Positions 1 to 64,000 of a stretch of DNA of 64,000 nucleotides are shown piece by piece. The stretch lies in contig CAVYSY010000033.1 of assembly GCA_963771175.1 (NCBI GenBank), positions 224,001 to 288,000 on the forward strand, written 5' to 3'. Numbering within the stretch: the stretch's first letter is position 1; every line of letters begins with the position of its first letter. A program made the position numbers and the translations under genes. This DNA comes from an uncultured delta proteobacterium. GTDB lineage: Bacteria > Myxococcota > Myxococcia > Myxococcales > Myxococcaceae. Under the pieces are notes generated by a model. It saw nothing but the letters and a program-made list of their open reading frames with translations, was not told the origin of the DNA and did no database searches.

Positions 1-10
1 CGGCGGGTCG

Positions 11-1642
11 GTGGCCCTGCTGGACCTGGATGACCGGCTGCGGCAGCGGTCGAGCCCCGCGCTGTCGCTGCTCGGCTTCTCGGAGTCGGACCCGTACATC
101 CGGCTGGTGCGCTGGCTGGACCAGGCGGCGAAGGACCCGCGGCTCAAGGGCGTGCTGGTGAAGGTGTCGGACCTGCCGGGCGTGGACTGGGGCAAGGCGG
201 AGGAACTGCGCCAGGCGGTGCTGCGGCTGCGCGCGGCCGGCAAGCGGGTGATGGCGGTGCTCTACAGCGTGGACGACCGGGCCTACTTCGTGGCCTCGGC
301 CGCGGACGAGGTGTACGCGCTGCCCGGCTCCGCGCTCATCATCAACGGCCTGTCCGCGAGCGTCACCTACCTGGGCGGGACGATGGAGAAGCTGGGCGTC
401 ACCTGGGACGTGGCGCGCGTGGGCGAGTACAAGACGGCCCCCGAGCAGCTCGTGCGCCGCGACATGAGCCCCGCGCAGCGCGAGACGATCGAGGCCTACC
501 TGGACACCGAGGTGGGCCATTACGAGGCGGCGGTGGCGAAGGCGCGCAACATCCCCGTCGAGCGCCTCCGGGAGGCCTGGGCCTCGGGCCTGCTCACCGC
601 CCAGCGCGCCAAGGAGTTGGGCCTGGTGAACGGGCTGCTGCTCCCCGAGGAGCTGGACAAGAAGCTGGCGGCCCTGGCCCCCGGGGCCCACTACGACCCC
701 TACTACGCGCCGAGGGACGAGAGGGATCCGCGCTGGAGCGGACGCCGCCGCATCGCCGTGGTGCCGGTGCTGGGCACCATCGCCGGAGGCAAGAGCCGCG
801 AGTCCCCGCTGGGCGGCGAGGCCATCGCCGGAGCGGAGACGGTGGCGCTCGCCCTGGAGCGGGCCCAGAGAGACCCGTCCGTGGTGGCCATCGTGGTGCG
901 GGTGGACTCGGGCGGCGGCGACGTGCTGGCCTCGGAGCTGATGTACCGCGCGGTGCTGGAGGCGAAGAAGAAGAAGCCCGTCATCGCCTCCATGGGGGAC
1001 GTGGCGGCCTCGGGCGGCTACTACGCCTCCATGGGCGCGCATGAAATCTGGGCGTCCCCCACCACCCTGACGGGCAGCATCGGCGTCTTCTACCTCAAGC
1101 CCGCGCTGCGCGGCCTGCTGGGCGACAAGCTGGGGGTGAACCGGGAGACCATCTCCCGCGCCCCGATGGCGGACCTGCTCAGCCCCTGGAGGCCGTGGAC
1201 GGAGTCGGAGCAGAAGGCGGTGCAGGCCTGGGTGGACTCGGCCTACGACGACTTCATCACCGAGGTGTCCACCTCGCGCGGCCTGGAGAAGGCGAAGGTG
1301 GACTCCCTGGCTCGCGGGCGGGTGTGGTCCGGCTCGGCGGCGAAGGAGCGCGGGCTGGTGGACTCCCTGGGTGGGCTGATGGAGGCGGTGGACGCGGCAC
1401 GCAAGCGGGCCGGCGTGCCCACCACGGAGGAGTTGGATCTGGTACTGCTGGGCGAGTCGCACGGGCTGCTCTCCTCCCCGGGCGGAGAGCCGGGGGTGGC
1501 GCTGGCCAAACTCCTCCCCGCGCCCGAGCCCCTCCTGCCGCCGGGAGTACAAGCGCTCGTCCAGGAGGCGGGCCTGGATGCCCCCTGGATGGTGGAGTCC
1601 GGCCTGAAGGCCCTCCAGCCCTTCACCCTGACCGTCCGCTGA
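11..1642 (+). CDS. sppA: Signal peptide peptidase SppA (protease IV, S49), 5' end lies outside the window
   Basis: Tandem S49 domains; motifs RVGEYKTAPE, RVDSGGG, SMGDVAASGGYY, TLTGSIGV, ARGRVWSG; frame open from the window start. Confidence 0.93.
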   Translation: MALLDLDDRLRQRSSPALSLLGFSESDPYIRLVRWLDQAAKDPRLKGVLVKVSDLPGVDWGKAEELRQAVLRLRAAGKRVMAVLYSVDDRAYFVASAADEVYALPGSALIINGLSASVTYLGGTMEKLGVTWDVARVGEYKTAPEQLVRRDMSPAQRETIEAYLDTEVGHYEAAVAKARNIPVERLREAWASGLLTAQRAKELGLVNGLLLPEELDKKLAALAPGAHYDPYYAPRDERDPRWSGRRRIAVVPVLGTIAGGKSRESPLGGEAIAGAETVALALERAQRDPSVVAIVVRVDSGGGDVLASELMYRAVLEAKKKKPVIASMGDVAASGGYYASMGAHEIWASPTTLTGSIGVFYLKPALRGLLGDKLGVNRETISRAPMADLLSPWRPWTESEQKAVQAWVDSAYDDFITEVSTSRGLEKAKVDSLARGRVWSGSAAKERGLVDSLGGLMEAVDAARKRAGVPTTEELDLVLLGESHGLLSSPGGEPGVALAKLLPAPEPLLPPGVQALVQEAGLDAPWMVESGLKALQPFTLTVR

Positions 1643-1909
1643 CGTCATGGAGAGGACACCGGGAGGCGAAATTCTCCGGCCTCCCGGCCAGCCCTCTGTT
1701 AGTGTAGTGCATGGCGCTTTCAGGTCGGCCTCCAGGCCGCCTGGACGCTCCAGGGGCCGGCGGTTTCGGTCAGCGGGTAGCCCGTGCCAGTGCGCGGGAG
1801 TCCCGAAGACCCCGCGGCAGGCTTCTGTCCCACAGACATCGACCTCGCGCGCGTCTCGGCCGGGGGACCCCCCTCCCAGGGGACGCGCGCCGCAATTCCC
1901 GTAGGACCC

Positions 1910-3436
1910 ATGAGCGAAACCGACAACCGCGATCCCCGAGACCTGCCGTCCCCCGTGGCCGCCCGCGCCGAGACGCCGCCCGACCTGGACGACGGCGATG
2001 ACGAGGGCGACGAGGGCCCCGACGAGGGCGAGGGCTCGGCCTCCACGCCGGGGCAGCCCGGTGGTGGCCCGCAGCAGCCCGGCCAGGGAGGCCGCCGCCG
2101 CCGCCGCCGCCGCCGCCGCAAGGGCGCACAGGTGCAATTCACCCCGGACGGGCAGGCCTACCGCCTGGTGCCCGGGCCGGATGGCCAGCAGCAGCAGGTC
2201 TTCCTCACGCCGCAGGAGCTGCAGCAATACCAGCAGCGGCAACAGCAACAGCAACAGCAACAGCAGCAGCAGCCCCCTCAGCAGCAGCATCATCAGGGCG
2301 GCGGTCAGCCGAGGCACCATCAGCCGGCGCCCCAGCCCTCGCTGGCGCCGGTGGAGGGCGTGCTCGACACCGAGGCGAAGGGTCCCAACGCCTTCCTGCG
2401 GCAGCTCAAGCGCAACCTGCTGCCCGCGCCGGACGACGCGGAGATTCCGAAGAACCTGGTGCAGAAGATGCGGCTGCGCCCGGGCCAGTACATCAACGCC
2501 CTCGCGCAGTTGAAGGGCAACAAGGGCATCATCCAGCGAGTGGAGCAGGTGGACGGCCGCCCGCTGGAGCAGATGAGCCGCCTGCCGCACTTCGCGGACC
2601 TCACGTCCGTGGACCCGGTGGAGCGCATCAAGCTGGAGAACGGCCACCGCGAGATGGTGACGCGCGTGCTGGACCTGGTCTCCCCCATTGGCAAGGGCCA
2701 GCGTGCGCTCATCGTGGCGCCTCCGAAGACGGGCAAGACCATCATGCTGCAGCGCATCGCGCAGGCGGTGGTGGCCAACCATCCGGAGATCCACCTCATG
2801 GTGCTGCTCATCGACGAGCGCCCCGAGGAAGTGACGGACATGCGCCGCAGCATCAAGGCCGAGGTGCTGGCCTCGAGTTCGGACCGGCCGACGGGCGACC
2901 ACCTGAAGGTGGCCGAGCTGGCGCTGGAGCGGGCACGGCGCCTGGTGGAGAGCGGCAAGGACGTGATGATCCTCCTGGACTCCATCACGCGACTGGCGCG
3001 CGCCTACAACAAGGAAGTGGACAACTCGGGCCGGACGCTCTCGGGCGGCGTGGACAGCCGCGCGCTGGAGCGGCCCAAGCGCATCTTCGGCGCGGCGCGA
3101 GCCACCGAGGAGGCCGGCAGCCTGACGATTGTGGGCACGGCGCTCATCGACACGGGCAGCCGCATGGACGAGGTCATCTTCGAGGAGTTCAAGGGCACCG
3201 GTAACTCCGAGGTGACGCTCGACCGGTTCCTGTCGGAGAAGCGCATCTTCCCGGCCATCAACATCGGCCAGTCGGGCACGCGCAAGGAGGAGAAGCTCTT
3301 CACCCACAAGGAGTACGAGAAGGTGAAGAAGATGCGCCAGATGCTCTTCTCGGTGAAGCCGGTGGAGGCCATGGAGGCGCTCGTCAAGCGGCTCAGCCGC
3401 TACACCTACAACGACGAGTTCCTCGAGGAGCTGTGA
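1910..3436 (+). CDS. rho: Transcription termination factor Rho with N-terminal low-complexity insertion
   Basis: PIGKGQRALIVAPPKTGKT, LLIDERPEEVTDM, LDSITRLARAYN, MDEVIFEEFKGTGNSE; ATG at 1910 after AGGA preferred over ORF-track start 1784. Confidence 0.97.
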   Translation: MSETDNRDPRDLPSPVAARAETPPDLDDGDDEGDEGPDEGEGSASTPGQPGGGPQQPGQGGRRRRRRRRRKGAQVQFTPDGQAYRLVPGPDGQQQQVFLTPQELQQYQQRQQQQQQQQQQQPPQQQHHQGGGQPRHHQPAPQPSLAPVEGVLDTEAKGPNAFLRQLKRNLLPAPDDAEIPKNLVQKMRLRPGQYINALAQLKGNKGIIQRVEQVDGRPLEQMSRLPHFADLTSVDPVERIKLENGHREMVTRVLDLVSPIGKGQRALIVAPPKTGKTIMLQRIAQAVVANHPEIHLMVLLIDERPEEVTDMRRSIKAEVLASSSDRPTGDHLKVAELALERARRLVESGKDVMILLDSITRLARAYNKEVDNSGRTLSGGVDSRALERPKRIFGAARATEEAGSLTIVGTALIDTGSRMDEVIFEEFKGTGNSEVTLDRFLSEKRIFPAINIGQSGTRKEEKLFTHKEYEKVKKMRQMLFSVKPVEAMEALVKRLSRYTYNDEFLEEL

Positions 3437-3473
3437 GCCGCTGAGCCGACTCACGCGCGACGAGGCGCATCAC

Positions 3474-3512
3474 GAGGGCCTGCTCTCCGCGTACGCGGGG
3501 GCAGGCCCTTCG
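3474..3512 (+). terminator. GC-rich hairpin downstream of rho
   Basis: AGGGCCTGC...GCAGGCCCT inverted repeat about 40 nt after the stop; weak U tract. Confidence 0.55.
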
Positions 3513-3552
3513 TGCTGTAGCCTCCGCGCCAGCGAGAAAGGACGACCCCACC

Positions 3553-4332
3553 ATGCCCATGCTGCGCGTCGGAGACCTCGAGGTGAACTACCGCGAACGG
3601 GGCCAGGGAGAGCCCGTGGTGCTCATCCACGGCAACTGGACCACGAGCCTGTGGTGGCAGCCGACGCTCGAGCTGCTGCCGCCTGGATTTCGGGCCATCG
3701 CGTATGACCTGCGCGGACGCGGGCACACCCGAGGCCCCGACCACCTGCAGGCCATCCCCACGCTGGCGGAAGACCTCCACGGGCTGCTCGATGGCCTGGG
3801 GCTGATCCGCGTGCACCTGATTGGCCACTCGCTCGGCAGCGCGGTGGCGATGCAGCTCGCGCTCGACCACCCGGAGCGTGTGCACACCCTCACCCTGATG
3901 GCACCGGCCTGGGTCGATGGCATGCCCGCGGCGTACAACCTGCCCGCGCACCAGCTCGCGGCCCAGGACAACCGCGCCGTCTACGCCATGGCTCTACGTA
4001 GCATCGCCCCGACCGCTCCGGACAATGCGCTGTGGCAGCAGCTCATCGAAGAGGGACACCAGCAGCGCCGGGAGGCCACCCTGGCCACGCTCCAGGCCCT
4101 CGTGGACTGGGCCCCTGGCGAGCGACTGACCGCCCTACGTCCCCTTCCCTCTCTCGTGGTGAGCGGCACCAAGGACATGCTCTGCACCGTGGAATCGGGG
4201 CAGCGGTGTGCCAGCCTCATCGGCGCCCGCCAACACGTGATGAAGGGCGTGGGGCACTCGCCCAACCTGGAAGCCACGCGCGACTTCGTCGAGCTGTGGA
4301 AGGAGTTCCTCGCCCCGCACCGCGAGGGCTGA
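3553..4332 (+). CDS. Alpha/beta fold hydrolase
   Basis: VVLIHG, YDLRGRG, nucleophile GHSLG, C-terminal GVGHSPNLE. Confidence 0.9.
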   Translation: MPMLRVGDLEVNYRERGQGEPVVLIHGNWTTSLWWQPTLELLPPGFRAIAYDLRGRGHTRGPDHLQAIPTLAEDLHGLLDGLGLIRVHLIGHSLGSAVAMQLALDHPERVHTLTLMAPAWVDGMPAAYNLPAHQLAAQDNRAVYAMALRSIAPTAPDNALWQQLIEEGHQQRREATLATLQALVDWAPGERLTALRPLPSLVVSGTKDMLCTVESGQRCASLIGARQHVMKGVGHSPNLEATRDFVELWKEFLAPHREG

Positions 4333-4461
4333 AAACAGCCCTTCATCGCCCATTTCCAGACGATTGCCTGGACTCGAATCAGGGCGCTCCCGCTCCAGGT
4401 GGGAACACCCTGGTACGATTCGAGCTGACCAGGACGGAAGTTCCCGCGCGGGGGGAGTGAC

Positions 4462-5619
4462 ATGGCGCGCATGGAAGTGGGCATCAACTATCCGAGCGGC
4501 CCGGGCAAGAACAGCCCGACCTATGGCTGGGATTTCGGCATTCCACCGCCGGGCTGGGGACCGCTGCTCTGGAAGACGGTACTCGCGGATGACCTGCGGC
4601 AGTTCCGGGAGATCGGCTTCGTGGCGGTGCGCTGGTTCATCCTCGGCGATGGGCTGACCTACGGGACGCCGAAGGATGACCACCCGCCTCGGCTCGAAGG
4701 AAGTGACTGGCGCTTCACCCCGCCGCCCTCGCTCGATGGCAGCCAGATCATCGAGGACTTCCACTTCATGCTGGAAGTGTTCCGCCAGGCCAACACCCCG
4801 GGGAGCCCGCCCATCCGACTGCTCCCCTCGCTGATCGACTTCCTCGCGTTCAGGCCAGGAGTTCCGGTCAACGGGGGCTGGGTGAAGCAGGGCCGCGCGG
4901 ACCTCGTGCGAGATGCAGCGAAGCGCACGCACTTCCTCCAGACCGTGTTGAAGCCACTGCTGGAGCTCACCGGGCGGCCCGAGTACCGCGGGCTCATCTA
5001 CGCCTGGGAGCTCATCAACGAGCCCGAGTGGGTGACGTACACCGACAGGCCCACGCCGGAGCGGCCCCTCGCCGTGGAGGACATGCGAGCCTTCATCCGG
5101 GAAGGCGCGGCCCTCATCAACGGGTTCGGCTACGACCCCGTCGCGAAGCATGGCCACTTCCGCTCCTCGGTGGGCTTCGCGATGTACCACACGCTGTTCG
5201 ACCGACCCGCCTTCCAGGACTCCTTCGGGGTGTGGCGGCCCGCGGGGTGGAACTCGCCGGGACTCGGCCTGACCCTGCATCAGTTCCACCACTACGCGCA
5301 CCCGGCGCACCGTCAGGACAACCTCCTCGTCCCCCACCCGGCGGGACGGCTGGAGCGCAACACGTTCGATCCGCGCTGGCCGTGCATCCTCGGGGAGATC
5401 GCCACCGGCCCGGACTGCAACCCCTGGCCCGAGCTGCCGCTCCAGGACATCCACAACCGGCTGACGCTCGCCGAGCAGTATGGCTATCCCGCCACCTTCC
5501 TCTGGTCGGCCCGCCGCCCCGCCGAGGAGGATCTGCCCGGAGCCCCCACCGCCACGCTCTGGACGCCGCGCATCCGAGCTCAAATCCAGAAGTTCATCCG
5601 CCCGACCGGGGTGGCCTGA
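4462..5619 (+). CDS. Putative clan GH-A (GH5-like) glycoside hydrolase
   Basis: GINYP, AVRWF, acid/base motif AWELINEP, HQFHHY, candidate nucleophile ILGEI. Confidence 0.65.
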   Translation: MARMEVGINYPSGPGKNSPTYGWDFGIPPPGWGPLLWKTVLADDLRQFREIGFVAVRWFILGDGLTYGTPKDDHPPRLEGSDWRFTPPPSLDGSQIIEDFHFMLEVFRQANTPGSPPIRLLPSLIDFLAFRPGVPVNGGWVKQGRADLVRDAAKRTHFLQTVLKPLLELTGRPEYRGLIYAWELINEPEWVTYTDRPTPERPLAVEDMRAFIREGAALINGFGYDPVAKHGHFRSSVGFAMYHTLFDRPAFQDSFGVWRPAGWNSPGLGLTLHQFHHYAHPAHRQDNLLVPHPAGRLERNTFDPRWPCILGEIATGPDCNPWPELPLQDIHNRLTLAEQYGYPATFLWSARRPAEEDLPGAPTATLWTPRIRAQIQKFIRPTGVA

Positions 5620-5639
5620 GCGAGCCGCCCTCCGCCGGA

Positions 5640-7244
5640 CTACGCCACGCGGCCAATCAGCTCCGTCACCACCGTCTGCGTCCCGGTGAGGTCCGAGGAG
5701 TCACGCCGAGGCCGGGCTGTCTCCATCGCGGCGCCGTTCGCCATCCACCAGCGCTCGGCGTCCTCCTCCGTCCACGCGCCCGCGTCCGCACACGCATCCA
5801 GCGCGAGCCGCAGCTCGCGGGCGGAGTCGAAGCGGTCATCGGGATGCTTCGCGAGGCAGCGGAGGATGATGTCGCACAGGTCCCTCGGCAGCTCGCGACC
5901 CAACCGGGTGCTCGGCGGAGTGGGCGTCGTGTGCAGGTGGTGCGAGCAGATCTCCACCGAGGTGCGGCCCTCGAAGACATGGCAGCCGGTGAGCAGCGCG
6001 TACCCCACCGCCCCCAGCGAATACAGGTCGCCCCGCGCGTCCACCCGTCCCGGAGAGACAATGGCCTCCGGCGCGAGATAGAGCGGCGTGCCGACGACCA
6101 GATGCACCCGCTGGGCGGAGGCCTCCTCGGAGCCGCCCACTTCCTTCACCAACCCGAAGTCGAGCACCTTCACCAGATCCGGCACGCCGCGCCGTCGGCA
6201 CAGGAACAGGTTGGCGGGCTTGACGTCGCGGTGGAGCAACCCCTGGCCGTGCGCCTCCTCCAGCGCCCCACACACCTGACGCAGGATGTGGATGACCCGC
6301 GAGGGCGGCTGGGGCCCCGCGGCCGTGAGCAGCACGTCCAGGTCCACACCCTCCAGGTACTCCATCACGTAATAGAAAAGGCCCTCGGCGGTGCGGCCGT
6401 AGTCGTAGATGGCAATGGTGTTGGGGTGGGTGAGCTGGCTGGTGAGCTGCACCTCGCGCTCGAAGCGCTCCAGGCCCCGGCCGTCCGAGTCGGCGCGCAG
6501 CAGCTTGATGGCGGTGCGGCGGCGCAGCAGGGCGTGGCTGGCCAGGAACACCTCGCCCATGGCACCGGCCCCCAGCGGCTGGAGCAGCGTGTACTGGCCC
6601 AACTGCTTCGCGGCCTGCACCTGCTTGCGCAGGCCGTAGATGACGTGGGAGGTCAGGGTGGCGAGGGTGACGGCGACGCAGCCCCAGAGCAGGGCATCGA
6701 GCGTGGGCACCACGGAGTCGGAGCGGGACCCCGCGTGGGCCATCAGGATGACGACGAGCGCATCCGGCAGGGCGCCGAGCAGGGAGATCCAGAACGTCCT
6801 GCGCACGGAGCTGGGGACGATGACCGCGTGGCTGATGAGCGCGCCGTTGGTGCTCAGCAGCAGCGACAGCGTGTCGCGGTCATAAAAGGCATCCAGCTTG
6901 AGCAGGAAGAGCACGCCGAGCAGGCCCGCGCTGTCCATCCAGGACAGGGCGCGCAGGGAGCGGGGCCCGCCGCGGCACTGGAGCCAGAGACCGAGCGCCA
7001 TCAGGGCGCCGATCAGGTGGAAGGCGTAGCTGGGGTCCACCAGGGCGCGCGTCCACGGCACCTCGAAGAAGAGGACGGCGGCCAGGGTGGTGAGGGCGTA
7101 GAAGGCGAAGGTGAGCGAGCAGAGCGCCCGGTAGAGGAGCTCGAGCCGCTCCTGCAGAAAGGAGCGGGCCTCATCGGACGCGAGCGAGGCGGCGCCGAAG
7201 GAGGGGGGCGGCGAGAAGTAGGGTCTGACCGGGGGGCGCTCCAT
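5640..7244 (-). CDS. Membrane Ser/Thr protein kinase
   Basis: Several N-terminal TM segments; LGAGAMGEV, AIK, HRDVKPAN, DFG, GTPLYLAPE. Confidence 0.93.
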   Translation of the reverse strand: MERPPVRPYFSPPPSFGAASLASDEARSFLQERLELLYRALCSLTFAFYALTTLAAVLFFEVPWTRALVDPSYAFHLIGALMALGLWLQCRGGPRSLRALSWMDSAGLLGVLFLLKLDAFYDRDTLSLLLSTNGALISHAVIVPSSVRRTFWISLLGALPDALVVILMAHAGSRSDSVVPTLDALLWGCVAVTLATLTSHVIYGLRKQVQAAKQLGQYTLLQPLGAGAMGEVFLASHALLRRRTAIKLLRADSDGRGLERFEREVQLTSQLTHPNTIAIYDYGRTAEGLFYYVMEYLEGVDLDVLLTAAGPQPPSRVIHILRQVCGALEEAHGQGLLHRDVKPANLFLCRRRGVPDLVKVLDFGLVKEVGGSEEASAQRVHLVVGTPLYLAPEAIVSPGRVDARGDLYSLGAVGYALLTGCHVFEGRTSVEICSHHLHTTPTPPSTRLGRELPRDLCDIILRCLAKHPDDRFDSARELRLALDACADAGAWTEEDAERWWMANGAAMETARPRRDSSDLTGTQTVVTELIGRVA

Positions 7245-7438
7245 TCGCCCCTCCGTTCTACACCACCCGGCTCCCTCGTGCGGAGGGGGAGGCTGTGGGA
7301 GGGGAGCAGTGGCCAGGCATCGTCGAGGCCAACCTGACCACCACTCCGCTCCTCGAAGAGAGACGTGGCGGTCGACGAAGAGTGGCGCGGCATTTTGAAT
7401 TGCCGGCTCGGGGAGTGGCTCGTTAGGGTGTCCACCCC

Positions 7439-7810
7439 ATGACCAACCCTCGTCCCCTCCTCTCCGATGACAAGCGTTCCCCCGCCGTGGCCGAGGCTCT
7501 GGCCGGCTTCCACCGCGATGTCGTCGACCAGGTCCGCACCGCCGTGGAGCGCGACCCCGTAGTGGTGGTGGGCATGGCCCAGAACCCCTTCGTCAAGCGG
7601 GCGCGCCAGGCCCTCACCGAGGCCGGCGTCCAGTTCACCTACCTCGAGTACGGCAGCTACTTCGGCATGTGGAAGCAGCGGCTCGCCATCAAGCTGTGGA
7701 GCGGTTGGCCGACCTTCCCCCAGGTGTTCGTCCGCGGCGTGCTCATTGGCGGCTTCAACGACACGACCAAGGCCCTGGCGGACGGCTCCCTCAAGAAGAT
7801 GCTCGGCTGA
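7439..7810 (+). CDS. Glutaredoxin-like protein lacking cysteine
   Basis: WPTFPQVFVRGVLIGG monothiol-Grx motif; no Cys in the translation. Confidence 0.8.
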   Translation: MTNPRPLLSDDKRSPAVAEALAGFHRDVVDQVRTAVERDPVVVVGMAQNPFVKRARQALTEAGVQFTYLEYGSYFGMWKQRLAIKLWSGWPTFPQVFVRGVLIGGFNDTTKALADGSLKKMLG

Positions 7811-8037
7811 GCGCGGCGCCGCGCTTGCCCGTCCGGTTCCCAGGCCGCCAAGGCCCGGGACCCGCACGGGTTGCGCGAGCAGCCACCTCCGGGCGCAGGG
7901 ACTGCGCGTGCGCCCCTCGACGCGCCCTCGGAGGAGGGATGGCGCCTTCCTTGCATCGGAAGCCCTCAGCATCGGGCCTCCGGGAGCCTGGTCGCGGTGG
8001 CCAGGCATGGGCGGGGGCCCCCCACAGGAGCACCACC

Positions 8038-8538
8038 ATGCGAGCCATGCCTTCAAGCTACCTCCCCTATGCCCTCCTCGAGGAGGAAGAGACGGAGACC
8101 CTGCCCGCTCCCTCCTTGTGCACGGTGGACGAGGTGATGGCCCGCGAGGTGCTCGCGGTCCGCCCGGACATCAGCCTGCGGACGGCCGCCGAGTTGATGC
8201 TGGAGCACGCCATCAGCGGTATGCCCGTGGTGGATGAGGAGGGCCAACTGGTGGGGATGCTGTCCAAGACGGACCTGGTGCGTCACCGCATCGAGGACGA
8301 CGTGGAGGCCAGCGTGGAGGTGTTGCCCACGGGCCAGCACTTCCTCGATGGCAGCACCGCCGAGGATGTGATGACGCGGCAGGTGCTCACGGTGCCCGAG
8401 GGCATGTCGCTCGCCATGGCCGCGAAGATCATGGTCAACGCGGGGGTCCACCGGGTGCCCGTCGTGAACCAGATGGGCGCCCTGGTGGGACAGCTCTCCA
8501 CCACTGACATCGTGAGGTGGGTGGCGGGGCTGCCGTAG
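8038..8538 (+). CDS. CBS domain pair protein
   Basis: Two CBS repeats (VMAREV...SGMPVVD...VGMLSKTDL; VMTRQV...HRVPVV...STTDI); start 8038 or 8047. Confidence 0.88.
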   Translation: MRAMPSSYLPYALLEEEETETLPAPSLCTVDEVMAREVLAVRPDISLRTAAELMLEHAISGMPVVDEEGQLVGMLSKTDLVRHRIEDDVEASVEVLPTGQHFLDGSTAEDVMTRQVLTVPEGMSLAMAAKIMVNAGVHRVPVVNQMGALVGQLSTTDIVRWVAGLP

Positions 8539-8570
8539 CCGCTCCACGGCCTCCCCGCCCTGCCCTGCCG

Positions 8571-9800
8571 CTACTGCTGGGCCGCGGCCAGGGTGGTGGA
8601 GGTCGTGCCCGCCGGGAGCACGTCCTGCAGGGTCCGGCCCTGCACCCAGCCGTCGTGGTACACCACGCCCGTCTGAGCGATGGTGCTGTTCCGGTACAGG
8701 CCCACCTTCAGGTAGTTGCTCTGCCCGCTGTAGAGCGTGGCGGCGTTGCGCTTGGGAACGACGAGCTTCCCGTTGTGGTACAGCTCGACGAAGCCGTTGT
8801 TCGCGTTGGCCGACCACTTCACGTGGAAGATGAAGTCCTGCCACTGGCCGCGCACCAGCGGCGTGGTCCACAGCACGGTGGTGGCCTGGACGCGGAAGTA
8901 GAGGGTCTCCCCGTTGACGTAGAACTCCACCGGCGGCGAGCCGCTGTTGCCGTCGTGGTGCCACTGGGTGAAGAGCTGCCACGTCTTCGCGCTCGGGAAG
9001 TCCGAGGCGAACATCGTGCTCCAGCGGTAGAAGTACTCATCGCCCTCCTTCTCGCGCGTCATCTTCACCAGCTCGTTGCGGTTGCCGCTGGCGCTGATGG
9101 GGTTGTCCCCCTGCTTCACGGTGACCTTGATGGCGTAACGGCCCTCACGCACCGGCGAGGGAATCACCTGCAGGCGGTCCGAGCTGACCATCTGCGTGCT
9201 GCTCCACTGCGAGCGGTCACCCGTCTCGAAGTCGCCGCGCCACACGACGCTCGGAGCCCGTGCGCCCGACACGGCCGCCGCACAAGGACGCGCCTCGACG
9301 ATGCTGGCCCAATCGTTCAGGGTGTTGCCGTTGACGGTGACGCGCAGGCGGCGCGCGGTGGTGGCCGGGAAGGAGTAGGTCTCCGCCGCCGTCGTCGTGC
9401 CGCTGCTCTTGCCGGTGTAGACGGGCGTGTAGTTGATGCCGTCCAGGGAGGTGGTCACGACGAAGTTGTTGGCGCGCTGATTGCCCTGGTGCCACGCCAC
9501 GGCCACCCCCGAGACGGAGCGATTCGAGCCCAGGTCGTAATCAATCCACGAGCCCTTGCCGAAGTTGCTCCAGCGCGTGTCGAGCCGATCATCCAGCGTG
9601 TTGCCCGGGACGTTGCCGTCGTTGCCGCTGGCGATCACCGAGGACGCGGACAGTTGCGTACAGCCCGAGGCGGTCAGCGCGTCTTCCGCGACGGCCAGGG
9701 TCTCTTGCGACTCTTCGGAGACCAGGTCATCGGGGTGTTGTCCACAGCCAGCGCCGGCGAGGACGAGCAGGGCTTCAGCGAGCAGGAGTGTCTTCTTCAT
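8571..9800 (-). CDS. Lipoprotein with F5/8-type C (CBM32/discoidin) domain and polysaccharide lyase-like domain
   Basis: Lipobox LAGAGC; NTLDDRLDTRWS...WIDYDLG discoidin motif; RNEL, FTQWH, YLKVGLYR lyase-like motifs. Confidence 0.8.
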   Translation of the reverse strand: MKKTLLLAEALLVLAGAGCGQHPDDLVSEESQETLAVAEDALTASGCTQLSASSVIASGNDGNVPGNTLDDRLDTRWSNFGKGSWIDYDLGSNRSVSGVAVAWHQGNQRANNFVVTTSLDGINYTPVYTGKSSGTTTAAETYSFPATTARRLRVTVNGNTLNDWASIVEARPCAAAVSGARAPSVVWRGDFETGDRSQWSSTQMVSSDRLQVIPSPVREGRYAIKVTVKQGDNPISASGNRNELVKMTREKEGDEYFYRWSTMFASDFPSAKTWQLFTQWHHDGNSGSPPVEFYVNGETLYFRVQATTVLWTTPLVRGQWQDFIFHVKWSANANNGFVELYHNGKLVVPKRNAATLYSGQSNYLKVGLYRNSTIAQTGVVYHDGWVQGRTLQDVLPAGTTSTTLAAAQQ

Positions 9801-10103
9801 GTGGGAACTCTCCAGGGAGATCAGGACAGACAGCGGGAAGGCCGGGCCGCGCGAGCGGTCGGCGGACGGTGTTCAGGGGGTTCTGCGGACGCGGCTCTCC
9901 CGTTGCGCCAATCAGGGACGGAGCCCTGGCGCCGAAAGGGATTGCGCGTACGCGTGAGGCCTTGACTCCTTCAGTGCCCTCGAATGGCAGGCATGAGGAG
10001 GAAGGAGCATTCCCTAAATCTGTCTTGAGCTCAACACAACGCATCAAGCTCGCGTGAGGGGCAAGCAGGCAGCTCGAGGGAGGCGCCGGGTCAACCCCCG
10101 TTG

Positions 10104-10502
10104 CTAATCACAGACAGCCGTGCCGAGCGCGGAGTCCACGAGACAGCCCGTGCGGCCCAGCGCCACGCAGTCCACGGCCCGCACCCAGCCGAGGACCTCG
10201 TCGCAGTAGACGCGCCGGGTGCCCTCGCAGCGGTCGACGAAGGAGGCATCGCAGCGGGTGGCCGGCGCATACACGCACTGCACGGAGTCCTCACCGAGCT
10301 GCATGCAGGCGGAGTTGGGCGCCTTGCAGTCGAGGAGGGAGCGGTGGGCCTCCCAGTCCGAGCCGACGTTGCACAACTCGTACTGGCCCTCGCCCACGCA
10401 GCGGGAGCGGGTCTCGCAGGCATCCGTGACGCAGCCCGAGCCCACGAAGGTCACCAGGGGCAAGAGCCAGAGCAGTCGGAGAGAAGAGACGACGGGCATC
10501 AT
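10104..10502 (-). CDS. Cys-rich putative lipoprotein
   Basis: Hydrophobic signal ending VGSGC, many Cys; start uncertain (10502-10532). Confidence 0.6.
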   Translation of the reverse strand: MMPVVSSLRLLWLLPLVTFVGSGCVTDACETRSRCVGEGQYELCNVGSDWEAHRSLLDCKAPNSACMQLGEDSVQCVYAPATRCDASFVDRCEGTRRVYCDEVLGWVRAVDCVALGRTGCLVDSALGTAVCD

Positions 10503-10522
10503 GGTGGGCTCTCCAGGTGGAT

Positions 10523-10933
10523 TCAGAGGCACTGCACGGGCCTGTCGGGAGTGCGACGTCCGCAGCGACCGGTGCCGGGCTGGTTGGTGCAGTCCTCGGC
10601 GGAGACATAGCCGCCCATGCAGGAGACGAGCACGGTGCCCTCGCAGGACGTAACGAAGGACTCGTCACAGGCCGTGAGCGGCGAGCGGGCGCAGAAGAAC
10701 CTGGTCCCATCCGGGCTGCTTCGGGGGGTGCGGCGCTCCACGCAGAGCGGCGCGGGCTCCAGGCAGGGGTACACCACGGGGGAGCCGGAGCCCACGAGCT
10801 GATCGACCCCGATAGAGCACTCCATGACGACGTTGCCCTCGCAGTGGGGCTCGAAGTCGCACCCCACCCGGCAGGCCCAGAGGCCCGGGGCGGAGAAGAC
10901 AAGGGAGAGGAGGAGGAGGACGCGGGTTCGCAT
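10523..10933 (-). CDS. Cys-rich secreted protein, paralog-like to its neighbour
   Basis: Signal MRTRVLLLLSLV; CDESFVTSCEG matches neighbour CDASFVDRCEG. Confidence 0.6.
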   Translation of the reverse strand: MRTRVLLLLSLVFSAPGLWACRVGCDFEPHCEGNVVMECSIGVDQLVGSGSPVVYPCLEPAPLCVERRTPRSSPDGTRFFCARSPLTACDESFVTSCEGTVLVSCMGGYVSAEDCTNQPGTGRCGRRTPDRPVQCL

Positions 10934-11005
10934 GGGCCAGCACATGCTGGAGCGCGGAGAAACCCGAAGCAAGCGCCCTCCGTCGCGAACGCGCGGAGGC
11001 GGCGC

Positions 11006-13141
11006 TCACGTCTCGGAGCACAGGAGGGCTGGCAGCCCGACGGACTGCTCGTAGATGTGCTCGAGGAACTCGGGAACCAGCGAGGCGGCGATGATCCACA
11101 GGCAGGGCCGCGCCGATGGGTCATCGTGCAGGCGCGCCTCCTTCGCGTAGGCGCCGTCGTCCTCGCACAGGTAGACGAAGGAGGTGCGTCCCCGGAGCGA
11201 GTACCAGCGGCGCGCCTCGTCCAGCAGCGCCACGTAGGCGGTGCGCGCCTCCCGCGATAGCGGGAACAAGCGAGCGGCATCGAGCAGGCCGGAGAGGTTC
11301 GTTCCGGGATGCCCCAGCTCGAGCACCATCGCGGCGAGCGGGACACCGTCGCGGCGCGCCACGAAGATCCGCCGCTCACGCTCCAGCCCCACGCTCCGCC
11401 AGGCCCGGGACACACCCCACAGCTCCAGGCCGTCACGCGTGAAGTCCAGCGCCTCGACGTAGCAGGCGGGCCGGGTGCGGGCGAGCTCGCCGGCCAGCAG
11501 GAACTTCTCTCCAATCGTGGCGGGTCCGATCTCCAGCTCCCCCATGGGCTGACCGCTCGGCGCGTCGCACTGCGCCTCCATCACCCGGAGCGGCAGCACC
11601 AGCGACTGCTCACGCTCCTGCATCCGCTGGGCGAACCGCACGTGCGTCCGGTACATCCAGGGGAGGGTCGACTCGGCGTAGCAGAACATCCACCGGAACT
11701 CCGGGTCCCCCTGCGCGTGCTCCACCGTGCGCAGGTAGGTGTCGCGCAGAATCTGTCCCGGCACATGCGGCGTGTCGACCGGCCTCCCGGGCCTCCGCCC
11801 GAGCTGGTGCAGCAGCCAGGAGTGGCTGTAGGGCTTCACCGCGGAGAGCGACGCCTCCACGCCCCGCTCCGAAGGCCACACCGTCTGGCAGAAGAACTGG
11901 GGCAATTGCGCCGCCTGCGTCCCGAGGTCCATGAAGCTCCTGCGGAGCGCCTCGACGCGCTCGATCGACCCGACGAACGGGTTGAAATAGCCCGAGGCGA
12001 CGTACAGGTCCCAGAGCGGTTCGAGCAGCTCCTCACTGGTGCGAGTGGTGGGGCAGAGCGACTGGGAGACGAGGCGCGTCCACAGCACCGCGTCCCGCTC
12101 CGTGCGCGGCCGCACCTCCAGGCCAAACACCCGCCGCCCATCGATGCTCGCCAGGGATACGTGGCGCACCTCGCCACTCAGATAGAGGCACTCGCCACCG
12201 GCCAGCTCCAGCTCGAGCGGCAGGAAGAGCCCCGGGAAGATCAGGTCATCGGGCTCGCCACACAGCCCCAGCCCGGAGAAGGAGAGGTCGACGACCTCGC
12301 GCTCCCGCCGTCCCAGCTCCTTCCACAGCGGATGGTCGAAGCGGGCCCGCAGCCCCGGGGGCGCCGGCACGCGGCGGTGCCAGCGGTGGCGCACCTTCCA
12401 CAACCGCTCGGGCAGGGGCGTCACCAGCCACTCCCCTTGCGCGACGGGCCCCGTCAGGCGCATCCGGTAGGCCGAGTTGTAGCCGATCACCTCGATGTCA
12501 TAGGGCGGGTCACCCCACTCCACGCCCGGCTCGGCGCAGTGCCAGTGCAGCAGACTCCGACTGGCGTCCAGGCGCGCCAGCATCACCCGCACCGTCCGGC
12601 CCGGCTGACGCAGCACGCCCTTGTTGTTCATGGCGGAGATGGCCGTGAGGATGGATTCGATGCGCTCGCTCCCGGAGATCTCCTCCTGCACCGGCAGGGG
12701 TGAGGCCTCGGGCTCGGCACCGCCGCGGAGGAGCGCGTCGTCCAGCACCGTGAGGATCTGCCGTCCCTGCTCCGGAGAGACCCCGACGAGCTGGAATCCC
12801 AGGGCGGTGCCCCGCGCCCCGGCGTCGCTCCACCGCAGCTCGCTCGTCAGGGGGCCGATGCTCGTGCCTCCTGCGTCAAGGCACACCCGCAGCGTCCGCT
12901 CACGTGACAGCAGCTCCGCCGCCCCGCCGCTCCCGGCCAGCGTCCAGACCGAAGTGGGACTCAGCCGCGTCGCGCGGCCCAGCACGACCCCGTGCTCGGG
13001 CACGGCGAGCTGGATGCCACTCGGACCATGGAGCGAATACCCCGAATAGGGGCTGGTGACCGACCCCGCTGGAAGACCTGTCAGCGGCTCCGTGACTCCT
13101 TGCATGGCGATTCCCCCTGCGAGGCTCTCAAACCCTTGCAT
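11006..13141 (-). CDS. PilZ-domain protein with large C-terminal domain (possibly acyltransferase-like)
   Basis: RWHRR (RxxxR) and VVDLSFSGLG (DxSxxG) c-di-GMP motifs; C-terminal fold is inferred. Confidence 0.7.
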   Translation of the reverse strand: MQGFESLAGGIAMQGVTEPLTGLPAGSVTSPYSGYSLHGPSGIQLAVPEHGVVLGRATRLSPTSVWTLAGSGGAAELLSRERTLRVCLDAGGTSIGPLTSELRWSDAGARGTALGFQLVGVSPEQGRQILTVLDDALLRGGAEPEASPLPVQEEISGSERIESILTAISAMNNKGVLRQPGRTVRVMLARLDASRSLLHWHCAEPGVEWGDPPYDIEVIGYNSAYRMRLTGPVAQGEWLVTPLPERLWKVRHRWHRRVPAPPGLRARFDHPLWKELGRREREVVDLSFSGLGLCGEPDDLIFPGLFLPLELELAGGECLYLSGEVRHVSLASIDGRRVFGLEVRPRTERDAVLWTRLVSQSLCPTTRTSEELLEPLWDLYVASGYFNPFVGSIERVEALRRSFMDLGTQAAQLPQFFCQTVWPSERGVEASLSAVKPYSHSWLLHQLGRRPGRPVDTPHVPGQILRDTYLRTVEHAQGDPEFRWMFCYAESTLPWMYRTHVRFAQRMQEREQSLVLPLRVMEAQCDAPSGQPMGELEIGPATIGEKFLLAGELARTRPACYVEALDFTRDGLELWGVSRAWRSVGLERERRIFVARRDGVPLAAMVLELGHPGTNLSGLLDAARLFPLSREARTAYVALLDEARRWYSLRGRTSFVYLCEDDGAYAKEARLHDDPSARPCLWIIAASLVPEFLEHIYEQSVGLPALLCSET

Positions 13142-13280
13142 TCAAGAGGAAACATGCTCAGCGAATCCTCGTCAAGGACTCACGTGACAGCCATTGAATT
13201 CCCCACCGGAGCACCCATGCCATGGAAAAGCTGCACCGGGGACATGCCAGGAATTGAAGGGCTCACGGGGCTTCCCGTGC

Positions 13281-15376
13281 TCACGCTCCGGCGAGCAGGG
13301 GCGAACGGACTCCGGATGAGACAACCCAGAGCTGGTGGGAGGTCCGGGTGATGGCGATGTGCAGCCGGCGACGCGCCTCGTCATTCGCCGGGTAGGCCCG
13401 CGCCGTCGCGTCCGGGATGACGACGTAGTCGAACTCCAGTCCCTTCACGTTGTCCACGTCCGTCACGTCCACGCCCGGCTCGAACGCGAACTCCCCCTCC
13501 AGCACGAGCCGCGCCCAGGACATGTCCGCGACGACCCGGTGGAAGGCCCGGGCCTGCTCGGGACCGCTGGCGATGACGGCGACGGAGGCGTGAGGCTCCC
13601 GCTCGAGCAGGTCGCGCAGGGCCTCGCCGATGAACAGGTGGGCCTGGGCCTCGTCCGGAAAGTGGTGCAGCCCCACGGGCGCCCCCTCCCGGCCCGCCTG
13701 GGGCGCCGCGGTGGAAACCTGGGTCCCCAGCACCTTGCGCGCGAGCTCCGTCACCGGCCTCGGGCACCGGTAGGACACCTGGAGCCGGCAGGTGGCCGCG
13801 TCGCGGATACCGAGCTCCGCGAGCACCGCGGGCCAACCCGAGAAGCTCGTCGTGGTCTGCTGCATCTCGTCGCCCGCGATCGTGCAGCTCCGCGCCTCGC
13901 CGAGCAGCCTGCCCACCACGAACAGCTCGAAGAGGGAGAAGTCCTCGGCCTCGTCCAGCACGACGTGCACCAACCGTCCCACGGCGCCCAGGTTCCCCCC
14001 TGGGACCGGAGGAACAGCAGGAGCGGGAGGTCCTCGAGGTCCAGGGTGCCGGCCAGCTCGTCGGGCGTGTCGCTCTCCAGGGACTTCCCATCGAGCGTCT
14101 GGAGCCGGTCGGGGTCCACCCCGTCGAGCTCGCGCGCGAGCGGCGTGGCGATCTGCAGCATCGTATGCCGCACCGTCTCGTCGACCGCCGTGAGCGGCAG
14201 GTCCCCTTGCGAGTAGGAGACGACGCTCTCCAGGAAGCGCCGGTCGGTGAAGATCTCCGCGAGCCGCTTGCGCAGGCGCGGCAGGGTCGTCGCGGATGAG
14301 GGAAGCACCCCCACCCGGGCCGCGAGCGCCCGGCGCAGGGCCGGGTGACGCTTGAGCTTCGAGACGAGGGGCGGCGTGTCCTCCCACAGCTTGATGCCCT
14401 TGGCGCCGAACGCGACGCGCGCGGTCGTGGACGCCCACGCATCGAGCGTCTCCACGGACACCTTCCCCAGGCCGAGCGGCGCGAGCAGCCGCCGGGAGAG
14501 CCTCGCCAGCCCCTCCTCGGGGACGATGACCTTCATCCTGGACTCGGGGTAGCGGGCGTGGTCGTCGAAGGCGATCTTCGCGAGCCGGTGGAGGGCCACC
14601 GTCGTCTTCCCGCTGCCCGCGCTCCCCAGCACGAGCAGCGGCTGGTCCGCGTTCGCGCTGACGGCCTCGAACTGCTCGGCGTCCAGCAGCGCGGTCACGT
14701 CGAGCGCCCCCTCGCGCCGGGAAGCCCCCTCCCCCACTCCGAGCTGGCCCGGGCGCACCGCCGTCCCCGTTCCGCCGGCGAGCCGACCGGGGCCCACGCT
14801 CCGCCAGGCGCCCTCGGGAGTGCGCGTGAGGAGGAGCGGGCCAGCCTGGATGCGGACCAACACCCCGCGCTCGATGACGACCAACCGCCGCACCTCGACG
14901 GTGCCCTCGGACAGCCGCTCACCGAACCACTCCTCGTACGCGTCTCCCTCCCCGTAGCGGTAGAAGACGCGAGCCACCGGGGCGAAACGCCAGTCGATGA
15001 CACGGACATCGGCGGAAGCATCCGCGAAGCTGGTCCGGCCCAGCAGGTAGTCCCGGATGCCGGCGGGCCCGTTCAGGCGCAGGTGCGCGAAATACGGGGC
15101 ACTGGCCTCCGGGAGCGTGGTCGTCTCCTGTCGCTCCAAGAGGGCCCGTGCCTGGTTCATCTGGTGGAGCAGGTGGGGCAGGTCGGCCACGGGCGCGGTC
15201 GCCGCCTCATCCCGCAGCACCTGCAACTGGGCGACGAGCCCCTGCGACTCCTGGGTGCGATTGGCGCCCCGGCGTCGCGCGGCCTCCAGCGAGGCGTGGA
15301 CGCGGTCGAGGAGCGCCTCCTCCTCCGCGATGATGGCCCTCGCCTCCGCGGGGAGTTCTCCAACGGGGTTGCTCAT
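13281..15376 (-). CDS. UvrD/HelD-like SF1 helicase/ATPase, frameshifted near 14000
   Basis: PYFAHL, IDWRFAPVA, GSAGSGKTTVALHR in one frame; VVLDEAED, GDEMQ, SYRC, KGLEFD, AITR in another; the switch falls in a C/G run. Confidence 0.85.
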
Positions 15377-15571
15377 GACGGGCTCAGCCTCTCCTCCGGA
15401 CTCGGAGTGGAATGCAGGAGTCCCTGACGTACACGGGGACGACGCATCCCGTGAAGATAAAGAGGCAGCCGACTCCGCGCTGGCTGCCCCGACGTATTTC
15501 AGCGGACGTCCGTTGCCGGACGGAAGCCGCGGGCCTCGGTGGAGTAGTATCCCGCGCCGGGAGTTCACTGC

Positions 15572-17242
15572 ATGAAGAAGGCGTTTTCACTCGGGTTGCT
15601 GCTCACCCTCCTGCCCCTCGAGGCCGGGGCGCAGACAGGCAAGTACCCGTCTACCGGGAGTTGTGACGGGCTGCCCCGCATCGACGTCTCGACCCCTCGG
15701 GGTGTCTGCGTCGGCGTGGTCGCCGATGGGTTCCGGTTTCCCCGCACGGTGACTCCTCTCGCGGATGGCAGCCTCATCGTGGTCGACATGGGCGGCTGGG
15801 TCCCCAAGCGAGGCTCGCTCTGGCGCCTGTCGCCGGATGCCTCCACCCATACCTATGTGAAGCGCAAGGTGCTCGAGCGCCTCGATCGTCCGCATGGCGC
15901 GGCCATCGGCCCGGATGGGTTGCTGTACATCGGGGAACTCTCCCGGGTGTTCCGCTTCAACCCCGATGCGGCCGATCCCTCCGCCACGGTGGAGACCGTC
16001 GTCGCGGATCTCCCCATGGATGGGCGCCATCCGCTGACGGCCATCGTCTTCGACAAGCAGGGCTACCTGTACGTCAATCGCGGCTCCGCCTCGGACAACT
16101 GCGAGACCACCAAGGGGTACCGCCCCGCCAACGGCCGCTTCTGCCCCGAGGCGGAGGGCCACTCCGCCCGAGGCGTCATCCGGCGCTACACCCTGACCGG
16201 CCCGAACCGCACGGCCACGAAGTGGAGCAACTACGCCGTCGGCCTGCGCAACTCGATGGCCATGGCCATCCATCCCGAGTCGGGGCTGTTCGTTCAGGGC
16301 GAGAACTCCCGAGACTCCATCAACAGGTTGAACAGGAGCCTCGACGATCGCACCCTGCCTCACGAGGAGCTCAACATCATCACCCCGTGGCAGGACTACG
16401 GGTGGCCCTATTGCTACGACGACAACAAGGCCAGCCCCGAGTTCAAGAGCTTCGACTGCTCGCGCATGCGCAAACCCGCGCTGCGGCTTCCCGCCCACGT
16501 CGCGCCGCTGGGCATGGCGTACTACACCGGCGGCATGTTCCCGGACTGGTACAAGGGGAAGCTGCTCATGACCTGGCACGGGTATCGGGACTTCGGCCAG
16601 AAGCTCGTCGCCATTCCCACCGATGCCGTCGGCAAGCCCGTGGGCGAGCCCCTGGAGGTCATCAACGGCTGGTACAGGAAGGGCTCCCAGCCCATCGGCG
16701 CGCCCGTGGGTGTGAGCGTGGGCAAGGACGGCTCCATCTTCCTCGCCGAGGACAAGAACGGCACCGTGCTGCGCGTGTTCTTCGATCCCTCCAAGGGTAA
16801 CGGCATCCCCACCCCGGGCCTGACCGTCAATCCTGGCAACGACCCTGGCCAGGAGGCGCGCTGCCAGGAGCTCGCCACGCGTGATGACTCGTTCTCCCGG
16901 ATTCAACGCGACATCATCGACCCGCTCTGCACGAGCTGCCACGGCGCCGCGGGTGGCAACGCCGGCAGCCTTCGCCTCGCGCGCTGTGATGACATCGGCA
17001 ACGCGCAGCGGCTGCTGGCCCCCCGCGCCGGGCGCTCGCCCTTCGTCGTCCCCGGGAGCCTCAAGAGCGAGCTCTACCTGCGCATCGAGGGGACGACGCC
17101 AGGACTGCCTCCCATGCCCGCCGGTGGGTTGAGCCCCGAGCAGCTAGGCGAGGTGGCGGGATGGATCAACGAGGGCGCGCCCGTGCCCGTTGCCCGGACG
17201 CCCGGAGCGAACATGCCAGTGGCCACCGACAGCACTCCGTGA
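15572..17242 (+). CDS. Secreted PQQ-dependent sugar (glucose/sorbosone) dehydrogenase fused to cytochrome c
   Basis: Signal peptide; GLRN, HEELN, DYGWPYCY, AHVAPLGM; C-terminal CTSCH and MP...WINEGA. Confidence 0.85.
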   Translation: MKKAFSLGLLLTLLPLEAGAQTGKYPSTGSCDGLPRIDVSTPRGVCVGVVADGFRFPRTVTPLADGSLIVVDMGGWVPKRGSLWRLSPDASTHTYVKRKVLERLDRPHGAAIGPDGLLYIGELSRVFRFNPDAADPSATVETVVADLPMDGRHPLTAIVFDKQGYLYVNRGSASDNCETTKGYRPANGRFCPEAEGHSARGVIRRYTLTGPNRTATKWSNYAVGLRNSMAMAIHPESGLFVQGENSRDSINRLNRSLDDRTLPHEELNIITPWQDYGWPYCYDDNKASPEFKSFDCSRMRKPALRLPAHVAPLGMAYYTGGMFPDWYKGKLLMTWHGYRDFGQKLVAIPTDAVGKPVGEPLEVINGWYRKGSQPIGAPVGVSVGKDGSIFLAEDKNGTVLRVFFDPSKGNGIPTPGLTVNPGNDPGQEARCQELATRDDSFSRIQRDIIDPLCTSCHGAAGGNAGSLRLARCDDIGNAQRLLAPRAGRSPFVVPGSLKSELYLRIEGTTPGLPPMPAGGLSPEQLGEVAGWINEGAPVPVARTPGANMPVATDSTP

Positions 17243-17265
17243 GGGCCCACTGTCACCGGGTAGTC

Positions 17266-17757
17266 TCAACGCGGCCACCTCCACGGGTACACCGGATACG
17301 CGCCGGGCTGACAGTCCGAGAGCAGGCCGTAGGCCAGGCTCGGGCTGCAGAGTTGGAGGATGTCCCGCGTGTCCAGGAAGGTCTCGTCGTGCGCGTGCTG
17401 GTAGCAGGAAACCGGCGCGGTCGACATCGCGCAGCGGCAGAGGTCGATGGCCTCCTCGGTGGACAGGAACGTGCCGGGGAGCTGACTGGCCGCGTAGCAC
17501 TCGGCGGGGGCCGTGGATATCGCGCCCTGGCAGAGCCATAACGCCTGGTCCGAGGTGAGCGACACCTCGCGCTCCGCCTGCTGGTAGCAGGCCAGCGCCC
17601 CCTGGCCCCCCTGCTGGGCCACCGCGCTCGACGCCCCCAACAGCACGCCCGCCATCACGAGCACCGCGCCGCCCTGCCTCCTGGCCCTGACGCCTCCGCC
17701 GTGTGTCCCCCACATGCCGTGTTCCTCTCGCCCCGTCTCACTCAATATGGAGCGCAC
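17266..17757 (-). CDS. Secreted protein with three tandem CY...LC repeats
   Basis: Repeats ACY..ALWLC, ECY..AIDLC, SCY..ILQLC; true start probably downstream of 17757. Confidence 0.6.
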   Translation of the reverse strand: MRSILSETGREEHGMWGTHGGGVRARRQGGAVLVMAGVLLGASSAVAQQGGQGALACYQQAEREVSLTSDQALWLCQGAISTAPAECYAASQLPGTFLSTEEAIDLCRCAMSTAPVSCYQHAHDETFLDTRDILQLCSPSLAYGLLSDCQPGAYPVYPWRWPR

Positions 17758-17884
17758 CCGGGAGGGCGCAAGGCAATGGAACCAGGAGGGGCCCTACCTT
17801 CATTCTGGCGTCCGAGCGCCGCACGAGGTGGGATGGGCGAGCCGCAATCCTTCCGGGAATCGGGACCTGGTCCCAGGTGGTGCC

Positions 17885-18772
17885 ATGCGAACGCTGCTCT
17901 CCTCGATCCTCGCCCTCACGCTCATCACCTTGCCGTGCGGCTGCCGGCGACCGTCCGGGTCCGCCTCCGGAGCCGACGCGGGCACCCCGCGCGCCCCGGC
18001 GGCCCCCGAGGAGACCGTGACGGTGAAGGGCTCGGACACCATGGTCCTGCTGGGCCAGCGCTGGGCCGAGCGCTTCATGGAGCAGCACCCGAGCGCGAAG
18101 CTCCAGGTGACGGGCGGCGGCTCGGGCACGGGCATCGCGGCGCTCATCAACGGCACCACGGACATCGCCATGTCCAGCCGGCCCATCAAGGACGCCGAGA
18201 CCCAGCAGATGCGGCAGCGCAACCCCAACGGCCCGGTGGAAATCACCGTGGCCCGGGATGGCATCACCTTCTATGTCCACGAGACCAACCCGGTGGAGGT
18301 CCTCACCCTCGCGCAGCTCCAGGGCATCTACCTGGGGGACATCACCAACTGGAAGGACGTGGGCGGCAAGGACGCGCCCATCGTCGTCTACTCGCGGGAG
18401 AACTCCTCGGGCACCTACGTCTTCGTGAAGGACGAGGTGCTCGGAGGCGAGGACTTCACCGTGCGTGCCCAGACGCTGCCCGGGACGGCGGCGGTGGTGC
18501 ACGCGGTGGCCAAGGAGAAGAACGGCATCGGCTACGGCGGCGCCGCCTTCGCCAAGGGCATCCGGGAGCTGAAGGTGAAGAAGGACGCGCAATCGGAGGC
18601 CATTCCCCCCACGGAGGACAACATCCGGAGCGGCCGCTATCCGCTGGCGCGCAGCCTCTTCTTCTACCTGCCCCGGGAGGCCACCGGCGCCACCCAGGCC
18701 TTCATCGACTACGCTCTGTCGCCCGAGGGACAGAGGATCGTCACCGACGTGGGCTACTTCCCGGTGAAGTAG
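17885..18772 (+). CDS. pstS: Phosphate ABC transporter substrate-binding protein
   Basis: VKGSDT, VTGGGSGTG, DIAMSSR, SRENSSGT, YPLAR; lipoprotein-like signal. Confidence 0.9.
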   Translation: MRTLLSSILALTLITLPCGCRRPSGSASGADAGTPRAPAAPEETVTVKGSDTMVLLGQRWAERFMEQHPSAKLQVTGGGSGTGIAALINGTTDIAMSSRPIKDAETQQMRQRNPNGPVEITVARDGITFYVHETNPVEVLTLAQLQGIYLGDITNWKDVGGKDAPIVVYSRENSSGTYVFVKDEVLGGEDFTVRAQTLPGTAAVVHAVAKEKNGIGYGGAAFAKGIRELKVKKDAQSEAIPPTEDNIRSGRYPLARSLFFYLPREATGATQAFIDYALSPEGQRIVTDVGYFPVK

Positions 18773-18820
18773 TCTCCGAGCCGCTGGCACGGGCGGCCCG
18801 GGATTGCGTAGGCTGGATGC

Positions 18821-19093
18821 ATGATTCAGGGCTCGGGCCGCTGCCACTACCACCCGGAGCGCACCGGGCTCGGCATCTGCGTGGAGTGCCGCCGCGTCAT
18901 CTGCCGCGAGTGCACCACACAGTTCGAGGGCATCAACCGGTGCGCCAACTGCCTCGAGAAGCGTCTGAAGGCGCTCGAGGGGCCGTCGGAGCGCCGCGAA
19001 TGGAGCGTGGGTAACGTGCTGCTGGCCCTCATCGGTGCCGTCATGGTGTACGGCGGCGTCCTGCTGCTCGCCAGCATGGCATCGGAGCTCTGA
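18821..19093 (+). CDS. Small B-box-type Zn-finger membrane protein
   Basis: CxxH-x6-CxxC-x3-CxxC...CxxC followed by a C-terminal TM helix. Confidence 0.75.
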   Translation: MIQGSGRCHYHPERTGLGICVECRRVICRECTTQFEGINRCANCLEKRLKALEGPSERREWSVGNVLLALIGAVMVYGGVLLLASMASEL

Positions 19094-19094
19094 G

Positions 19095-20954
19095 ATGGCC
19101 GTCTCCGCGCTCGAACTTCGCCCCCGGGGGGCTGTGGCCATCCTGGACGCCGGCCTGCGCGTGTGCGTGCGCAGCTCCGGCGTCTGGGCCCTCACCCTGC
19201 CCGGCGGGGCGCTCGTCACCGCCGCCCTGCTGCACCTGACGGACGCGGTCACCCATCACCGCGACCTCGGCCTGCCCGCGCTCCTGTTCACCCTGGCCTG
19301 GCTGGCCCGCGGCATCTTCCAGGGCGCCGCCTGCCACCATGTGCAGGAGCTGCTGCTCGGCAAGAGCGCGGGAGAGCCCACCGCCTGGGCCTCGCTGCGC
19401 GCCGCGCTCGCCCGCACGCCCAGCCTCCTGTCCGCCGTGGCGTACCTCTTCATCTTCAACCTGCTGTCGCTCAGCATCACGCTGGGCTTCGCCTTCTTCT
19501 TCCTGTCCGCGCACCTGGTGGGCTACGCCGCCACCATGCAGGGCAAGGGCAGTCCCCTGGGCTTGTATGGGGTGTGCTCGCGGATGCTCGGCCCGGCGCG
19601 AGCCAGCGCCATCGGGGTGCGCTGGCTGCTGCAGGTGCAGTTCCTGGTCTTCCTCAACCTCCACATCGGGGCAAATGCCCTGCTCTATATCGGCCGCAAG
19701 CTGCTCGGGATCGACCTCACCTTCGTCGAGCGCTTCGCCTCGATCGACAACGCGCCCTGGGTCGTCTTCCTGGTGGCCGCCACCTTCACCCTCTTCGAGC
19801 CCCTGCGCGCCGCCACGTCCACGCTGCTCCTGGTGGACGGGCGGGTGCGCCAGGAGGGGTTGGATCTCCTCGCCGCGGTCCAGCAGCTCCCCGGCCGGAA
19901 GGTGGCGAAGGCGGCGCTCGTCCTGTTCGCCGTGCTGGGCTCCTTCCTGGTGGCCCCTCCGGCCCGGGCGCAGGAGGCCGAGGCGTCCATGTCTCCCATC
20001 GGCATGGAGCAGCGCCTGGTGAATCTGGCCGAGGCCTGTGAGCTGGAGGCCTCGGAGGCGGAGCCCTGGAAGAAGACACTCGCCTCGCTGAGCACGGCCG
20101 AGGCCCAGAAGTTCCAGCGGCTCGTGCGCGACGTGGAGAAGGGCGTGTACGAGGACGAGGACTGCGGGGCCATCAACCGGCTCGAGCAGGGCGTCACCCT
20201 GGCGAGCCAGACCACGGAGCTGGAGAGGTCTCAGGCTGACGCGCGAGCGGCCCAGGCGAGTGCCCGGGACATCCTCTCCCGGCCCGAGTTCCAGGTGCCG
20301 GAGCCCGGGGACGAGAAGCAGGACCCCACGGCCGAGGAGGAGCTGGGCCCGTGGGAGCGCTTCCTGAAGTGGTTGGGAGAATGGCTCGCCGAGCTGTTCA
20401 AGCGCTCGGATCCGGAGCCGATGCGGATGCCCAACGCGGGAGCTGGCGGCCAGGCCTTGGCCAACATGCTGGTGGTGGTCCTCATCGCCGGGGTGCTGGT
20501 GGTGCTCGTGCTGGTGCTGCTGCGGGCGCTCCGCAAGGACGCGAAGGATGGCGAGGGCGGAGGGCTCGAGGTGAGCACGCAGGACGCGGCGTCGCTGGCG
20601 GCGGACCCGACGAACGCCCTCTCCCGCCCGCCCGAGGGCTGGGCCCACCTCGCCGACGAATTGGCCGCCCGGGGCGAGTACCGCGAGGCGGTGCGCAGCC
20701 TGTACCTCGCCCTGCTCTCCCGCCTGCACCGCGAGGGCGTCATCCACTACGACACCGCGCTGAGCAACTGGGACTACCTGCGCCAGTTCAAGGGCCGCCG
20801 CGAGTGGCTGCCCCCCTTCCGCGAGCTGACACGGCGCTTCGACTTCGCCTGGTACGGCAACCTGCCGGTGGGCGTGGAGGGCTACCGCGACTTCCGCACG
20901 CTGTGCGCCCCCATGCTGGCCACTCCCGCGACCCAGGAGGCCTCCGGTGCGTGA
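19095..20954 (+). CDS. DUF4129-domain membrane protein
   Basis: Multi-TM N-terminus (ELRPR...LD); C-terminal GEYREAVRSLYLALL...SNWDYL...FDFAWYG. Confidence 0.82.
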   Translation: MAVSALELRPRGAVAILDAGLRVCVRSSGVWALTLPGGALVTAALLHLTDAVTHHRDLGLPALLFTLAWLARGIFQGAACHHVQELLLGKSAGEPTAWASLRAALARTPSLLSAVAYLFIFNLLSLSITLGFAFFFLSAHLVGYAATMQGKGSPLGLYGVCSRMLGPARASAIGVRWLLQVQFLVFLNLHIGANALLYIGRKLLGIDLTFVERFASIDNAPWVVFLVAATFTLFEPLRAATSTLLLVDGRVRQEGLDLLAAVQQLPGRKVAKAALVLFAVLGSFLVAPPARAQEAEASMSPIGMEQRLVNLAEACELEASEAEPWKKTLASLSTAEAQKFQRLVRDVEKGVYEDEDCGAINRLEQGVTLASQTTELERSQADARAAQASARDILSRPEFQVPEPGDEKQDPTAEEELGPWERFLKWLGEWLAELFKRSDPEPMRMPNAGAGGQALANMLVVVLIAGVLVVLVLVLLRALRKDAKDGEGGGLEVSTQDAASLAADPTNALSRPPEGWAHLADELAARGEYREAVRSLYLALLSRLHREGVIHYDTALSNWDYLRQFKGRREWLPPFRELTRRFDFAWYGNLPVGVEGYRDFRTLCAPMLATPATQEASGA

Positions 20955-22241
20955 CCGTTTCCCCCTGCTCCTGGTGGGCGGACTGCTCCTCACCGGCCTG
21001 CTAGGCACGTGGCTGGTGCGCGGCGCGGCCCGGGGTGGCTTCGCCGATACGCTCTCCACCTGGCGGGCCCAGCCGGATGGTGCCCGCGGCCTCTACCTGC
21101 TGGCCGAGGAGAGTGGCCTGCCCGTCGTCCGGCGCACCGCGGACCTTCAAATCATGCAGGGCGCGGGCTCGCTGGTGCTGCTCGCCGTGGAGGTGGAGGA
21201 CGCCCGCGAGGACGACCCGGACCAGACGGCGCTCGCCACCGGGCGCGACGAGGGCCTGGAAGACGAGGACGTCCCCCGCCACGGGCTCAACAAGCTGCAC
21301 GTCCCCGAGCTCGACGAGGACGAGGCGGAGAAGCTGCTCGAGCACGTGCGGGCCGGGCACACCCTCGTCTATGTCCCCTGGGGCTCGCAGGAGAACCGGC
21401 TGCTGGACGCGCTGGGCGTGAAGCTCACCAAGGCGGACACCTCGCTGCCCATGCGCACGCTCGTGCCGCCCCTCTCCAGCCCGTACACGCTGGGTGTGGA
21501 GCGCGTGGAGGCGAAGGTGCAGGCCTACCTGCAGCTCCCCGAGGAGGGCGTGGTGCCAGTGCTGGCCGATGAGCCACTCGGCATGACGGTGGCGGCGGTG
21601 GTGCCGTACGGCGCGGGCCGGGTGCTGGTGGTGGGCGCTCCGGAGCTCGCGATGAACCAGGCGCTCGCGCGCGCGGACAACGCGCAGTTCTGGCTGAGCG
21701 CCCTGCGCGCGCTGGGCCCGGGCCCCTACGAATTCGACGAGCACCACCACGGCTTCACCAACGAGCGCTCGGTGGTGGACTTCGCCCGCCGCTACGGCCT
21801 GCACTTCGCGGTGGCGCAGCTCCTGCTGGGACTGTGCCTGTGGGCGGTGGCCCTCAAGCGCTTCGGCCGGCCACTGCCTCCGCCCGAGTCCGTGCGCGTG
21901 GGAGCCACGGACGCCCTCTTCGCCATGAGCCGCCTGTACCGCGAGGGCCGCCACCACGCCTTCGCCGCCGGCCTCATCACCCGGGGCCTCACCCAGGAGC
22001 TGGCCCTGCACGCGGGCCTGCCCGCCCACGCTCCCGCGAAGGCCGTCGCCGAGGGACTGGCCTCGCGCGGGCGGGAGGACCTGGCCAACGGCCTGCGCGC
22101 CATCGCTCGCAACGCCGAGGCCACCTCCAGCGAGGGCGAATTGCAGCAACTGGCCTCGCGCGCCGCGGTGCTCCGCCAGCGCATCCATCCTCCGGGCCGC
22201 CCCCGAGCGCGCCCGCCGCTTCGCAACCCGAGGAGTCATGA
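20947..22241 (+). CDS. DUF4350-domain protein (probable frameshift near 22190)
   Basis: STWRAQPDGARG, FDEHHHG, KRFGRP; an alternative frame stops at 22241 overlapping the moxR ATG (ATGA). Confidence 0.75.
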
Positions 22242-23239
22242 CCCTGCCCACCTTCGCCCCCACCTCCCCCAACGCCACCAGCAACGCCGTGGCCGCCGCC
22301 CACGCCATCCGCGAGGGCGTGCTCGCCGAGGTGCGCAAGGCCGTCGTCGGCCAGGACGAGCCCCTGGAGTTGATGCTCGTCGGCCTGCTCGCCGGCGGCC
22401 ACGTGCTGCTGGAGGGCGTGCCCGGCGTGGCCAAGACGCTGATGGCCAAGGCGCTCGCGCGCGGCGTGAGCGCGGACTTCAAGCGCATCCAGTTCACGCC
22501 GGACCTGATGCCCGCCGACATCCTGGGCACCAGCATCTTCGACCTGAAGAGCCAGTCCTTCGTGCTGGTGCGCGGCCCGATCTTCACCGACCTGCTGCTG
22601 GCCGATGAAATCAACCGCGCGCCCGCCAAGACGCAGTCCGCGCTGCTGGAGGCCATGCAGGAGCGAGGCGTGTCGATGGAGGGCCGGAACCTGACCCTCT
22701 CGCCGCTCTTCACGGTGTTCGCCACGCAGAACCCGGTGGAGTCCGAGGGCACCTACCCGCTGCCCGAGGCGCAGCTCGACCGCTTCCTGCTGAAGATCGA
22801 GGTGGACTACCCGGCGCCCGAGGAGGAGGACGCCATCCTCGCGTCGGTGCACCGGGGCTTCGACGCGGGCGACCTGGCGCGCGCGGGCGTGACGGCGGCG
22901 GTGACGAAGGAAGGGCTGCTGTCCGCGCGGGCGGCGCTCAACGAGGTGACGGTCGAGCCCCCGGTGCTCGCGTACATCCGCAAGCTGGTGGCGGCCACGC
23001 GCACCTCCAGCCGCATCCGCCTGGGGGCGGGCCCTCGCGCGGGCGTGCACCTGCTGCTGGCCGCGAAGGCGCTGGCGGCGCTGCGAGGCCGGGGCTTCGT
23101 CACGCCGGATGACGTGCGCTTCCTCGCGGGGCCGGTGCTGAAGCACCGCCTGCTGCTGTCGCCGGACGCGGAGCTGGACGGGGCCACGCCCTCGGACGTG
23201 CTGCGCGAGGTGGTGCAGTCCGTCGAGGTCCCCCGGTGA
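22238..23239 (+). CDS. moxR: MoxR-family AAA+ ATPase
   Basis: GHVLLEGVPGVAKT, RIQFTPDLMPAD, LADEINRAPAKTQSALLEAM, ATQNP, LPEAQLDRF. Confidence 0.95.
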   Translation: MTLPTFAPTSPNATSNAVAAAHAIREGVLAEVRKAVVGQDEPLELMLVGLLAGGHVLLEGVPGVAKTLMAKALARGVSADFKRIQFTPDLMPADILGTSIFDLKSQSFVLVRGPIFTDLLLADEINRAPAKTQSALLEAMQERGVSMEGRNLTLSPLFTVFATQNPVESEGTYPLPEAQLDRFLLKIEVDYPAPEEEDAILASVHRGFDAGDLARAGVTAAVTKEGLLSARAALNEVTVEPPVLAYIRKLVAATRTSSRIRLGAGPRAGVHLLLAAKALAALRGRGFVTPDDVRFLAGPVLKHRLLLSPDAELDGATPSDVLREVVQSVEVPR

Positions 23240-24542
23240 TTCCCACCGGGCGCCTGTGGGCGCTGCTGTGCCTGCTGGCCGTGCCGATGATGGCCGCGGG
23301 ATTCTTCCCGGGCCTCGGCGCGTGGTGCTGGTGCTGGACGTGCTCGCGCTGGGGCTGGCGGCGGCGGACTTCCTGATGGTGCGCCGGGTACGCCTGGAGG
23401 TGAGCCGGAAGCTCCCGCCCCGCCTGTCCGTGGGCGTGCCCAACAAGGTGGAATTGCTGCTGGTGCACCGGGGCGGCCAGGCGGTGGACGTGCGCGTGCG
23501 CGACGACGTGCCCGAGTCCTTCACCGCCACCCCCGACGAGGCCCCGCTGCACCTGCCAGCGGACAGCCAGACGCGCTGGGTGTACCGGGTGTCGCCGTCC
23601 AAGCGGGGCAAGTTCGGGTTCGGAGACATCCACGTGCGGGTGCGCGGGCCGCTGGGGCTCGTCTTCCACGAGCGGCACTTCTCCGCGGCACAGAACGTGG
23701 CGGTGTACCCGGACCTGCGAGGCGCGAGCCGCCTGCTGCTCTCCGGCGCGGCGCTGGACCTGGTGAACCTGGGCCTGCGACAGCTGCGTCGGGACGGCCG
23801 GGGCAGCGAGTTCGCGCGCCTGCGCGACTATGCCCAGGGAGACTCGGTGCGCGAGGTGGACTGGAAGGCCACGGCGCGGCGCACGAGGCCGGTGACGCGG
23901 GTGATGGAGTCCGAGCGCTCGCAGTCCATCCTCATCTGCGTGGACGCGGGCCGCTCGATGGCGGCGCAGGTGGACGGGCTCACCAAGCTGGACCACGCCG
24001 TCAACGCGGCGCTCTTCCTGGCCTTCGTGGCGGTGCGCAACGGGGACCGGGTGGGGCTGGCGGTGTTCGCGGACGGGGTGAAGGCGTACCTGCCTCCGGC
24101 GGCGGGCCGCATGCAGTACCGGAAGATCTTCGACACGCTCTACTCCACCACGCCGAGCCTCACGTACGTGGACTACCTGGCGCTCTTCAAGGAGCTGAAC
24201 GTGCGCCTCACGCGGCGCAGCCTGCTGTGCGTGTTCACGGACTTCCTCGACGAGGAGCAGGCCTCGACCATGGTGGCGCCGCTGCACCGGCTGGCGCGGC
24301 GGCACGTGCCGCTGTGCCTCTCCGTGCGGGACACGGCGCTGGCGAAGCTGCTGCGCACCGAGCCCTCCGGCCCCGAGCAGGCCTTCCAGCAGGCCGTGGC
24401 CAGCGAGCTGCTCACGGACCGCGAGACCCTCAAGGCCAAGGTGAGCTCCGGGGGCGTGCAGATGCTCGACGTACAGCCCGACGAGCTGAGCCTCGCCGCG
24501 GTCAACCGCTACCTGGACATCAAGGCGCGCGGCGTGCTGTAG
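23236..24542 (+). CDS. DUF58 (VWA-like) protein, frameshifted near 23320
   Basis: GSEFARLRDY..GD..R.VDWKATAR, DAGRSM, GDRVGL; GTG at 23236 gives TM N-terminus MIPTGRLWALL in another frame. Confidence 0.88.
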
Positions 24543-24575
24543 GCACCGCGTCCGTGGAGTCGCTCGAGAGGGAAC

Positions 24576-24956
24576 TCATTCCTCATAGAGAACATTCACG
24601 GGATCGCCCTTGATCAAGGCATCGAGGTTCTGCCGACTGGAGACGACCAGGAAGGAGTACGTCGCCTCGGCACCATCCTCGATGGTTTCGACCGGAGAGG
24701 GCGCAAGCGTCTCCGGATCGGCGATACAGGAGATGAGCTTCCTCACCCCACCGAAAACGAGACGGGCGGGCCTACCCTTGACGCTCAAGCTCTCGTCCTC
24801 CGTACAGTCGGAGCGACCACGCTTCTCGGCTTTGGCGAATGCCTCATCATCAGTGCCAGCATGAATGAGATAAATGTTCTCCATGACCGGGTACTCCACC
24901 TGTGGCCCGTCCCTGAACTCGTAATAGAGGACGACATGCGCGGCATACCAAGGCAT
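24576..24956 (-). CDS. DUF4288-like small protein
   Basis: WYAAHVV, ENIYLIHA..DEAFAKA, FGGVRKL, DGAEATYS. Confidence 0.65.
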   Translation of the reverse strand: MPWYAAHVVLYYEFRDGPQVEYPVMENIYLIHAGTDDEAFAKAEKRGRSDCTEDESLSVKGRPARLVFGGVRKLISCIADPETLAPSPVETIEDGAEATYSFLVVSSRQNLDALIKGDPVNVLYEE

Positions 24957-25018
24957 CGTTCTCTCTCTCTTGGGTTATCGGGCGCGGCCCCATCCACGCT
25001 GTCTGGAAGGATTCCGGG

Positions 25019-26027
25019 TCACTTTTTCCCGCCGTCCGCTTCGGCCTGCCGCGCCCCGCGCATCCAGTCCGAGCCCAGGTACGCGTAGACGCCCAGGCCC
25101 ACGGCGAGCGCGAAGGACACCTTGAAGGCCACCGACAGCTTCGGCGGGTGGATCTGCGAGATGGTGCCCTCGATGAAGCCCGCGAGCACGAAGAGCGCGA
25201 GCGTGCCGAAGAGGAGCTTCACCGCGCGCACCGCCTCCTGGCGCAGCGCCATGCCTCGGGGCAGACCTCGCGGCGCCACCTGCCCCCGGGCGATGACGAA
25301 GCCCGCCGCGCCCGCGATGCAGATGGCGGTGATCTCCGGAATGCCGTGGGGGAGGATCCACGCCCAGAACCAACCCGCCATCCCCTTGGCCGCGTAGACC
25401 TGCGCGAGCGCGCCCAGCATCAGGCCGTTGATGAAGAGCATCAGCCCCGTGCCCACGCCCGCGGTGATGCCCAGCGCGAAGGCGAGGAACGCCACCTGGA
25501 TGTTGTGGGTGAAGAGGAAGGTGGTGAACTGCGGCCTGCTCCCCCACGGACATGCCCTGCCCCGCGGCCTCATCGGCGGCGCGCTTGATGGGGTCCAACG
25601 CCATGTGCTCCTGGGGGACGAGGTAGGGGGCCGCATCCGGGTCCACCAGCATGCCCAGGTAGCCGAAGCCCGTGCCCGCCAGGAAGAGGAGCACCGATGC
25701 CGCGTACATGCGCCACTCCTGCCGCATGAGCGCCGGGAAGCCGCGAGCGACGAAGCCCCACACGTCCGCGAACCGAGGCCGCTGGCCCGGGTAGGTAATC
25801 GCGTAGGCCCGGCCCACCAGGTCATTGAGGTATGCGCTCACGTCGGCCGAGCCGCTGCGCGCGCGCACCCACAGCAGATCGCTGGAGACGGCCCGGTACA
25901 GCTTGCCCAACGAGCGGGCCTCCTCCAACTCGAGGGCGCGCAGGCCCTGCCCCTCCGCCTTGTCGAGCAGGGACTCCAGCTTCTCCCAGCGGGGCCGCCG
26001 CGCCTCGATGAACTCGGGCATCTCCAT
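25019..26027 (-). CDS. SpoIIM/DUF95-family membrane protein, frameshifted near 25530
   Basis: LYRAVSSDL, YLNDLVGRA; second frame has FTHNIQVAF, ILPHGIPE, AGFIEG. Confidence 0.85.
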
Positions 26028-26064
26028 ACGAGGCGACTCTAGCCCAGTCCGTGAGGGACTGAGG

Positions 26065-28455
26065 CTACTGGGGTTGCGCGGGGAGCAGGCCCGACCAGCC
26101 CAGTGTCAGCAACCCACCCCAGCCGCCCCAGATGCGCGCCCCGTCCGGACCGAAGCCCCGGCGCACCGAGGTCCCCAGCTCGACGCCGCCGAGCCGCAGG
26201 CGGGCCCCCACTCCGGCCGCGAAAGCAGCGGGGCCGTCCACCCGAGGCGTGGCATCCACCAGCGCATCGAGCTCGGCCCCGAGTGCCAGCCGGGGAATGG
26301 GCAGGAACCACGCCTGATACGTGCTGTCCCAGGTGGCCCGAGCCTCGCCCGGACGGATGGCGTACCCCTGGCTGGTGGAGAACGCCCAGCGCTCCCGGCG
26401 CAGGCCCGCGAGCACCGCCGGGCGAAGCCGCAGACCCTGAGCATCCTGCTCGAAGCCGGGGCCCGTCAGCGCGGCATCGAAGGACAGCAGCGCGCGGAAG
26501 GAAGGATGATCCGTCAGCCGCACCCGCCCCGACAGCGAGGCGGACAGCGACGTCGCGGGCAGCGCCCCCTCCGTACCACTCCCGCGCAGCAGCTCCCCGG
26601 GACGCAGCACCAGTGCCGTGCCCACGGCCACCCGCTCGGCCACCCGCCCCTCCACTGCGAGCGTGGTACGCCCGCGAGCGAGGTCCACACCCGCCGAGCC
26701 CAGCTCGGGCTGAGCGCGCAACTCGAAGAGCCAGGCCTGCGGTAGGAAGGCCGTGGGCAGCGGGGCCGCCTCCACCAAGCCGCCCGTGGGGACGCCCAGC
26801 ATCGGCAGCAGCGCCGCCTCCTCCGGGGCGGACTTCACGGGGAGCTCGGGCTCCATGGGGCGCTCGGGCTCCAAGGTCGCCACCTGCGTCGGGGCCCCCG
26901 ACTCCGCCGGAGCATGGGCACTGACCTGTTGGAGCGACGTGTCACCCCAGAGGGCCTCCACCACGGCCACGCGCTCGCCGCCGCGCATCCCCGGCACGGC
27001 CCGCGTCATCAGCGAGCCGTCCGACTGGCGCCGCGGCGGCTCCTCCACCTGGGTGCCGTGCAGCCCGCGCAGCTTCAGCGGGGCGAGGGGCACCTCCAGC
27101 GGCTGGCCGCGTACGTCCAGCACCTGCACCTTCACCCGGAACGCCCCGGCCAGGGGCTCGAGGTCCACCTCCACGCGGGGCGGCACCACCGTGAGCGTCA
27201 GCTTCTCCGGGCGTGCGTCGGGCACCCCGCGCGGCAGCAACTCCAGCGTGTGCGTGCCCACCCCCTCCACCCGCACCGGGTGCGTCGTGGGAGCTCCATC
27301 GAGGCGGAAGTCCAGGGACTCGGCGCCCTCCACCGCCAGGTCCAGCCAGTACGCCCCCTGGAGACCCTGGGGCCCCACCACGCCGCGCTCCGTCTTCACA
27401 CGCAGCACTTCCACCTGCCGCACGGCGGACACCCTGCCCACCAGACCCGCCGCGTCCACGGCGCGCACCCGCGCGTAGTACCGGCCGGGAACCAGCGCGC
27501 GGGCCACGGACTTCAAGGCCTCCGGCGCCGCCTGCACCGTCTCGCCGTGGACCCGGTCATTGAAGCGCTCGTCGCGCGCCAGCTCCACCCGGTACGACGA
27601 GGCCCCCTTCACGGGCGCCCACGCCAGCTCCTCGTCCACGCCCTTGTCGTCCAGCAGCAGCCGCACCGAGCGCACGCCGCCCGCCCATTGGGGCGCCTCG
27701 GGCAGCGGGCGCGGCTTCTCGGGCTGCTTGCCCTTCTCCACCCGCGTCCCGTGGTCCTTCGGCACCTGGACACTCTGGCCCTGCGCGCTCACCTCCGCCT
27801 GACCGTCGAAGATGGAGACGCGGCTCATCTGCTGCGCGTCCACGCCCACGTGGAGGTCCTTCGAGCGCGCGGCCACCGTGGCCGCCGGCATCTGCACGCC
27901 CAGGGGCTCGCCGCGAAGCTGCGCGAGCGAGACGTTCAGCTCACCCTGCAGCAGCTCCACCGCTCCGGACTTCTTCACCTTGTCCGTCGCCTTGGCGGCC
28001 TGCCCGTAGATGACGACGAGCGCGTTCTCGTTCATCTGCAGCCGCGTCTCGTCGCGGAAGGTCACCTCGGCGCCGGCCTCGCGCAGCGTGTTGACGGAGT
28101 CCAACCGCCACAGGCCCTGTCCGGTGTTGGCCCGACGCCAGTCCACCTTCCCCGCCGGCTTCGCGTTGACCTCGGGCTTGACGAAGGTGAGGCGCGCGTC
28201 CGGGTCGCCCTTGATGCGCAGCACCGTGCCCGGTTTGAGCTGGTGCGGCGGAGCCCCCATCTTGTTGAGCGCGTGCAGCTTCGCGGAGCCAACCGTCGCG
28301 TCGCCGAACACCTTGCGCCCCACGCTGCCGCACGTGTCTCCGGGCTGCACCACGTACACATCGTCCGCGGCTTCCTCGGCCCACGAGACGACCGGAAAGC
28401 ACAACATCAGGGCGAGCGCGGCGGCGAACCCGCTAACGCTTGAGCTTCTGAGCAC
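26065..28455 (-). CDS. Secreted LysM + FecR domain protein with FN3-like and C-terminal beta-strand-rich regions
   Basis: Signal peptide; YVVQPGDTC LysM; AEVTFRDETRLQMNENA FecR; WAPVKGASSYRVE/YYARVRAVD; alternating beta strands at the C-terminus. Confidence 0.8.
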   Translation of the reverse strand: MLRSSSVSGFAAALALMLCFPVVSWAEEAADDVYVVQPGDTCGSVGRKVFGDATVGSAKLHALNKMGAPPHQLKPGTVLRIKGDPDARLTFVKPEVNAKPAGKVDWRRANTGQGLWRLDSVNTLREAGAEVTFRDETRLQMNENALVVIYGQAAKATDKVKKSGAVELLQGELNVSLAQLRGEPLGVQMPAATVAARSKDLHVGVDAQQMSRVSIFDGQAEVSAQGQSVQVPKDHGTRVEKGKQPEKPRPLPEAPQWAGGVRSVRLLLDDKGVDEELAWAPVKGASSYRVELARDERFNDRVHGETVQAAPEALKSVARALVPGRYYARVRAVDAAGLVGRVSAVRQVEVLRVKTERGVVGPQGLQGAYWLDLAVEGAESLDFRLDGAPTTHPVRVEGVGTHTLELLPRGVPDARPEKLTLTVVPPRVEVDLEPLAGAFRVKVQVLDVRGQPLEVPLAPLKLRGLHGTQVEEPPRRQSDGSLMTRAVPGMRGGERVAVVEALWGDTSLQQVSAHAPAESGAPTQVATLEPERPMEPELPVKSAPEEAALLPMLGVPTGGLVEAAPLPTAFLPQAWLFELRAQPELGSAGVDLARGRTTLAVEGRVAERVAVGTALVLRPGELLRGSGTEGALPATSLSASLSGRVRLTDHPSFRALLSFDAALTGPGFEQDAQGLRLRPAVLAGLRRERWAFSTSQGYAIRPGEARATWDSTYQAWFLPIPRLALGAELDALVDATPRVDGPAAFAAGVGARLRLGGVELGTSVRRGFGPDGARIWGGWGGLLTLGWSGLLPAQPQ

Positions 28456-29732
28456 GCGACACCTTTCGAGTCAGATCGAGGGGATCCAGTGGCAGGGGGA
28501 TGAAATCAAACAGCCCTCCCTCGAGAGCGCCCGTGACCAGTTCCCAGTCCTCCGCGGGACCGCACAGCAGGACCGGGGGAGTCCCCGGGCGAGCGGCCAG
28601 GGCCCTCGCGAGGACGAGCGACTCCCGCCCGCCCGCGACGACGAGCAACGCGCCGAAGCCCTCCAGCGGCTCCTGCGTCGAGGCCACCCGCGCCTGGAAC
28701 CCACACACGGAGAGCGACATCACCAGCGTGTTCTCCGTGGCACTCTCGCCCGAGGCGAGCACCCCCACGGGCAGCCCCCCGGCCACGAGCCGAGGAACAG
28801 ACACCTCGTGCCGCGCGGACCCGAGCCCGAGCCCACGCTCCGTCTTCTTGCCCTCTCCCCGCTTCGGGGCGGGCGCGCCCACCGGCTCGGCGAGCACGGC
28901 CAGCAACTCCTGGCGCAGGGTCGGCGCATCCGGCGGACGCCGCTCGGGCAGCTTCTCCAACGCCTTCATCACCACGGCTTCCAGGCGCTCGGGGAGCGAG
29001 AGGTCCGGTCGCGCCTCGCGGAGCGGAGGCACCGGCTTGTAGAGGTGCGCGGCGGACATCTCCGCCGAGGGCATCACCGGGAAGGGAGGCACTCCGGTGA
29101 GCAGCTCGTAGAGCACACACCCCAACGCGTACAGGTCGCTGCGCCCGTCCAGCGGCAGCCCGCGCAGCTGCTCGGGGGACATGAAGCCCGGTGTCCCCAC
29201 CGCCGTGCCCGCCTGGGTGAGGCGCGCCTGCTCCACCCCGCCGAACGTGGCGAGGCCGAAGTCGAGCACCTTCACGCGCTCGCCGCGCTCGTGCGCCTCC
29301 AGGAAGAGGTTCGCGGGCTTGATGTCGCGGTGGATGATGCCGAGCAGGTGCGCGGCCTCCAGCACCTCCAGCACCTGCACGGCCAGCCCCACGGCGCGAG
29401 GCACTGGCAGCGCACCCTCGCGTGCCAGCAGGGACGCCACCGTCTCGCCAGACACCAGCTCCATGGCGAGGAAGAGGAAGCCCGCGTCGAGCCCGTAGTC
29501 GTACACCTCCACGGAGCCCGGGTGGCGCAGCCGGGCGAGCACCTGGGCCTCGCGATGGAAGCGCTCGGGGAAGCCGGGGGCGCTGGCGATGTGCGGGTGC
29601 ATCACCTTGAGGGCGACCTGGCGATCCAGGCCGAGCTGCTCCGCCACATAGACCGTCGCCCATGCCTCCCGCGCCGAGCAGTCGCAGGACGCGGAAGCGC
29701 CCGCCGATGATCTGTCCCACCTGAAGCGTCAA
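28433..29732 (-). CDS. Ser/Thr kinase with C-terminal degenerate receiver domain, frameshifted near 29660
   Basis: LGAGGMG in one frame; VALK, HRDIKPAN, DFG, GTPGFMSPE in the other; tail ALEGGLFDFIPLPLD resembles a REC domain. Confidence 0.88.
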
Positions 29733-31591
29733 ACCGGCACCTCGTAGATGCGCGTGGCGACGGAGCGGCCGTGCAGCTTGCGCTCGCCGGCGGGCACCAG
29801 TTCCAGACCGCTGTCGCCGATGCGCTCGCGCGTGGACTCGCTGACGAGGATCTGCCCGGGCTGGGCCATGGACTCGAGCCGCGCGGCCACGTTCACCGTG
29901 TCACCGATGACGGTGTACTCCATGCGCTTCTCGCTGCCGACGTTGCCCGCCACCGCGGGGCCGGTGTGGACGCCGATGGCCAGTTGGATCTCGATGCCCC
30001 AACGCTCGCGCCAGCGGCGGTTGCCCACGTCGAGCCAGCGGCGCAGGTCCTCGGCCGCCTGCACCGCACGCAGCGCGTCGTCCGGATGCGACTGGGGCGA
30101 GCCCCACACCGCCATGATGCAGTCGCCGATGAACTTGTCGATGATGCCCCCGCGCCGCTGGATGATCTCCGTGGCGATGGTGAACAGCTCGTTGAGGAGC
30201 GCGACGATGATCTCCGGGGGCTGGGACTCGGACAGCCGGGTGAAGCCCACCACGTCCGCGAAGAAGAGGGTGACCTCGCGGCGCTCGCCCCCGAGCCGCA
30301 GCTTGTCGGGATTGGACACCACCAGGTCCACCACGTCCGGAGACAGGTAGCGGCTGAGGGCCGAGCGCACCTGCGTCTGGGCAACGAGCTCGCGCTCCTT
30401 CGCATCGAGCGTCACGGCCATGCTGTCGAAGGCGCGGCCCAGCATTCCCAGCTCGTCCCCACGCCGGGAGACACGCGCGTCCACGCCCCGGAAGGTGCGC
30501 TCGGCGATGGCCCGCGTCGCCGCCACCAGGGAGCGGATGGGCCGGGTGAGGTGCCGGGCCAGGAACAGGCCGGCCAGGAGCGCGACCAGCGCGGCCACCA
30601 GGATCGCGATGAGGAAGGACCTGCGCATGTCCGACAACGACGCGTACACCACGGTATGGGGCTGCTGCACCACCACGGCCCAGCCCCGCTCGGAGAGGGC
30701 CTCCAGCGAGCCGAGCATCTCCCGGGGGCCATCCTGGAAGTCCGATATGGCCACCATGCCCGTGGTGAAGGAGGAGTCCCCGCTCAGCGCGGTGAAGAGG
30801 CCGTACTTCGAGAAGTCCTCCCGAGCCGCCACCCGGGCGGGGTCCGCGTGCAGCACGAGCCGCCGCTCCCGGTCCACGACGAACACCCCCTCGTGCGAGC
30901 CGAGGAACTTCTCGCCAAGCTCGTCCATCAGCGCGCAGAGTTCGCCGAGATTCACCTGGGTGCCGAGGATGCCGCGCACGGTGCCGTCCTCGGCGGTGAT
31001 GGGGAAGGAAGACCTCGAGCACCGGGTCGCCCTGCGCGCCGACGCGCACGCCCCGGGTCACCAGGTGCCCACCGCTGGCGAGCTCCTGGAGCAACGCGGG
31101 CTCCAGGCGGGAGGGAACGTCCGGGTCCGACCACCTCGCGCGCCTTGAGGGTCGTCACGCTCTGGCCACTCGGGGCGTACAGCGTGACGAAGTCGATGGT
31201 GGACAGGGCCCCCAACCGGGTCCCGACGAGGCCGACGCGCGTGGCGTCGTCCCCCAATCCGGGCGCGAAGAGGATCATCCCGATGCTATCGAGCTCGCGC
31301 TCGACGAGCAGCAACTTACCATGCACGGACCGCTTCACGTCTCCGACGATGGACCGGTGCAGGTCGCGCACGACATTCCTGGAGGAGGCATCCTCGTAGG
31401 TGGTCCATCATCTTCCACCCGAGTCCCACCAGCGTCGGCAGGACACAGGCCAGGATGATGAGGAACAGGCGCGTGAAGAGCGAGATGCCTCTCGGAGCCG
31501 CCGCGCCTTGCTCCTCGGGAGGAGGAGTAGGCACCTCCGTGCCGCGCTCCGCGCTGCGAGTCTCCACTACGGGGACAGGGGTCGCCGCCAT
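29729..31591 (-). CDS. Membrane class III adenylate cyclase (TM-Cache-like-TM-HAMP-AC), several frameshifts in 31000-31400
   Basis: FADVVGFT, DKFIGD, IGVHTG, EYTVIGDTVNVAARLE; HAMP DELGMLGRAFDSM; N-terminal TM in ORF 31316-31591. Confidence 0.87.
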
Positions 31592-31823
31592 CGTGTGTAA
31601 GGGGGTTCCGCGGGGCTCGGGGAGACGTCGGAAGAGGGCCCTGATTTATCACTCCCGGTAGGTGCGGAGCGAGCCTTTGACCCCCCTTGGGCCCTCGCCC
31701 GGTCCCTCGCCGAGGAGACCCCCCGAGAGCGAGGAGCCGGCCACCTCCTGACCCATCCAGGTCGGAGCCACACCCGCCGGACGCGGTACACTCCCGGCCC
31801 TCTTTCCTCTGGAGACTCTCCGA

Positions 31824-32536
31824 ATGCGCGTCGACAAGACATCCCCCGCCCACTGGCTCGCGGTGACGCTGCTGCCCCTGCTGGCCGCCTGTGGCCCCAC
31901 CGATCCCGGCGAGCCCCTGCGTGCGCTTCCGCGAGTACCAGGACGGTCTCATCACCTTCTACGTCGAGGCGGACGGCACGGGCAATTGCTCCTATTCCGC
32001 CACCCGCCAGGACCTGGACGTGGCCGCGATCTGGATCGGTCAGTTCCAGGAGAGCGCGATCTGCGGCGCGTGCGTGGAGATCGAAGGGCCGAAGGGCAGC
32101 CTGCGCGTGCGCATCGTGGACTCCTGCCCCGACTGCACCACGCCTGGCCACCTGGATCTCAGCCCGAAGGCGTTCGAGAAGCTCGCCCCCCTCGCCCGAA
32201 GGTCGCGTGAAGGTGCGCTGGCGCATGGTGACCTGCGACGTGCAGGGCCCGCTGCGCTACCGCTTCAAGGAAGGCAGCAGCCAGTGGTGGACCGGCATCC
32301 AGGTGTTCAACCACCGCATCCCCGTGACGAAGCTCGAGTACTGGAAGAACGGCGCCTGGGTGGCGGTGAAGCGCGAGAGCTACAACTACTTCGTCGAGCC
32401 CAACGGAATGGGCGAAGGCCAGATCAAGGTGCGGGTGACGGCCATGGATGGGCAGACGCTGGAGGACACCCTCCCCGGGGCGGTCGCCGACAACAGCAAG
32501 ATTTTCGACGGGGCCGCACAGTTCAAGTCCAACTGA
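31824..32536 (+). CDS. Bacterial expansin (EXLX-like) lipoprotein, split by two frameshifts
   Basis: Lipobox LLAAC; GNCS, CGACVEIEGPKG, VDSCPDC..GHLDLS, KEGSSQWW, YNYF. Confidence 0.83.
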
Positions 32537-32556
32537 AAACGTGAAAGAGTCGAGCC

Positions 32557-35136
32557 ATGGGAGCAGTCGAGTCGGGGACCATGGCTTCACCCATTGCGAA
32601 GCGCCGTCTGGAGCTGGCGACCCAGTTCCACGGCCGCGTGGGCGAACTGTTGCGCTTGGAGCCCGGCAGGCTGCGCTTCTCGCTGGGCGTGTCGCTGGCG
32701 GACCTCCGTCTCCCCTTCCACGTCACCCCGGAGGCCGCGGCGCTCTTCCCGCAGGGGGCACGCCAGCTCGCGATGATGCTGCTGTCGCGGCACCGGGAGC
32801 TGGTCGGCACGGGCGAGTTCGACCGCTTCCTCCTGGTGGAGGAGTACTCCACCCTGCCCGCGCTGCCTCCGACGCTGTCGCCCGCCTCGGGAGGCCCGCT
32901 CACACGCGCGACCGCGGACCTGGCGACGCTCGCCCACCCGCTGCTGACCGGCGGAGTGATGGCCGCCTGGCTGGGACCGGGAGGTGGAGGCCGCTCGCTG
33001 GTGGCCCTGGTCATCGAGCTGCTGCGACGCGCCTTCGCGGAGATGAAGGAGTCGCGCGGGCGCGAGGAGACGCCGGCCCTGGTGGCGCTGATGCTGTCCT
33101 CGCAGCTCCCCAGCGTGGAGGTGGCCCTGCGCGCGTTGGAGCTACCGCCCTCGGTGCAGCGCCAGCTCCTCACGGCCGCGTCCACGGGCCTGTACCTCGC
33201 CCTGCGCCTGGGAGTGGACAGCGCGCTGCGAGAGGCCCAGCCCTCCGAGGATCTCTCCACGCGCATCGAGTCGGCGCTGGGGCCCATGGGGGTGATGGGC
33301 GGCACGAAACCGCTGCTGACCGGTGGCTCCACGCTCTACGGCTGTGAGCTGCTGGCTGGAGTCCCCGACGCGGAGAAGCTGGTGGCCCAGTACCCTGGCG
33401 GCCTGCCGGTGGACGCGGTGCGGGCCACGCTGGAGCAGGCGATCGCGAGCGACGACGCGGTGGCCCGCCGGGCCGAGCTGGCGGTGGGACTGGGAGTCCT
33501 GCGCGAAAGCCTGGTGAACGCGGTACGGCTGGGCGAGGGCGGTGCCTACAAGTCGGCCCTGACGCAGCACCTGCGGGAGCTCGCCATGCGCCCCGCCGCG
33601 CTGACGGCCTTCCTCGCCGAGGACAAGTCGCGCAAGCAGATGGCGAAGGATTTGAGGGCCTACGCGGAGACGCTGAAGGGCCCCGCGGCCGAGGCGCTGC
33701 TCGGCCTCGCCCATGGCTTCAAGGAGTACACGACCCGGGAGCCAGCCGCCGCCGCCGGACTCTCTCGCATGGGAGCCCACGCCCGCTACGCCGAGGTCGC
33801 CACCGCCTTCGTCTGTGACTTGTGGATGGAGCGCTCGCTGTTTCCGCTGCGGCGCATGCTGTACCCGCGCACCGGCGACGAGGCGGAGGGCGGGCTGGAG
33901 GCGGAGTACCAGACCGGGCGGCTCTACAAGCTCTCCACGCGCCCCGAGCCCCTGCTGCGCTCGGCGGTGAGCGCGCCCGTGGCGCACCTGTTCGTGGACG
34001 TGAAGGACTTCACCCGGCGCACGCAGCTCCTCGGCGGGGCGGCGATGGCGGACTTCCTCCGGCGGGAGTTCTACCTGCCCATCCTCGCCTCGGCGAAGGC
34101 GCACTACGGGGGCATGGTGCAGCTCGCGGACAGGGGTGGCGTCTCGGTCAACAACCTGCTGGGGGACGCGCTCTCGCTGTGCGGGACGGTGGACCGGCTG
34201 GTGGAGCTCGCGAGGGACATCCGGAGCCACCTGGTGGCCTACGAGAAGCGCCTGGCCCAGACCATCTCCCGCGAGCAGGTGGAAGCGGCGCTGAAGGCCA
34301 TCGAGGAAGAGTACGAGCGCAAGCTGAAGACGGCCCGCCCCGGCCTGAGGCCCCTCCTCCTGCGCGAGAAGGAGTCGGCCCTGGCGCGCGGCCGGGGCGA
34401 GGGACTGGAAGCGGGCGTGTTCCTCTCCTTCGGTCCGGCGCCGCTGATCATCACGCTGAATGACGACGTGTTCGGCCACTCCAAGGTGGCGATCGCGGAC
34501 CGTATCAACGAGAGCGCCCGAGGCACGGCCCGCTCCGGGGCGGCGCGAGCGAAGGCGGACGCCCAGCTCGCGCAAGAGCGGCAGCGGCGGAGCAATCCCT
34601 CGCTGGAGCATCCCTGGCTGGTGTTCGTGGGCGCGCCGCTATCCGTGCAGGTCCCCTACGCGGCCGAGGCCGAGGCGCGCGCGGCGCTGAAGGCGGGCGA
34701 CACGGCGGCGGCGATGCGGGCGCTGGAGCAGGCGGTGCGCGATGCGTTGGAGGACGCCGCGAAGCACGGGGAGGACGGCCCGGGAGACATCTACAACTCG
34801 GGCGTCGCGCTCTCCGAGGAGACGCTGCTGGCCTACCAGGAGGCGGTGGGAGACAAGCGGTTCTTCTGCCAGCTCCAGGTGGCGCCGGAGACGCTGCACC
34901 CGAGCATCCAGGAGCGCTACTTCTTCCCGCCCGAGCCCCTGCGGCTGACGGTGGGCTTCCACCCGACCGGCGAGCTGGCGGAGGTGTTCCGCTTCGCCGG
35001 CCGGGTGATGTTCAAGGGACTGGAGAGGAAGGGCGGGCTCGGAGTCTGGGAGCTGGTGGACCAGCACGGCGTGGGCCAGCTCTTCGCACGGCACCACGCC
35101 TCGGAGTGGCTCCGGGCCCGCTGGATGGAGTCCTGA
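32557..35136 (+). CDS. Large cytoplasmic protein with divergent class III nucleotide cyclase-like C-terminal half
   Basis: LFVDVKDFT, NNLLGDAL, GVFLSFGP, IADRINESAR, VALSEETL in cyclase motif order. Confidence 0.65.
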   Translation: MGAVESGTMASPIAKRRLELATQFHGRVGELLRLEPGRLRFSLGVSLADLRLPFHVTPEAAALFPQGARQLAMMLLSRHRELVGTGEFDRFLLVEEYSTLPALPPTLSPASGGPLTRATADLATLAHPLLTGGVMAAWLGPGGGGRSLVALVIELLRRAFAEMKESRGREETPALVALMLSSQLPSVEVALRALELPPSVQRQLLTAASTGLYLALRLGVDSALREAQPSEDLSTRIESALGPMGVMGGTKPLLTGGSTLYGCELLAGVPDAEKLVAQYPGGLPVDAVRATLEQAIASDDAVARRAELAVGLGVLRESLVNAVRLGEGGAYKSALTQHLRELAMRPAALTAFLAEDKSRKQMAKDLRAYAETLKGPAAEALLGLAHGFKEYTTREPAAAAGLSRMGAHARYAEVATAFVCDLWMERSLFPLRRMLYPRTGDEAEGGLEAEYQTGRLYKLSTRPEPLLRSAVSAPVAHLFVDVKDFTRRTQLLGGAAMADFLRREFYLPILASAKAHYGGMVQLADRGGVSVNNLLGDALSLCGTVDRLVELARDIRSHLVAYEKRLAQTISREQVEAALKAIEEEYERKLKTARPGLRPLLLREKESALARGRGEGLEAGVFLSFGPAPLIITLNDDVFGHSKVAIADRINESARGTARSGAARAKADAQLAQERQRRSNPSLEHPWLVFVGAPLSVQVPYAAEAEARAALKAGDTAAAMRALEQAVRDALEDAAKHGEDGPGDIYNSGVALSEETLLAYQEAVGDKRFFCQLQVAPETLHPSIQERYFFPPEPLRLTVGFHPTGELAEVFRFAGRVMFKGLERKGGLGVWELVDQHGVGQLFARHHASEWLRARWMES

Positions 35137-36087
35137 CTACAGGCGCTGGAGGGCGAAGCTCGAGCGGATCTTCGTGCCGCCCATGCCGCCCATGGACTGG
35201 TCAATGGTCTGGGTGCCCTCGATGCGGACGAGCCGGCCGGCGGCCACGTCGAAACCGCCGGTGACGTCGAGGTCCACCTTCATGCCCTCGGCCTGGGCCT
35301 CGGTGGGAACCTCGGCCTTCTGGGCCACGACGGTGCGGAGCTGCACGAGGCTGTCCTCCATGGCGGCGAGGGTCGTCCTCATGGCGCCCATGGGGGAGGT
35401 CACCTCGTAGCTGCCGCCCGGAGAGAGGTCTCCCTCGGGGAGCACCATCATCTCGAAGATGTGCTTCGGGAGGACGTCGACGGAGGGGTCCTCCTCCTTC
35501 ACCTGGACCGCCTTGAGCGCCGGAGGGACCTTCTTCTCGTCCATGGCGAGGGAGACGGAGCCGGTCTTCGGATCCACCGCGGCCACCACGCTGACGCGCG
35601 TGTCGCCCGCCGTCAGCGTGGCGGGCACCCCCACCACGGTGCGGCCTTCCTGCAGGTAGACCGTCACCATCCGGTAGAACTTCGCGTGGCCCTTGCGGTC
35701 CACCTCGGCCTTCACCTTCTTGGCGGCGGCGGGAATCTTGTCGAGGGCGGTGACGCGCTTGTCGCCGCTGATCAGGGCCATCTTCTCCAGGGTCAGCTCC
35801 ACCTCGGCGGAGCCGTCCGGCCGCACCGCGAGCACCTTCTGGCTGAAGGTGGACTGGAGCTTCATGCGGACGTTCATGCCAGCGGCGCCCATGTTCATGC
35901 CGGGCATCTGCATGCCGCCCATGTCGGCGCCCATGCCGGGCATCTTCATCTCGATGGTCGAGTCATCCTCATACTGGAAGCGGTGAACGTCGCCCTTCTT
36001 CCACGTGTAGTTCAGCTCCACGGCGGAAGCGGAGCCGGAGGCGAGCAGGGCCAGGACGGCCGCGAGACTGCGAGAACCATGACGCAT
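35137..36087 (-). CDS. Secreted hypothetical protein with Met/Gly-rich linker
   Basis: Signal MRHGSRSLAAVLALLASGSASA; GC3-rich codon usage. Confidence 0.75.
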   Translation of the reverse strand: MRHGSRSLAAVLALLASGSASAVELNYTWKKGDVHRFQYEDDSTIEMKMPGMGADMGGMQMPGMNMGAAGMNVRMKLQSTFSQKVLAVRPDGSAEVELTLEKMALISGDKRVTALDKIPAAAKKVKAEVDRKGHAKFYRMVTVYLQEGRTVVGVPATLTAGDTRVSVVAAVDPKTGSVSLAMDEKKVPPALKAVQVKEEDPSVDVLPKHIFEMMVLPEGDLSPGGSYEVTSPMGAMRTTLAAMEDSLVQLRTVVAQKAEVPTEAQAEGMKVDLDVTGGFDVAAGRLVRIEGTQTIDQSMGGMGGTKIRSSFALQRL

Positions 36088-36213
36088 GAGGATTCCCCCT
36101 CCCAGGGGAAGACGGAGAGCCAGGTGCCCCCCGCCACATTCAGGACTGCCAGGTACGGCGCTCCAGACGACGCCCCGCCGGAAATATTCCGCGCGCTGGC
36201 CTAGACTGGGGCC

Positions 36214-37011
36214 GTGACGGACGCGACCGACACCCTCCTCGACGGCACCCACACCGTGCTCACCCCCGAGTACGTGGAGTTCCGCTTCACGCTCGCGGGC
36301 ATCTACTCGCGCTTCCTGGCGTTGCTGCTGGACACGCTCCTCATCCTCTTCGGCACGGGCATGGTGCTCACCGGGCTCCAGCTCGTGATGCTCGCCTTCC
36401 CCGGCTTCGGCAGCGCGCTGGCCATCGTCGTCTACTTCCTGGTGGACTGGGGCTACGGCATCGTCCTGGAGACGGCCTGGAGCGGGCAGACGGTGGGCAA
36501 GCGGGTGATGGGCCTGCGCGTCATCCAGCAGAGCGGCGTGCGCATCGGCTTCTACCACGCGGCGCTGCGCAACCTGGCGCGGCCGGTGGACAAGCTGCCC
36601 ATCCTCTACATGGTGGGTGGGGTGACGGCGCTGCTGTCCGGCTCACACCAGCGGCTGGGGGACATGCTCGCGGGCACCATCGTGGTGCGCGAGCGCCGCC
36701 TCAAGGCCCCCTCGGCCATTGGCGTCCCGGCCGGCGAGGGACTGCTGGCGGATCCGCTCTTCGTCTCGCGGGTGAAGCGGCTGAGCGCCGAGGCCCGGGA
36801 GCTGGTGCTCTCCGCGGCCCTGCGGCGCGAGGAGCTGCGGATGGAGGCCCGCCTGCGCCTCTTCTCCGCGCTGGGCACGAAGCTGCAGGAGCTGCTGGAC
36901 ATGGAGAAGCCGGCCCACCTCTCGGACGAGAAGTGGGCCCTGCTGGTGGCCGCGGCCCTGCTGCCCTCCCCCGGCGCGAAGACCGGGGGACGGGCGCGCG
37001 CGGTGGCCTAG
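36214..37011 (+). CDS. RDD family membrane protein
   Basis: TPEYVE..LAG..SRFLALLLD, GQTVGKR, QRLGDMLAGT. Confidence 0.9.
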   Translation: MTDATDTLLDGTHTVLTPEYVEFRFTLAGIYSRFLALLLDTLLILFGTGMVLTGLQLVMLAFPGFGSALAIVVYFLVDWGYGIVLETAWSGQTVGKRVMGLRVIQQSGVRIGFYHAALRNLARPVDKLPILYMVGGVTALLSGSHQRLGDMLAGTIVVRERRLKAPSAIGVPAGEGLLADPLFVSRVKRLSAEARELVLSAALRREELRMEARLRLFSALGTKLQELLDMEKPAHLSDEKWALLVAAALLPSPGAKTGGRARAVA

Positions 37012-37523
37012 AAGTAGACGGCCGTGCCCGCGGACAGGATGAGCGAGGTCTGCACATCCTCCGACAGCGATACGTAGGCGTTGTACTGCGCCCGCGCCCC
37101 GACACTGATGGAGTCCGACACGAAGAACTCGACGCCCGCGTTGGGCCCCACGCCCACGAAGTTCGAGTCCCCCTGCGGCTTGAAGACGTGCAGGTAGCTC
37201 AGGTCCGCGCCCACATAGGGACGGATGGACTCTTCCAGGAAGAGGTAGCGGATGCCGAGCGACGGGGCCAGGCCCACCACCCGGTTGCCGGTGATGGGAT
37301 CCTTCGGGAAGGAAATCTTCGTCAGCGAGACGACCTCGAAGCCGCTCTCGATGTAGAGGGTGGCGTCGAAGCCGAGGAACGCGGTGCTGTTGAGGCTGGC
37401 CGTGCCGTTGAAGTTCATATAACCCGCCGACAGGCCGAGGCTGCGGTTGGCGAACTGGGCGTGGGCGGGAGCGGCCGCGAAGAGGGCTACCGAAATACCG
37501 AGGGCGTAGAGAAACGAGCGCAT
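37008..37523 (-). CDS. Small outer-membrane beta-barrel protein
   Basis: Signal ending AHA; RPYVGA; terminal YF beta-signal. Confidence 0.78.
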   Translation of the reverse strand: MRSFLYALGISVALFAAAPAHAQFANRSLGLSAGYMNFNGTASLNSTAFLGFDATLYIESGFEVVSLTKISFPKDPITGNRVVGLAPSLGIRYLFLEESIRPYVGADLSYLHVFKPQGDSNFVGVGPNAGVEFFVSDSISVGARAQYNAYVSLSEDVQTSLILSAGTAVYF

Positions 37524-37638
37524 GGCCCCGGACTCTAGCGCCCCTGACGTGGGGGCTAAACCCCCGAAACCGCGAGCCTTCCTCCGACACGGGGGGCGTT
37601 GATCCGGGAGGGGGGCCTCTCCTACACTCCCCCCCGTC

Positions 37639-38694
37639 ATGCCCTCCCTTCGCTCCGCGCTCGTCATCCCCCTGCTCCTGGCCGCCGGCTGCATCAAGAC
37701 GCCGCCCCCGTCCGATCGGGCCCTCGTCAACAACGAGCTGTGCACCCAGCAGCTCGCCGCCGGAGACCTCAAGCAGGCCGAGGTCTACTGCGACCTGGGC
37801 CTCGAGTTCGCCCCGCAGTACGCGGACCTGTGGGTGAACAAGGGCCTCATCTCCATGTACGCCGGCGACAAGAGCAAGGCCAAGGAGCACTTCATCAAGG
37901 CCATCCGCTTCAACCAGGAGCACGCCGCCGCCTACATGAACCTCGGCAAGCTGTACCTGGATGAGCATGCGTTCGGGAAGGCGCACGACAGCTTCCAGCG
38001 CGCACTCAAGGTGAACCCGGACTACATCGAGGCCCGGTACAACCTGGGGCTCACCTTCATCAACCTGAACAAGCTGGAGAGGGCGGAGAAGGAGTTCCTC
38101 ACCCTGCTGGTCATCAACCCCAACCTCGCCGAGGTCCACCACGACCTGGGCATCGTCCGCTACCGCCAGGATCGCAAGGAAGAGGCGACGGAGGAGATGA
38201 ACAAGGCCGTCCAGCTCGCCCCCAACCTGAGCGCGGACTGGTGGAACGATCTGGGCGCGGTGCTGATGGAGCTCAGCCGCTTCGATGAAGCCAAGCAGGC
38301 CTTCGGGAGCTGCGTGGCCCTCAACGACAAGCACCCGCAGTGCCTCAGCAACCTGAGCATCTCCCAGCGCAAGGGGGCCCTCACGGACCAGGCGCTCAAG
38401 AACTACCGCGACACGCAGAAGGCGCAGAACGACCCCGCCGCCCTCTTCGAGCTCGCGCGCCAGTACAAGGAGAAGGGGCTGGTGTCCGAGGAGACGCGCG
38501 CCTACAAGGACTGCCTCAAGCTGGACGGCAAGTTCGCCCCCTGCCACTACGGCCTCTTCCAGGTGTACTCGGACGGCCACCAGCGCGAGGCGGCCCAGGT
38601 GGCCTGCAAGAACTTCCTCAAGTACGGCTCGGTGGAGGAGTTCCCCTCCGAGATGGAGACGTGTGAGAAGTTCCTCAGCGCGCAGTCGTACTAA
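37639..38694 (+). CDS. TPR lipoprotein (Tgl/PilF pilotin-like)
   Basis: Lipobox LAAGC; multiple TPR repeats (AYMNLG, ARYNLG, HHDLG, WNDLG). Confidence 0.85.
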   Translation: MPSLRSALVIPLLLAAGCIKTPPPSDRALVNNELCTQQLAAGDLKQAEVYCDLGLEFAPQYADLWVNKGLISMYAGDKSKAKEHFIKAIRFNQEHAAAYMNLGKLYLDEHAFGKAHDSFQRALKVNPDYIEARYNLGLTFINLNKLERAEKEFLTLLVINPNLAEVHHDLGIVRYRQDRKEEATEEMNKAVQLAPNLSADWWNDLGAVLMELSRFDEAKQAFGSCVALNDKHPQCLSNLSISQRKGALTDQALKNYRDTQKAQNDPAALFELARQYKEKGLVSEETRAYKDCLKLDGKFAPCHYGLFQVYSDGHQREAAQVACKNFLKYGSVEEFPSEMETCEKFLSAQSY

Positions 38695-38724
38695 CGCCAG
38701 CCCTCGAACTCCCCCGCCATCGCG

Positions 38725-39846
38725 ATGAGCGTCAGGCTTACCGTCAAGCAGAGCAGTGAGGCCGGAGGCAAGGCCACCGAGCACGTCCTGGACGATGCCG
38801 TCATCACCCTGGGCCGCGACAAGAGCTGCCAGGTGGTGCTGGCGCAGCAGGCCGTATCGCGCAACCACGCGCGCATCACCCAGGAGGGCAACCTCTTCTT
38901 CCTGGAGGACCTGGGCAGTGCCTATGGCACCCAGGTGAACGGCAAGCCGCTGCCCAAGGGAGAGAAGCGGCTGCTGCGCAATGGCGACGTCATCGTCATC
39001 GCCCAGTTCGACGTCCGCTTCGACAAGGTGGCGGACCTGCCGCACGACGTGGAGTCGCAGAAGACGTCCTTCGTCGCCCGCAACATGGTGAAGGACGTGA
39101 TGCGGGGACTGTCGGGCGGCGAGGAGCGCTACCTCCGGGTGATGAACGGCCCGCGCGAGGGCGAGCGCCTCGAGATCACCGACGCGCAGGAGTTCGTCAT
39201 CGGCCGGGACGACTCGGCGGACGTCATCTTCCGGGACGATCTCATCTCCCGCCGCCACGTGAAGGTGCGGCGCGACTGGTCCGGAACGCACGTGGAGGAC
39301 CTGGGCAGCCGCAACGGCATCAAGGTCAACCGCAAGCGGACCAGCCACAAGACGCTCCGCGACGGCGACGAGTTGGAAGTGGGTGGCGTGCGGTTCGTCT
39401 ACATCTGTCCGTCCGAGGCGCCCGAGGAGCAGGCCGAGAACCTCTCCAGCCTGAGCCCGGCAGCGCCAAGCACGAAGGAGGAAGGCGGCTCGACGCAGGC
39501 GCTGCCAGCAGTGCGAGAGCGCACGCCGCCCAAGCGTAGCTCCACCGCGATGGACAAGTCCGCGAGTCAGGCGGAGCCGGCGGAGGCCGCTGAGGAGCCC
39601 GCCACCCGCGAGGCCGCCGAGGAGCCCGCGGCGGAGCCGGAGGAGCAGCAGGCCGCCCAGGAGGAGCCTCCCGAGGAGGAGCTGGAGCAGAAGAGCTCGC
39701 CCAGGCAGCCGGCCTCCCGCAACGAGCCCGCCGATGATGCGGCGGCGGCGGTGAAGGACCCCAAGCGGCTCATCCCGCTGGTGGTGCTGGGCGTCATCGG
39801 TCTGGCGGCAGTGGGCGTGCTGATCGCCCTGTTCATGGGCGTCTGA
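38725..39846 (+). CDS. Double FHA-domain protein with C-terminal TM anchor
   Basis: Two FHA signatures (LGR..VSRNHA..DLGSAYGT; IGR..ISRRH..DLGSRNG); acidic linker; terminal TM. Confidence 0.9.
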   Translation: MSVRLTVKQSSEAGGKATEHVLDDAVITLGRDKSCQVVLAQQAVSRNHARITQEGNLFFLEDLGSAYGTQVNGKPLPKGEKRLLRNGDVIVIAQFDVRFDKVADLPHDVESQKTSFVARNMVKDVMRGLSGGEERYLRVMNGPREGERLEITDAQEFVIGRDDSADVIFRDDLISRRHVKVRRDWSGTHVEDLGSRNGIKVNRKRTSHKTLRDGDELEVGGVRFVYICPSEAPEEQAENLSSLSPAAPSTKEEGGSTQALPAVRERTPPKRSSTAMDKSASQAEPAEAAEEPATREAAEEPAAEPEEQQAAQEEPPEEELEQKSSPRQPASRNEPADDAAAAVKDPKRLIPLVVLGVIGLAAVGVLIALFMGV

Positions 39847-39912
39847 GCCTCGACCCCCGTCCAGGCCTCCTCCCGGCCGCGAACACCCGCCGGGAGGAGT
39901 GCCGTCCCTGAC

Positions 39913-40767
39913 TCAGCGGTTGAGGACGAGGTAGACGGGCGTGCTCATCAGGCCGCTCTCGTAGCTGTATTCGGAGGAGGTACCGAACGACACCGTCGCC
40001 GAGGTCCCCTGCTGGCTGAAGGACCCCACCAGGAGCTGCTCCCGCGCCCCGCTCGGAGTGACGCGCTCGGCGGTCACCTGGTACACGCCCACGGGGATAT
40101 CGAGCGCGTAATGGGAGTCGTAGCCAGACTTCACCGTGAACGAGCGCTCCAGCGTCTGGCCGGTGCTGCCGTCGATGAGCGGAGCGGTCGGCACGAGGGA
40201 GACGATCACCTCGTCACCGGCGTCCATGCGCGCGTCGTAGATGCTGCCCGTCCCGTTGAGGAACTCCAGGGTGCCACCGAAGTAACCGGCGGAGCCGTCC
40301 GCCACGCGGTCCGGGATGCGCCCGGAGAGCTGCCACCGGAAGTTGCGCACCGCGCCCTGCTTGGGGTCGAAGTAGTCGTAGTCGACGGGGTTGGGCATCC
40401 CCATCCGCAGCTTGTAGCCCTTGCCCTGGTAGTTCACATCGGCCCAGGCAATCGCCTTGAAGCCGCCAATGGTGAGCTCCGGCGAGACGTAGCGCCCGTT
40501 GGTGTCGGTGGTGACGTCGTAATAGCCGAAGTCGTTCTCGATCCGGACCTTGGCGCCCGCGATGGGCCTGCCCTGCGTGTCCTGGACGACGCCAGTCACC
40601 TTGCCCGCCTGGGCCTCCGTCCCGGTTCCCGTGCCCGTCCCGGTTCCCGTGCCCGTACCAGTTCCCGTTCCCGTCCCGGAGTCACCTTCGCATCCCCCCA
40701 GGCACAAGCACGCACCGAGGTGGCTGGCCAGCGCCAACACCACCAGGAAATCCTTGCGCATCTGCAT
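39913..40767 (-). CDS. Lipoprotein with (GT)n linker and carboxypeptidase-regulatory-like beta-sandwich
   Basis: LGGC lipobox; GTGTGT repeat; VTGVVQDTQGRPIAGAKV...TTDTNGRY. Confidence 0.75.
   Translation of the reverse strand: MQMRKDFLVVLALASHLGACLCLGGCEGDSGTGTGTGTGTGTGTGTGTGTEAQAGKVTGVVQDTQGRPIAGAKVRIENDFGYYDVTTDTNGRYVSPELTIGGFKAIAWADVNYQGKGYKLRMGMPNPVDYDYFDPKQGAVRNFRWQLSGRIPDRVADGSAGYFGGTLEFLNGTGSIYDARMDAGDEVIVSLVPTAPLIDGSTGQTLERSFTVKSGYDSHYALDIPVGVYQVTAERVTPSGAREQLLVGSFSQQGTSATVSFGTSSEYSYESGLMSTPVYLVLNR
40617..40680. repeat. Degenerate 6-nt-unit tandem repeat encoding about ten Gly-Thr pairs
   Basis: CCGTCCCGGTTCCCGTGCCCGTCCCGGTTCCCGTG... Confidence 0.85.
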
Positions 40768-40902
40768 CTCCTCCTGCCGTGCACCTCACGGCGTGCCCCC
40801 TACCATTTGGGAAGCGGGAGCGCGGGTCAAGCGCAACGGGCCGACAGCCCCGCGAGGATTCGCGGTGATGTCGGCCCGTGAAGGCAAAGCGAGGAGGCGA
40901 GC

Positions 40903-43029
40903 TTACCGGATGGAGATACGCGCCACCGGCTGGATGTTGAGGTCCGGGGACAGCTCCTGGAAGCTGACGACGGAGAACGGCGGGTTGAACTCGTACTCCA
41001 GCAGCTTGCGCACGTAGCGCCGGATGTCCATGGCGGTGAGGATGACGGGCCGCTGGGCGCTGGGCGGCAGGTGGCCGCACTCGGACTTCACCGCCTGGAC
41101 GATCTCCTGGGCGATGTCCGGCTCCAGGGCCAGGTGGGTGCCCGCCGAGGTGCGCTTGATGGAGCCGCGGATGGCCTCCTCGATCTGCGGATCCAGCAGG
41201 TAGACGACCAGGGTGCCGGTGCCGCGCGCGTACTTGTGGGACACGTAGCGCCGCAGGCTGGAGCGCACGTGCTCGGTGAGCATCACGTTGTCCGCCTCGA
41301 CCTGACCGAACTCGGCCAGCGCCTGGAGGATGCCGCGCAGGTCACGGATGGACATCTCCTCCTCGACCAGGCGCCCCAGGATGTCCGTGAGCTTGAGCAC
41401 GGAGACGACCTTGGGGACGACCTCCTTGACGATGGCGGGGAAGGCCTTCTCGAGCTGGTCGAGCATCGTCTGCGTCTCCTGGACGCCGACGAACTCGCGC
41501 GCCTGGCGGCGCAGCACGGCCGCCAGGTGGAGGATCATGTAGCCGGACACGTCCCAGGTGGTGAGACCGGCCGCCTCGAGCATCTCCTTGTGCTGCTCGG
41601 GCACCCACGCCGCCGGCTGGCGGGTGGCGGGGTTGACCGCCTCGAAGCCCTGGATGTTCATCAGCCGCAGGCGATCCACCGTGTCGTTGACGAGCACGTG
41701 GCCGATCGTGGCCTGACCCGTCACCACGGGGACTTCGTTGATCTGGATCTGGTAGGCGCCGGGAGGCAGGTTCGTGTTGCCGCGCGCACGCACGCCGGGG
41801 AAGCGCACGCCCAGCTCCACGAAGAGGCCGTCGCGCATGAAGGGGATGAGCTCGAAGAGGAACTTGCCGTTGTCCTGGCGCGAGTCCACGAAGGGCACCA
41901 GGGCGTCGGACACCTCGAGCACGATGGGCGTGACGACGGGGATGAAGAGCTCGGAGTCCGGGTTGATGGGCTCCTTGGCCTGAGGCTCGGTGGCCGACGG
42001 AGTCTCGCCCTCGGGCGTCTCGCCCGCGGTGAGGCCCGCGTCCTCGCCCGCGGCACCCACCTTCTCCTTCTGCATCATCTTCCAGGCGCCGTAGCCAGCC
42101 CCGGCGCCGAGGAGGAAGAACGGAATCTTGGGCAGACCGGGGATGAGGCCCAGCACGATGAGCATGCCCGCGGAGATGGCGATGGCCTTCGGGTAGGCGG
42201 TGAGCTGCGTGCCCACGTCCTTGCCGAGGTGGTTGCCCTCCTCGTCGCCGCCCACGCGCGTCACGATGATACCGGCGCAGGTGGAGATGAGGATGGCGGG
42301 GATCATTCCCACCAGACCGTCACCGATGGTGAGCAGCATGTACTTCTGCGCCGCGCTGCCCACGTCCATGCCCTTCTGCATCACGCCGATGATGAGGCCG
42401 CCGACGATGTTGATGACGGTGATGATGATGCCGGCGATGGCGTCGCCCTTGACGAACTTCATCGCACCGTCCATGGCGCCGAAGAGCTGGCTCTCGCGCT
42501 CCAGGTCGCGGCGCTTGCGCTTGCCCTCCTCCTGGTCGATGGCGCCGGCGCGCATGTCCGCGTCGATGGACATCTGCTTGCCGGGCATGGCGTCCAGGGT
42601 GAAGCGCGCGGCCACTTCGGCCACGCGCTCGGAGCCCTTGGAGATGACGATGAAGTTGACGATGACGAGGATGATGAAGATGACGAGACCGACGACGAAG
42701 TTGCCCTGAACCACGAAGTTGCCGAAGGCGACGACCACCTCGCCCGGGTCACCCGTCAGCAGGATGAGGCGCGTCGTGGAGATGGTGAGCGCCAGCCGGT
42801 ACATCGTGGTGATGAGCAGCAGCGTCGGGAACACCGACAATCGCAGCGCCGTCGGGACGTAGAGGGAGATGAGCAGCAGCACCACCGAGATGCTGATGTT
42901 CAACGTGAGGAGCACGTCCAGCAGCATCGTCGGCAGCGGGACGATCATCATTCCGATGATCGCCACCACCACGCAGGCGAGGACGATGTCGGAGTACTTG
43001 GACAGGAAGCTATCGCTCTGGGCTGGCAT
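40903..43029 (-). CDS. sctV: T3SS export gate SctV (FlhA/LcrD family)
   Basis: FIVISKGSERVAEVAARFTLDAMPGKQMSIDAD, FGAMDGAMKFVKGDAIAG, LTIGDGLV. Confidence 0.97.
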   Translation of the reverse strand: MPAQSDSFLSKYSDIVLACVVVAIIGMMIVPLPTMLLDVLLTLNISISVVLLLISLYVPTALRLSVFPTLLLITTMYRLALTISTTRLILLTGDPGEVVVAFGNFVVQGNFVVGLVIFIILVIVNFIVISKGSERVAEVAARFTLDAMPGKQMSIDADMRAGAIDQEEGKRKRRDLERESQLFGAMDGAMKFVKGDAIAGIIITVINIVGGLIIGVMQKGMDVGSAAQKYMLLTIGDGLVGMIPAILISTCAGIIVTRVGGDEEGNHLGKDVGTQLTAYPKAIAISAGMLIVLGLIPGLPKIPFFLLGAGAGYGAWKMMQKEKVGAAGEDAGLTAGETPEGETPSATEPQAKEPINPDSELFIPVVTPIVLEVSDALVPFVDSRQDNGKFLFELIPFMRDGLFVELGVRFPGVRARGNTNLPPGAYQIQINEVPVVTGQATIGHVLVNDTVDRLRLMNIQGFEAVNPATRQPAAWVPEQHKEMLEAAGLTTWDVSGYMILHLAAVLRRQAREFVGVQETQTMLDQLEKAFPAIVKEVVPKVVSVLKLTDILGRLVEEEMSIRDLRGILQALAEFGQVEADNVMLTEHVRSSLRRYVSHKYARGTGTLVVYLLDPQIEEAIRGSIKRTSAGTHLALEPDIAQEIVQAVKSECGHLPPSAQRPVILTAMDIRRYVRKLLEYEFNPPFSVVSFQELSPDLNIQPVARISIR

Positions 43030-43108
43030 CGGCGGGGCTCATCCTAATCCGGAGGAGCCCGGATTCCCAAGGCCCGGGACAGCGTCCCGTGAAAGGACTC
43101 CGCCGGGT

Positions 43109-43560
43109 CTACCTGAAGAGGCTGGACATGGCCTCCTTGGCCCGCCGCTGGACCTGACTGATCATCTGATCCAGCCAGTTCTTGTTGAACATCTCCCCGG
43201 ACTGGGCCCCACTCGAGGCCTTCTTGAGCTCCTCGGCGAGCTGCTCGGGGGTGGCGTTGGGGTTGTTCTTGACGAACTCTCCCATCCGCTTGACCACTTC
43301 GGCCTTCATGCGATCACCGGCCTCGGGGAGAAGCCAGCCTCGACGAGATTCTTGGCCCAGGCGTCGACCTGCTGGAGCTCCTCGTCCATGAGAGGCTTCT
43401 CCGCGGTGCGCGTGGGCTCGGAGCCCTCGAACTCGCTCACCTGGGAGTGACCCGTGGCCTTCTGCGCCGTAGCCGTGGGGGCAGCGGCCGTGGTGCGCTG
43501 GGTGGACTCAGACCTGGTCGAAGGGGGGACGCGGGGACCGCCGATTCCGGAAACGCTCAT
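43109..43560 (-). CDS. Small T3SS-associated hypothetical protein, probably one gene with a frameshift near 43325
   Basis: Two adjoining ORFs fuse if one C is added to a CCCC run (GFSPEAGDRMKAE); strong RBS AAAGGAG. Confidence 0.65.
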
Positions 43561-43581
43561 GAAAGACTCCTTTCCCGGGAA

Positions 43582-43608
43582 TTATCGCGCGATCACCACC
43601 CGAGTTGC
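43582..43608 (-). promoter_or_regulatory. Sigma28-like promoter GCAA-N15-CGCGATAA
   Basis: Matches FliA consensus geometry TAAA-N15-GCCGATAA; same motif at 45060 and 60555. Confidence 0.7.
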
Positions 43609-43623
43609 GTGCTCGGACCCGAG

Positions 43624-43673
43624 AAAAGACAAGTCCCGGCCCCCAGGAACGGGGAACCGGGACAAGGGTGGCG
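43624..43673 (-). terminator. Intrinsic terminator after the TPR chaperone gene
   Basis: GTCCCGG...CCGGGAC stem followed by TTGTCTTTTC on the minus strand. Confidence 0.55.
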
Positions 43674-43699
43674 TACCGCGGCGCTCTCGCGCCCCGCCG

Positions 43700-44254
43700 T
43701 TACTTCTTGTTGGCCGTCTGGCCGGCCTGGGCCGCCTCGATGGTCTCGAGCGCCGCCGCCGCGAGCAGCCGGGCGCGCATGGACAGGGGATCCTTGCCCT
43801 GCGGGTCCATCTCCACGGCCTTCTTGAAGTCCTGCGCGGCCTCGAGAACCTTGCCCTGACGCAGGTAGACCTCACCGCGGTTCACGTAGGGAGCCAGGTC
43901 CTTGGGCTGCAGATTGATGGCGCGGTCGAAGTAGGCCTCGGCCTGGGCCAGGTCCTCCTCGGCCAGGTAGATGGCGCCGAGCGCGGTCAGGTAGTAGGGC
44001 TCGTTCGGGTCCAGCGTCACGAGACCGTCGAAGATGACCCGAGCCTCCTTGTACTTGCCGTTCTCGAACATCTGGAAGCCGTAGGTGGCCATCTCCAGCA
44101 TCTCGGGCGCGGTGACGTTCGTCAGCTCGGCCAGCGTCATGTGACCCTGGAGGTACTTCGTCACGCGCTCCTGCGAATACAGCACCTCGGCATACGCGGT
44201 GCTGCTCGCCTTGTCCTTCTTATCGTTGACCGCGGGCTTCGACTCGTTGGCCAT
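43700..44254 (-). CDS. SycD/LcrH-like TPR chaperone
   Basis: TLAEL, GFQMFENGKYKEARVIFDGLVTLDP, TPR pattern, T3SS context. Confidence 0.8.
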   Translation of the reverse strand: MANESKPAVNDKKDKASSTAYAEVLYSQERVTKYLQGHMTLAELTNVTAPEMLEMATYGFQMFENGKYKEARVIFDGLVTLDPNEPYYLTALGAIYLAEEDLAQAEAYFDRAINLQPKDLAPYVNRGEVYLRQGKVLEAAQDFKKAVEMDPQGKDPLSMRARLLAAAALETIEAAQAGQTANKK

Positions 44255-44435
44255 GTGTGCAGGTCCTTCTTGAGCTGGAACTGGCAGTGAGGAGATGGAC
44301 TGATATTTTTATCGTGGTTGGCCCAAACCTGTCCATGGGGGGTGGGAACTCCCCGCAGTCCGAGACCTCCCGCAATAGCAAGGGCGGGGCCCCGTATAGG
44401 AGCACCCGCCCCATTGACACCGCTCGGCGAACGAC

Positions 44436-45005
44436 CTAGCGGATGTTGCCGATGATGGACTTCTGCGTCTCACCGCGCATCTTGATGACGTTGCTGATCA
44501 TCTGGACCATCTCGGAGTAGTTCTGCAGCTCGTACTGGGCCTTGAGGCGGGCGGCGTCCTTCGGATCCAGGCCCTCGAGCGACTTCTGCTGGGTGGCCGA
44601 CAGGCCCTTGCCCGTCTGCGCCATGGAGATGGCGTTGTCCCAGATGCCGCCGCCGCTGGCCGCGGTGGTCACCGCGTTGTTGATGGCGCCCGTCTCGACA
44701 CCCGAGCGAGCCGGGATGCTCGGGGCCGGAGCCGCACCACCGGTCGCACCGCCCACGGGAGCGGGGGTGGAGGGCAGGCTGGTGCTCACGCCACCCTGGG
44801 TGGCGGACGGGGCGGGCAGACCGAGGGCCTTGGCGACCTGGTCCAGCAGGCTCTTCTTGGCCGCCTCGAAGCCGGACTTGAAGAAGTCGCCGATGACGTT
44901 CTTCAGCGCGTCCTTGACGCCGTTGAGAACCGTGCCGCCGATGCCGCCGCTGCCGAGGATCTTGCCGAGGTCAATCTTGGGAAGCTGAAAGCCGCCGATC
45001 TTCAT
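44436..45005 (-). CDS. Candidate T3SS substrate/filament subunit with SctF-like C-terminus
   Basis: C-terminus LQNYSEMVQMISNVIKMRGETQKSIIGNIR; Gly/Ala-rich body. Confidence 0.6.
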   Translation of the reverse strand: MKIGGFQLPKIDLGKILGSGGIGGTVLNGVKDALKNVIGDFFKSGFEAAKKSLLDQVAKALGLPAPSATQGGVSTSLPSTPAPVGGATGGAAPAPSIPARSGVETGAINNAVTTAASGGGIWDNAISMAQTGKGLSATQQKSLEGLDPKDAARLKAQYELQNYSEMVQMISNVIKMRGETQKSIIGNIR

Positions 45006-45059
45006 TTGGGTCTCTCCAGTCGAGGGGGCGGCGTCAGTGCCGCCCTGCTTACAAACAGA

Positions 45060-45086
45060 TTATCGCGGGAGCGCTCCGGGAGTTTC
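45060..45086 (-). promoter_or_regulatory. Sigma28-like promoter GAAA-N15-CGCGATAA
   Basis: Same -10 and spacing as the other two copies. Confidence 0.7.
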
Positions 45087-45109
45087 CTCCCCGATTTTCC
45101 CGCCTTTTC

Positions 45110-45589
45110 TCAGCGCCGGCCCAGCGACTCCAACATCGCGGAAGCCTTGGCGAAAACCGTCTCGTCGTCCTTGGCGAGCTGGGCGGCGCGGCGCAGATCC
45201 TCCACCGCCTGGGCCTTCTGGCCCATGGACAGCTTCACCTCGGCGCGACCCACGTAGGCGGCGGCGTCGCTGGCGGCCAGCTTGAGGGCCACGTCGTAGG
45301 CGGCCAGCGCGCCCTGCGGGTTGCCGGCGGCCATCTCCACCACGCCGAGCGCCTTGGCGAAGTAGGCGTCCGCGGGGTTGACGGCGTAGAGGCCCTGGAA
45401 GAGCGTGCGCGCCTCGTTCACCCGGCCCTGGTAGAAGAAGTAGTAGGCCGTCTTGGCGATGGCGTACAGCTCCTCGTCCGTGTAGCCGCGGACGTCGCGC
45501 AGCGTCGCCTTGCCGTCCGCCCACCGCTGCATGAGCGTGTCGAGCTTCGCCTCGTCCTGCTGGGGGTTGTTCGAGTCCGGTGCGGCCAT
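45110..45589 (-). CDS. SycD/LcrH-like TPR chaperone
   Basis: TLRDVRGYTDEELYAI...AYYFFYQGRVNEARTLF class II chaperone pattern. Confidence 0.85.
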   Translation of the reverse strand: MAAPDSNNPQQDEAKLDTLMQRWADGKATLRDVRGYTDEELYAIAKTAYYFFYQGRVNEARTLFQGLYAVNPADAYFAKALGVVEMAAGNPQGALAAYDVALKLAASDAAAYVGRAEVKLSMGQKAQAVEDLRRAAQLAKDDETVFAKASAMLESLGRR

Positions 45590-45593
45590 GGTG

Positions 45594-46071
45594 CTAGTAC
45601 CCCTCGTCCTGCTGCTCCTCGCGCATACGGCGCTGGATTTCCTGAATCTCCGCGTGGACCTGGCCCACCAGCGCCAGCATCTGCGCCTCGCGCTGCAGCA
45701 GGCCCTTCAGGCGCTCCATGCGCTCGGGCGGCGCGTTGATGCGCCCCAGGCTGCGCTCGAGCTGCTGGCGCTGCTCGCCATCCGCGCGCCCGGCCACGCT
45801 GCCCAGGTACGGCCGGTCCGAGAAGCCCTCGAGGTCCGCGTCATTGCCCCTTGGGCTGCGGAGGCGAGGGCAGGCGGACCTCCTCGGAGGAGTGCGCCGG
45901 GCCGATGAAGTCCAGCAGCGCCGCCGAGGCGAGCGCCGGGTTCTTCGGGTTGCCAACCTTGCGCTTCTTGCGATCGAGCTGGGAGGGATCGACCAGCTTC
46001 TCTCGGACCGCGCGGGGTCCCCCCCAGGGCCAGAGGGGTGCTCTCGGGGGCTGATTGTTGATTTTGGCCAT
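45594..46071 (-). CDS. T3SS-associated hypothetical protein, frameshifted near 45848
   Basis: MAKINNQ...PPQPKG continues as NDADLEGF...coiled-coil tail in the adjacent frame. Confidence 0.6.
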
Positions 46072-46121
46072 GGTCTGGACCGAACCTCACTCGATTTGGG
46101 GGCCTGGAGTCTACCCTACCC

Positions 46122-46400
46122 TCAGCGTTTGCCGCCTGCCTGCTCCTGCTGGAGGGCGAAGACGAAGTTGAGGACCTCGGCCACCGCGTCGTAGAGCTCC
46201 TCGGGGACCTCCTGGCCCACGTCGATGCGGTAGAGCGCGTTGGCCAGCGGCACGTTCCTCATGATGGGGATGTTGTACTGCTTGGCGATCTCCCGGATCT
46301 TCTCCGCCTTGAGGCGCATCCCCTTGGCCACCACGCGCGGGGCGGCGTCCTTGTCCTTGTCGTACTTGAGCGCGATCGCCATCTCGACATCGTCACTCAT
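46122..46400 (-). CDS. Stand-alone FlhB/SctU C-terminal-like protein
   Basis: AIALKYDKDKDAAPRVVAKG...PEELYDAVAEVLNFV. Confidence 0.9.
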   Translation of the reverse strand: MSDDVEMAIALKYDKDKDAAPRVVAKGMRLKAEKIREIAKQYNIPIMRNVPLANALYRIDVGQEVPEELYDAVAEVLNFVFALQQEQAGGKR

Positions 46401-46436
46401 GGGAACCTCGCGTCGGGGCGGTGGACAGGCGCGGCA

Positions 46437-47502
46437 TCAGGCGCGCGCCACGGGGGTGGGATTCTTCAGGCCGTAGACGAAGTTGAGCACCTCGGCGACG
46501 GCGTCGTAGAGCTCCTCGGGGATCTCCTGGCCCACCTCCACGCGCAGCAGCGCGTGCGCCAGGGGCACGTTGCGCAGCGTGGGCACGTCCGCGTCGCGCG
46601 CGAGCGCCTTGATGCGCTCGGCCTTGAAGTCCAGGCCCTTGGCCAGCACCCGCGGCGCCTCGTCCTTGTCCTTGTCGTACTTGAGCGCCACGGCCACGTG
46701 GTCGGGGTTGGTGACGATCACGTCGGCGTCCTTCACGGCCTCCATCTGCGCGCCCTCCAGGATCTCCTGGTGCATCTCCTTGCGCTTGGCCTTGTGGTGC
46801 GGGTCGCCTTCGCTCTCCTTGTATTCCTTCTTCACCTCGTCCTTCGTCATCATCATGTCCTTCATGTAGGACTTGCGCTGCCACCAGACGTCGAAGATGG
46901 CGAAGAGGAAGAAGACCATGCCCACGCGCACGGAGACGCGGTAGACCAGCTCGCCCATGATGGCCATCATGGTCGCGGTGTCTCGGCGCACCGTCTCCAC
47001 CACCAGGGGCATGGAGTCGCGCACCACTCCGAAGATGACGTAGGCGGCGATGGAGATCTTGATCAGGTTCTTGAGCAGCTCGACGAGCTGCTTCTTGCCG
47101 ACGAGGTTCTTCAGGCCCTCGAGCGGGTTGAGCTTCTCGAGCTTGGGCATCAGCGGATCCATCGTGAACAGCGAGCCCACCTGGAGGAAGTCCAGGAGAC
47201 CGCCGACGATGGCCACGGCCGCCACCACCGGGAGGGTGAGCATCACCACCGAGCTCAGCCCCATCAGCATGAGCTCGTAGGTGGCCTTCTCCAGATCCTC
47301 CGGGTGGGCGATGTGCGCGAAGCTGAAGTGGAAGAGCTCGGTGACCTGCTCCTCCAGATCGGGCCAGGTGGCCTTGACCACGCCCAGGCCGACGATGAAC
47401 CCGAACACGCCGGTCAGGTCCTTGCTCTTCCAGACCTGACCCTTCTTGCGTGAGTCGTCGAGCTTCTTTTGTGAGGGTTCTTCTGTCTTTCTCGTCGGAC
47501 AT
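46437..47502 (-). CDS. sctU: T3SS export switch SctU (FlhB family), frameshift near 47489
   Basis: MSDE/KTEEPSQKKL..RKKGQV, KESEGDP, cleavage loop TNPDH. Confidence 0.93.
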
Positions 47503-47518
47503 GGCGAGGAACCCCGGT

Positions 47519-48338
47519 TCAGCCGAGCAGGCGCACGGCGTCGCGCAACATGGCCAGCATGGCGGCGAACTCCGTCTGCAGCCGTCCCATGATGAGGCCG
47601 ATGGACATGAAGACGATGAGCACGCCCACCAGCGGCTTGATCGCCATGGAGATGAAGAAGACCTGGACCTGCGGGCGCCACGCGGTTGATGACGCCCAGC
47701 GCCAGGTCGGTCAGGAAGGCGGCCAGCGTGGCCGGCGCGGCGAGCGCGAGGGAGATCTTCAGCAGGTCCGCGAAGATGCGGATCATCAGGTCGAAGAAGG
47801 CCCAGGAGCCATGGCTGAAGCGCGGGAAGCCGTCCAGCGGGACGACCTCGAAGCTGTCGGCGAGCGCCTCGATGACCAGGTGGTGGCCGTTGAGCGTGAG
47901 GAAGAGCACCACCGCGAGCTGGACCTTGAGGCTGGAGAAGAGCGACACCTGCTGGCCGATCTGCGGCACGAAGAGCTGGGCCTTGTTGCTGCCCGACATG
48001 GTGTCCACGAGGGTGCCGGCCACGCGCGCCGCCTCGAAGACCACGTTCACGATGGTCGCCAGCGTCACCCCGATGAAGATCTCCTTGAGCATCAGCACGA
48101 TGTAGGGCAGCGCGCTGGTGGGGATGGCCCCCATGCGCGCGCTCACCGCCGGGAAGAGCACGATGGACAGCGTGACCCCCACGCCCATCTTCACCTCCGT
48201 GGGCACCACCTCGCCGCCGAGGAATGGCGAGAGCACCAGCACCGGCATGATCCGGCACATGAGCAGGCCCACGGTGAAGATGACGAGCGAGAGGTTGGCC
48301 TGCTCCGTCAGTCTGGTGAGGACATCGGAGACGTTCAT
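47519..48338 (-). CDS. sctT: T3SS export apparatus SctT (FliR family), frameshift near 47675
   Basis: KEIFIG, ARVAGTLVD, LNGHH, LGVINRVAP/QVQVFF. Confidence 0.92.
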
Positions 48339-48602
48339 CTGGCGATGAGAGCCGGGAACTGGTCGAAGACGTGGAAGGTGAAGCGCACAAGCTGATTGCC
48401 AATCCACGGACCGGTGAGCGCCAGCACCCCGAAGACGACGATGACCTTGGGAGCGAACGAGAGCGTCTGCTCCTGGATCTGCGTGGTGGCCTGGAAGACG
48501 GAGATGAGGAAGCCCACCAGGAGGCTCATCAGCACCGGCGGCGCCGAGGCGACGAGCACGAGGTAGAGCGCCTGCTGGAGTGATGAAGTTCAGCTGGTGC
48601 AT
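48335..48602 (-). CDS. sctS: T3SS export apparatus SctS (FliQ family), frameshift near 48580
   Basis: VGFLISVFQATTQIQEQTLSFAPK. Confidence 0.93.
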
Positions 48603-48610
48603 GTGCGCTC

Positions 48611-49431
48611 TCACAGGTAGCCGACGACCAGACCCTTGGCGATGAGGTACCAGCCGTCGACGAGGACGAAGAGCAGGAGCTTGAAGGGCATGGAGATGGT
48701 GGTCGGCGAGAGCATGTGCATGCCCAGCGCCAGCAGGATGTTGGCCACCACCATGTCGATGACGATGAAGGGCACGAAGAGCAGGAAGCCGATCTGGAAG
48801 GCCTCCTTGAGCTCGGAACCACGAAGGCCGGGACGATGATCATGAAGTCCCGGTCGGTGATGTCGCTGCGGTCCTCCTCGGCCCGCATCTTCTTGGCCAG
48901 GTTGAAGAAGAGCGCGCGGTCCTTGTTGGTGATCTTCTTGATCAGGAAGTCGCGCAGCGGCTCCTTGGACTTGTTGGCCGCCTCCAGCAGGGTGCCCACC
49001 GACTCCGAGGACAACAAGGCGGGGCCCTTGGCCAGGATGTCCACCTCCGAGGCCCGGTACATGGCCTGCCCCACCGGCGCCATGATGTAGACGGTGAGGA
49101 TGATGGCCAGGCCGGTGATCACCTGCGTGGGCGGAATCTGCTGGGTGCCCAGCGCCGAGCGCACGATGGAGAGCACCACGGAGATCTTCACGAAGCTCGT
49201 CACCATCATCAACACGAAGGGGACGAGCGACAGCGCGGCCAGCGCCAGCATCAGCACCAGCGGACGCGAGGCGAAGGAGTCGGGCGTCACCGACTCGGCG
49301 GCGACGGCCTCGGTGCCGGTGCCGCCGCCACGCTTGGCGGCGAGGGCGATGAAAGGATTCAACGCGATCGCCACGGCGAACAACCAGGGCGCGATGCGGA
49401 GGGTGGGGAGGCGAACGGTTGGCAATCTCAC
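48611..49431 (-). CDS. sctR: T3SS export apparatus SctR (FliP family), frameshift near 48815
   Basis: [50 protein letters not shown] [15 protein letters not shown]. Confidence 0.94.
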
Positions 49432-49442
49432 GGGTCGTCTCT

Positions 49443-50138
49443 TCAGGCGCTCGGCGGCTGGGTGCCGCTCGGCTGGGTAGCGCCCGATGGGGTGGCATCG
49501 CGCCGGGCGAGGAGCTTCTGGAGGAAAGGAGAAAGAGGAATCACGTTGGCGGGAGGGCGCTCGGAACGAATGCGCTCCACCGCCTCGGTATCGAGCTTCG
49601 ACAGCAGTTGCAGGCCACTCTCGCCACCGCCCACCAGCAGGTACTCACCCGCGGCCTTCAACACGAAAAGCGTGCGGCGCTGGTCCAGCGGCACCCGCTC
49701 CACCACCGATACCACCGAGGCCCGCCCCACCGGCACGCCCTGCAGCCCCATCAGTCTGCGCAGGCCCACGTTGAGCGTCAGGTAGATGCAGGCCACCACC
49801 GCGCCGAACAGCATCAGCGTACGCAGCAGCATCCAACTCAGGCTCTCGGGCTCCTCCTCCATGCCGGGCGGCAGGGAGGACCCCAGGGGCTCGTCCACGG
49901 AGGGCTGCGACGCCGTCGTGACCGGAGCGGGCGCGGCGGCCTTGTCCGCGGTGGCGTCCTTCGCAACGGGGGCCGGGGACTGTGGAGAGGGGGCCGCTTC
50001 AACGGCGGGAGACCGCACGACGGCGGACGCTGGCTGCGCGGGCGTTGCGGGAGCCTGGGCCCACGCCAACGGCGCGAGCAGCACGCACGCGCACGCCAGC
50101 ACGACCGGACGCAGGGATGAGACAAGAGACACTGCCAT
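49443..50138 (-). CDS. fliO: FliO-like protein
   Basis: Single TM then [26 protein letters not shown]; immediately upstream of sctR/fliP. Confidence 0.78.
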
Positions 50139-50294
50139 GGTGGGGCGCGAGGCTAGTGCATCGGGAAGGAGACCGCCACGGGCCTCCCCTCCCCTGCTCC
50201 GATCCTCCGCTCGCCTGCCTGGGTCAGCCCACCGCGGCACGCTCTGCTCTCCTCGTTCCAATGCCACGGCGGCTCCCACGGACGGGCGATGGGC

Positions 50295-51653
50295 CTAGCC
50301 CGCGAGAGAGATGATGCGAACGCCCAGGTGACCCTCGACTTCCACCAGCTCGCCCCGGGCCACCACCTTGCCATTCACCGAGAGGTCCACCGGCTCGCCC
50401 GGCGTCCGGTTCAGCTCGATGACCTGCCCCACGCGCATGGACACCACCTTATCCGCCGTCACCGGCACCCGGGCCAGCTCCACGGAGATCTGCAGCGGGA
50501 TGTCACCCAGCAGGTCGCCTGCATCCATTCTGTCGTCCACGGATCCACTCTCCGCCAAAGGGTTGCGCATCTCGGGGTTGGTGAACTCCTCCTGCTCCCC
50601 CGCTTCGCTCAGGGCCTCCGCCGCGGCCTCGTCCGACTCGGAGGGCACACGCCGCTGGAAGGACTGCTCCCCGAGCACCACCTCGGTGATTCGCGCCTGA
50701 TACTGACCGTTCTCGAGAAACACCTCCGAGTTCAGGCAGCCCACGCGTCCCAGCCCCAGGCGCAGCCGCGCGGTGCCCTCCTCGCCCCGGTCCGGCCGGG
50801 CCGAGAGAACGTCCACCAGCACCACGTCCTTCACCCGGAGGCTCGACAGGTCCTGGCTGGAGATCTCCGCGTAGCCGATCTCCGCCCGCAGCCAGGTGCG
50901 AGCCGAGGACAGGCGAGACAAGTGGGCCTGCGCGTCCGAGCGCAGCAGCGCCCGCCGATGCTCGGCCACCTGCGCCGGCTCCATCACCTCCAGCACGCCC
51001 GAGGGCACGAAGAGGCGCACCGTGCCCTCCTGGGAGCCGAGCTGGGCCCGGAACTGGACCACCAGCACCGGCCCATCCTCGCCCAGCCGCGCCGCCGCCT
51101 CATCCGCCCCGTGCGCCACTCCCTCCATGCGTAGCTTGGGCTGCCCCGGCTCCATCCCCGGCGCCAGCGCCTTGAGCGCCTCGAGGAGGACAAAGCCCAC
51201 CACACCTTCCTCGATGTCCGTCATGGGCCGCAGGCCGACCGTCTCCCCCGCGCCGCCCAGCAGCATGTCCACCACCGCGTGCGCCAGGGCCAGGTCCACC
51301 TCCAGCACCGCGCGCCCGCGATGCGGGCCGGGCACCAGGAAGGAGAGGAAGGAGGGCGCCGCCAGGTGCCGGCGCAGCTCGTTCGTTCCGAGGACCTGCA
51401 ACGCCTCCAACGTGAAGACGGGCTGCGCGTCGAAGATGGCCTTGAGCCGGGCGCACAGCGCCTCGATGGCCTCGGCCTTCGGCGTCAACCACTTCAGCCG
51501 ACCGGTGAGCCGGGACTCGGTGAGGGACACCTTCTCCAGCTTGTTGGCGAAGGAGAAGGGGCGCCACGGCTTCACCGAGCGCTTGAGCTGCCGGGTATCG
51601 ACCACCATGGTGCGCTCTTGTTCGCCGGGGCCATCGTCCATGTCGAGACTCAC
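50295..51653 (-). CDS. sctQ: C-ring protein SctQ (FliM/FliN family)
   Basis: C-terminal SPOA domain IPLQISVELAR...VNGKVVARGELVEVEGHLGVRI. Confidence 0.92.
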   Translation of the reverse strand: MSLDMDDGPGEQERTMVVDTRQLKRSVKPWRPFSFANKLEKVSLTESRLTGRLKWLTPKAEAIEALCARLKAIFDAQPVFTLEALQVLGTNELRRHLAAPSFLSFLVPGPHRGRAVLEVDLALAHAVVDMLLGGAGETVGLRPMTDIEEGVVGFVLLEALKALAPGMEPGQPKLRMEGVAHGADEAAARLGEDGPVLVVQFRAQLGSQEGTVRLFVPSGVLEVMEPAQVAEHRRALLRSDAQAHLSRLSSARTWLRAEIGYAEISSQDLSSLRVKDVVLVDVLSARPDRGEEGTARLRLGLGRVGCLNSEVFLENGQYQARITEVVLGEQSFQRRVPSESDEAAAEALSEAGEQEEFTNPEMRNPLAESGSVDDRMDAGDLLGDIPLQISVELARVPVTADKVVSMRVGQVIELNRTPGEPVDLSVNGKVVARGELVEVEGHLGVRIISLAG

Positions 51654-52609
51654 GACTTCGCCTCGACCCGCATGTCCTCGAGGGTGAGACCGCGCCCGGC
51701 CAACGCGCTCTTCAGACCCTCGCGCTGCTCCTCGAGCATCTTCAACACGTCACGATCACTGCCGCTGAAGACGGCCTGGATCTTCCCGTTCTTCGCGCTG
51801 AGCTTGATGGACAGGCCGCTGAGCACGTCGCCCCGGAGGTCGATCTGGAACTCCGCGTGGCCCGCGGCATTGGTGCCCACCCGCACCCGCTCGACGATCT
51901 TCTGGGCGATCTCGTTGGCGATGGCGCGCAGCCGCTCCGAGCCCGCGCCCGGCTTGGGCTTGGCCACCGGCACGGGCGCCATCAGCGCGGGGTTGAAACG
52001 GAAGCCGGCGGCCAGCTCCGGCGCGCCGTCCTTCTTGTCCTTGCCGTCCCCGCTGCCCTTGCCGCCGCCGTCCGCGTCCGTCTTGAGAGCGCCCTTGCTC
52101 CGGCCCGCCTGGGCGCCGGCCGCCGCGTTCTCGCTGCCCTTGCTCAGCGACTCGCCGCGCTCGCCCAGGGCGTCGTCGGTCGTCTTCGCGTCCGCGAGGC
52201 GCGACTCGGCGCGCGTGTGCACCACGCCCTGGTCGTTCTGCCGGCCCTGGGTCGCCTGGCTCGTCTGGGACGAGTCCGTCTGACGCCCCTCGGTCAGCCG
52301 CTCGCCCTCGCCCGTACGCGCCTGCTGGGTGCGCTCGCCCTGGGCCTTGTCCAACTGGCGATGCTGGGTGCGCTGGGTGTCCCCGCGCTGCTCCGTCTTC
52401 GCATCCTGCTGCAGGCGCGCCAGGACCGACTTCCCAATGCCCTGCTGCTGCTGCTGCTGGGCCTGGGGGGTCTTCTGCTGCTGGACCAGCTTGGAGAAGG
52501 CGTTCTCGCCCTCCGTGCGCTGCTTGTTCTTGGACTCCTGGAGGCGCTTCTCCTGGACGAGCCGCTCCGCGGCCTTCTGTGCCTGACGATCGTCTTCGAC
52601 TCGGCTCAT
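51650..52609 (-). CDS. sctP: SctP/FliK-like length-control protein
   Basis: Disordered Q-rich N-terminus plus C-terminal T3S4-like region (EFQIDLRGDVLSGL...LKSALAGRGL); sits between sctO and sctQ. Confidence 0.72.
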   Translation of the reverse strand: MSRVEDDRQAQKAAERLVQEKRLQESKNKQRTEGENAFSKLVQQQKTPQAQQQQQQGIGKSVLARLQQDAKTEQRGDTQRTQHRQLDKAQGERTQQARTGEGERLTEGRQTDSSQTSQATQGRQNDQGVVHTRAESRLADAKTTDDALGERGESLSKGSENAAAGAQAGRSKGALKTDADGGGKGSGDGKDKKDGAPELAAGFRFNPALMAPVPVAKPKPGAGSERLRAIANEIAQKIVERVRVGTNAAGHAEFQIDLRGDVLSGLSIKLSAKNGKIQAVFSGSDRDVLKMLEEQREGLKSALAGRGLTLEDMRVEAKS

Positions 52610-52639
52610 TGCGTCACACCGCCTGGGGGAACCCCGAGG

Positions 52640-53128
52640 TTACTTGCGCTGGCGCATCAGGAACAAGGTGTTCCCGATTTCCTCCTGGTTCAGCTCCTCC
52701 TTGGCCTGGCGCTCGGCCCGGAGTTGCTTCTGCCAGGTATCCTTGTGCTTCTCGATGGCCTTGAGCTCCTTGGCAGCCTCGGCCATCTCCCGCCGCCGCT
52801 GCTCCACCAGTCGCTCGGCGACCTTGACGGCCTCCTTCTGCCGCTCGATCTCCAGGGAGATCTGCGCCTCCTCGTCCTTGAGGCGCTCCTCGTAGCGGTT
52901 CATCATGGTGAGGCCGTTGACGCCGGCGCCCTTGGCCATGACCTGTTGGGAGTAGGCCAGCACCTTCTGCTTGCGCTCGGCCTTGCGCTTCTCGAGCTCC
53001 TGCTCGAGCCGCTTCTGCTCGGCCTTCTCCTTCTCCAGCGCCTTGACGGCGTTGGAGAAGGCCTGCTCGGCCTCCTCCTTCGCACGCTCGCGCATCTCGA
53101 GCAGGACCTGCAACCGGTAGGGGGGCAT
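52640..53128 (-). CDS. sctO: SctO/FliJ-like stalk protein
   Basis: YRLQVLLEMRER, coiled coil, directly after the ATPase. Confidence 0.82.
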   Translation of the reverse strand: MPPYRLQVLLEMRERAKEEAEQAFSNAVKALEKEKAEQKRLEQELEKRKAERKQKVLAYSQQVMAKGAGVNGLTMMNRYEERLKDEEAQISLEIERQKEAVKVAERLVEQRRREMAEAAKELKAIEKHKDTWQKQLRAERQAKEELNQEEIGNTLFLMRQRK

Positions 53129-53179
53129 GATGCCCGCATCCTAGCGCGGAAAGGCCCCGTCGCGTCACTCCCCGCGGCG

Positions 53180-54493
53180 TCAGTCCGCGAAGAGGCCGAT
53201 GAGCTGCTCGACGGTCTCCTCGAAGCCACTGTTGGAGTGGGTATCCTGCTTGAGGAAGTCGATGATGGAGTCGTACTTGTCGATGGCGTAGTCCGTCCGG
53301 GGGTCCGTCCCGTACTGGTAGGCGCCCAGGAGGATGAGGTCGCGCTGCTTCTCGTACGTGGAGAGCGTCTCGCGCAGCTTGCCGGCCGCCTTCTTGTGCT
53401 CCTTGGAAACGATGCCGCTCATCACACGGGAGAGGCTGGCCAGCACGTCCATGGCGGGCCACTGGTTGCGCTCGCCCAGGGCACGGTTGAGGATGAAGTG
53501 GCCGTCGAGAATACCGCGGACCTCGTCGGCGATGGGCTCTTCCATGTCACCGCCGGCCACGAGGCAGGTGTAGATGGCGGTGCACTTGCCCTTGTCCGAG
53601 TTGCCCGTGCGCTCGAGGATGCGCGGCAGCATGGAGAACACGCTCGGCGGATAGCCTTGGCGCGCCGGGGGTTCACCGATGGCGAGGCCGATCTCACGCT
53701 GGGCGCGGGCCAGACGCGTCACCGTGTCGAGCATGAAGAGCACGTTGCCGCCACGCTCGCGGAAGTACTCGGCGATGGCCGTGGCCACGTAGGCGGCGCG
53801 CAGACGCACGAGGCTCGGCTGGTCCGAGGTGGCGCACACCAGCACGGAGCGCTTCATGCCCTCCTCGCCCATGGCGTCCTCGATGAACTCGCGAACCTCG
53901 CGACCACGCTCGCCGATCAGCGCCACCACGCACAGATCCGCCTTGGTGTTGCGGGCGATCTGCCCCATCAGCGTGGACTTGCCGACGCCCGAGCCGGCGA
54001 AGAGGCCCACGCGCTGGCCCTCTCCCACGGTGAGCAGCCCGTCGATGCAGCGCACCCCGAGCGGCAGCGGGCGTTCGATGCGCTGGCGCTTGAACGGGTC
54101 CGGGCAGTCCCGGTCCACCGACCAATCGATCAGGCCCCCGGGCAGCGGACTGCCGTCCATGGGCTCGCCAATGCCATTGAGCACGCGGCCCAGCAGCCCT
54201 TCCCCGCACTTGATGGAGAGGGGCCTGCCCGTGGGGATGACCTCGCTGTCCGGGCCGATGCCGTACAGCTCACCCAGGGGCATGAGCATCACCTCGTCGC
54301 CCTGGAAGCCCACCACCTCGGCCTTCACGGAGCTGCGGCTGCCATGGCCCTTGATGACGACCAACTCGCCCACCCGCACGCCAGGCACGCTCGCCTTGAT
54401 GACGAGACCCGTCAGCTCGGTGACGCGGCCCCGCACCCGGTACAGCGGCGCTTCCTTGATCAGCGAGTAGTAGCGCGAGAGATCGATGGCCAT
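53180..54493 (-). CDS. sctN: T3SS ATPase SctN (FliI/YscN family)
   Basis: GQRVGLFAGSGVGKST, ALIGERGREVREF, GEPPARQGYPPS, ILDGH. Confidence 0.97.
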   Translation of the reverse strand: MAIDLSRYYSLIKEAPLYRVRGRVTELTGLVIKASVPGVRVGELVVIKGHGSRSSVKAEVVGFQGDEVMLMPLGELYGIGPDSEVIPTGRPLSIKCGEGLLGRVLNGIGEPMDGSPLPGGLIDWSVDRDCPDPFKRQRIERPLPLGVRCIDGLLTVGEGQRVGLFAGSGVGKSTLMGQIARNTKADLCVVALIGERGREVREFIEDAMGEEGMKRSVLVCATSDQPSLVRLRAAYVATAIAEYFRERGGNVLFMLDTVTRLARAQREIGLAIGEPPARQGYPPSVFSMLPRILERTGNSDKGKCTAIYTCLVAGGDMEEPIADEVRGILDGHFILNRALGERNQWPAMDVLASLSRVMSGIVSKEHKKAAGKLRETLSTYEKQRDLILLGAYQYGTDPRTDYAIDKYDSIIDFLKQDTHSNSGFEETVEQLIGLFAD

Positions 54494-54495
54494 GG

Positions 54496-55170
54496 CTACG
54501 GAGGACCCTCCTTCTTGCCCTGATCCGGGAACAGCACGTTCTGCAGCATCTCGAACTGGGTGGGGAGCTGCGCGTCCACCGTGCCGAACTCCGTCTGCAC
54601 GATGCAGCCCACCGGGGCCACGTCCGGATCCTCGCGGATGGCCACGTCCACCGCCCGGCCGATGAGCTCCATCAGCTCCGACTTGCGAGCGCGCAGCACC
54701 GCCGCCGACTTGGGATTCACCCGGAGCACCACCGCCCGGGCGTTGCGCAGCTCCTCGATGGCCTTGGCGCAGATGTCCACCAGCAGCGTCGGGTCTCGCT
54801 CCACGTCGCGGCCGATGATCTTCTCGGAGATCTTGCACGCCAGGGCGACCACGTCCTGCTCCTGCCGGGCCAGGATGTCCCCGGCCTGCATCTTCGCGCG
54901 GAGGATGATCTCCGTGGCCTGGGCCATGCCCTCCTGCTTGCCTTGCTCGCGGGCCTTGGCCAGCACGTCCTCGCGCTCCTTCTGGGCCTCCGCGAGGATG
55001 CGCTCCTTCTCCCTCTGCGCCTCCTCGATGATGCCCTGGGCCGTCTGCCGAGCATCGAAGACCTCGGCGTTCATCACGCCCGCGCGCGGAGGTGGACGCA
55101 ATGCCGGCCGTTCCCCGCCGGACGGCGAATCGGTCGCCGAATCGCCCTTGATCACCTTGCCGATCGCCAT
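54496..55170 (-). CDS. sctL: Stator SctL (FliH family)
   Basis: AREQGKQEG, LRVNP, GCIVQTEFGTVDA. Confidence 0.9.
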   Translation of the reverse strand: MAIGKVIKGDSATDSPSGGERPALRPPPRAGVMNAEVFDARQTAQGIIEEAQREKERILAEAQKEREDVLAKAREQGKQEGMAQATEIILRAKMQAGDILARQEQDVVALACKISEKIIGRDVERDPTLLVDICAKAIEELRNARAVVLRVNPKSAAVLRARKSELMELIGRAVDVAIREDPDVAPVGCIVQTEFGTVDAQLPTQFEMLQNVLFPDQGKKEGPP

Positions 55171-55194
55171 CGAAGACTCCTTGTCAGCGGGATG

Positions 55195-56763
55195 CTAGCG
55201 CGTTCCGCCCCGCGGTCCACGCCCACTCGTACCCTGTTCGCCCGGCCGAGAGCGTCGCTGGACCCTCGTCCCCTCCTCCTTCACCGCCGGCAGGGAGGTG
55301 CTGGTGCCCACCACCCGTGGAGGGCGCTCGGATTCCACCTCGGGCTCGACACGGGGCGCGGCGCTCCGGCTGTGCGTGCGCGCTACCGGGGAGCGAAAGA
55401 CGCGCGAGCCCTCCGCCTCCGGGACAACCGGCTCTTCGACACGAGACCGGGTGGGGCCCCGGGTGGGTGCCGGCCCAATCCGGACCCCGGTGGGATCCCT
55501 CGCCATCGCCATGGATGGCTCCTGCCGATCCTTCCGGGGGGTCACCCGACTCACCCGCGAGGAGTCCGCCGCATCTTCCTGCGAACGTCCCGCGTAGCTC
55601 GGGCCGACGGCCCCCGCCCGGCGAGCCTCGCGCTCGGCGATGGGATCCCTCCGCACGCCCACCACCGACTGGGAGGACATGGAGCGCCGGACCGAGGGCT
55701 CCGAGCTGGCACCCGCGCGCATCTCCCGCGATAGGGACGGACCGCGCGCCGGGGGAGGCGCCGCCGGCCTGGCGACGGCTGGAGGAGGAGGACCAAGAGA
55801 GGGCGGACGCGCCGGGGTGACCCGGACCGGGCGCTCGATGAGGCCTCGGGCCGCGAGCCGCTCCAGGTCCGAGACGATGTCCGTACGGCCACCGTCGCCG
55901 CGGCTCGTCGGCTTGGCGCGCTCCTCGCGCACCCACTTCGCGAGGGTCTGCCCGAACTCGCCGCGATGCTTCTCCAGCAGACGTGCCGCGAACTCGGGGG
56001 ACTGGATCACGCTCGCACGCGCCAGCCGGTGCACTCCGGCCCCCCGAATGGTGGCGGCCAGGCTCTGCAAGCCACCGTACTGCTCGAGCTGCGCCTTGGC
56101 GTCCTCCTCGGCGAGCTTTCGCGGCGCATTGGCGGACACGGACCGCGTGGCGAGCTGGCGCAGGTGCGGCGGCAGTGCCGCGAAGGCCGGCTCCCGCTCC
56201 GCCTCGGGCAGGCCCGCCAGCGCCGGCCCCAGCACGCGCGCCCCCAGCCGATCGCACACGGTGAGCAGCTCGCGCGTCTGCAGCACCAGCACGTCGGGGA
56301 ACTTGAAGGGGACATGCGGCGCGGACTCGCGCGAGAGCAGCTCCTCCAGCGTCCAGCGCACGATGTCCAGCACCTGGGGCCGGACGTCGCGCGTGAACTT
56401 CACCCGCCCCGTGGAGGGCAGGTGGGAGCGCACCGCGTCCGCCAGCGGCGCCGGCAGCGCACGCAGCACCACCTCCACGACAGCCAGGCGCTCGCGCTTG
56501 AGCAGGCCCGCCAGACGCTCCGGATCCGCGCTCCACAACTGCCCACGCCGATCCCTCACCAGCCGCTTGATCTCCTGGACCAGCAGCGGGATGCGCTTCT
56601 CGCGCGGAATCTGGGAGATCTCCTGAGCCCGGTGCTGGAGCAGCTCCGCCTCATCCTCGGGCAGGTGCTCCAGCGCGCTGATGCCCTCCTGACCACCGAA
56701 GGTAATGGCGGTCAGCAGCATCATCGTCTGTCGCTTGCTCAGCGAGGTGAAGAACTGGTCCAA
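55195..56763 (-). CDS. FliG/SctK-like protein with long disordered C-terminus
   Basis: Position between sctJ and sctL; helical N-terminal half with FKFPDVLVL..REL resembling FliG; Pro/Arg-rich tail. Confidence 0.55.
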   Translation of the reverse strand: MDQFFTSLSKRQTMMLLTAITFGGQEGISALEHLPEDEAELLQHRAQEISQIPREKRIPLLVQEIKRLVRDRRGQLWSADPERLAGLLKRERLAVVEVVLRALPAPLADAVRSHLPSTGRVKFTRDVRPQVLDIVRWTLEELLSRESAPHVPFKFPDVLVLQTRELLTVCDRLGARVLGPALAGLPEAEREPAFAALPPHLRQLATRSVSANAPRKLAEEDAKAQLEQYGGLQSLAATIRGAGVHRLARASVIQSPEFAARLLEKHRGEFGQTLAKWVREERAKPTSRGDGGRTDIVSDLERLAARGLIERPVRVTPARPPSLGPPPPAVARPAAPPPARGPSLSREMRAGASSEPSVRRSMSSQSVVGVRRDPIAEREARRAGAVGPSYAGRSQEDAADSSRVSRVTPRKDRQEPSMAMARDPTGVRIGPAPTRGPTRSRVEEPVVPEAEGSRVFRSPVARTHSRSAAPRVEPEVESERPPRVVGTSTSLPAVKEEGTRVQRRSRPGEQGTSGRGPRGGTR

Positions 56764-56804
56764 CGGTCACCCCGCGGGAGAGAGACGTTCCAGAAAAACG
56801 ACGG

Positions 56805-57599
56805 TCACTGCTTGGAGCGGGCCCGCGCCGTAGCGGCGCCACCACCACCGCCGCGCATCAGAGACCACGCCGACAGGCCGATGGCGGCCAGGATGATCAG
56901 CACGGACACGCCAGCCATCATGCGGAACTGGCCCACGCTGGCCGCCGTCATGCGCATGCCCATGACGTCCTGCAGGCGGCTCTCCGCGCTCACCTCCGCG
57001 TCGGTGGCGACCGCGGCCGTCAGCAGCACCGTGACCGCTTCCGGCTTCAGCTCCGGCACGGCGGTGGAGACGAACTTCCGCACGTCATCGGGCTGGATGG
57101 GCGGCTGGTTCTTCGGGCCGGGCCGGTACTTGACGAACACCGACGACGAGGGCATCGGCTTGTTCTCCGGCTGGGTGAGGTCGTTGTTCTCCGGGATCAT
57201 CACGATGACCCGGGCCTCCAGCACGCCGTCGATCTGGTTCAGTGCGTTGGACACCTCACCACCGAGCGCCTTGAGCATCATGGCGCGCTCCTCGGTGGCG
57301 GTGGGCACCATGCCGCCCTTGGCGAAGTGGTTCAGCCCCTTCTCCATCGGGCGCGGCAGCGAGTACGCCCGCAACAACTCCGCAGCCTGAGCGGCGTCCG
57401 CCTTGGGGACCACGATGCGGAAGCGGACCTCGTTTCCGCCCTCTTCCTTCATCTTGGTGGCGGCGATGCCGTTCTTGCTGAGCAGGACGTAGATCTCATT
57501 GGCGTCCTGCTCGGTGAGATCGTGCTGCAGGTCGATGGAGCAGCCAGTCCCCAGCACGAGGGCGAGGAGGGCGGCGAGCGCGTACGGTCGGAGCGTCAT
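56805..57599 (-). CDS. sctJ: Inner-membrane ring lipoprotein SctJ
   Basis: Lipobox LGTGC; LTEQDANEI..LL, IDGVLEARV, SSSVFVKY, C-terminal TM. Confidence 0.94.
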   Translation of the reverse strand: MTLRPYALAALLALVLGTGCSIDLQHDLTEQDANEIYVLLSKNGIAATKMKEEGGNEVRFRIVVPKADAAQAAELLRAYSLPRPMEKGLNHFAKGGMVPTATEERAMMLKALGGEVSNALNQIDGVLEARVIVMIPENNDLTQPENKPMPSSSVFVKYRPGPKNQPPIQPDDVRKFVSTAVPELKPEAVTVLLTAAVATDAEVSAESRLQDVMGMRMTAASVGQFRMMAGVSVLIILAAIGLSAWSLMRGGGGGAATARARSKQ

Positions 57600-57662
57600 G
57601 GGCGGTCCTAGCTTAGATGTGGCGCCTTGTTTCCAACAAGACCCAACCCGGAAAGAGGGGGC

Positions 57663-57702
57663 AAAACGCGAAAAGGCGCCCCCTCCCATTGGAGGAGACG
57701 CC
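57663..57702 (-). terminator. Intrinsic terminator between sctI-like gene and sctJ
   Basis: GGCGTCTCCTCC-AATG-GGAGGGGGCGCC followed by TTTTCGCGTTTT on the minus strand. Confidence 0.7.
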
Positions 57703-57734
57703 CTTCTGGGGGACCGGCAAAAGCCGGCCGCTCG

Positions 57735-58268
57735 CTACACCTGGGTCTTCAGGGTGTCCTTGAGGCCGCTGGTGGCCTTCTCGACCACCTTGCTCGTCAG
57801 ATCCAGCTCCTGGGTGTACTTGTACATACCCGCCTGGAGCGAGATCAGCTCGGCGTTGGAGAAGCTCTTCCCCGAGGCGCCGGCCTTGATGAGCTTCTCC
57901 ATGTTGAGCTGGCCCTTCTCCAGCTCGCTGACGACGTGCGAGAGCATGCCGCCGCTCTTGCTCGCCTCCTGCTTGCCGGTGACGGCCTCGGCGCCGCGCG
58001 CGGTGGCGGGCTCCTGGCCAGCGGTGTTCACCTTGTTGAGCGCCGCCTTCTCCGTCTTGTTGACGGCCTCGGTCTGACGCACCTGCTCGGCGCGCTGGGT
58101 GGCCTGAGCCGCCTGAGCCGCCTGGGCCTGCTCCGGCCCCTGAGCCTTGTTAGCGAGGGCCGCGTCGAACTTCGAGGCCCCCTGCTTGTTGACCTGCTGC
58201 GCGCCCTGATCCTGCACCTTCTGCTGGGCGACCTGAGCTGCCGAGACGCCGGCCATCGGACCCGCCAT
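57735..58268 (-). CDS. Inner rod SctI-like protein
   Basis: C-terminus ELISLQAGMYKYTQELDLTSKVVEKATSGLKDTLKTQ fits the YscI/HrpB2 pattern; directly upstream of sctJ. Confidence 0.65.
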   Translation of the reverse strand: MAGPMAGVSAAQVAQQKVQDQGAQQVNKQGASKFDAALANKAQGPEQAQAAQAAQATQRAEQVRQTEAVNKTEKAALNKVNTAGQEPATARGAEAVTGKQEASKSGGMLSHVVSELEKGQLNMEKLIKAGASGKSFSNAELISLQAGMYKYTQELDLTSKVVEKATSGLKDTLKTQV

Positions 58269-58980
58269 GTGACTGCCTCCTTGAATCCACAGGGGAGGAA
58301 GACTCCTCCTCGTTCAACAGTTCCTTGAGCCGTTCGATCGCCCGCGCATGCAGGCGAGACGCCCAGCTCTTCGACTGCCCGATCTCCGCCCCCGCCTCTT
58401 CCAGCGTCTTGCCCTGGAAGTAGTAGCCCTGCAGAAGCCGGCGCTCCTTCTCCGGCAACTTCTCGATGGCTGCCCTCACCCTCACCCGCTGCTGCTCGAG
58501 CTCCAGCCGTTGATCCACCGGCAGGGACTCGTCCGAGAAACCCAGCGAGTCTGCACCTTCGAGGCTGGTCGCGAACACCATCGCCAGTCCCGCCACCGCG
58601 TTGGAGATGTCCATTACATCATCGTCAATGGACCCCCCGCGGTTGCCTCCTCCCTGCTCGCGATCCGAAAGATTTCCCAGATACGCGGAGGCCCGCTCAC
58701 TCATGTAGGAGGAGCGCGCATCGCCCCCCTTGAGCACTCCCATCTTGCGCAGGCCATCGTAGATGGCGCCCTTGATGCGGTAGTGGGCAAAGGTGAGGAA
58801 GTTGGCTCCTACCTTGGGATCAAAGCGATCGGCCGCCTCCAGGAGGCCAATCTGGCCGTAGGCGATGAGCTCGTCGAGCTCGAGCTGGGCGGAGAACTGC
58901 CTGCGCACGGTCGCCGCCAGCGACCGCACGTAGGGGCCGTACTTCTCCAGGAGAACCTTCTTGTCTTCGCCGAGCCCCAA
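58150..58980 (-). CDS. fliA: FliA/WhiG-family (sigma28) RNA polymerase sigma factor
   Basis: DELIAYGQIGLLEAADRFDP, TFAHYRIKGAIYDGLR, LPEKER..YY..TLEEAG..SWASRLH. Confidence 0.85.
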   Translation of the reverse strand: MGLGEDKKVLLEKYGPYVRSLAATVRRQFSAQLELDELIAYGQIGLLEAADRFDPKVGANFLTFAHYRIKGAIYDGLRKMGVLKGGDARSSYMSERASAYLGNLSDREQGGGNRGGSIDDDVMDISNAVAGLAMVFATSLEGADSLGFSDESLPVDQRLELEQQRVRVRAAIEKLPEKERRLLQGYYFQGKTLEEAGAEIGQSKSWASRLHARAIERLKELLNEEESSSPVDSRRQSHGGSDGRRLGSSGRPAEGAGSGRAAGQQAGGLEVRRGPR

Positions 58981-58987
58981 GCGCCGC

Positions 58988-59398
58988 TCACTCAGCCTTC
59001 GACCACAACCGCTCGAGGGCCTGATTCAAACGGGGATCATCCTGCAGGGCGTCGGCGATCTTGCTGGTCAAGGCCGACGACTTCATCCGCAGCTTCTCCT
59101 TGAGCACCTCGGAGACGAGCTTGCGCGTCGCCTCGTCCTTGCTCTTGAAGTCCCCGTTCTTCAGTTGTTTGGCGATGGCAAGCGCCTGGGAGGTGATGGG
59201 ATCCGTGGCCTGGGGCCCCTGCACGTTGCTGGAGCCCACCGCACCGGAGGGACCTACCAGGCCCGCGGAGCGATCCACCGTGCCACCAAAAGTCGCAGCC
59301 CCTGCCTTGCCGGCTGACGCCTTGCCGGCGGGCCCCTTGGCGCCCCCGGCACGTCCCTTTCCGCCGCCTCGTCCGACTCCACCGACCGACATCGGCAT
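58988..59398 (-). CDS. Small protein, candidate FlgM-like anti-sigma factor
   Basis: Disordered N-terminus; AIAKQLKNGDFK and SKIADAL resemble the FlgM C-terminus; 7 nt upstream of fliA. Confidence 0.45.
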   Translation of the reverse strand: MPMSVGGVGRGGGKGRAGGAKGPAGKASAGKAGAATFGGTVDRSAGLVGPSGAVGSSNVQGPQATDPITSQALAIAKQLKNGDFKSKDEATRKLVSEVLKEKLRMKSSALTSKIADALQDDPRLNQALERLWSKAE

Positions 59399-59417
59399 GA
59401 CCTCCTGTCAATGCATT

Positions 59418-59855
59418 CTACTTCTTCGCGGTGGCTGGAGGCAGAGCCCCCGCCTCCTTCGCCTCGAGGAGCGCCTTGGCCAGGCGAGCCCCGTCACCCT
59501 CGGGCTCCAGGTCCATGGCGGCCTTCAACTCCTTCAGGGCCTCCGGCACCTTACCCATGAACAGCAGGGCCTCGCCCGCGTGTGCCCGCGGCAGAGCGGA
59601 GTTGGGAGCGAGCCGCTGGGCCGCCCGGTAGGACTGCAGCGCCTTGTCGTGACGACCCTGGGCGAACTCGAGCGAACCGAGCGCCAGTTGCGGCACCTCG
59701 CTCTTGGGCATCAGCACCGCGGCCCCGGCGAAGACTTCACGCGCCTTCTCGAACTGGCCCATGTCGAGCCACAGATAGCCCGCCTCGAGGAGGATCATCG
59801 CCTCACGCCGAGCGAGGGGAACGAGGCTGCCCGAGATCTCCGAAGTCTCCGCCAT
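59418..59855 (-). CDS. TPR chaperone-like protein
   Basis: GYLWLDMGQFEKAREVF and three TPR-like helix pairs. Confidence 0.78.
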   Translation of the reverse strand: MAETSEISGSLVPLARREAMILLEAGYLWLDMGQFEKAREVFAGAAVLMPKSEVPQLALGSLEFAQGRHDKALQSYRAAQRLAPNSALPRAHAGEALLFMGKVPEALKELKAAMDLEPEGDGARLAKALLEAKEAGALPPATAKK

Positions 59856-59949
59856 GTGTCGTCCGCTTCCTTTTCTGGTCCGGGAAGGCCCGGAGGGAGC
59901 AACCGCGTCCCCCCGAGCCCCGGACCCCTGAGACCGCCAGCGACAAGCG

Positions 59950-60486
59950 CTAGCGGATGTTGCCGATCGCGTTCTTCGACGTATCGTGCCGCGTCTTCAG
60001 CACGTTGGAAATGGTGCTGAACACCTGGTTCTCCTTCTGCATGGAGATCTGCACGCCCAGGAGCTTCTTCTGCTCGGAGAACATGCTCTGCATCTCTCCG
60101 TTGAACTCGCCGCCCACGTTGCTGTTACCGCCCACGTTGACGGAGCCGGTGCCGCCGGTGCTGCCACCCGGGATGCCACCGCCGGAGCCCACCGTGGTGT
60201 TCGCGGGCACGCCGCCCGAGGACAGGGCCGCGCCGACGTAGGGGGCCGAGCCGGAGCCGCTCGAGTTGCTGAAAGTGGTCAGCGAGGACACCGCGGCGGA
60301 CACCACGGAGCCACCGGGCACCAGGTTGGCCGCCATGCCCACGCCACCAGCCACCACGTTGGCCGCGGTGCCAACACCCGACTGCACGCGAGCCGAGAAG
60401 CTCGTGTCCGGGGTCGCCCGGGCCGTCGTCATGTTGGTGGACATCCGGGGCATGTTCAGCGAGCTGTCGATTCCCTTCACACTCAT
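59950..60486 (-). CDS. Candidate T3SS substrate/filament subunit with SctF-like C-terminus
   Basis: C-terminus LLGVQISMQKENQVFSTISNVLKTRHDTSKNAIGNIR. Confidence 0.62.
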   Translation of the reverse strand: MSVKGIDSSLNMPRMSTNMTTARATPDTSFSARVQSGVGTAANVVAGGVGMAANLVPGGSVVSAAVSSLTTFSNSSGSGSAPYVGAALSSGGVPANTTVGSGGGIPGGSTGGTGSVNVGGNSNVGGEFNGEMQSMFSEQKKLLGVQISMQKENQVFSTISNVLKTRHDTSKNAIGNIR

Positions 60487-60554
60487 GGTTCTTCTCCAGG
60501 CAATGGAACGACCAGGTTCAGAGCCCCGTGGGGTCCGGCGCTCTCACTCCTGCA

Positions 60555-60581
60555 TTATCGGTGATCGCCCGACGCAGTTGC
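60555..60581 (-). promoter_or_regulatory. Sigma28-like promoter GCAA-N15-ACCGATAA
   Basis: Near-consensus -10 and exact 15-nt spacer; shares ACGCAACT with the 43582 copy. Confidence 0.75.
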
Positions 60582-60623
60582 GTCTGATCCAAATAAAAAG
60601 GCGATCAGACCCCAAAACGCCTG

Positions 60624-60896
60624 TTATTTCCGGCCCTTACCCTTGGACTCGGCCACGAGCCGCTCGCGCGTCTCCAGCAGCACGCCGAGCAATTCCTCGG
60701 TACGGGCAATGGCCGTCTGGGCCTTCTTGGCCTGCTCCGCCTTGGGGCCCTTGAGGTTGGCCAGCTCTTTCTTCGCCGGAGAGAAGAGCGACTGGACCTC
60801 TTCGGCGGAGGCACGCTCGATGAAGGACTCGATGGCCGGGAACGAGGGCGTGGGCAGCGGATCGACGGGGGCGGTCTGCTTGGACGGCGGAGGCAT
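60624..60896 (-). CDS. Small helical hypothetical protein at the head of the T3SS cluster
   Basis: AGGAG RBS; 90-aa ORF with high GC3. Confidence 0.65.
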   Translation of the reverse strand: MPPPSKQTAPVDPLPTPSFPAIESFIERASAEEVQSLFSPAKKELANLKGPKAEQAKKAQTAIARTEELLGVLLETRERLVAESKGKGRK

Positions 60897-61159
60897 GGTG
60901 GAAACGTCTCCTGTCTGTGCCAGCCCAGGGGGGGCCAGCGCGGTCGGATGGCCCTGACGGTAGGGGAAAAGCCCCTCCGGGTTCAAGCTGCCTGCCCCCC
61001 AGGCGGGGCGCCGCTCCACAACGAGACGCCCGAGGAGGGCTCAGGCGCGCCCGTTTCCCGCCCCCGCCCTGTCCCATTCTCAAGGTGCACCTAGGTTTTT
61101 CCCAGCGGGAGGCACGGCCATGGGGGGCACGGCCACCGCCTGACGAGGAGAGACATCAC

Positions 61160-61697
61160 ATGACGAAGAAGCTTGTGGGGCTGTTCGCGTCCGTGGCGCT
61201 GCTGGGCTCCGGCATGGCGTTGGCGAACAACGAGGAGAAGAGCAAGGAGCAGCAGCAGAGCCAAAGTGGCCAGCAGATGGGCGGCGAGGCCACCGGTGGC
61301 GCCGGCCAGCAGACGGGCGGCATGCAGCAGATGGGCGAGAAGCAGGTCAGCGGCACCGTGGTGAAGAGCAGCTCCGATGAAGTGAAGCTGCGGACCGACA
61401 ACGGCATCATCGCCGTCAAGGTCAACAAGGACACCAAGTTCCAGGATCCCAGCCTCAAGCGCGCGCGCGATCTCAAGGAAGGCCAGCAGGTGCGCACCAG
61501 CTTCGAGATCAAGGACGACCAGAACGTCGCCAAGAGCATCTCGCTGGACACCAGCATGGGTGGTAGCGGCATGGAACCGGACACGGGCATCAACCAGCAG
61601 CCGAGTGACACGGGCGGCTCGGGGCTCGACCAGCCCATCGACCAGCCCATCGACGCGAGCCGACATGGGCGGCGACAAGGGCGACAAGACCTATTAG
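61160..61697 (+). CDS. Secreted protein with OB-fold-like (DUF5666-like) domain; 3' end probably frameshifted
   Basis: GAGGAG RBS; signal MTKKLVGLFASVALLGSGMALA; VSGTVV...VNKDTKF..DLKEGQQV. Confidence 0.65.
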
Positions 61698-61728
61698 GCA
61701 GGCAGTCACCCCGCGAGAATGTTCCCTC

Positions 61729-61759
61729 TGCTCGCGGCCTCACCCCGAGGCCGCGAGCA
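61729..61759. terminator. Perfect 13-bp hairpin
   Basis: TGCTCGCGGCCTC-ACCCC-GAGGCCGCGAGCA. Confidence 0.6.
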
Positions 61760-61836
61760 TCGCTCAGTTCCTTCAGTATTGACTGAATGTCCTGACACGG
61801 ACATGGTGCGCGACTCCGGCCCCGGGGGTACCGCGC

Positions 61837-62355
61837 ATGCTTCAGGACGGTTTGAGCGCAGAGGAGGAACGGTTCATCGAGTCGATGGGCCTGTTCTTCG
61901 AGCGCCAGGGCGTGCCGCGCATCGGCGGCCGCATCCTCGGGCTGCTGCTGCTCGCCGAGAAGCCGCTGGCGCTCGGTGAGCTCGCCGAGCTGCTCCGGGT
62001 GAGCCCGGCCTCGGTGTCCACCAACATCCGCCAGCTCCAGGCCAGCGGTCTCGTGGACCCGGCCAGCATCCCGGGTGATCGCCGGCACTACTACGTCTTC
62101 AACAACGCGGGCTGGGATCACCGGCTCGAGCTGGCGATCTCCGCCATGGATGCCCTGGCCCGGCTGTGCCAGGACGCGCTCGCCATGCCCGCGCTGCGCA
62201 GCCGCCACAATCTGAACGAGGCGGTGGAGTTCTGCGATTTCTACCGCCAGGAGTTGGTCGGTGCCTCCGAGCGCTGGCGCGCCCGCTTCACGCGCAAGCC
62301 CGGCACCCAGCCCCCCTCCCCTTCCGCGCGCCCACGCCGGAACACCCTCCGCTAA
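61837..62355 (+). CDS. GbsR/MarR-family transcriptional regulator
   Basis: FIESMG..F...GVPRIGGRILGLLL, SPASVSTNIRQL, GDRRHYY. Confidence 0.88.
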   Translation: MLQDGLSAEEERFIESMGLFFERQGVPRIGGRILGLLLLAEKPLALGELAELLRVSPASVSTNIRQLQASGLVDPASIPGDRRHYYVFNNAGWDHRLELAISAMDALARLCQDALAMPALRSRHNLNEAVEFCDFYRQELVGASERWRARFTRKPGTQPPSPSARPRRNTLR

Positions 62356-62401
62356 CCCTCCACCCGCCTTCCCCCGGTTCGCAGAAAGGACCGCACCCGC
62401 C

Positions 62402-63165
62402 ATGACCCAGCTCACTGCCGTACCCGGCGGAGCCAAACCGATTGTCTCCCTCTCCGACGTCACCAAGACGTACTCCCTGGGCAAGGTGGAGGTGCCCGCG
62501 CTGCGCGGGGTGACCCTCGAGGTGTACCCGGGCGAGTTCCTCTCCATCGCCGGCCCGTCGGGCAGCGGCAAGACCACGCTGCTCAACCTGATCGGCTGCG
62601 TGGACACGCCCACCTCGGGCACGGTGAAGGTCGCCGGCCAGGACACCAAGCAGCTCTCCGAGCGGCAGCTCACCGACCTGCGCCTGCACACCATCGGCTT
62701 CATCTTCCAGAGCTTCAACCTGGTCTCGGTGCTCAGCGTCTTCCAGAACGTGGAGTTCCCGCTGCTGCTGCAGCGCAAGCTGCAACGCGCGCGAGCGCCG
62801 CGCAGCGGGTGATGGAGCTGCTCGAGCAGGTGGGCCTCGCGAAGCACGCCAAGCACCGGCCCAACGAGCTGTCCGGCGGCCAGCGCCAGCGCGTGGCCGT
62901 CGCGCGCGCGCTGGTCACCCGCCCCAAGCTCGTGCTCGCCGACGAGCCCACCGCCAACCTCGACTCGGTGACCGGCCAGAACATCATCGACCTGATGAAG
63001 GAGCTGAACCGCAAGGAGGGCACCACCTTCATCTTCTCCACCCACGACGCCAAGGTGATGGCCCACGCCAACGCGGTGGTGCGGCTGGCGGACGGGAAGA
63101 TCGTCGACCGCATCACGCCGGCCGAGGCCGCAGCGGCGCCATGGCCGCGTCCGGGGGCCACTGAT
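62402..63165 (+). CDS. LolD/MacB-type ABC transporter ATP-binding protein, frameshifted near 62790
   Basis: GPSGSGKTT, IGFIFQSFNL, LSGGQRQRVA, LADEPTANLD, STHD. Confidence 0.9.
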
Positions 63166-64000
63166 GAGGCCAGCTCGAGCTCCTGGGCTTGCCAGATCGC
63201 CCTGCGCAACCTGTTCGCCAGCCGGCTCAAGACCGCTCATCGGCGGCATCATCTTCTTCGGCACCGTGCTGGTGGTGGTCGGCAGCGCGCTGCTCGACAG
63301 CATGGACGAGGCGATGAGCCGCAGCATCATCGGCAGCGTCGCCGGCCACCTCCAGGTGTACTCGGACGAAGTCCAAGGACGAGCTGGCCCTCTTCGGCCA
63401 GATGGGCGGCGAGCCGGACCTGCGCCCGATCGAGGACTTCTCGCGCGGTCAAGGAGCCGGCTGCAGAAGCTCCCCAACGTGAAGACGGTGGTGCCCATGG
63501 GCACCGCCGGCGCCCTCGTCACCTCGGGCAACACCGTCGACCTGACGCTCGCGCGCCTGCGCGACCTCTACAAGAAGCGCCGCCCAGGGCGAGACGCCCG
63601 AGCTGCGCGACGCAGATCGACAGCCTCCAAGGCGCACGTGCGCCAGCATGATCGCCCTGCTGCGAGGAGGACCTGAAGCGGCGCAGCGCGCTCGTGGACG
63701 ACGAAGGCCACGGACCCGGCCGACGGCGAGGCGCCTCGCCCGCGCGCCGCTCCGACGCGTTCTGGGCCGACTTCGACAAGGACCCCTTCGACGCGCTGGA
63801 GTTCCTGGAGAACCGCATCGCCCCGCAGGTCGACGGACGGCGACATGCTCTTCGTGCGCTACGTCGGGCACCGACCTCGACGCCTTCCAGAAGACCTTCG
63901 ACCGCATGCGAGATCGTGGAGGCGCAGCCGGTGCCCACGGGCCAGCGCGGCATGCTCCTCGCCAAGTTCTCCTACGAGGAGTGCATCAAGCTGAAGACCG
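63164..64000 (+). CDS. LolC/E (FtsX-like) ABC permease, multiple frameshifts, runs off the window
   Basis: IALRNL, GGIIFFGTVLVVVG, GHLQVYS in changing frames; follows the ATPase. Confidence 0.7.

Follow-up and report, generated by a model that had tools for sequence, protein, structure and literature searches.

A FliA-related sigma factor, a conserved promoter motif and overlooked SctF-like genes at a myxobacterial type III secretion locus

The window analyzed here, meaning the whole stretch of 64,000 nt, comes from an uncultured delta proteobacterium (GCA_963771175.1 CAVYSY010000033.1:224001-288000) and contains a T3SS (type III secretion system) cluster with the following features.

60957..60986, minus: SigA-type promoter-like element, TTGAAC-N18-TACCGT (found by eye; missed by a TATAAT-type scan)
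60624..60896, minus: 90-aa helical protein, conserved, preceding P1 in sigma loci
60554..60581, minus: P1 promoter motif, GCAAC-N16-CGATAAT (exact match)
59950..60486, minus: SctF-like protein 1, 178 aa, MXAN_2434 ortholog family (profile search and clustering)
59418..59855, minus: TPR protein (NCBIfam CdsG, E=9.7e-5, and SctY, E=1.8e-5; neither reaches the cut-off)
58988..59392, minus: 134-aa protein, predicted sigma-binding partner and candidate secreted anti-sigma (complex prediction and position)
58150..58980, minus: FliA-related sigma factor (residues 1-225 hold the sigma domains; ORF overlapping sctI at its tail)
57735..58268, minus: SctI inner-rod-like protein (Pfam T3SS_basalb_I, E=0.0022)
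46122..57599, minus: basal body and export genes sctJ, sctK-like, sctL, sctN, sctO, sctP (FliK-like), sctQ, fliO-like, sctR, sctS, sctT and sctU (Pfam, NCBIfam)
within 46122..57599, minus: stand-alone FlhB C-terminal-like gene (Pfam, NCBIfam)
45110..46071, minus: 158-aa gene (frameshifted) and LcrH/SycD-family TPR chaperone (TIGR02552, 111 bits; cut-off, 104.8)
45059..45086, minus: P2 promoter motif, GAAAC-N16-CGATAAT (exact match)
44436..45005, minus: SctF-like protein 2, 189 aa (Pfam and TIGR02105 matches under cut-off)
43700..44254, minus: LcrH/SycD-like TPR chaperone (TIGR02552, 85.6 bits, below cut-off)
43633..43663, minus: intrinsic-terminator-like hairpin just 5' of P3 (12-pair stem, T tail)
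43581..43608, minus: P3 promoter motif, GCAAC-N16-CGATAAT (exact match)
43109..43560, minus: candidate secreted protein of ca. 150 aa (84 plus 66 aa in the window assembly)
40903..43029, minus: SctV export gate (TIGR01399, 820.9 bits; cut-off, 692)

An earlier sequence-only reading had called this a non-flagellar T3SS, which held: SctV and SctN exceed their NCBIfam cut-offs, and neither flagellin (Flagellin_N) nor FlgM was matched in the window's own genome (G000, 81.66% complete), where the predicted targets are SctF-like genes instead. No secretin was found in the cluster, all matches lying outside the window, and sctR, sctT and the 158-aa gene are frameshifted in this assembly. Sequence comparison identifies the cluster as T3SS* of myxobacteria, the "long" Myxo NF-T3SS (MXAN_2434-2464 in Myxococcus xanthus). 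The first gene clusters with MXAN_2434, the gene order matches, both clusters are without a secretin, and the gene count places sctQ at MXAN_2445, agreeing with the available excerpt of PMC10196010. The 90-aa protein, which had no family match, may from its position be an SctE-like needle co-chaperone, and the TPR protein at 59418..59855 may be an SctG/CdsG-like needle chaperone.

SctF-like protein 1 combines an extended N-terminus with a needle-like C-terminal 40 aa. The top PDB match of its family profile was 7Y6C_F (E=0.0013), as it was for the second SctF-like profile (E=0.00088); Pfam T3SS_needle_F was matched by 12/40 members of the SctF1 family at E<=0.1, and MXAN_2434, which clusters with the G138 ortholog of this protein, matched the needle profile at E=0.019. 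SctF-like protein 2, which likewise has a needle-like region at its C-terminal end and is present in the genome as four near-identical copies, matched T3SS_needle_F (PF09392; E=3.3e-5, 24.4 bits) and TIGR02105 (E=3.9e-4, 20.8 bits) without reaching the respective cut-offs of 29.4 and 41.7. Relatives carry tandem SctF-like forms of 72-76 aa, up to seven copies in a row and most with their own motif site; two 74-aa copies of M. xanthus DK1622 are recorded as ABF86581.1 and ABF91074.1. Scanned one by one, the 72-77-aa forms gave no needle-family match. In the ESM Atlas, T3SS_needle_F (PF09392) occurred in 25 of 30 matches, with 13-32% of the members in the top clusters. The structure model of a 72-aa copy was entirely helical (pLDDT 76.6), and the Shigella T3SS chain 6RWY_L ranked fifth among its matches (Z 7.3, rmsd 3.8, 70 aligned), a score that unrelated hairpins tie. 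We consider it very probable that the small motif-led proteins belong to the SctF family, and the overlooked SctF-like genes likely encode the needle of T3SS*.

The whole window holds three exact G[CA]AAC-N16/17-CGATAA sites, against 0.01 expected (300 third-order Markov simulations). P1 to P3, all on the minus strand, lie where the sequence-only reading had located them; its 27-nt spans stop at CGATAA, with the closing T one base on (60554, 45059 and 43581), and its 15-nt spacer is correct when boxes of 4 and 8 nt are taken. The start codons follow at 68 nt (P1), 54 nt (P2) and 21 nt (P3). One extra site with a single mismatch lies within the sigma gene. The -35 differs from that of FliA: it is G[CA]AAC(T), not TAAA, and the exact FliA consensus TAAA-N15-GCCGATAA had 0 matches in the whole genome. 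Nor is the motif confined to three sites. Genome-wide, the signal, of which P1 to P3 are members, reads G[CA]AAC-N16/17-CGATAAT: N16 accounts for 15 sites and N17 for 6, and the remaining spacer lengths between 10 and 24 gave 0-2 each; the further sites include some before hydrolase genes. The P2 motif also precedes three more copies of SctF-like gene 2 (contigs C28 and C31), and the exact P3 motif is found 5' of an intact ortholog in G011 and of similar genes in G041, G042 and G138. Given two boxes spaced by 16-17 nt and starts mostly 27-80 nt on (22/25 sites), the layout is that of a sigma-70-family promoter. Each window site had been said to precede a small substrate-like ORF; the targets do look secreted, but the ORF beginning MSVSGIGG, at P3, is the first half of a frameshift-split gene, since it is a single 153-aa ORF in G011.

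In orthologous loci, P1 was retained in 72/72 cases (62 exact and 10 with one mismatch), and control regions gave 0/72. Across the phylum, a motif excess (at least four sites more than the reversed control) was present in 74/90 sigma-positive vs 7/61 sigma-negative genomes, which are related and hence not independent, and it is the whole cluster, not the sigma alone, that co-occurs with the motif. Within the window's family, the 37 sigma-positive genomes had 4-23 sites and the seven sigma-negative ones 0, 1, 0, 0, 5, 0 and 0, and seven genomes with a canonical FliA and without the cluster sigma had 0-1 sites each. Ten of the 16 sigma-positive genomes without excess form one family of small genomes. 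In five of the seven sigma-negative genomes with excess (those other than G085 and G119), SctF1 homologs turned up in four, a fragmented sigma in one and a more distantly matching sigma in one; G159 matched neither the sigma nor SctF1.

The cluster sigma had been described as FliA-like, which is right as to its closest family. Its best family was TIGR02479 (FliA/WhiG), at 108.1 bits and below the cut-off of 189.6, and it matched the E. coli FliA structure 6PMI at E=1.3e-20; an ECF-group assignment was rejected, the best matches being FliA/WhiG models and structures. However, the cluster sigmas form their own clade (97/96), separate from canonical FliA, with which they coexist in G018, G022 and G027. 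The region 2.4 pattern R-[IV]-x-G-[AS]-x-x-D-x-L-R is common to the cluster sigma and to E. coli and myxobacterial FliA, and is missing from three RpoD/RpoH-like outgroups. Region 4.2 is not that of FliA: 20/20 cluster sigmas have SKSW-x-x-R-x-H there, and 9/10 canonical FliAs have S-E-x-R-[VI]-x-Q. A retained region 2.4 together with a different but conserved region 4.2 helix fits an old -10 and a new -35. From the conservation of the motif and its co-occurrence with the sigma, we infer with high confidence that the cluster sigma, MXAN_2437 in M. xanthus if genes are counted, reads G[CA]AAC-N16/17-CGATAAT.

The gene of the 134-aa partner lies immediately 5' of the sigma gene in 77/80 loci (the remaining three are without upstream DNA) and ahead of it in 4/6 loci of distant families, where the disordered N-terminus is retained; by gene count it would be MXAN_2436 (DK1622 record ABF90353.1). 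The protein has a Gly-rich disordered N-terminus (residues 4-61, pLDDT<50) and three C-terminal helices. It is predicted to bind the sigma, the complex scoring 0.85 vs 0.18 for the best of three controls, with contact agreement of at least 94% and partner pLDDT of at least 83; the mark used is reached by 116/157 solved complexes and 2/215 mismatched pairs, and neighbor genes can pass it without being anti-sigmas. In the predicted interface, most contacts fall on residues 116-137 and 153-167 of the sigma and fewer on its regions 2 and 4. Pfam FlgM (PF04316) was not among the 25 families listed, out of 26, for 41 partner members, and the match to a profile of five myxobacterial FlgMs was weak (hhalign probability 6.4%, E=0.0058). 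One UniRef record (P0067) bears, as an automatic name, "anti-sigma-28 FlgM C-terminal domain-containing" for a partner homolog. The partner gene has its own motif site in 6/77 loci. We regard the partner as probably an anti-sigma; its export by the T3SS, up to which point it would be inhibitory, is a candidate step hinted at by the disordered, substrate-like N-terminus, the gene position and the analogy with FlgM and BtrA, and we put the release of the sigma by this secretion at an even chance.

The motif also leads genes scattered in the genome that encode hydrolases (amidase, LysM-GH19, patatin and proteases) lacking signal peptides. Hydrophobic N-terminal stretches occur in 2/21 (G000) and 0/18 (G138) motif-led proteins vs 31.5% of 6702 background proteins; three motif-led genes of G000 have lipoprotein-like N-termini, and a shared DGFE-like motif dropped to 4/18 proteins, and to 1/10 of the non-homologs, in a held-out genome. 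T3SS*-driven lysis is marked by local peptidoglycan degradation in the available part of PMC12428579. On balance, we lean toward the motif-led hydrolases being T3SS* cargo.

The sites had been thought to switch on "late" secreted subunits. Their targets are indeed secretion-like, but P1 also stands upstream of the sigma gene itself and of sctI-J-K-L-N-O-P-Q, the SigA-type element lying one gene further 5'. Many of the 55 upstream regions inspected at orthologous loci show the latter too, as seen by eye and uncounted; it is likely the basal promoter of the operon, and the position of P1 within the sigma/basal-body operon behind it suggests positive feedback. Between P1 and sctQ no T-tailed terminator was matched on the minus strand; stable hairpins lie 3' of sctF1 and sctI, and, as weak evidence, RNA-library contigs of a relative extend from sctE into sctI. 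The sctV gene is located after P3, whose hairpin is weak by itself because nine such sites were found vs 7.7 in shuffles. An exact motif occurs up to 260 nt 5' of sctI in 15/79 loci, the window sctI being without one.

The reading that we favor, and hold to be reasonably probable, is that the sigma reads the motif before SctF-like and hydrolase genes, whose products are likely substrates, and that the adjacent partner holds the sigma until it is exported. The SigA-type promoter would provide basal transcription of sctE-sctF1-sctG-anti-sigma-sigma-sctIJKLNOPQ, and the partner is predicted to bind the sigma; the finished apparatus would then secrete the partner, and the freed sigma would fire P1, boosting its own operon, and about 20-25 genomic sites. 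Products without signal peptides would leave through T3SS*, the SctF-like proteins forming a needle or filament and the cell wall, lipid and protein hydrolases lysing prey. A predicted anti-sigma adjoining the sigma would thus provide a flagellar-style checkpoint.

It is unlikely, but the strongest of the alternatives, that the sigma reads the motif with no secretion checkpoint, the 134-aa protein being a lasting partner, a co-activator or an ordinary substrate and an outside signal turning the sigma on in the manner of HrpL, with apparatus and effectors expressed together. P1 upstream of basal-body genes, sctV after P3, the lack of clear FlgM homology and an interface mostly away from regions 2 and 4 would suit this, yet the partner's N-terminus is disordered, substrate-like and retained in distant families, a homolog carries the automatic FlgM C-terminal name and the partner has its own site in some loci, much as flgM itself carries a FliA promoter. 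We find it quite improbable that, as the sequence-only reading strictly has it, the three sites serve late secreted subunits only, with basal-body genes independent of the sigma. The conserved sites all lie directly 5' of genes for substrate-like proteins (SctF-like, SctI, the partner and a DUF1521 protein) and none directly 5' of a membrane-component gene; hairpins after sctF1 and sctI could reduce read-through, and the SigA-type promoter could serve the basal genes. Against this stand the lack of a T-tailed terminator match from P1 to sctQ on the minus strand, the RNA-library contigs, weak as they are, and the fact that injectisomes export their needle and inner-rod subunits early. That another factor traveling with T3SS* reads the motif, the cluster sigma having other targets, is very unlikely. 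Co-occurrence does not separate the sigma from other cluster genes, and some excess is seen in G159, G085 and G119, where no sigma was detected; however, the sites are laid out like a sigma-70-family promoter and have the CGATAA -10 of FliA, the sigma has a FliA-like region 2.4, and the re-examined exceptions mostly retain SctF1 homologs, with sigma remnants or a distant sigma in two instances.

The favored reading resembles the flagellar FliA/FlgM pair in the closest sigma family, the identical -10, the kept region 2.4, filament-type subunits as targets and a small partner whose N-terminus is disordered. The fliA and flgM operons have dual promoters, basal and sigma-dependent, and the T3SS* operon likewise has a basal and a putative sigma-dependent one. 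Unlike that pair, it has a new -35 and region 4.2, a sigma of a separate clade, a partner with a weak profile match to FlgM, no flagellin or FlgM found and dispersed hydrolases in the predicted regulon. HrpL of plant pathogens is a cluster-encoded ECF sigma whose hrp box marks dispersed effector genes, so that effectors can be listed from it. Here too a cluster-encoded sigma has its putative promoter box at dispersed candidate effector genes, although it is FliA-related, not ECF, and the targets would act on bacterial prey. In Bordetella, the excerpt of PMC10732220 describes the T3SS-linked sigma BtrS and its T3SS-secreted antagonist BtrA (BspR), which couples expression to secretion; the likeness lies in a sigma and a candidate secreted antagonist at a T3SS, BtrA being likened by description, whereas BtrS is an ECF sigma. 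Chlamydia sigma28 is also a FliA-family sigma in the presence of an injectisome and the absence of a flagellum, but its regulon comprises two genes, hctB and tsp, with no anti-sigma identified according to the part of PMC10597470 available, while the present sigma is encoded within the T3SS operon and its predicted regulon relates to secretion.

T3SS* is required for prey lysis, yet reviews up to 2025 describe it as needle-less with effectors unknown; the available portions of PMC3459982, PMC10433427, PMC12075869 and PMC12428579 report it as without SctF and name no sigma. In contrast, the locus studied here has SctF-like genes and a sigma, together with a predicted anti-sigma and a predicted regulon. 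SctF is related to flagellin (PMC3459982, in part), and the scenario from flagellum to injectisome assumes SctF loss in Myxo systems, on which the genes found here bear. We propose tentatively, at slightly less than even confidence, that the earliest-branching non-flagellar T3SS kept a sigma28/anti-sigma checkpoint across Myxococcota, re-aimed at a new -35 and driving an SctF-paralog needle and dispersed lytic effectors, which suggests inheritance of the regulatory checkpoint together with the export apparatus. In DK1622, the candidates are MXAN_2434 and the two 74-aa proteins (needle-like), MXAN_2436-2437 (anti-sigma and sigma, numbered by count) and, as cargo, genes orthologous to motif-led ones, MXAN_2037 and MXAN_2380 among them. 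If this is true, T3SS* would have a needle after all, and the effectors with which predatory myxobacteria kill and lyse could be searched for directly by means of the promoter box.

The three minus-strand motifs that the sequence-only reading had described were present where it placed them, with the last T of CGATAAT falling one base past its spans. These sites (P1 to P3, G[CA]AAC-N16-CGATAAT) and the genes discussed with them are the following:

60554..60581, minus strand: P1, followed by sctF1, a gene for a 178-aa SctF-like protein
58988..59392: gene for the 134-aa predicted partner protein, directly before the sigma gene
58150..58980: gene for the FliA-related sigma of the cluster
45059..45086, minus strand: P2, followed by the gene for a 189-aa SctF-like protein starting MKIGG
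43581..43608, minus strand: P3

Within the window, exact G[CA]AAC-N16/17-CGATAA occurs only at P1, P2 and P3, against an expectation of 0.01 from a Markov model. Across the source genome (9.8 Mb, 81.66% complete), we counted 15 matches at a spacing of 16 and 6 at 17, compared with 0 to 2 for any of the remaining spacings between 10 and 24. Relaxing the -10 box gave 22 and 7 matches versus 0 to 4. A weight matrix derived from 85 sites of other genomes yielded 19 matches above 21 bits at spacings 16 and 17 and 2 in total over the other 11 spacings. The FliA consensus quoted in the sequence-only reading has no match in this genome. The more relaxed pattern CGAYAA (43 and 40 matches versus 18 and 16 in controls) was discarded, many of its matches being intragenic chance ones.

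The identification of the locus as a nonflagellar type III secretion system (T3SS) held: SctV and SctN scored above their NCBIfam cut-offs, and Pfam and NCBIfam also identified SctI, J, L, O, P, Q, R, S, T, and U, a FliO-like protein and three TPR chaperones. The labels SctE, SctG and SctK are putative, from position and weak matches. Neither flagellin nor FlgM was found in the source genome (81.66% complete), and the secretin matches in that genome fall outside the window. Several cluster genes are frameshifted in this assembly and intact in relatives, most likely through assembly errors. The closest named sigma loci are those of Archangium and Cystobacter. The gene directly after P1 belongs to the MXAN_2434 family, and in the relative G138, sctQ lies eleven places after the first gene, of that same family; MXAN_2445 is sctQ in the portion of PMC10196010 consulted. 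Given this family membership and the matching count, we assign the locus to T3SS*, the "long" Myxo NF-T3SS of Myxococcus xanthus (MXAN_2434-2464), in which the cluster sigma would correspond to MXAN_2437. Six MXAN numbers had no match in the supplement of PMC10196010. In the portions consulted of four publications (PMC10433427, PMC12075869, PMC12428579, PMC3459982), the M. xanthus system is described without needle, secretin or translocon and as required for prey lysis, with unknown effectors.

The window retains two genes of flagellar character (46122-46400 and 49443-50279), a FliO-like one and a stand-alone one that resembles the C terminus of FlhB. A protein with two FHA domains and a match to the YscD cytoplasmic domain is encoded on the plus strand (38725-39846); in several genomes, such a protein and a TPR lipoprotein oppose the 3' end of the cluster. 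Elsewhere in the source genome, a short T3SS locus (G000:C32:170670-179328) begins with an SctF-like gene (120 aa counted from the first Met), has a frameshifted sctV and, within the 11.5 kb scanned, lacks the motif even when one mismatch is allowed.

The sequence-only reading had proposed looking for the motif upstream of orthologs, where it is indeed found. Among 80 sigma loci surveyed, 72 had sufficient DNA upstream of sctF1, and the motif was exact in 62 of these and had one mismatch in the other 10 (controls, 0/72). It was exact upstream of sctI in 15/79 loci; with one mismatch allowed, it preceded the 134-aa gene in 6/77. The sigma is present in 27 of 41 genomes (the source included), and 26 of these 27 carry 2 to 28 CGATAAT-type sites; the remaining one has none, and its P1 ends in CGATAAC. 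Another genome, 73% complete, has 11 sites and no detected sigma. Canonical FliA was considered as the reader of the motif and was ruled out, since the seven genomes with FliA and without the cluster sigma have only 0 to 1 sites each. In a phylum survey of 151 genomes, a motif excess (at least 4 sites above the reversed control) was observed in 74/90 sigma-positive versus 7/61 sigma-negative genomes; the surveyed genomes are kin and hence not independent, and these counts are given without a P value. The 16 sigma-positive genomes lacking an excess, 10 of them from one small-genome family, count against the sigma as reader. Five of the seven sigma-negative exceptions were re-examined, and four have SctF1 homologs; the sigma is in pieces in one (G077), a more distant sigma match exists in another (G045), and a third (G159) has neither sigma nor SctF1 homolog.

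Some distant Myxococcota (G047, G068, G099, G114, G116) have 50 to 82 motif sites, suggesting much larger regulons. The small genomes of family f18 (1.3 to 3.4 Mb) have the sigma, most of them with no motif excess, and the promoter may have drifted there. At one locus of this family, with 40% GC (L174, G078:C1:1024700-1026400), the SctF-like, partner and sigma genes have stayed together.

As to the sigma itself, the FliA-like label stood insofar as FliA and WhiG are its best families, although its score is below the family cut-off; its best structure match is E. coli FliA. In a tree of 33 rows, 20 cluster sigmas formed one group (97/96), separate from a second group (99/98) made up of 10 canonical myxobacterial FliAs. 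Long branches join at the root, and we claim no order of events. Sigma region 2.4 recognizes the -10 box and region 4.2 the -35 box. In the cluster sigmas, region 2.4 is FliA-like and region 4.2 is altered and conserved as SKSW, which fits a retained CGATAA together with a novel G[CA]AAC.

The "late" regulon initially envisaged is not simply late, since P1 precedes the sigma gene and sctI onward. In conserved order, a 90-aa gene and P1 are followed by sctF1, by genes for a TPR protein, the 134-aa protein and the sigma, and then by sctI and the genes beyond it. The 90-aa gene is preceded by an element of SigA type, which reads TTGAAC-N18-TACCGT here and was also seen by eye in many orthologs. 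A minus-strand terminator search gave no match from P1 to sctQ and one directly before P3. RNA-library contigs of a relative (four studies) span the P1 operon stretch with both P1 boxes unchanged, and such contigs reveal neither a transcription start nor a single transcript. The simplest layout would be basal expression plus sigma-driven amplification of the sigma's own operon. Genome-wide Cappable-seq results for M. xanthus (PMC8844925) are deposited under ArrayExpress E-MTAB-11042.

The 134-aa gene directly precedes the sigma in 77/80 loci (the other three have no upstream DNA) and in 4/6 distant-family loci; the record from M. xanthus DK1622 is ABF90353.1. The first 60 residues of the partner are disordered. 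Complex prediction pairing residues 55 to 134 with the sigma reached 0.85, against 0.18 for the best control; contacts agreed in at least 94% and the partner's pLDDT was at least 83. The score mark used was attained by 116/157 solved pairs and 2/215 mismatched pairs. The partner is a predicted anti-sigma factor. FlgM was absent from the Pfam families listed for it, and a profile comparison with myxobacterial FlgMs gave a weak match; one automatic UniRef name points to kinship with FlgM. A PDB profile search gave no relative, ESM Atlas returned only unnamed Myxococcota clusters, and a fold search gave generic helical matches without FlgM, whose absence from that list is no exclusion. FlgM is a model of an inhibitor that is secreted. 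By analogy with it and with Bordetella BtrA, the partner may inhibit the sigma and then be secreted. BtrA provides the same model in the portion consulted of PMC10732220.

The MKIGG protein matches needle models, always below cut-offs, and has four copies in the source genome, each preceded by the motif. At the same position, relatives carry tandem 72- to 76-aa genes: G001 has six and G042 four, all preceded by a site, and of the seven in G004, six have one; G041 and G138 have two copies and only a one-mismatch site. DK1622 has two 74-aa SctF-like records. For one copy, 25 of 30 ESM Atlas matches carried the needle family, and two separate profiles had the same best PDB match, chain 7Y6C_F; the entry is named as a needle co-chaperone, and its chain F we take to be the needle fragment. 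No needle match came from single-sequence Pfam and NCBIfam scans of the 72- to 77-aa forms or from a phmmer search of PDB with one 72-aa copy, and Foldseek (E ≤ 0.001) gave no match at all for the 72-aa protein; other fold searches gave only generic helical matches and added no support.

The LcrH-to-sctV cassette is highly variable between genomes (L139:4997-10175, L140:6532-9196), with 1 to 7 needle-like copies in tandem, which fall into several sequence types and are at times inverted or broken up by unrelated genes. In relatives, a motif site also precedes a 350- to 390-aa DUF1521 protein, a candidate tip, translocator or filament protein that is paired with an LcrH-like chaperone of its own (L140:9776-11399, L137:7560-9274); in the source genome, the pair has a one-mismatch site (G000:C8:16777-18229). 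Two genomes without the cluster sigma, G030 and G036, encode a 350- to 360-aa protein whose C-terminal helix is SctF-like (L168:1055-2556, L169:622-2135); its gene adjoins a chaperone-like one and has no upstream motif.

Motif sites also lead to candidate cargo genes. In the source genome, we scanned 19 of 25 motif-led ORFs (the other six being repeat copies or window genes) plus one from the matrix scan, and 10 of these 20 had Pfam matches: amidase with peptidoglycan-binding, LysM with GH19, peptidoglycan-binding, SH3, patatin, and M4 and C39 peptidase domains, as well as GH25/M23, nuclease-phosphatase and ceramidase in three proteins with lipoprotein-like N termini. In G138, G041 and G042, 10/24 motif-led ORFs matched, including peptidases (S8, M4-propeptide, C39, M91), an alpha/beta hydrolase and endonuclease I; in another match, LysM is combined with a VgrG3-like muramidase domain. 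An N-terminal hydrophobic stretch was found in 2/21 (source) and 0/18 (G138) proteins versus a background of 31.5%; the 18 G138 proteins are what remained of 30 fetched matches after removing 12 that were intragenic or without ORF, a further 3 lacking a locus. Homologs in the source motif-led set exist for eight of the 18, in two cases through one shared domain only. Motif-led products may be exported by this T3SS. A DGFE-like stretch, [DS][GSATV]F[ED], follows a disordered N terminus in 11/21 source proteins versus 144/6794; being defined on those same proteins and weaker in held-out G138 (4/18), it is a lead only, possibly a chaperone or export signal. Two motif-led copies at G000:C24:33831-35479 encode a 152-aa Gly-rich amphipathic protein without Pfam match, and similar proteins lie behind sites in G138.

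The full-text literature searched, which mostly excludes subscription papers, contained no publication on the cluster sigma, motif, partner or SctF-like genes and no mention of MXAN_2437. HrpL exemplifies sigma control of injectisomes. Such control is likewise known from BtrS/BtrA (PMC10732220), and the Chlamydia sigma28 regulon comprises two genes (PMC10597470), in the portions of these sources consulted. For T3SS*, two open questions become directly testable.

Follow-up and report, generated by a model that had tools for sequence, protein, structure and literature searches.

Two genes of a myxobacterial type III secretion system (T3SS) cluster, P0003 and P0004, encode proteins whose C-terminal helix is, as judged by sequence comparison, remotely related to the SctF needle subunits of injectisomes, and this kinship implies that a T3SS called needle-less may build a filament after all. 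Both open reading frames lie on the minus strand of the 64,000-nucleotide stretch analysed here (the window), P0003 at 44436-45005 (189 aa, C-terminus ISNVIKMRGETQKSIIGNIR) and P0004 at 59950-60486 (178 aa, C-terminus ISNVLKTRHDTSKNAIGNIR), at the coordinates given by the initial annotation, which had left the strand unstated. They appear to be unannotated relatives of the needle family, against the published reading that SctF was lost, and we consider them, on balance, probable diverged members of the SctF (needle/pilus subunit) superfamily and candidate axial subunits that would work as outlined below.

Architecture of P0003 and P0004

The predicted layout of each protein is a novel N-terminal domain, a variable Gly-rich linker and an SctF-like helix that ends exactly at the C-terminus. 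P0003 has an amphipathic conserved N-terminal domain (residues 1-64, net charge +4, with a hydrophobic moment of up to 0.56 over residues 26-53), a Gly/Ala/Pro linker (residues 65-126, 73% G/A/S/T/P) and a needle-like C-terminal domain of two helices joined by a turn (DPKD). P0004 begins with a signal-like segment, followed by a hydrophobic Gly/Ala/Val-rich stretch (residues 30-72, KD19 maximum 1.49, 2% charged residues), a Gly/Ser/Thr linker (residues 73-125, 74% G/A/S/T/P, no charged residues) and a needle-like C-terminal helix (residues 126-178). The Gly/Ala/Ser-rich regions that had been placed at the N-termini are real in both, but their position is central rather than strictly N-terminal, and the length of the central region varies between orthologues within the two families. 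The alignable part of P0003 and P0004 is confined to the final 36 residues (44% identity; BLASTP E 8e-8), and their family profiles align across 53 columns at the C-terminus (hhalign probability 97.7%, E 1.9e-12), a likeness that by these comparisons exceeds chance. AF2 monomer models are of low confidence (mean pLDDT 49.6 and 42.5), and that of P0004 has a single long C-terminal helix, no hairpin and little stable structure besides.

Kinship of the C-terminal helix with needle and pilus subunits

The needle-like C-termini were first proposed from a motif (SN..K...D.....I.N.R) that agrees with the PrgI and MxiH sequences, and several independent model and profile searches back the kinship. PF09392 matches P0003 at E 3.3e-5 (24.4 bits), residues 140-188 falling on positions 20-71 of the 71 in the model, and TIGR02105 (SctF) does so at E 3.9e-4 (20.8 bits); no curated needle model passed its cut-off, scores being 24.4-27 bits against 29.4 for PF09392 and 20.8 against 41.7 for TIGR02105. 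In a six-frame search of the entire 9.8-Mb genome, PF09392 found only four P0003 copies (27 bits, E 4.7e-5) and, at E 7.6, the P0004 paralogue of a second, short cluster. No Pfam or NCBIfam model matches P0004 itself, PF09392 touches only 5 of 33 P0004 relatives (E at least 0.048), and the full-length P0004 family profile found no needle in the PDB. A C-terminal profile built from 35 sequences (A3) and searched against 177,635 PDB sequences gave seven matches at E≤10: EsaG, five PrgI entries (E 0.4-0.9, the alignment reaching the last residue) and one unrelated protein. The best of these, at E 1e-7, covers residues 33-73 of EsaG (PDB 7Y6C chain F), an Edwardsiella needle according to the available text of PMC9426511. 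Against a 20-sequence profile of SPI-1-type SctF, hhalign returned a probability of 61.8% for A3 (E 7.7e-5, 37 columns ending at both C-termini) and 35.5% for the profile A1 (E 3.9e-4, 56 columns including the turn), and 9.5% against MxiH alone. The most recurrent Pfam families among 147 family representatives were needle (27), HrpA pilin (12) and HrpF (6), all sub-threshold, and the module stood at the very C-terminus in every one of the 150 best of 4,622 representative matches.

P0003 and P0004 share with SctF proteins (MxiH, PrgI, EsaG/SsaG, YscF; PF09392, TIGR02105) a C-terminal helix of the form S-N-x-x-K-x-x-x-D-x5-I-x-N-x-R running to the C-terminus, a gene position ahead of sctI-sctJ and an adjoining TPR-type gene, as with PscG/YscG/EsaH, needle chaperones for which a TPR motif is described (PMC9426511, in the text available). 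The P0003 alignment also spans the turn, whereas in P0004 the C-terminal helix is the sole part that aligns to needles and no adjacent first hairpin helix is evident. In contrast to needle subunits of about 70-90 aa, the two proteins have 178-189 aa, novel conserved N-terminal domains and a Gly-rich linker of 50-60 residues; they score below every curated cut-off, have a sigma-28-type promoter, and are multi-copy, some copies lying outside the cluster of a system without its own secretin. We rejected canonical SctF as an identification because the proteins are double its length and carry Gly-rich linkers and novel N-terminal domains. The Hrp-pilus proteins HrpA, HrpE and HrpF, themselves longer and more divergent needle-family relatives than SctF, recur as weak matches and as ESM Atlas leads (HrpA 0.80, HrpE 0.79), but all the matches are sub-threshold, the proteins come from other taxa (plant pathogens) and the N-terminal domains are not common to both. 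Flagellin and EspA-type filament proteins, whose terminal helices are conserved and whose exposed middle varies, have a comparable three-part layout with a central region of variable length and multiple gene copies, and flagellin genes are transcribed from sigma-28-type promoters, the class that the motif of P0003 and P0004 resembles; the middle of P0003 and P0004, however, is of low complexity and not a folded domain, and no flagellin or EspA family matched in any Pfam scan of the two proteins, their relatives and the 147 representatives.

A cluster orthologous to the SctN-bearing cluster of Myxococcus xanthus

The window's cluster, all on the minus strand, encodes the complete T3SS core, with SctV/U/T/S/R/Q/P/O/N/L/J and an SctI-like rod, as well as three TPR chaperones of LcrH type and a sigma factor of FliA type. 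Directly downstream of P0004 is a 145-aa TPR protein (59418..59855; mean column identity 79%), a candidate chaperone with LcrH_SycD (E 1.9e-12), SctY (1.8e-5) and CdsG (9.7e-5) matches below their cut-offs. A conserved 136-aa protein (58988..59398), to which family scans assigned no family, separates it from the FliA/WhiG-type (sigma-28 family) sigma factor (58150..58980; TIGR02479 E 5.4e-31, below cut-off). There follow a 177-aa SctI-like inner-rod protein (57735..58268; PF17001 E 2.2e-3, below cut-off), the SctJ inner-membrane ring lipoprotein (56805..57689), a 522-aa protein, perhaps in the SctD/SctK role, that FliG_C matches weakly (55195..56763), the SctL/FliH stator (54496..55170) and the SctN ATPase (TIGR02546, 647.5 bits, above cut-off), whose reading frame as listed (53180..54838) has an over-extended start, the family match beginning near residue 125. 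Beyond these lie a YscO-like SctO (52640..53128; PF16789 E 9e-46), an SctP/FliK-like protein with a hook/needle-length-control C-terminal domain (51650..52609; PF02120, 32.1 bits, above the cut-off of 29.8), SctQ with FliM and FliN domains (50295..51653), a FliO-like protein (49443..50279), SctR (48611..49498), SctS (48335..48559; PF01313 E 1e-25) and a fused SctT-SctU (46437..48614; start over-extended, SctT match from residue 113); SctJ, SctL, SctQ, FliO, SctR and SctT-SctU were assigned by family models. P0003 stands between a 159-aa LcrH/SycD-family class II T3SS chaperone upstream (45110..45589; TIGR02552, 111.2 bits, above the cut-off of 104.8) and a 184-aa TPR protein downstream (43700..44254; LcrH_SycD, 85.6 bits, below the cut-off of 104.8), so that each of the two genes is immediately followed by a TPR gene, as first described; the SctV export gate (40903..43029; TIGR01399, 820.9 bits, above cut-off) lies beyond. 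The window contains no secretin, the nearest being about 73 kb from SctV, and an extracellular needle is therefore left without explanation.

A Myxococcus xanthus genome carries just one SctN, 93% identical to the window's, and the cluster that contains it has the gene order of the window's cluster: the P0004 orthologue, then TPR, sigma, SctI-like, SctJ, SctL, SctN and FliK-like genes, and SctQ. The two clusters are, on this evidence, orthologous, which backs an orthology on which the initial annotation had drawn. The match to the M. xanthus T3SS* (MXAN_2434-2464), with which the gene order is shared, was made by synteny and SctN and not by locus tag; neither cluster has a secretin (checked for the window). 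As far as the accessible parts of Abby and Rocha (2012) and of reviews up to 2025 go, the literature does call the T3SS* a system without needle or SctF homologue, whereas here an SctF-related gene heads the cluster.

That gene begins a conserved, operon-like order. P0004 orthologues occur at 479 public loci, and in 80 related ones (denominators count loci with enough downstream DNA) they are followed by the TPR gene (76/76), the 136-aa gene (75/75), the sigma gene (73/73), the SctI-like gene (73/73), SctJ (68/72), SctL (52/55) and SctN (51/53). In the genome's second, short cluster (contig C32), a P0004 paralogue (37% identity over 171 aa) directly precedes an SctI-like paralogue (E 3e-19) and then SctJ, the order of mxiH-mxiI-mxiJ in pCP301. 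The P0004 type occupies the classical sctF-sctI-sctJ position. Of the first interpretation, the needle-related C-termini, the cluster orthology and the needle-less literature stood, but 'two distant paralogs' understated a large, phylum-wide family of several subtypes. Six members are found in this genome, a multi-copy state like that of flagellins and pilins, and the C-terminal module is present at E≤1e-5 in 254 of 301 Myxococcota genomes sampled, a count that takes in the window's own genome and one unpublished genome. Related genera have canonical-size members of 73-76 aa, with the promoter motif described below, in Cystobacter fuscus (73 aa, two copies) and Archangium minus (about 76 aa, five tandem sites).

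Promoter motif, proposed role and alternatives

The sigma28-like promoters reported earlier proved well founded: GCAAC-N16-CCGATAA (60555..60581, minus strand) lies 68 nt before the P0004 start codon and GAAAC-N15-GCGATAA (45060..45086, minus strand) 54 nt before that of P0003, in a cluster with its own FliA/WhiG-type sigma gene. Of 80 related loci, 79 have a CGATAA element in the 260 nt that precede the P0004 orthologue, with GCAAC or GAAAC nearly always some 15-17 nt before it (by eye), and the motif also precedes all three other P0003 copies of the genome. We propose that the cluster's sigma factor would transcribe both genes in the manner of flagellin genes, and that the neighbouring TPR proteins, like PscG/YscG/EsaH with needle subunits, would retain the C-terminal helix in the cytoplasm. 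Export via SctRSTUV, powered by SctN/L/O, would then allow the C-terminal helices to pile up on the SctI-like rod and so form an axial structure; the FliK/SctP-like protein may read its length, and the N-terminal domains and linkers would face outside, much as variable domains do in flagellin or EspA. The retention of a ruler domain scoring above cut-off, of SctO and of SctU is sensible if such a structure is built. Without its own secretin, it would be periplasmic or depend on another envelope conduit.

A lesser but serious possibility is that both proteins are secreted substrates (tip-, translocator- or effector-like) that form no homopolymeric needle, the helix only docking onto the SctI rod, export gate or TPR chaperone, while the N-terminal domains would act on the membranes of prey as it is lysed in a T3SS-dependent way, P0004 by its uncharged Gly-zipper-like hydrophobic segment and P0003 by a pair of cationic amphipathic helices. 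The composition of these segments suits such a role, as do the LcrH/SycD-type neighbours, one of them above cut-off, since chaperones of this type classically serve hydrophobic translocators. Three of the P0003 copies are not in any T3SS cluster, so secreted cargo fits as well as a structural subunit, and the promoter motif is shared with other candidate cargo, for example a 152-aa protein that is amphipathic and strongly cationic (two copies) and one of 777 aa with an N-terminus LysM-like by eye only. Published work, in the portions available, also ties the M. xanthus T3SS* to prey lysis, not killing. Against this, the best-conserved part in all subtypes is the needle-like helix, the polymerisation element of SctF; the canonical-size members of related genera, in tandem multi-copy arrays, lack any extra domain; and the position before sctI-sctJ, with the retained ruler protein, favours a structural role.

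It is improbable that P0004 is instead a largely disordered, FlgM-like secreted anti-sigma factor with an incidental needle likeness, its C-terminal helix holding the sigma factor until the apparatus exports P0004, as flagellar FlgM stays sigma-bound until exported. The order P0004-TPR-136 aa-sigma (73/73 loci), the sigma-28-class look of the motif, the sparse AF2 structure and the flagellar precedent would suit it, but PF04316 matched neither P0004 nor its 33 relatives nor the 147 representatives, in which needle and pilus families recur, and the profile matches needle proteins in the PDB. The short-cluster paralogue, moreover, precedes SctI-SctJ with no sigma gene among the 12 ORFs scanned, and the 136-aa protein beside the sigma gene is an equally good anti-sigma candidate. 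Chance or convergence of amphipathic helices, with a function unrelated to T3SS, is very improbable: sub-threshold curated matches and short alignments (37-56 columns) would allow it, but independent searches point to needle and pilus families only, the alignment extends in both families to the final residue, the PDB profile match is not marginal and, wherever a locus has enough DNA, the genes are invariably part of a T3SS cluster.

A third copy of the promoter-like motif (43582..43608, minus strand) precedes an 84-aa ORF (43306..43560, minus strand), a candidate further substrate whose N-terminus, MSVSGIGGPRVPPST..., resembles that of P0004.

Needle-Like Genes in a T3SS Regarded as Needle-Less

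The myxobacterial type III secretion system, or T3SS, forms one half of the contact-dependent predation machinery of Myxococcus xanthus. The claim in the initial annotation that this predation system, T3SS*, has been described as needle-less agrees with passages of publications from 2012 to 2025: the relevant parts of Abby and Rocha (2012; PMC3459982) place the myxobacterial system as the earliest-branching non-flagellar T3SS and report it to be without SctF, the needle subunit, which “should have been found” and whose ancestral form “was lost”, and passages of a review from 2023 and, from 2025, of a research paper and a review describe T3SS* as having no needle, secretin or translocon (PMC10433427; PMC12075869; PMC12428579). 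No report of an SctF or needle-like protein in Myxococcus was found in the literature searched, a scope that ends short of the gene table and supplements of the primary T3SS* paper (Cell Reports 2022). The supposed absence of SctF underlies two current ideas: loss of the ancestral needle gene within the lineage, and the need for Kil pilus tips to replace the missing needle. A relationship to needle subunits is nonetheless probable for the products of P0003 and P0004, two genes in the window.

The T3SS Cluster and Its Gene Order

The entire 40.9-60.5 kb interval is one T3SS cluster on the minus strand. From the low-coordinate end, it comprises genes for SctV, an 84-aa ORF, a TPR protein, P0003 and an LcrH/SycD chaperone, followed by an ORF resembling the FlhB C-terminus, a fused SctT-SctU, SctS, SctR, a FliO-like protein and SctQ, then by a FliK/SctP-like protein (above the Pfam cut-off), SctO, SctN, SctL and a 522-aa protein and, at the high-coordinate end, by SctJ (the ring lipoprotein), a protein like the inner rod SctI, a FliA/WhiG-type sigma factor, a 136-aa protein of no assigned family, a further TPR protein and P0004. 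The ORFs proposed for P0003 (44436-45005, minus strand, 189 aa, C-terminal end ISNVIKMRGETQKSIIGNIR) and P0004 (59950-60486, minus strand, 178 aa, C-terminal end ISNVLKTRHDTSKNAIGNIR) proved to be real, with codon-position GC typical of coding sequence in this genome (GC3 of 0.92 and above 0.8, respectively). With TIGR02552 (cut-off 104.8 bits), the class II LcrH/SycD chaperone at 45110-45589 scores above the cut-off (111.2 bits) and the TPR genes at 43700-44254 (85.6 bits) and 59418-59855 (47.1 bits) under it, the latter being a candidate chaperone gene with weak CdsG/SctY/LcrH matches.

Several components are of flagellar type: a FliO-like protein (49443-50279, minus), SctQ with a FliM N-terminal domain (50295-51653, minus) and the 522-aa protein (55195-56763, minus), which weakly matches FliG_C. 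The retention of such traits in a non-flagellar system fits the intermediate position proposed for it. SctT-SctU is a single ORF (46437-48614, minus) that also matches the NCBIfam model for fused FliR/FlhB, and a separate 92-aa ORF (46122-46400, minus) contains only the FlhB/SctU C-terminal domain (PF01312, E 8e-29). No secretin gene occurs in the window, the nearest on the same contig (C33:191508-192037) being about 73 kb from SctV. Just outside the cluster and divergent from it, 38725-39846 (plus strand) encodes a protein with two FHA domains that also matches the YscD cytoplasmic domain family, next to genes for a large TPR protein (37639-38694) and an RDD-family protein (36214-37011).

Relatives of P0004 were collected from species-representative genomes at 479 loci, the best 80 of which were analyzed for gene order, with loci having enough downstream DNA as denominators. 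Among these best 80, the P0004 orthologue is followed by a TPR gene (76/76), the 136-aa protein (75/75) and the sigma factor (73/73) and, farther downstream, by the genes for the SctI-like protein (73/73), SctJ (68/72), SctL (52/55) and SctN (51/53). Three genes separate P0004 from the SctI-like gene in the long cluster of the window. In a second, short T3SS cluster of the same genome (contig C32), a full-length P0004 paralogue (37% identity over 171 aa) comes first, with an SctI paralogue (39% identity, E 3e-19) immediately after it and then SctJ, SctQ, SctR and SctS, in the classical sctF-sctI-sctJ order that mxiH-mxiI-mxiJ show on plasmid pCP301. As expected of an sctF gene, the needle-like gene lies in a T3SS cluster beside sctI and sctJ.

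The closest public relatives of the window are labeled Archangium sp., and one locus among the best 80, from a Myxococcus xanthus strain, has the same gene order by Pfam; the genome of that strain has a single SctN, 93% identical to that of the window and encoded on the same contig as its P0004 orthologue. Fourteen RNA-library runs, drawn from 5 studies, contain 74% of the words sampled from an M. xanthus stretch, all 2,701 bases of which are spanned, with 26 differences, by contigs of 3.1-57 kb from four of the runs; these contigs may contain DNA and indicate presence only, not transcription, a start site or a level.

Likeness of the C-Termini to SctF

P0003 and P0004 are both three-part proteins. 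In P0003, an amphipathic, very conserved N-terminal domain (residues 1-64) and a linker (residues 65-126, 73% G/A/S/T/P) precede a C-terminal domain for which a low-confidence AF2 model suggests a hairpin of helix, DPKD turn and helix. P0004 starts with a short segment and a hydrophobic, uncharged, Gly/Ala/Val-rich one (residues 30-72, KD19 maximum 1.49), succeeded by a linker (residues 73-125, 74% G/A/S/T/P) and a C-terminal helix. The low confidence of the AF2 monomers (mean pLDDT 49.6 for P0004 and 42.5 for P0003) renders fold searches meaningless. Only the last 36 residues of the two proteins align with each other (44% identity, E 8e-8), and alignments of their relatives, 17 sequences for P0003 and 33 for P0004, correspond across 53 columns at the C-terminal end (hhalign probability 97.7%, E 1.9e-12).

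It is this C-terminal module that resembles SctF. P0003 matches PF09392 (24.4 bits, E 3.3e-5) and TIGR02105 (20.8 bits, E 3.9e-4), under the curated cut-offs of 29.4 and 41.7, and an M. xanthus orthologue attained 16.8 bits in the SctF cut-off test; P0004 alone matches neither model nor any other Pfam or NCBIfam family, and only 5 of 33 P0004 relatives touch PF09392. When all six frames of the complete 9.8-Mb genome were scanned with PF09392, only the four copies of P0003 (27 bits, E 4.7e-5) and a single additional paralogue (E 7.6) came up. A profile built from the final 64 residues of 35 diverse members matched seven PDB sequences at E<=10, the best being chain F of 7Y6C (E 1e-7, 35.3 bits), which a data-availability statement gives as EsaG, the needle protein of Edwardsiella, residues 33-73 (PMC9426511). 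PrgI accounts for five of the remaining six, aligned up to its last residue and with S-N, K, D, I, N and R spaced identically to those of the profile. MxiH was taken from the annotated plasmid pCP301 and SctF relatives were collected; when 20 of the latter were aligned and compared with this profile by hhalign, the match (probability 61.8%, E 7.7e-5) covered 37 columns and ended at both C-termini; the alignment of P0003 relatives matched the same SctF alignment over 56 columns, turn included (E 3.9e-4), and MxiH alone matched the profile with a probability of just 9.5%, aligned to its last residue. The Pfam families most common among 147 family representatives, all matched weakly, are needle (27), HrpA pilin (12) and HrpF (6), and ESM Atlas, used for leads only, gave clusters of the family's own type at 0.86-0.90 and HrpA, HrpE and needle clusters at 0.79-0.80. 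A PDB search with the full-length P0004 family profile found no needle, and hhalign (probability 2.5%) places the SctI-like protein outside the needle-like family.

From these comparisons of sequence, the C-terminal helix of P0003 and P0004 is very likely homologous to that of needle subunits: as in SctF, it ends at the C-terminus of the protein and carries the needle signature. SctF needles, however, are two-helix hairpins of about 70-90 aa, and P0003 and P0004, of 189 and 178 aa, depart from SctF in both size and score. The best classification for both is a variant of the needle/pilus subunit family that is new and unannotated and that belongs to a system regarded in the literature as needle-less.

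A Widespread Family

The C-terminal profile retrieved 4,622 representative clusters at E<=1e-3 from 1.84 billion proteins, and the module sits at the very C-terminus in all of the best 150 of these representatives. It was present in 254 of 301 sampled Myxococcota genomes, counting that of the window and another, unpublished one (G201); within the family to which the window belongs the figure is 109 of 115. Save for one evidently spurious label, members are publicly named “hypothetical protein” throughout. The genome of the window has six, among them three extra copies of P0003 (C28:65326-65895, C28:66115-66684 and C31:141326-141895), 93-95% identical and each with its own promoter motif. The genes around these copies are unrelated (thioesterases, RtcB, Fic; SufBD, a short-chain dehydrogenase, a periplasmic binding protein).

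Shorter members in related genera include a 73-aa needle-like protein in two tandem copies in Cystobacter fuscus (L097/L108) and one of about 76 aa in Archangium minus (L102/L107), where five tandem sites were found. Tandem arrays of such canonical-size genes, each preceded by the promoter motif, adjoin the T3SS cluster at these loci and at L105 and L100 of Myxococcus, and in C. fuscus the gene that comes next after the motif codes for a protein of 382 aa containing a poly-Thr linker. A 562-aa frame at a Corallococcus coralloides locus (L106, 1-1686, plus strand), its 5′ end open at the locus edge, combines a needle-like C-terminal helix with a weak match to NolX, a T3SS translocon-associated family (E 3.5e-5, below the cut-off).

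A Conserved Promoter-Like Motif

GAAAC-N15-GCGATAA lies 54 nt upstream of P0003 and GCAAC-N16-CCGATAA 68 nt upstream of P0004. Sigma-28 (FliA) promoters have the consensus TAAA-N15-GCCGATAA, which the -10 half of the motif (CCGATAA/GCGATAA) resembles, whereas its -35 half is GCAAC/GAAAC rather than TAAA; the FliA/WhiG-type sigma gene of the cluster scores below its equivalog cut-off. Scanning 43000-62000 with the sigma-70 consensus found nothing. CGATAA occurs within 260 nt upstream of the P0004 orthologue at 79 of the best 80 of the 479 loci and, judged by eye from the printed context, almost invariably has GCAAC or GAAAC some 15-17 nt before it, with a freely varying spacer. The window contains four SCGATAA, three of them within the cluster, and 17 of 100 shuffles reach four, so that the count by itself does not exceed chance; what speaks for a promoter is position and conservation. 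In the whole genome there are 21 matches to the two-part motif, about half of which may be spurious, since a rough base-composition estimate predicts some ten by chance; the motif stands before all four P0003 copies, P0004, the 84-aa ORF and several small or Ser/Thr-rich proteins.

Proposed Role and Alternatives

By analogy with injectisomes and flagella, and going beyond the homology, gene context and promoter conservation observed, the sigma factor of the cluster would transcribe genes of the P0003/P0004 type, whose C-terminal helices may be held in the cytoplasm by the neighboring TPR proteins. The subunits would exit via the export gate and their helices would build up, on the SctI-like rod, an axial structure, with the FliK/SctP-like protein measuring its length and the N-terminal domains and linkers facing outward. 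That P0003 and P0004 are exported subunits that assemble is, on this analogy, the reading we moderately favor. Its main rival has them as non-polymerizing substrates (tip, translocator or lytic cargo) for which the helix serves docking only, a reading also in keeping with the N-terminal domains, hydrophobic and amphipathic, with the LcrH-type chaperones and with the dispersed copies of P0003. A FlgM-like role is less likely, a PF04316 match being absent from P0003 and P0004, 33 relatives and 147 representatives, the same set in which Pfam scans gave no match to EspA or to flagellin N/C models. Pure chance is likewise a less likely source of the needle likeness, and the needle-like C-termini noticed in the initial annotation were recovered beyond chance by several independent searches, though no curated cut-off was reached.

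A more ambitious and rather doubtful proposal adds to exported, assembling subunits a sigma-28-type factor of the system's own, an SctF-like axial filament whose surface the N-terminal domains would arm with membrane-active modules (a Gly-zipper-like hydrophobic segment and a cationic amphipathic helix pair), and prey lysis beside or through Kil/Tad. If true, the myxobacterial T3SS would not be needle-less, SctF would have been kept, not lost, by the ancestral non-flagellar T3SS, and a three-part, flagellin-like subunit under flagellar-type regulation would represent a surviving form, intermediate between the axial proteins of flagella and the minimal needle of injectisomes. The case for an SctF-related gene draws on further members that share the promoter, on the retention of rod and ruler proteins, and on occurrence in most sampled Myxococcota genomes; conserved at the sctF position, such a gene would reopen both the loss and the Kil-tip ideas. 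The finding also points to specific genes for deletion, tagging and imaging in a tractable non-pathogen.

Other Genes Behind the Motif

The promoter motif also offers a route to listing candidate T3SS substrates, and other proteins encoded behind it are candidates for substrates or lytic cargo. The 84-aa ORF (43306-43560, minus), behind the third copy in the window, begins with MSVSGIGGPRVPPST, and the resemblance of this N-terminus to those of P0004 and a 112-aa protein on contig C24 hints at a shared export signal. Elsewhere in the genome, GCAAC/GAAAC-N13-17-CGATAA was seen at C24:33758-34966 (two copies), C24:214614, C30:205072, C33:431802, C52:170796 and C52:263570. Among the products of motif-preceded genes are the 112-aa protein with its P0004-like N-terminus, a 152-aa protein, present twice, with amphipathic and strongly cationic first 45 residues (hydrophobic moment 0.72, charge +8), a 777-aa protein with an N-terminus that is LysM-like by eye, and Ser/Thr-rich proteins of 248-316 aa.
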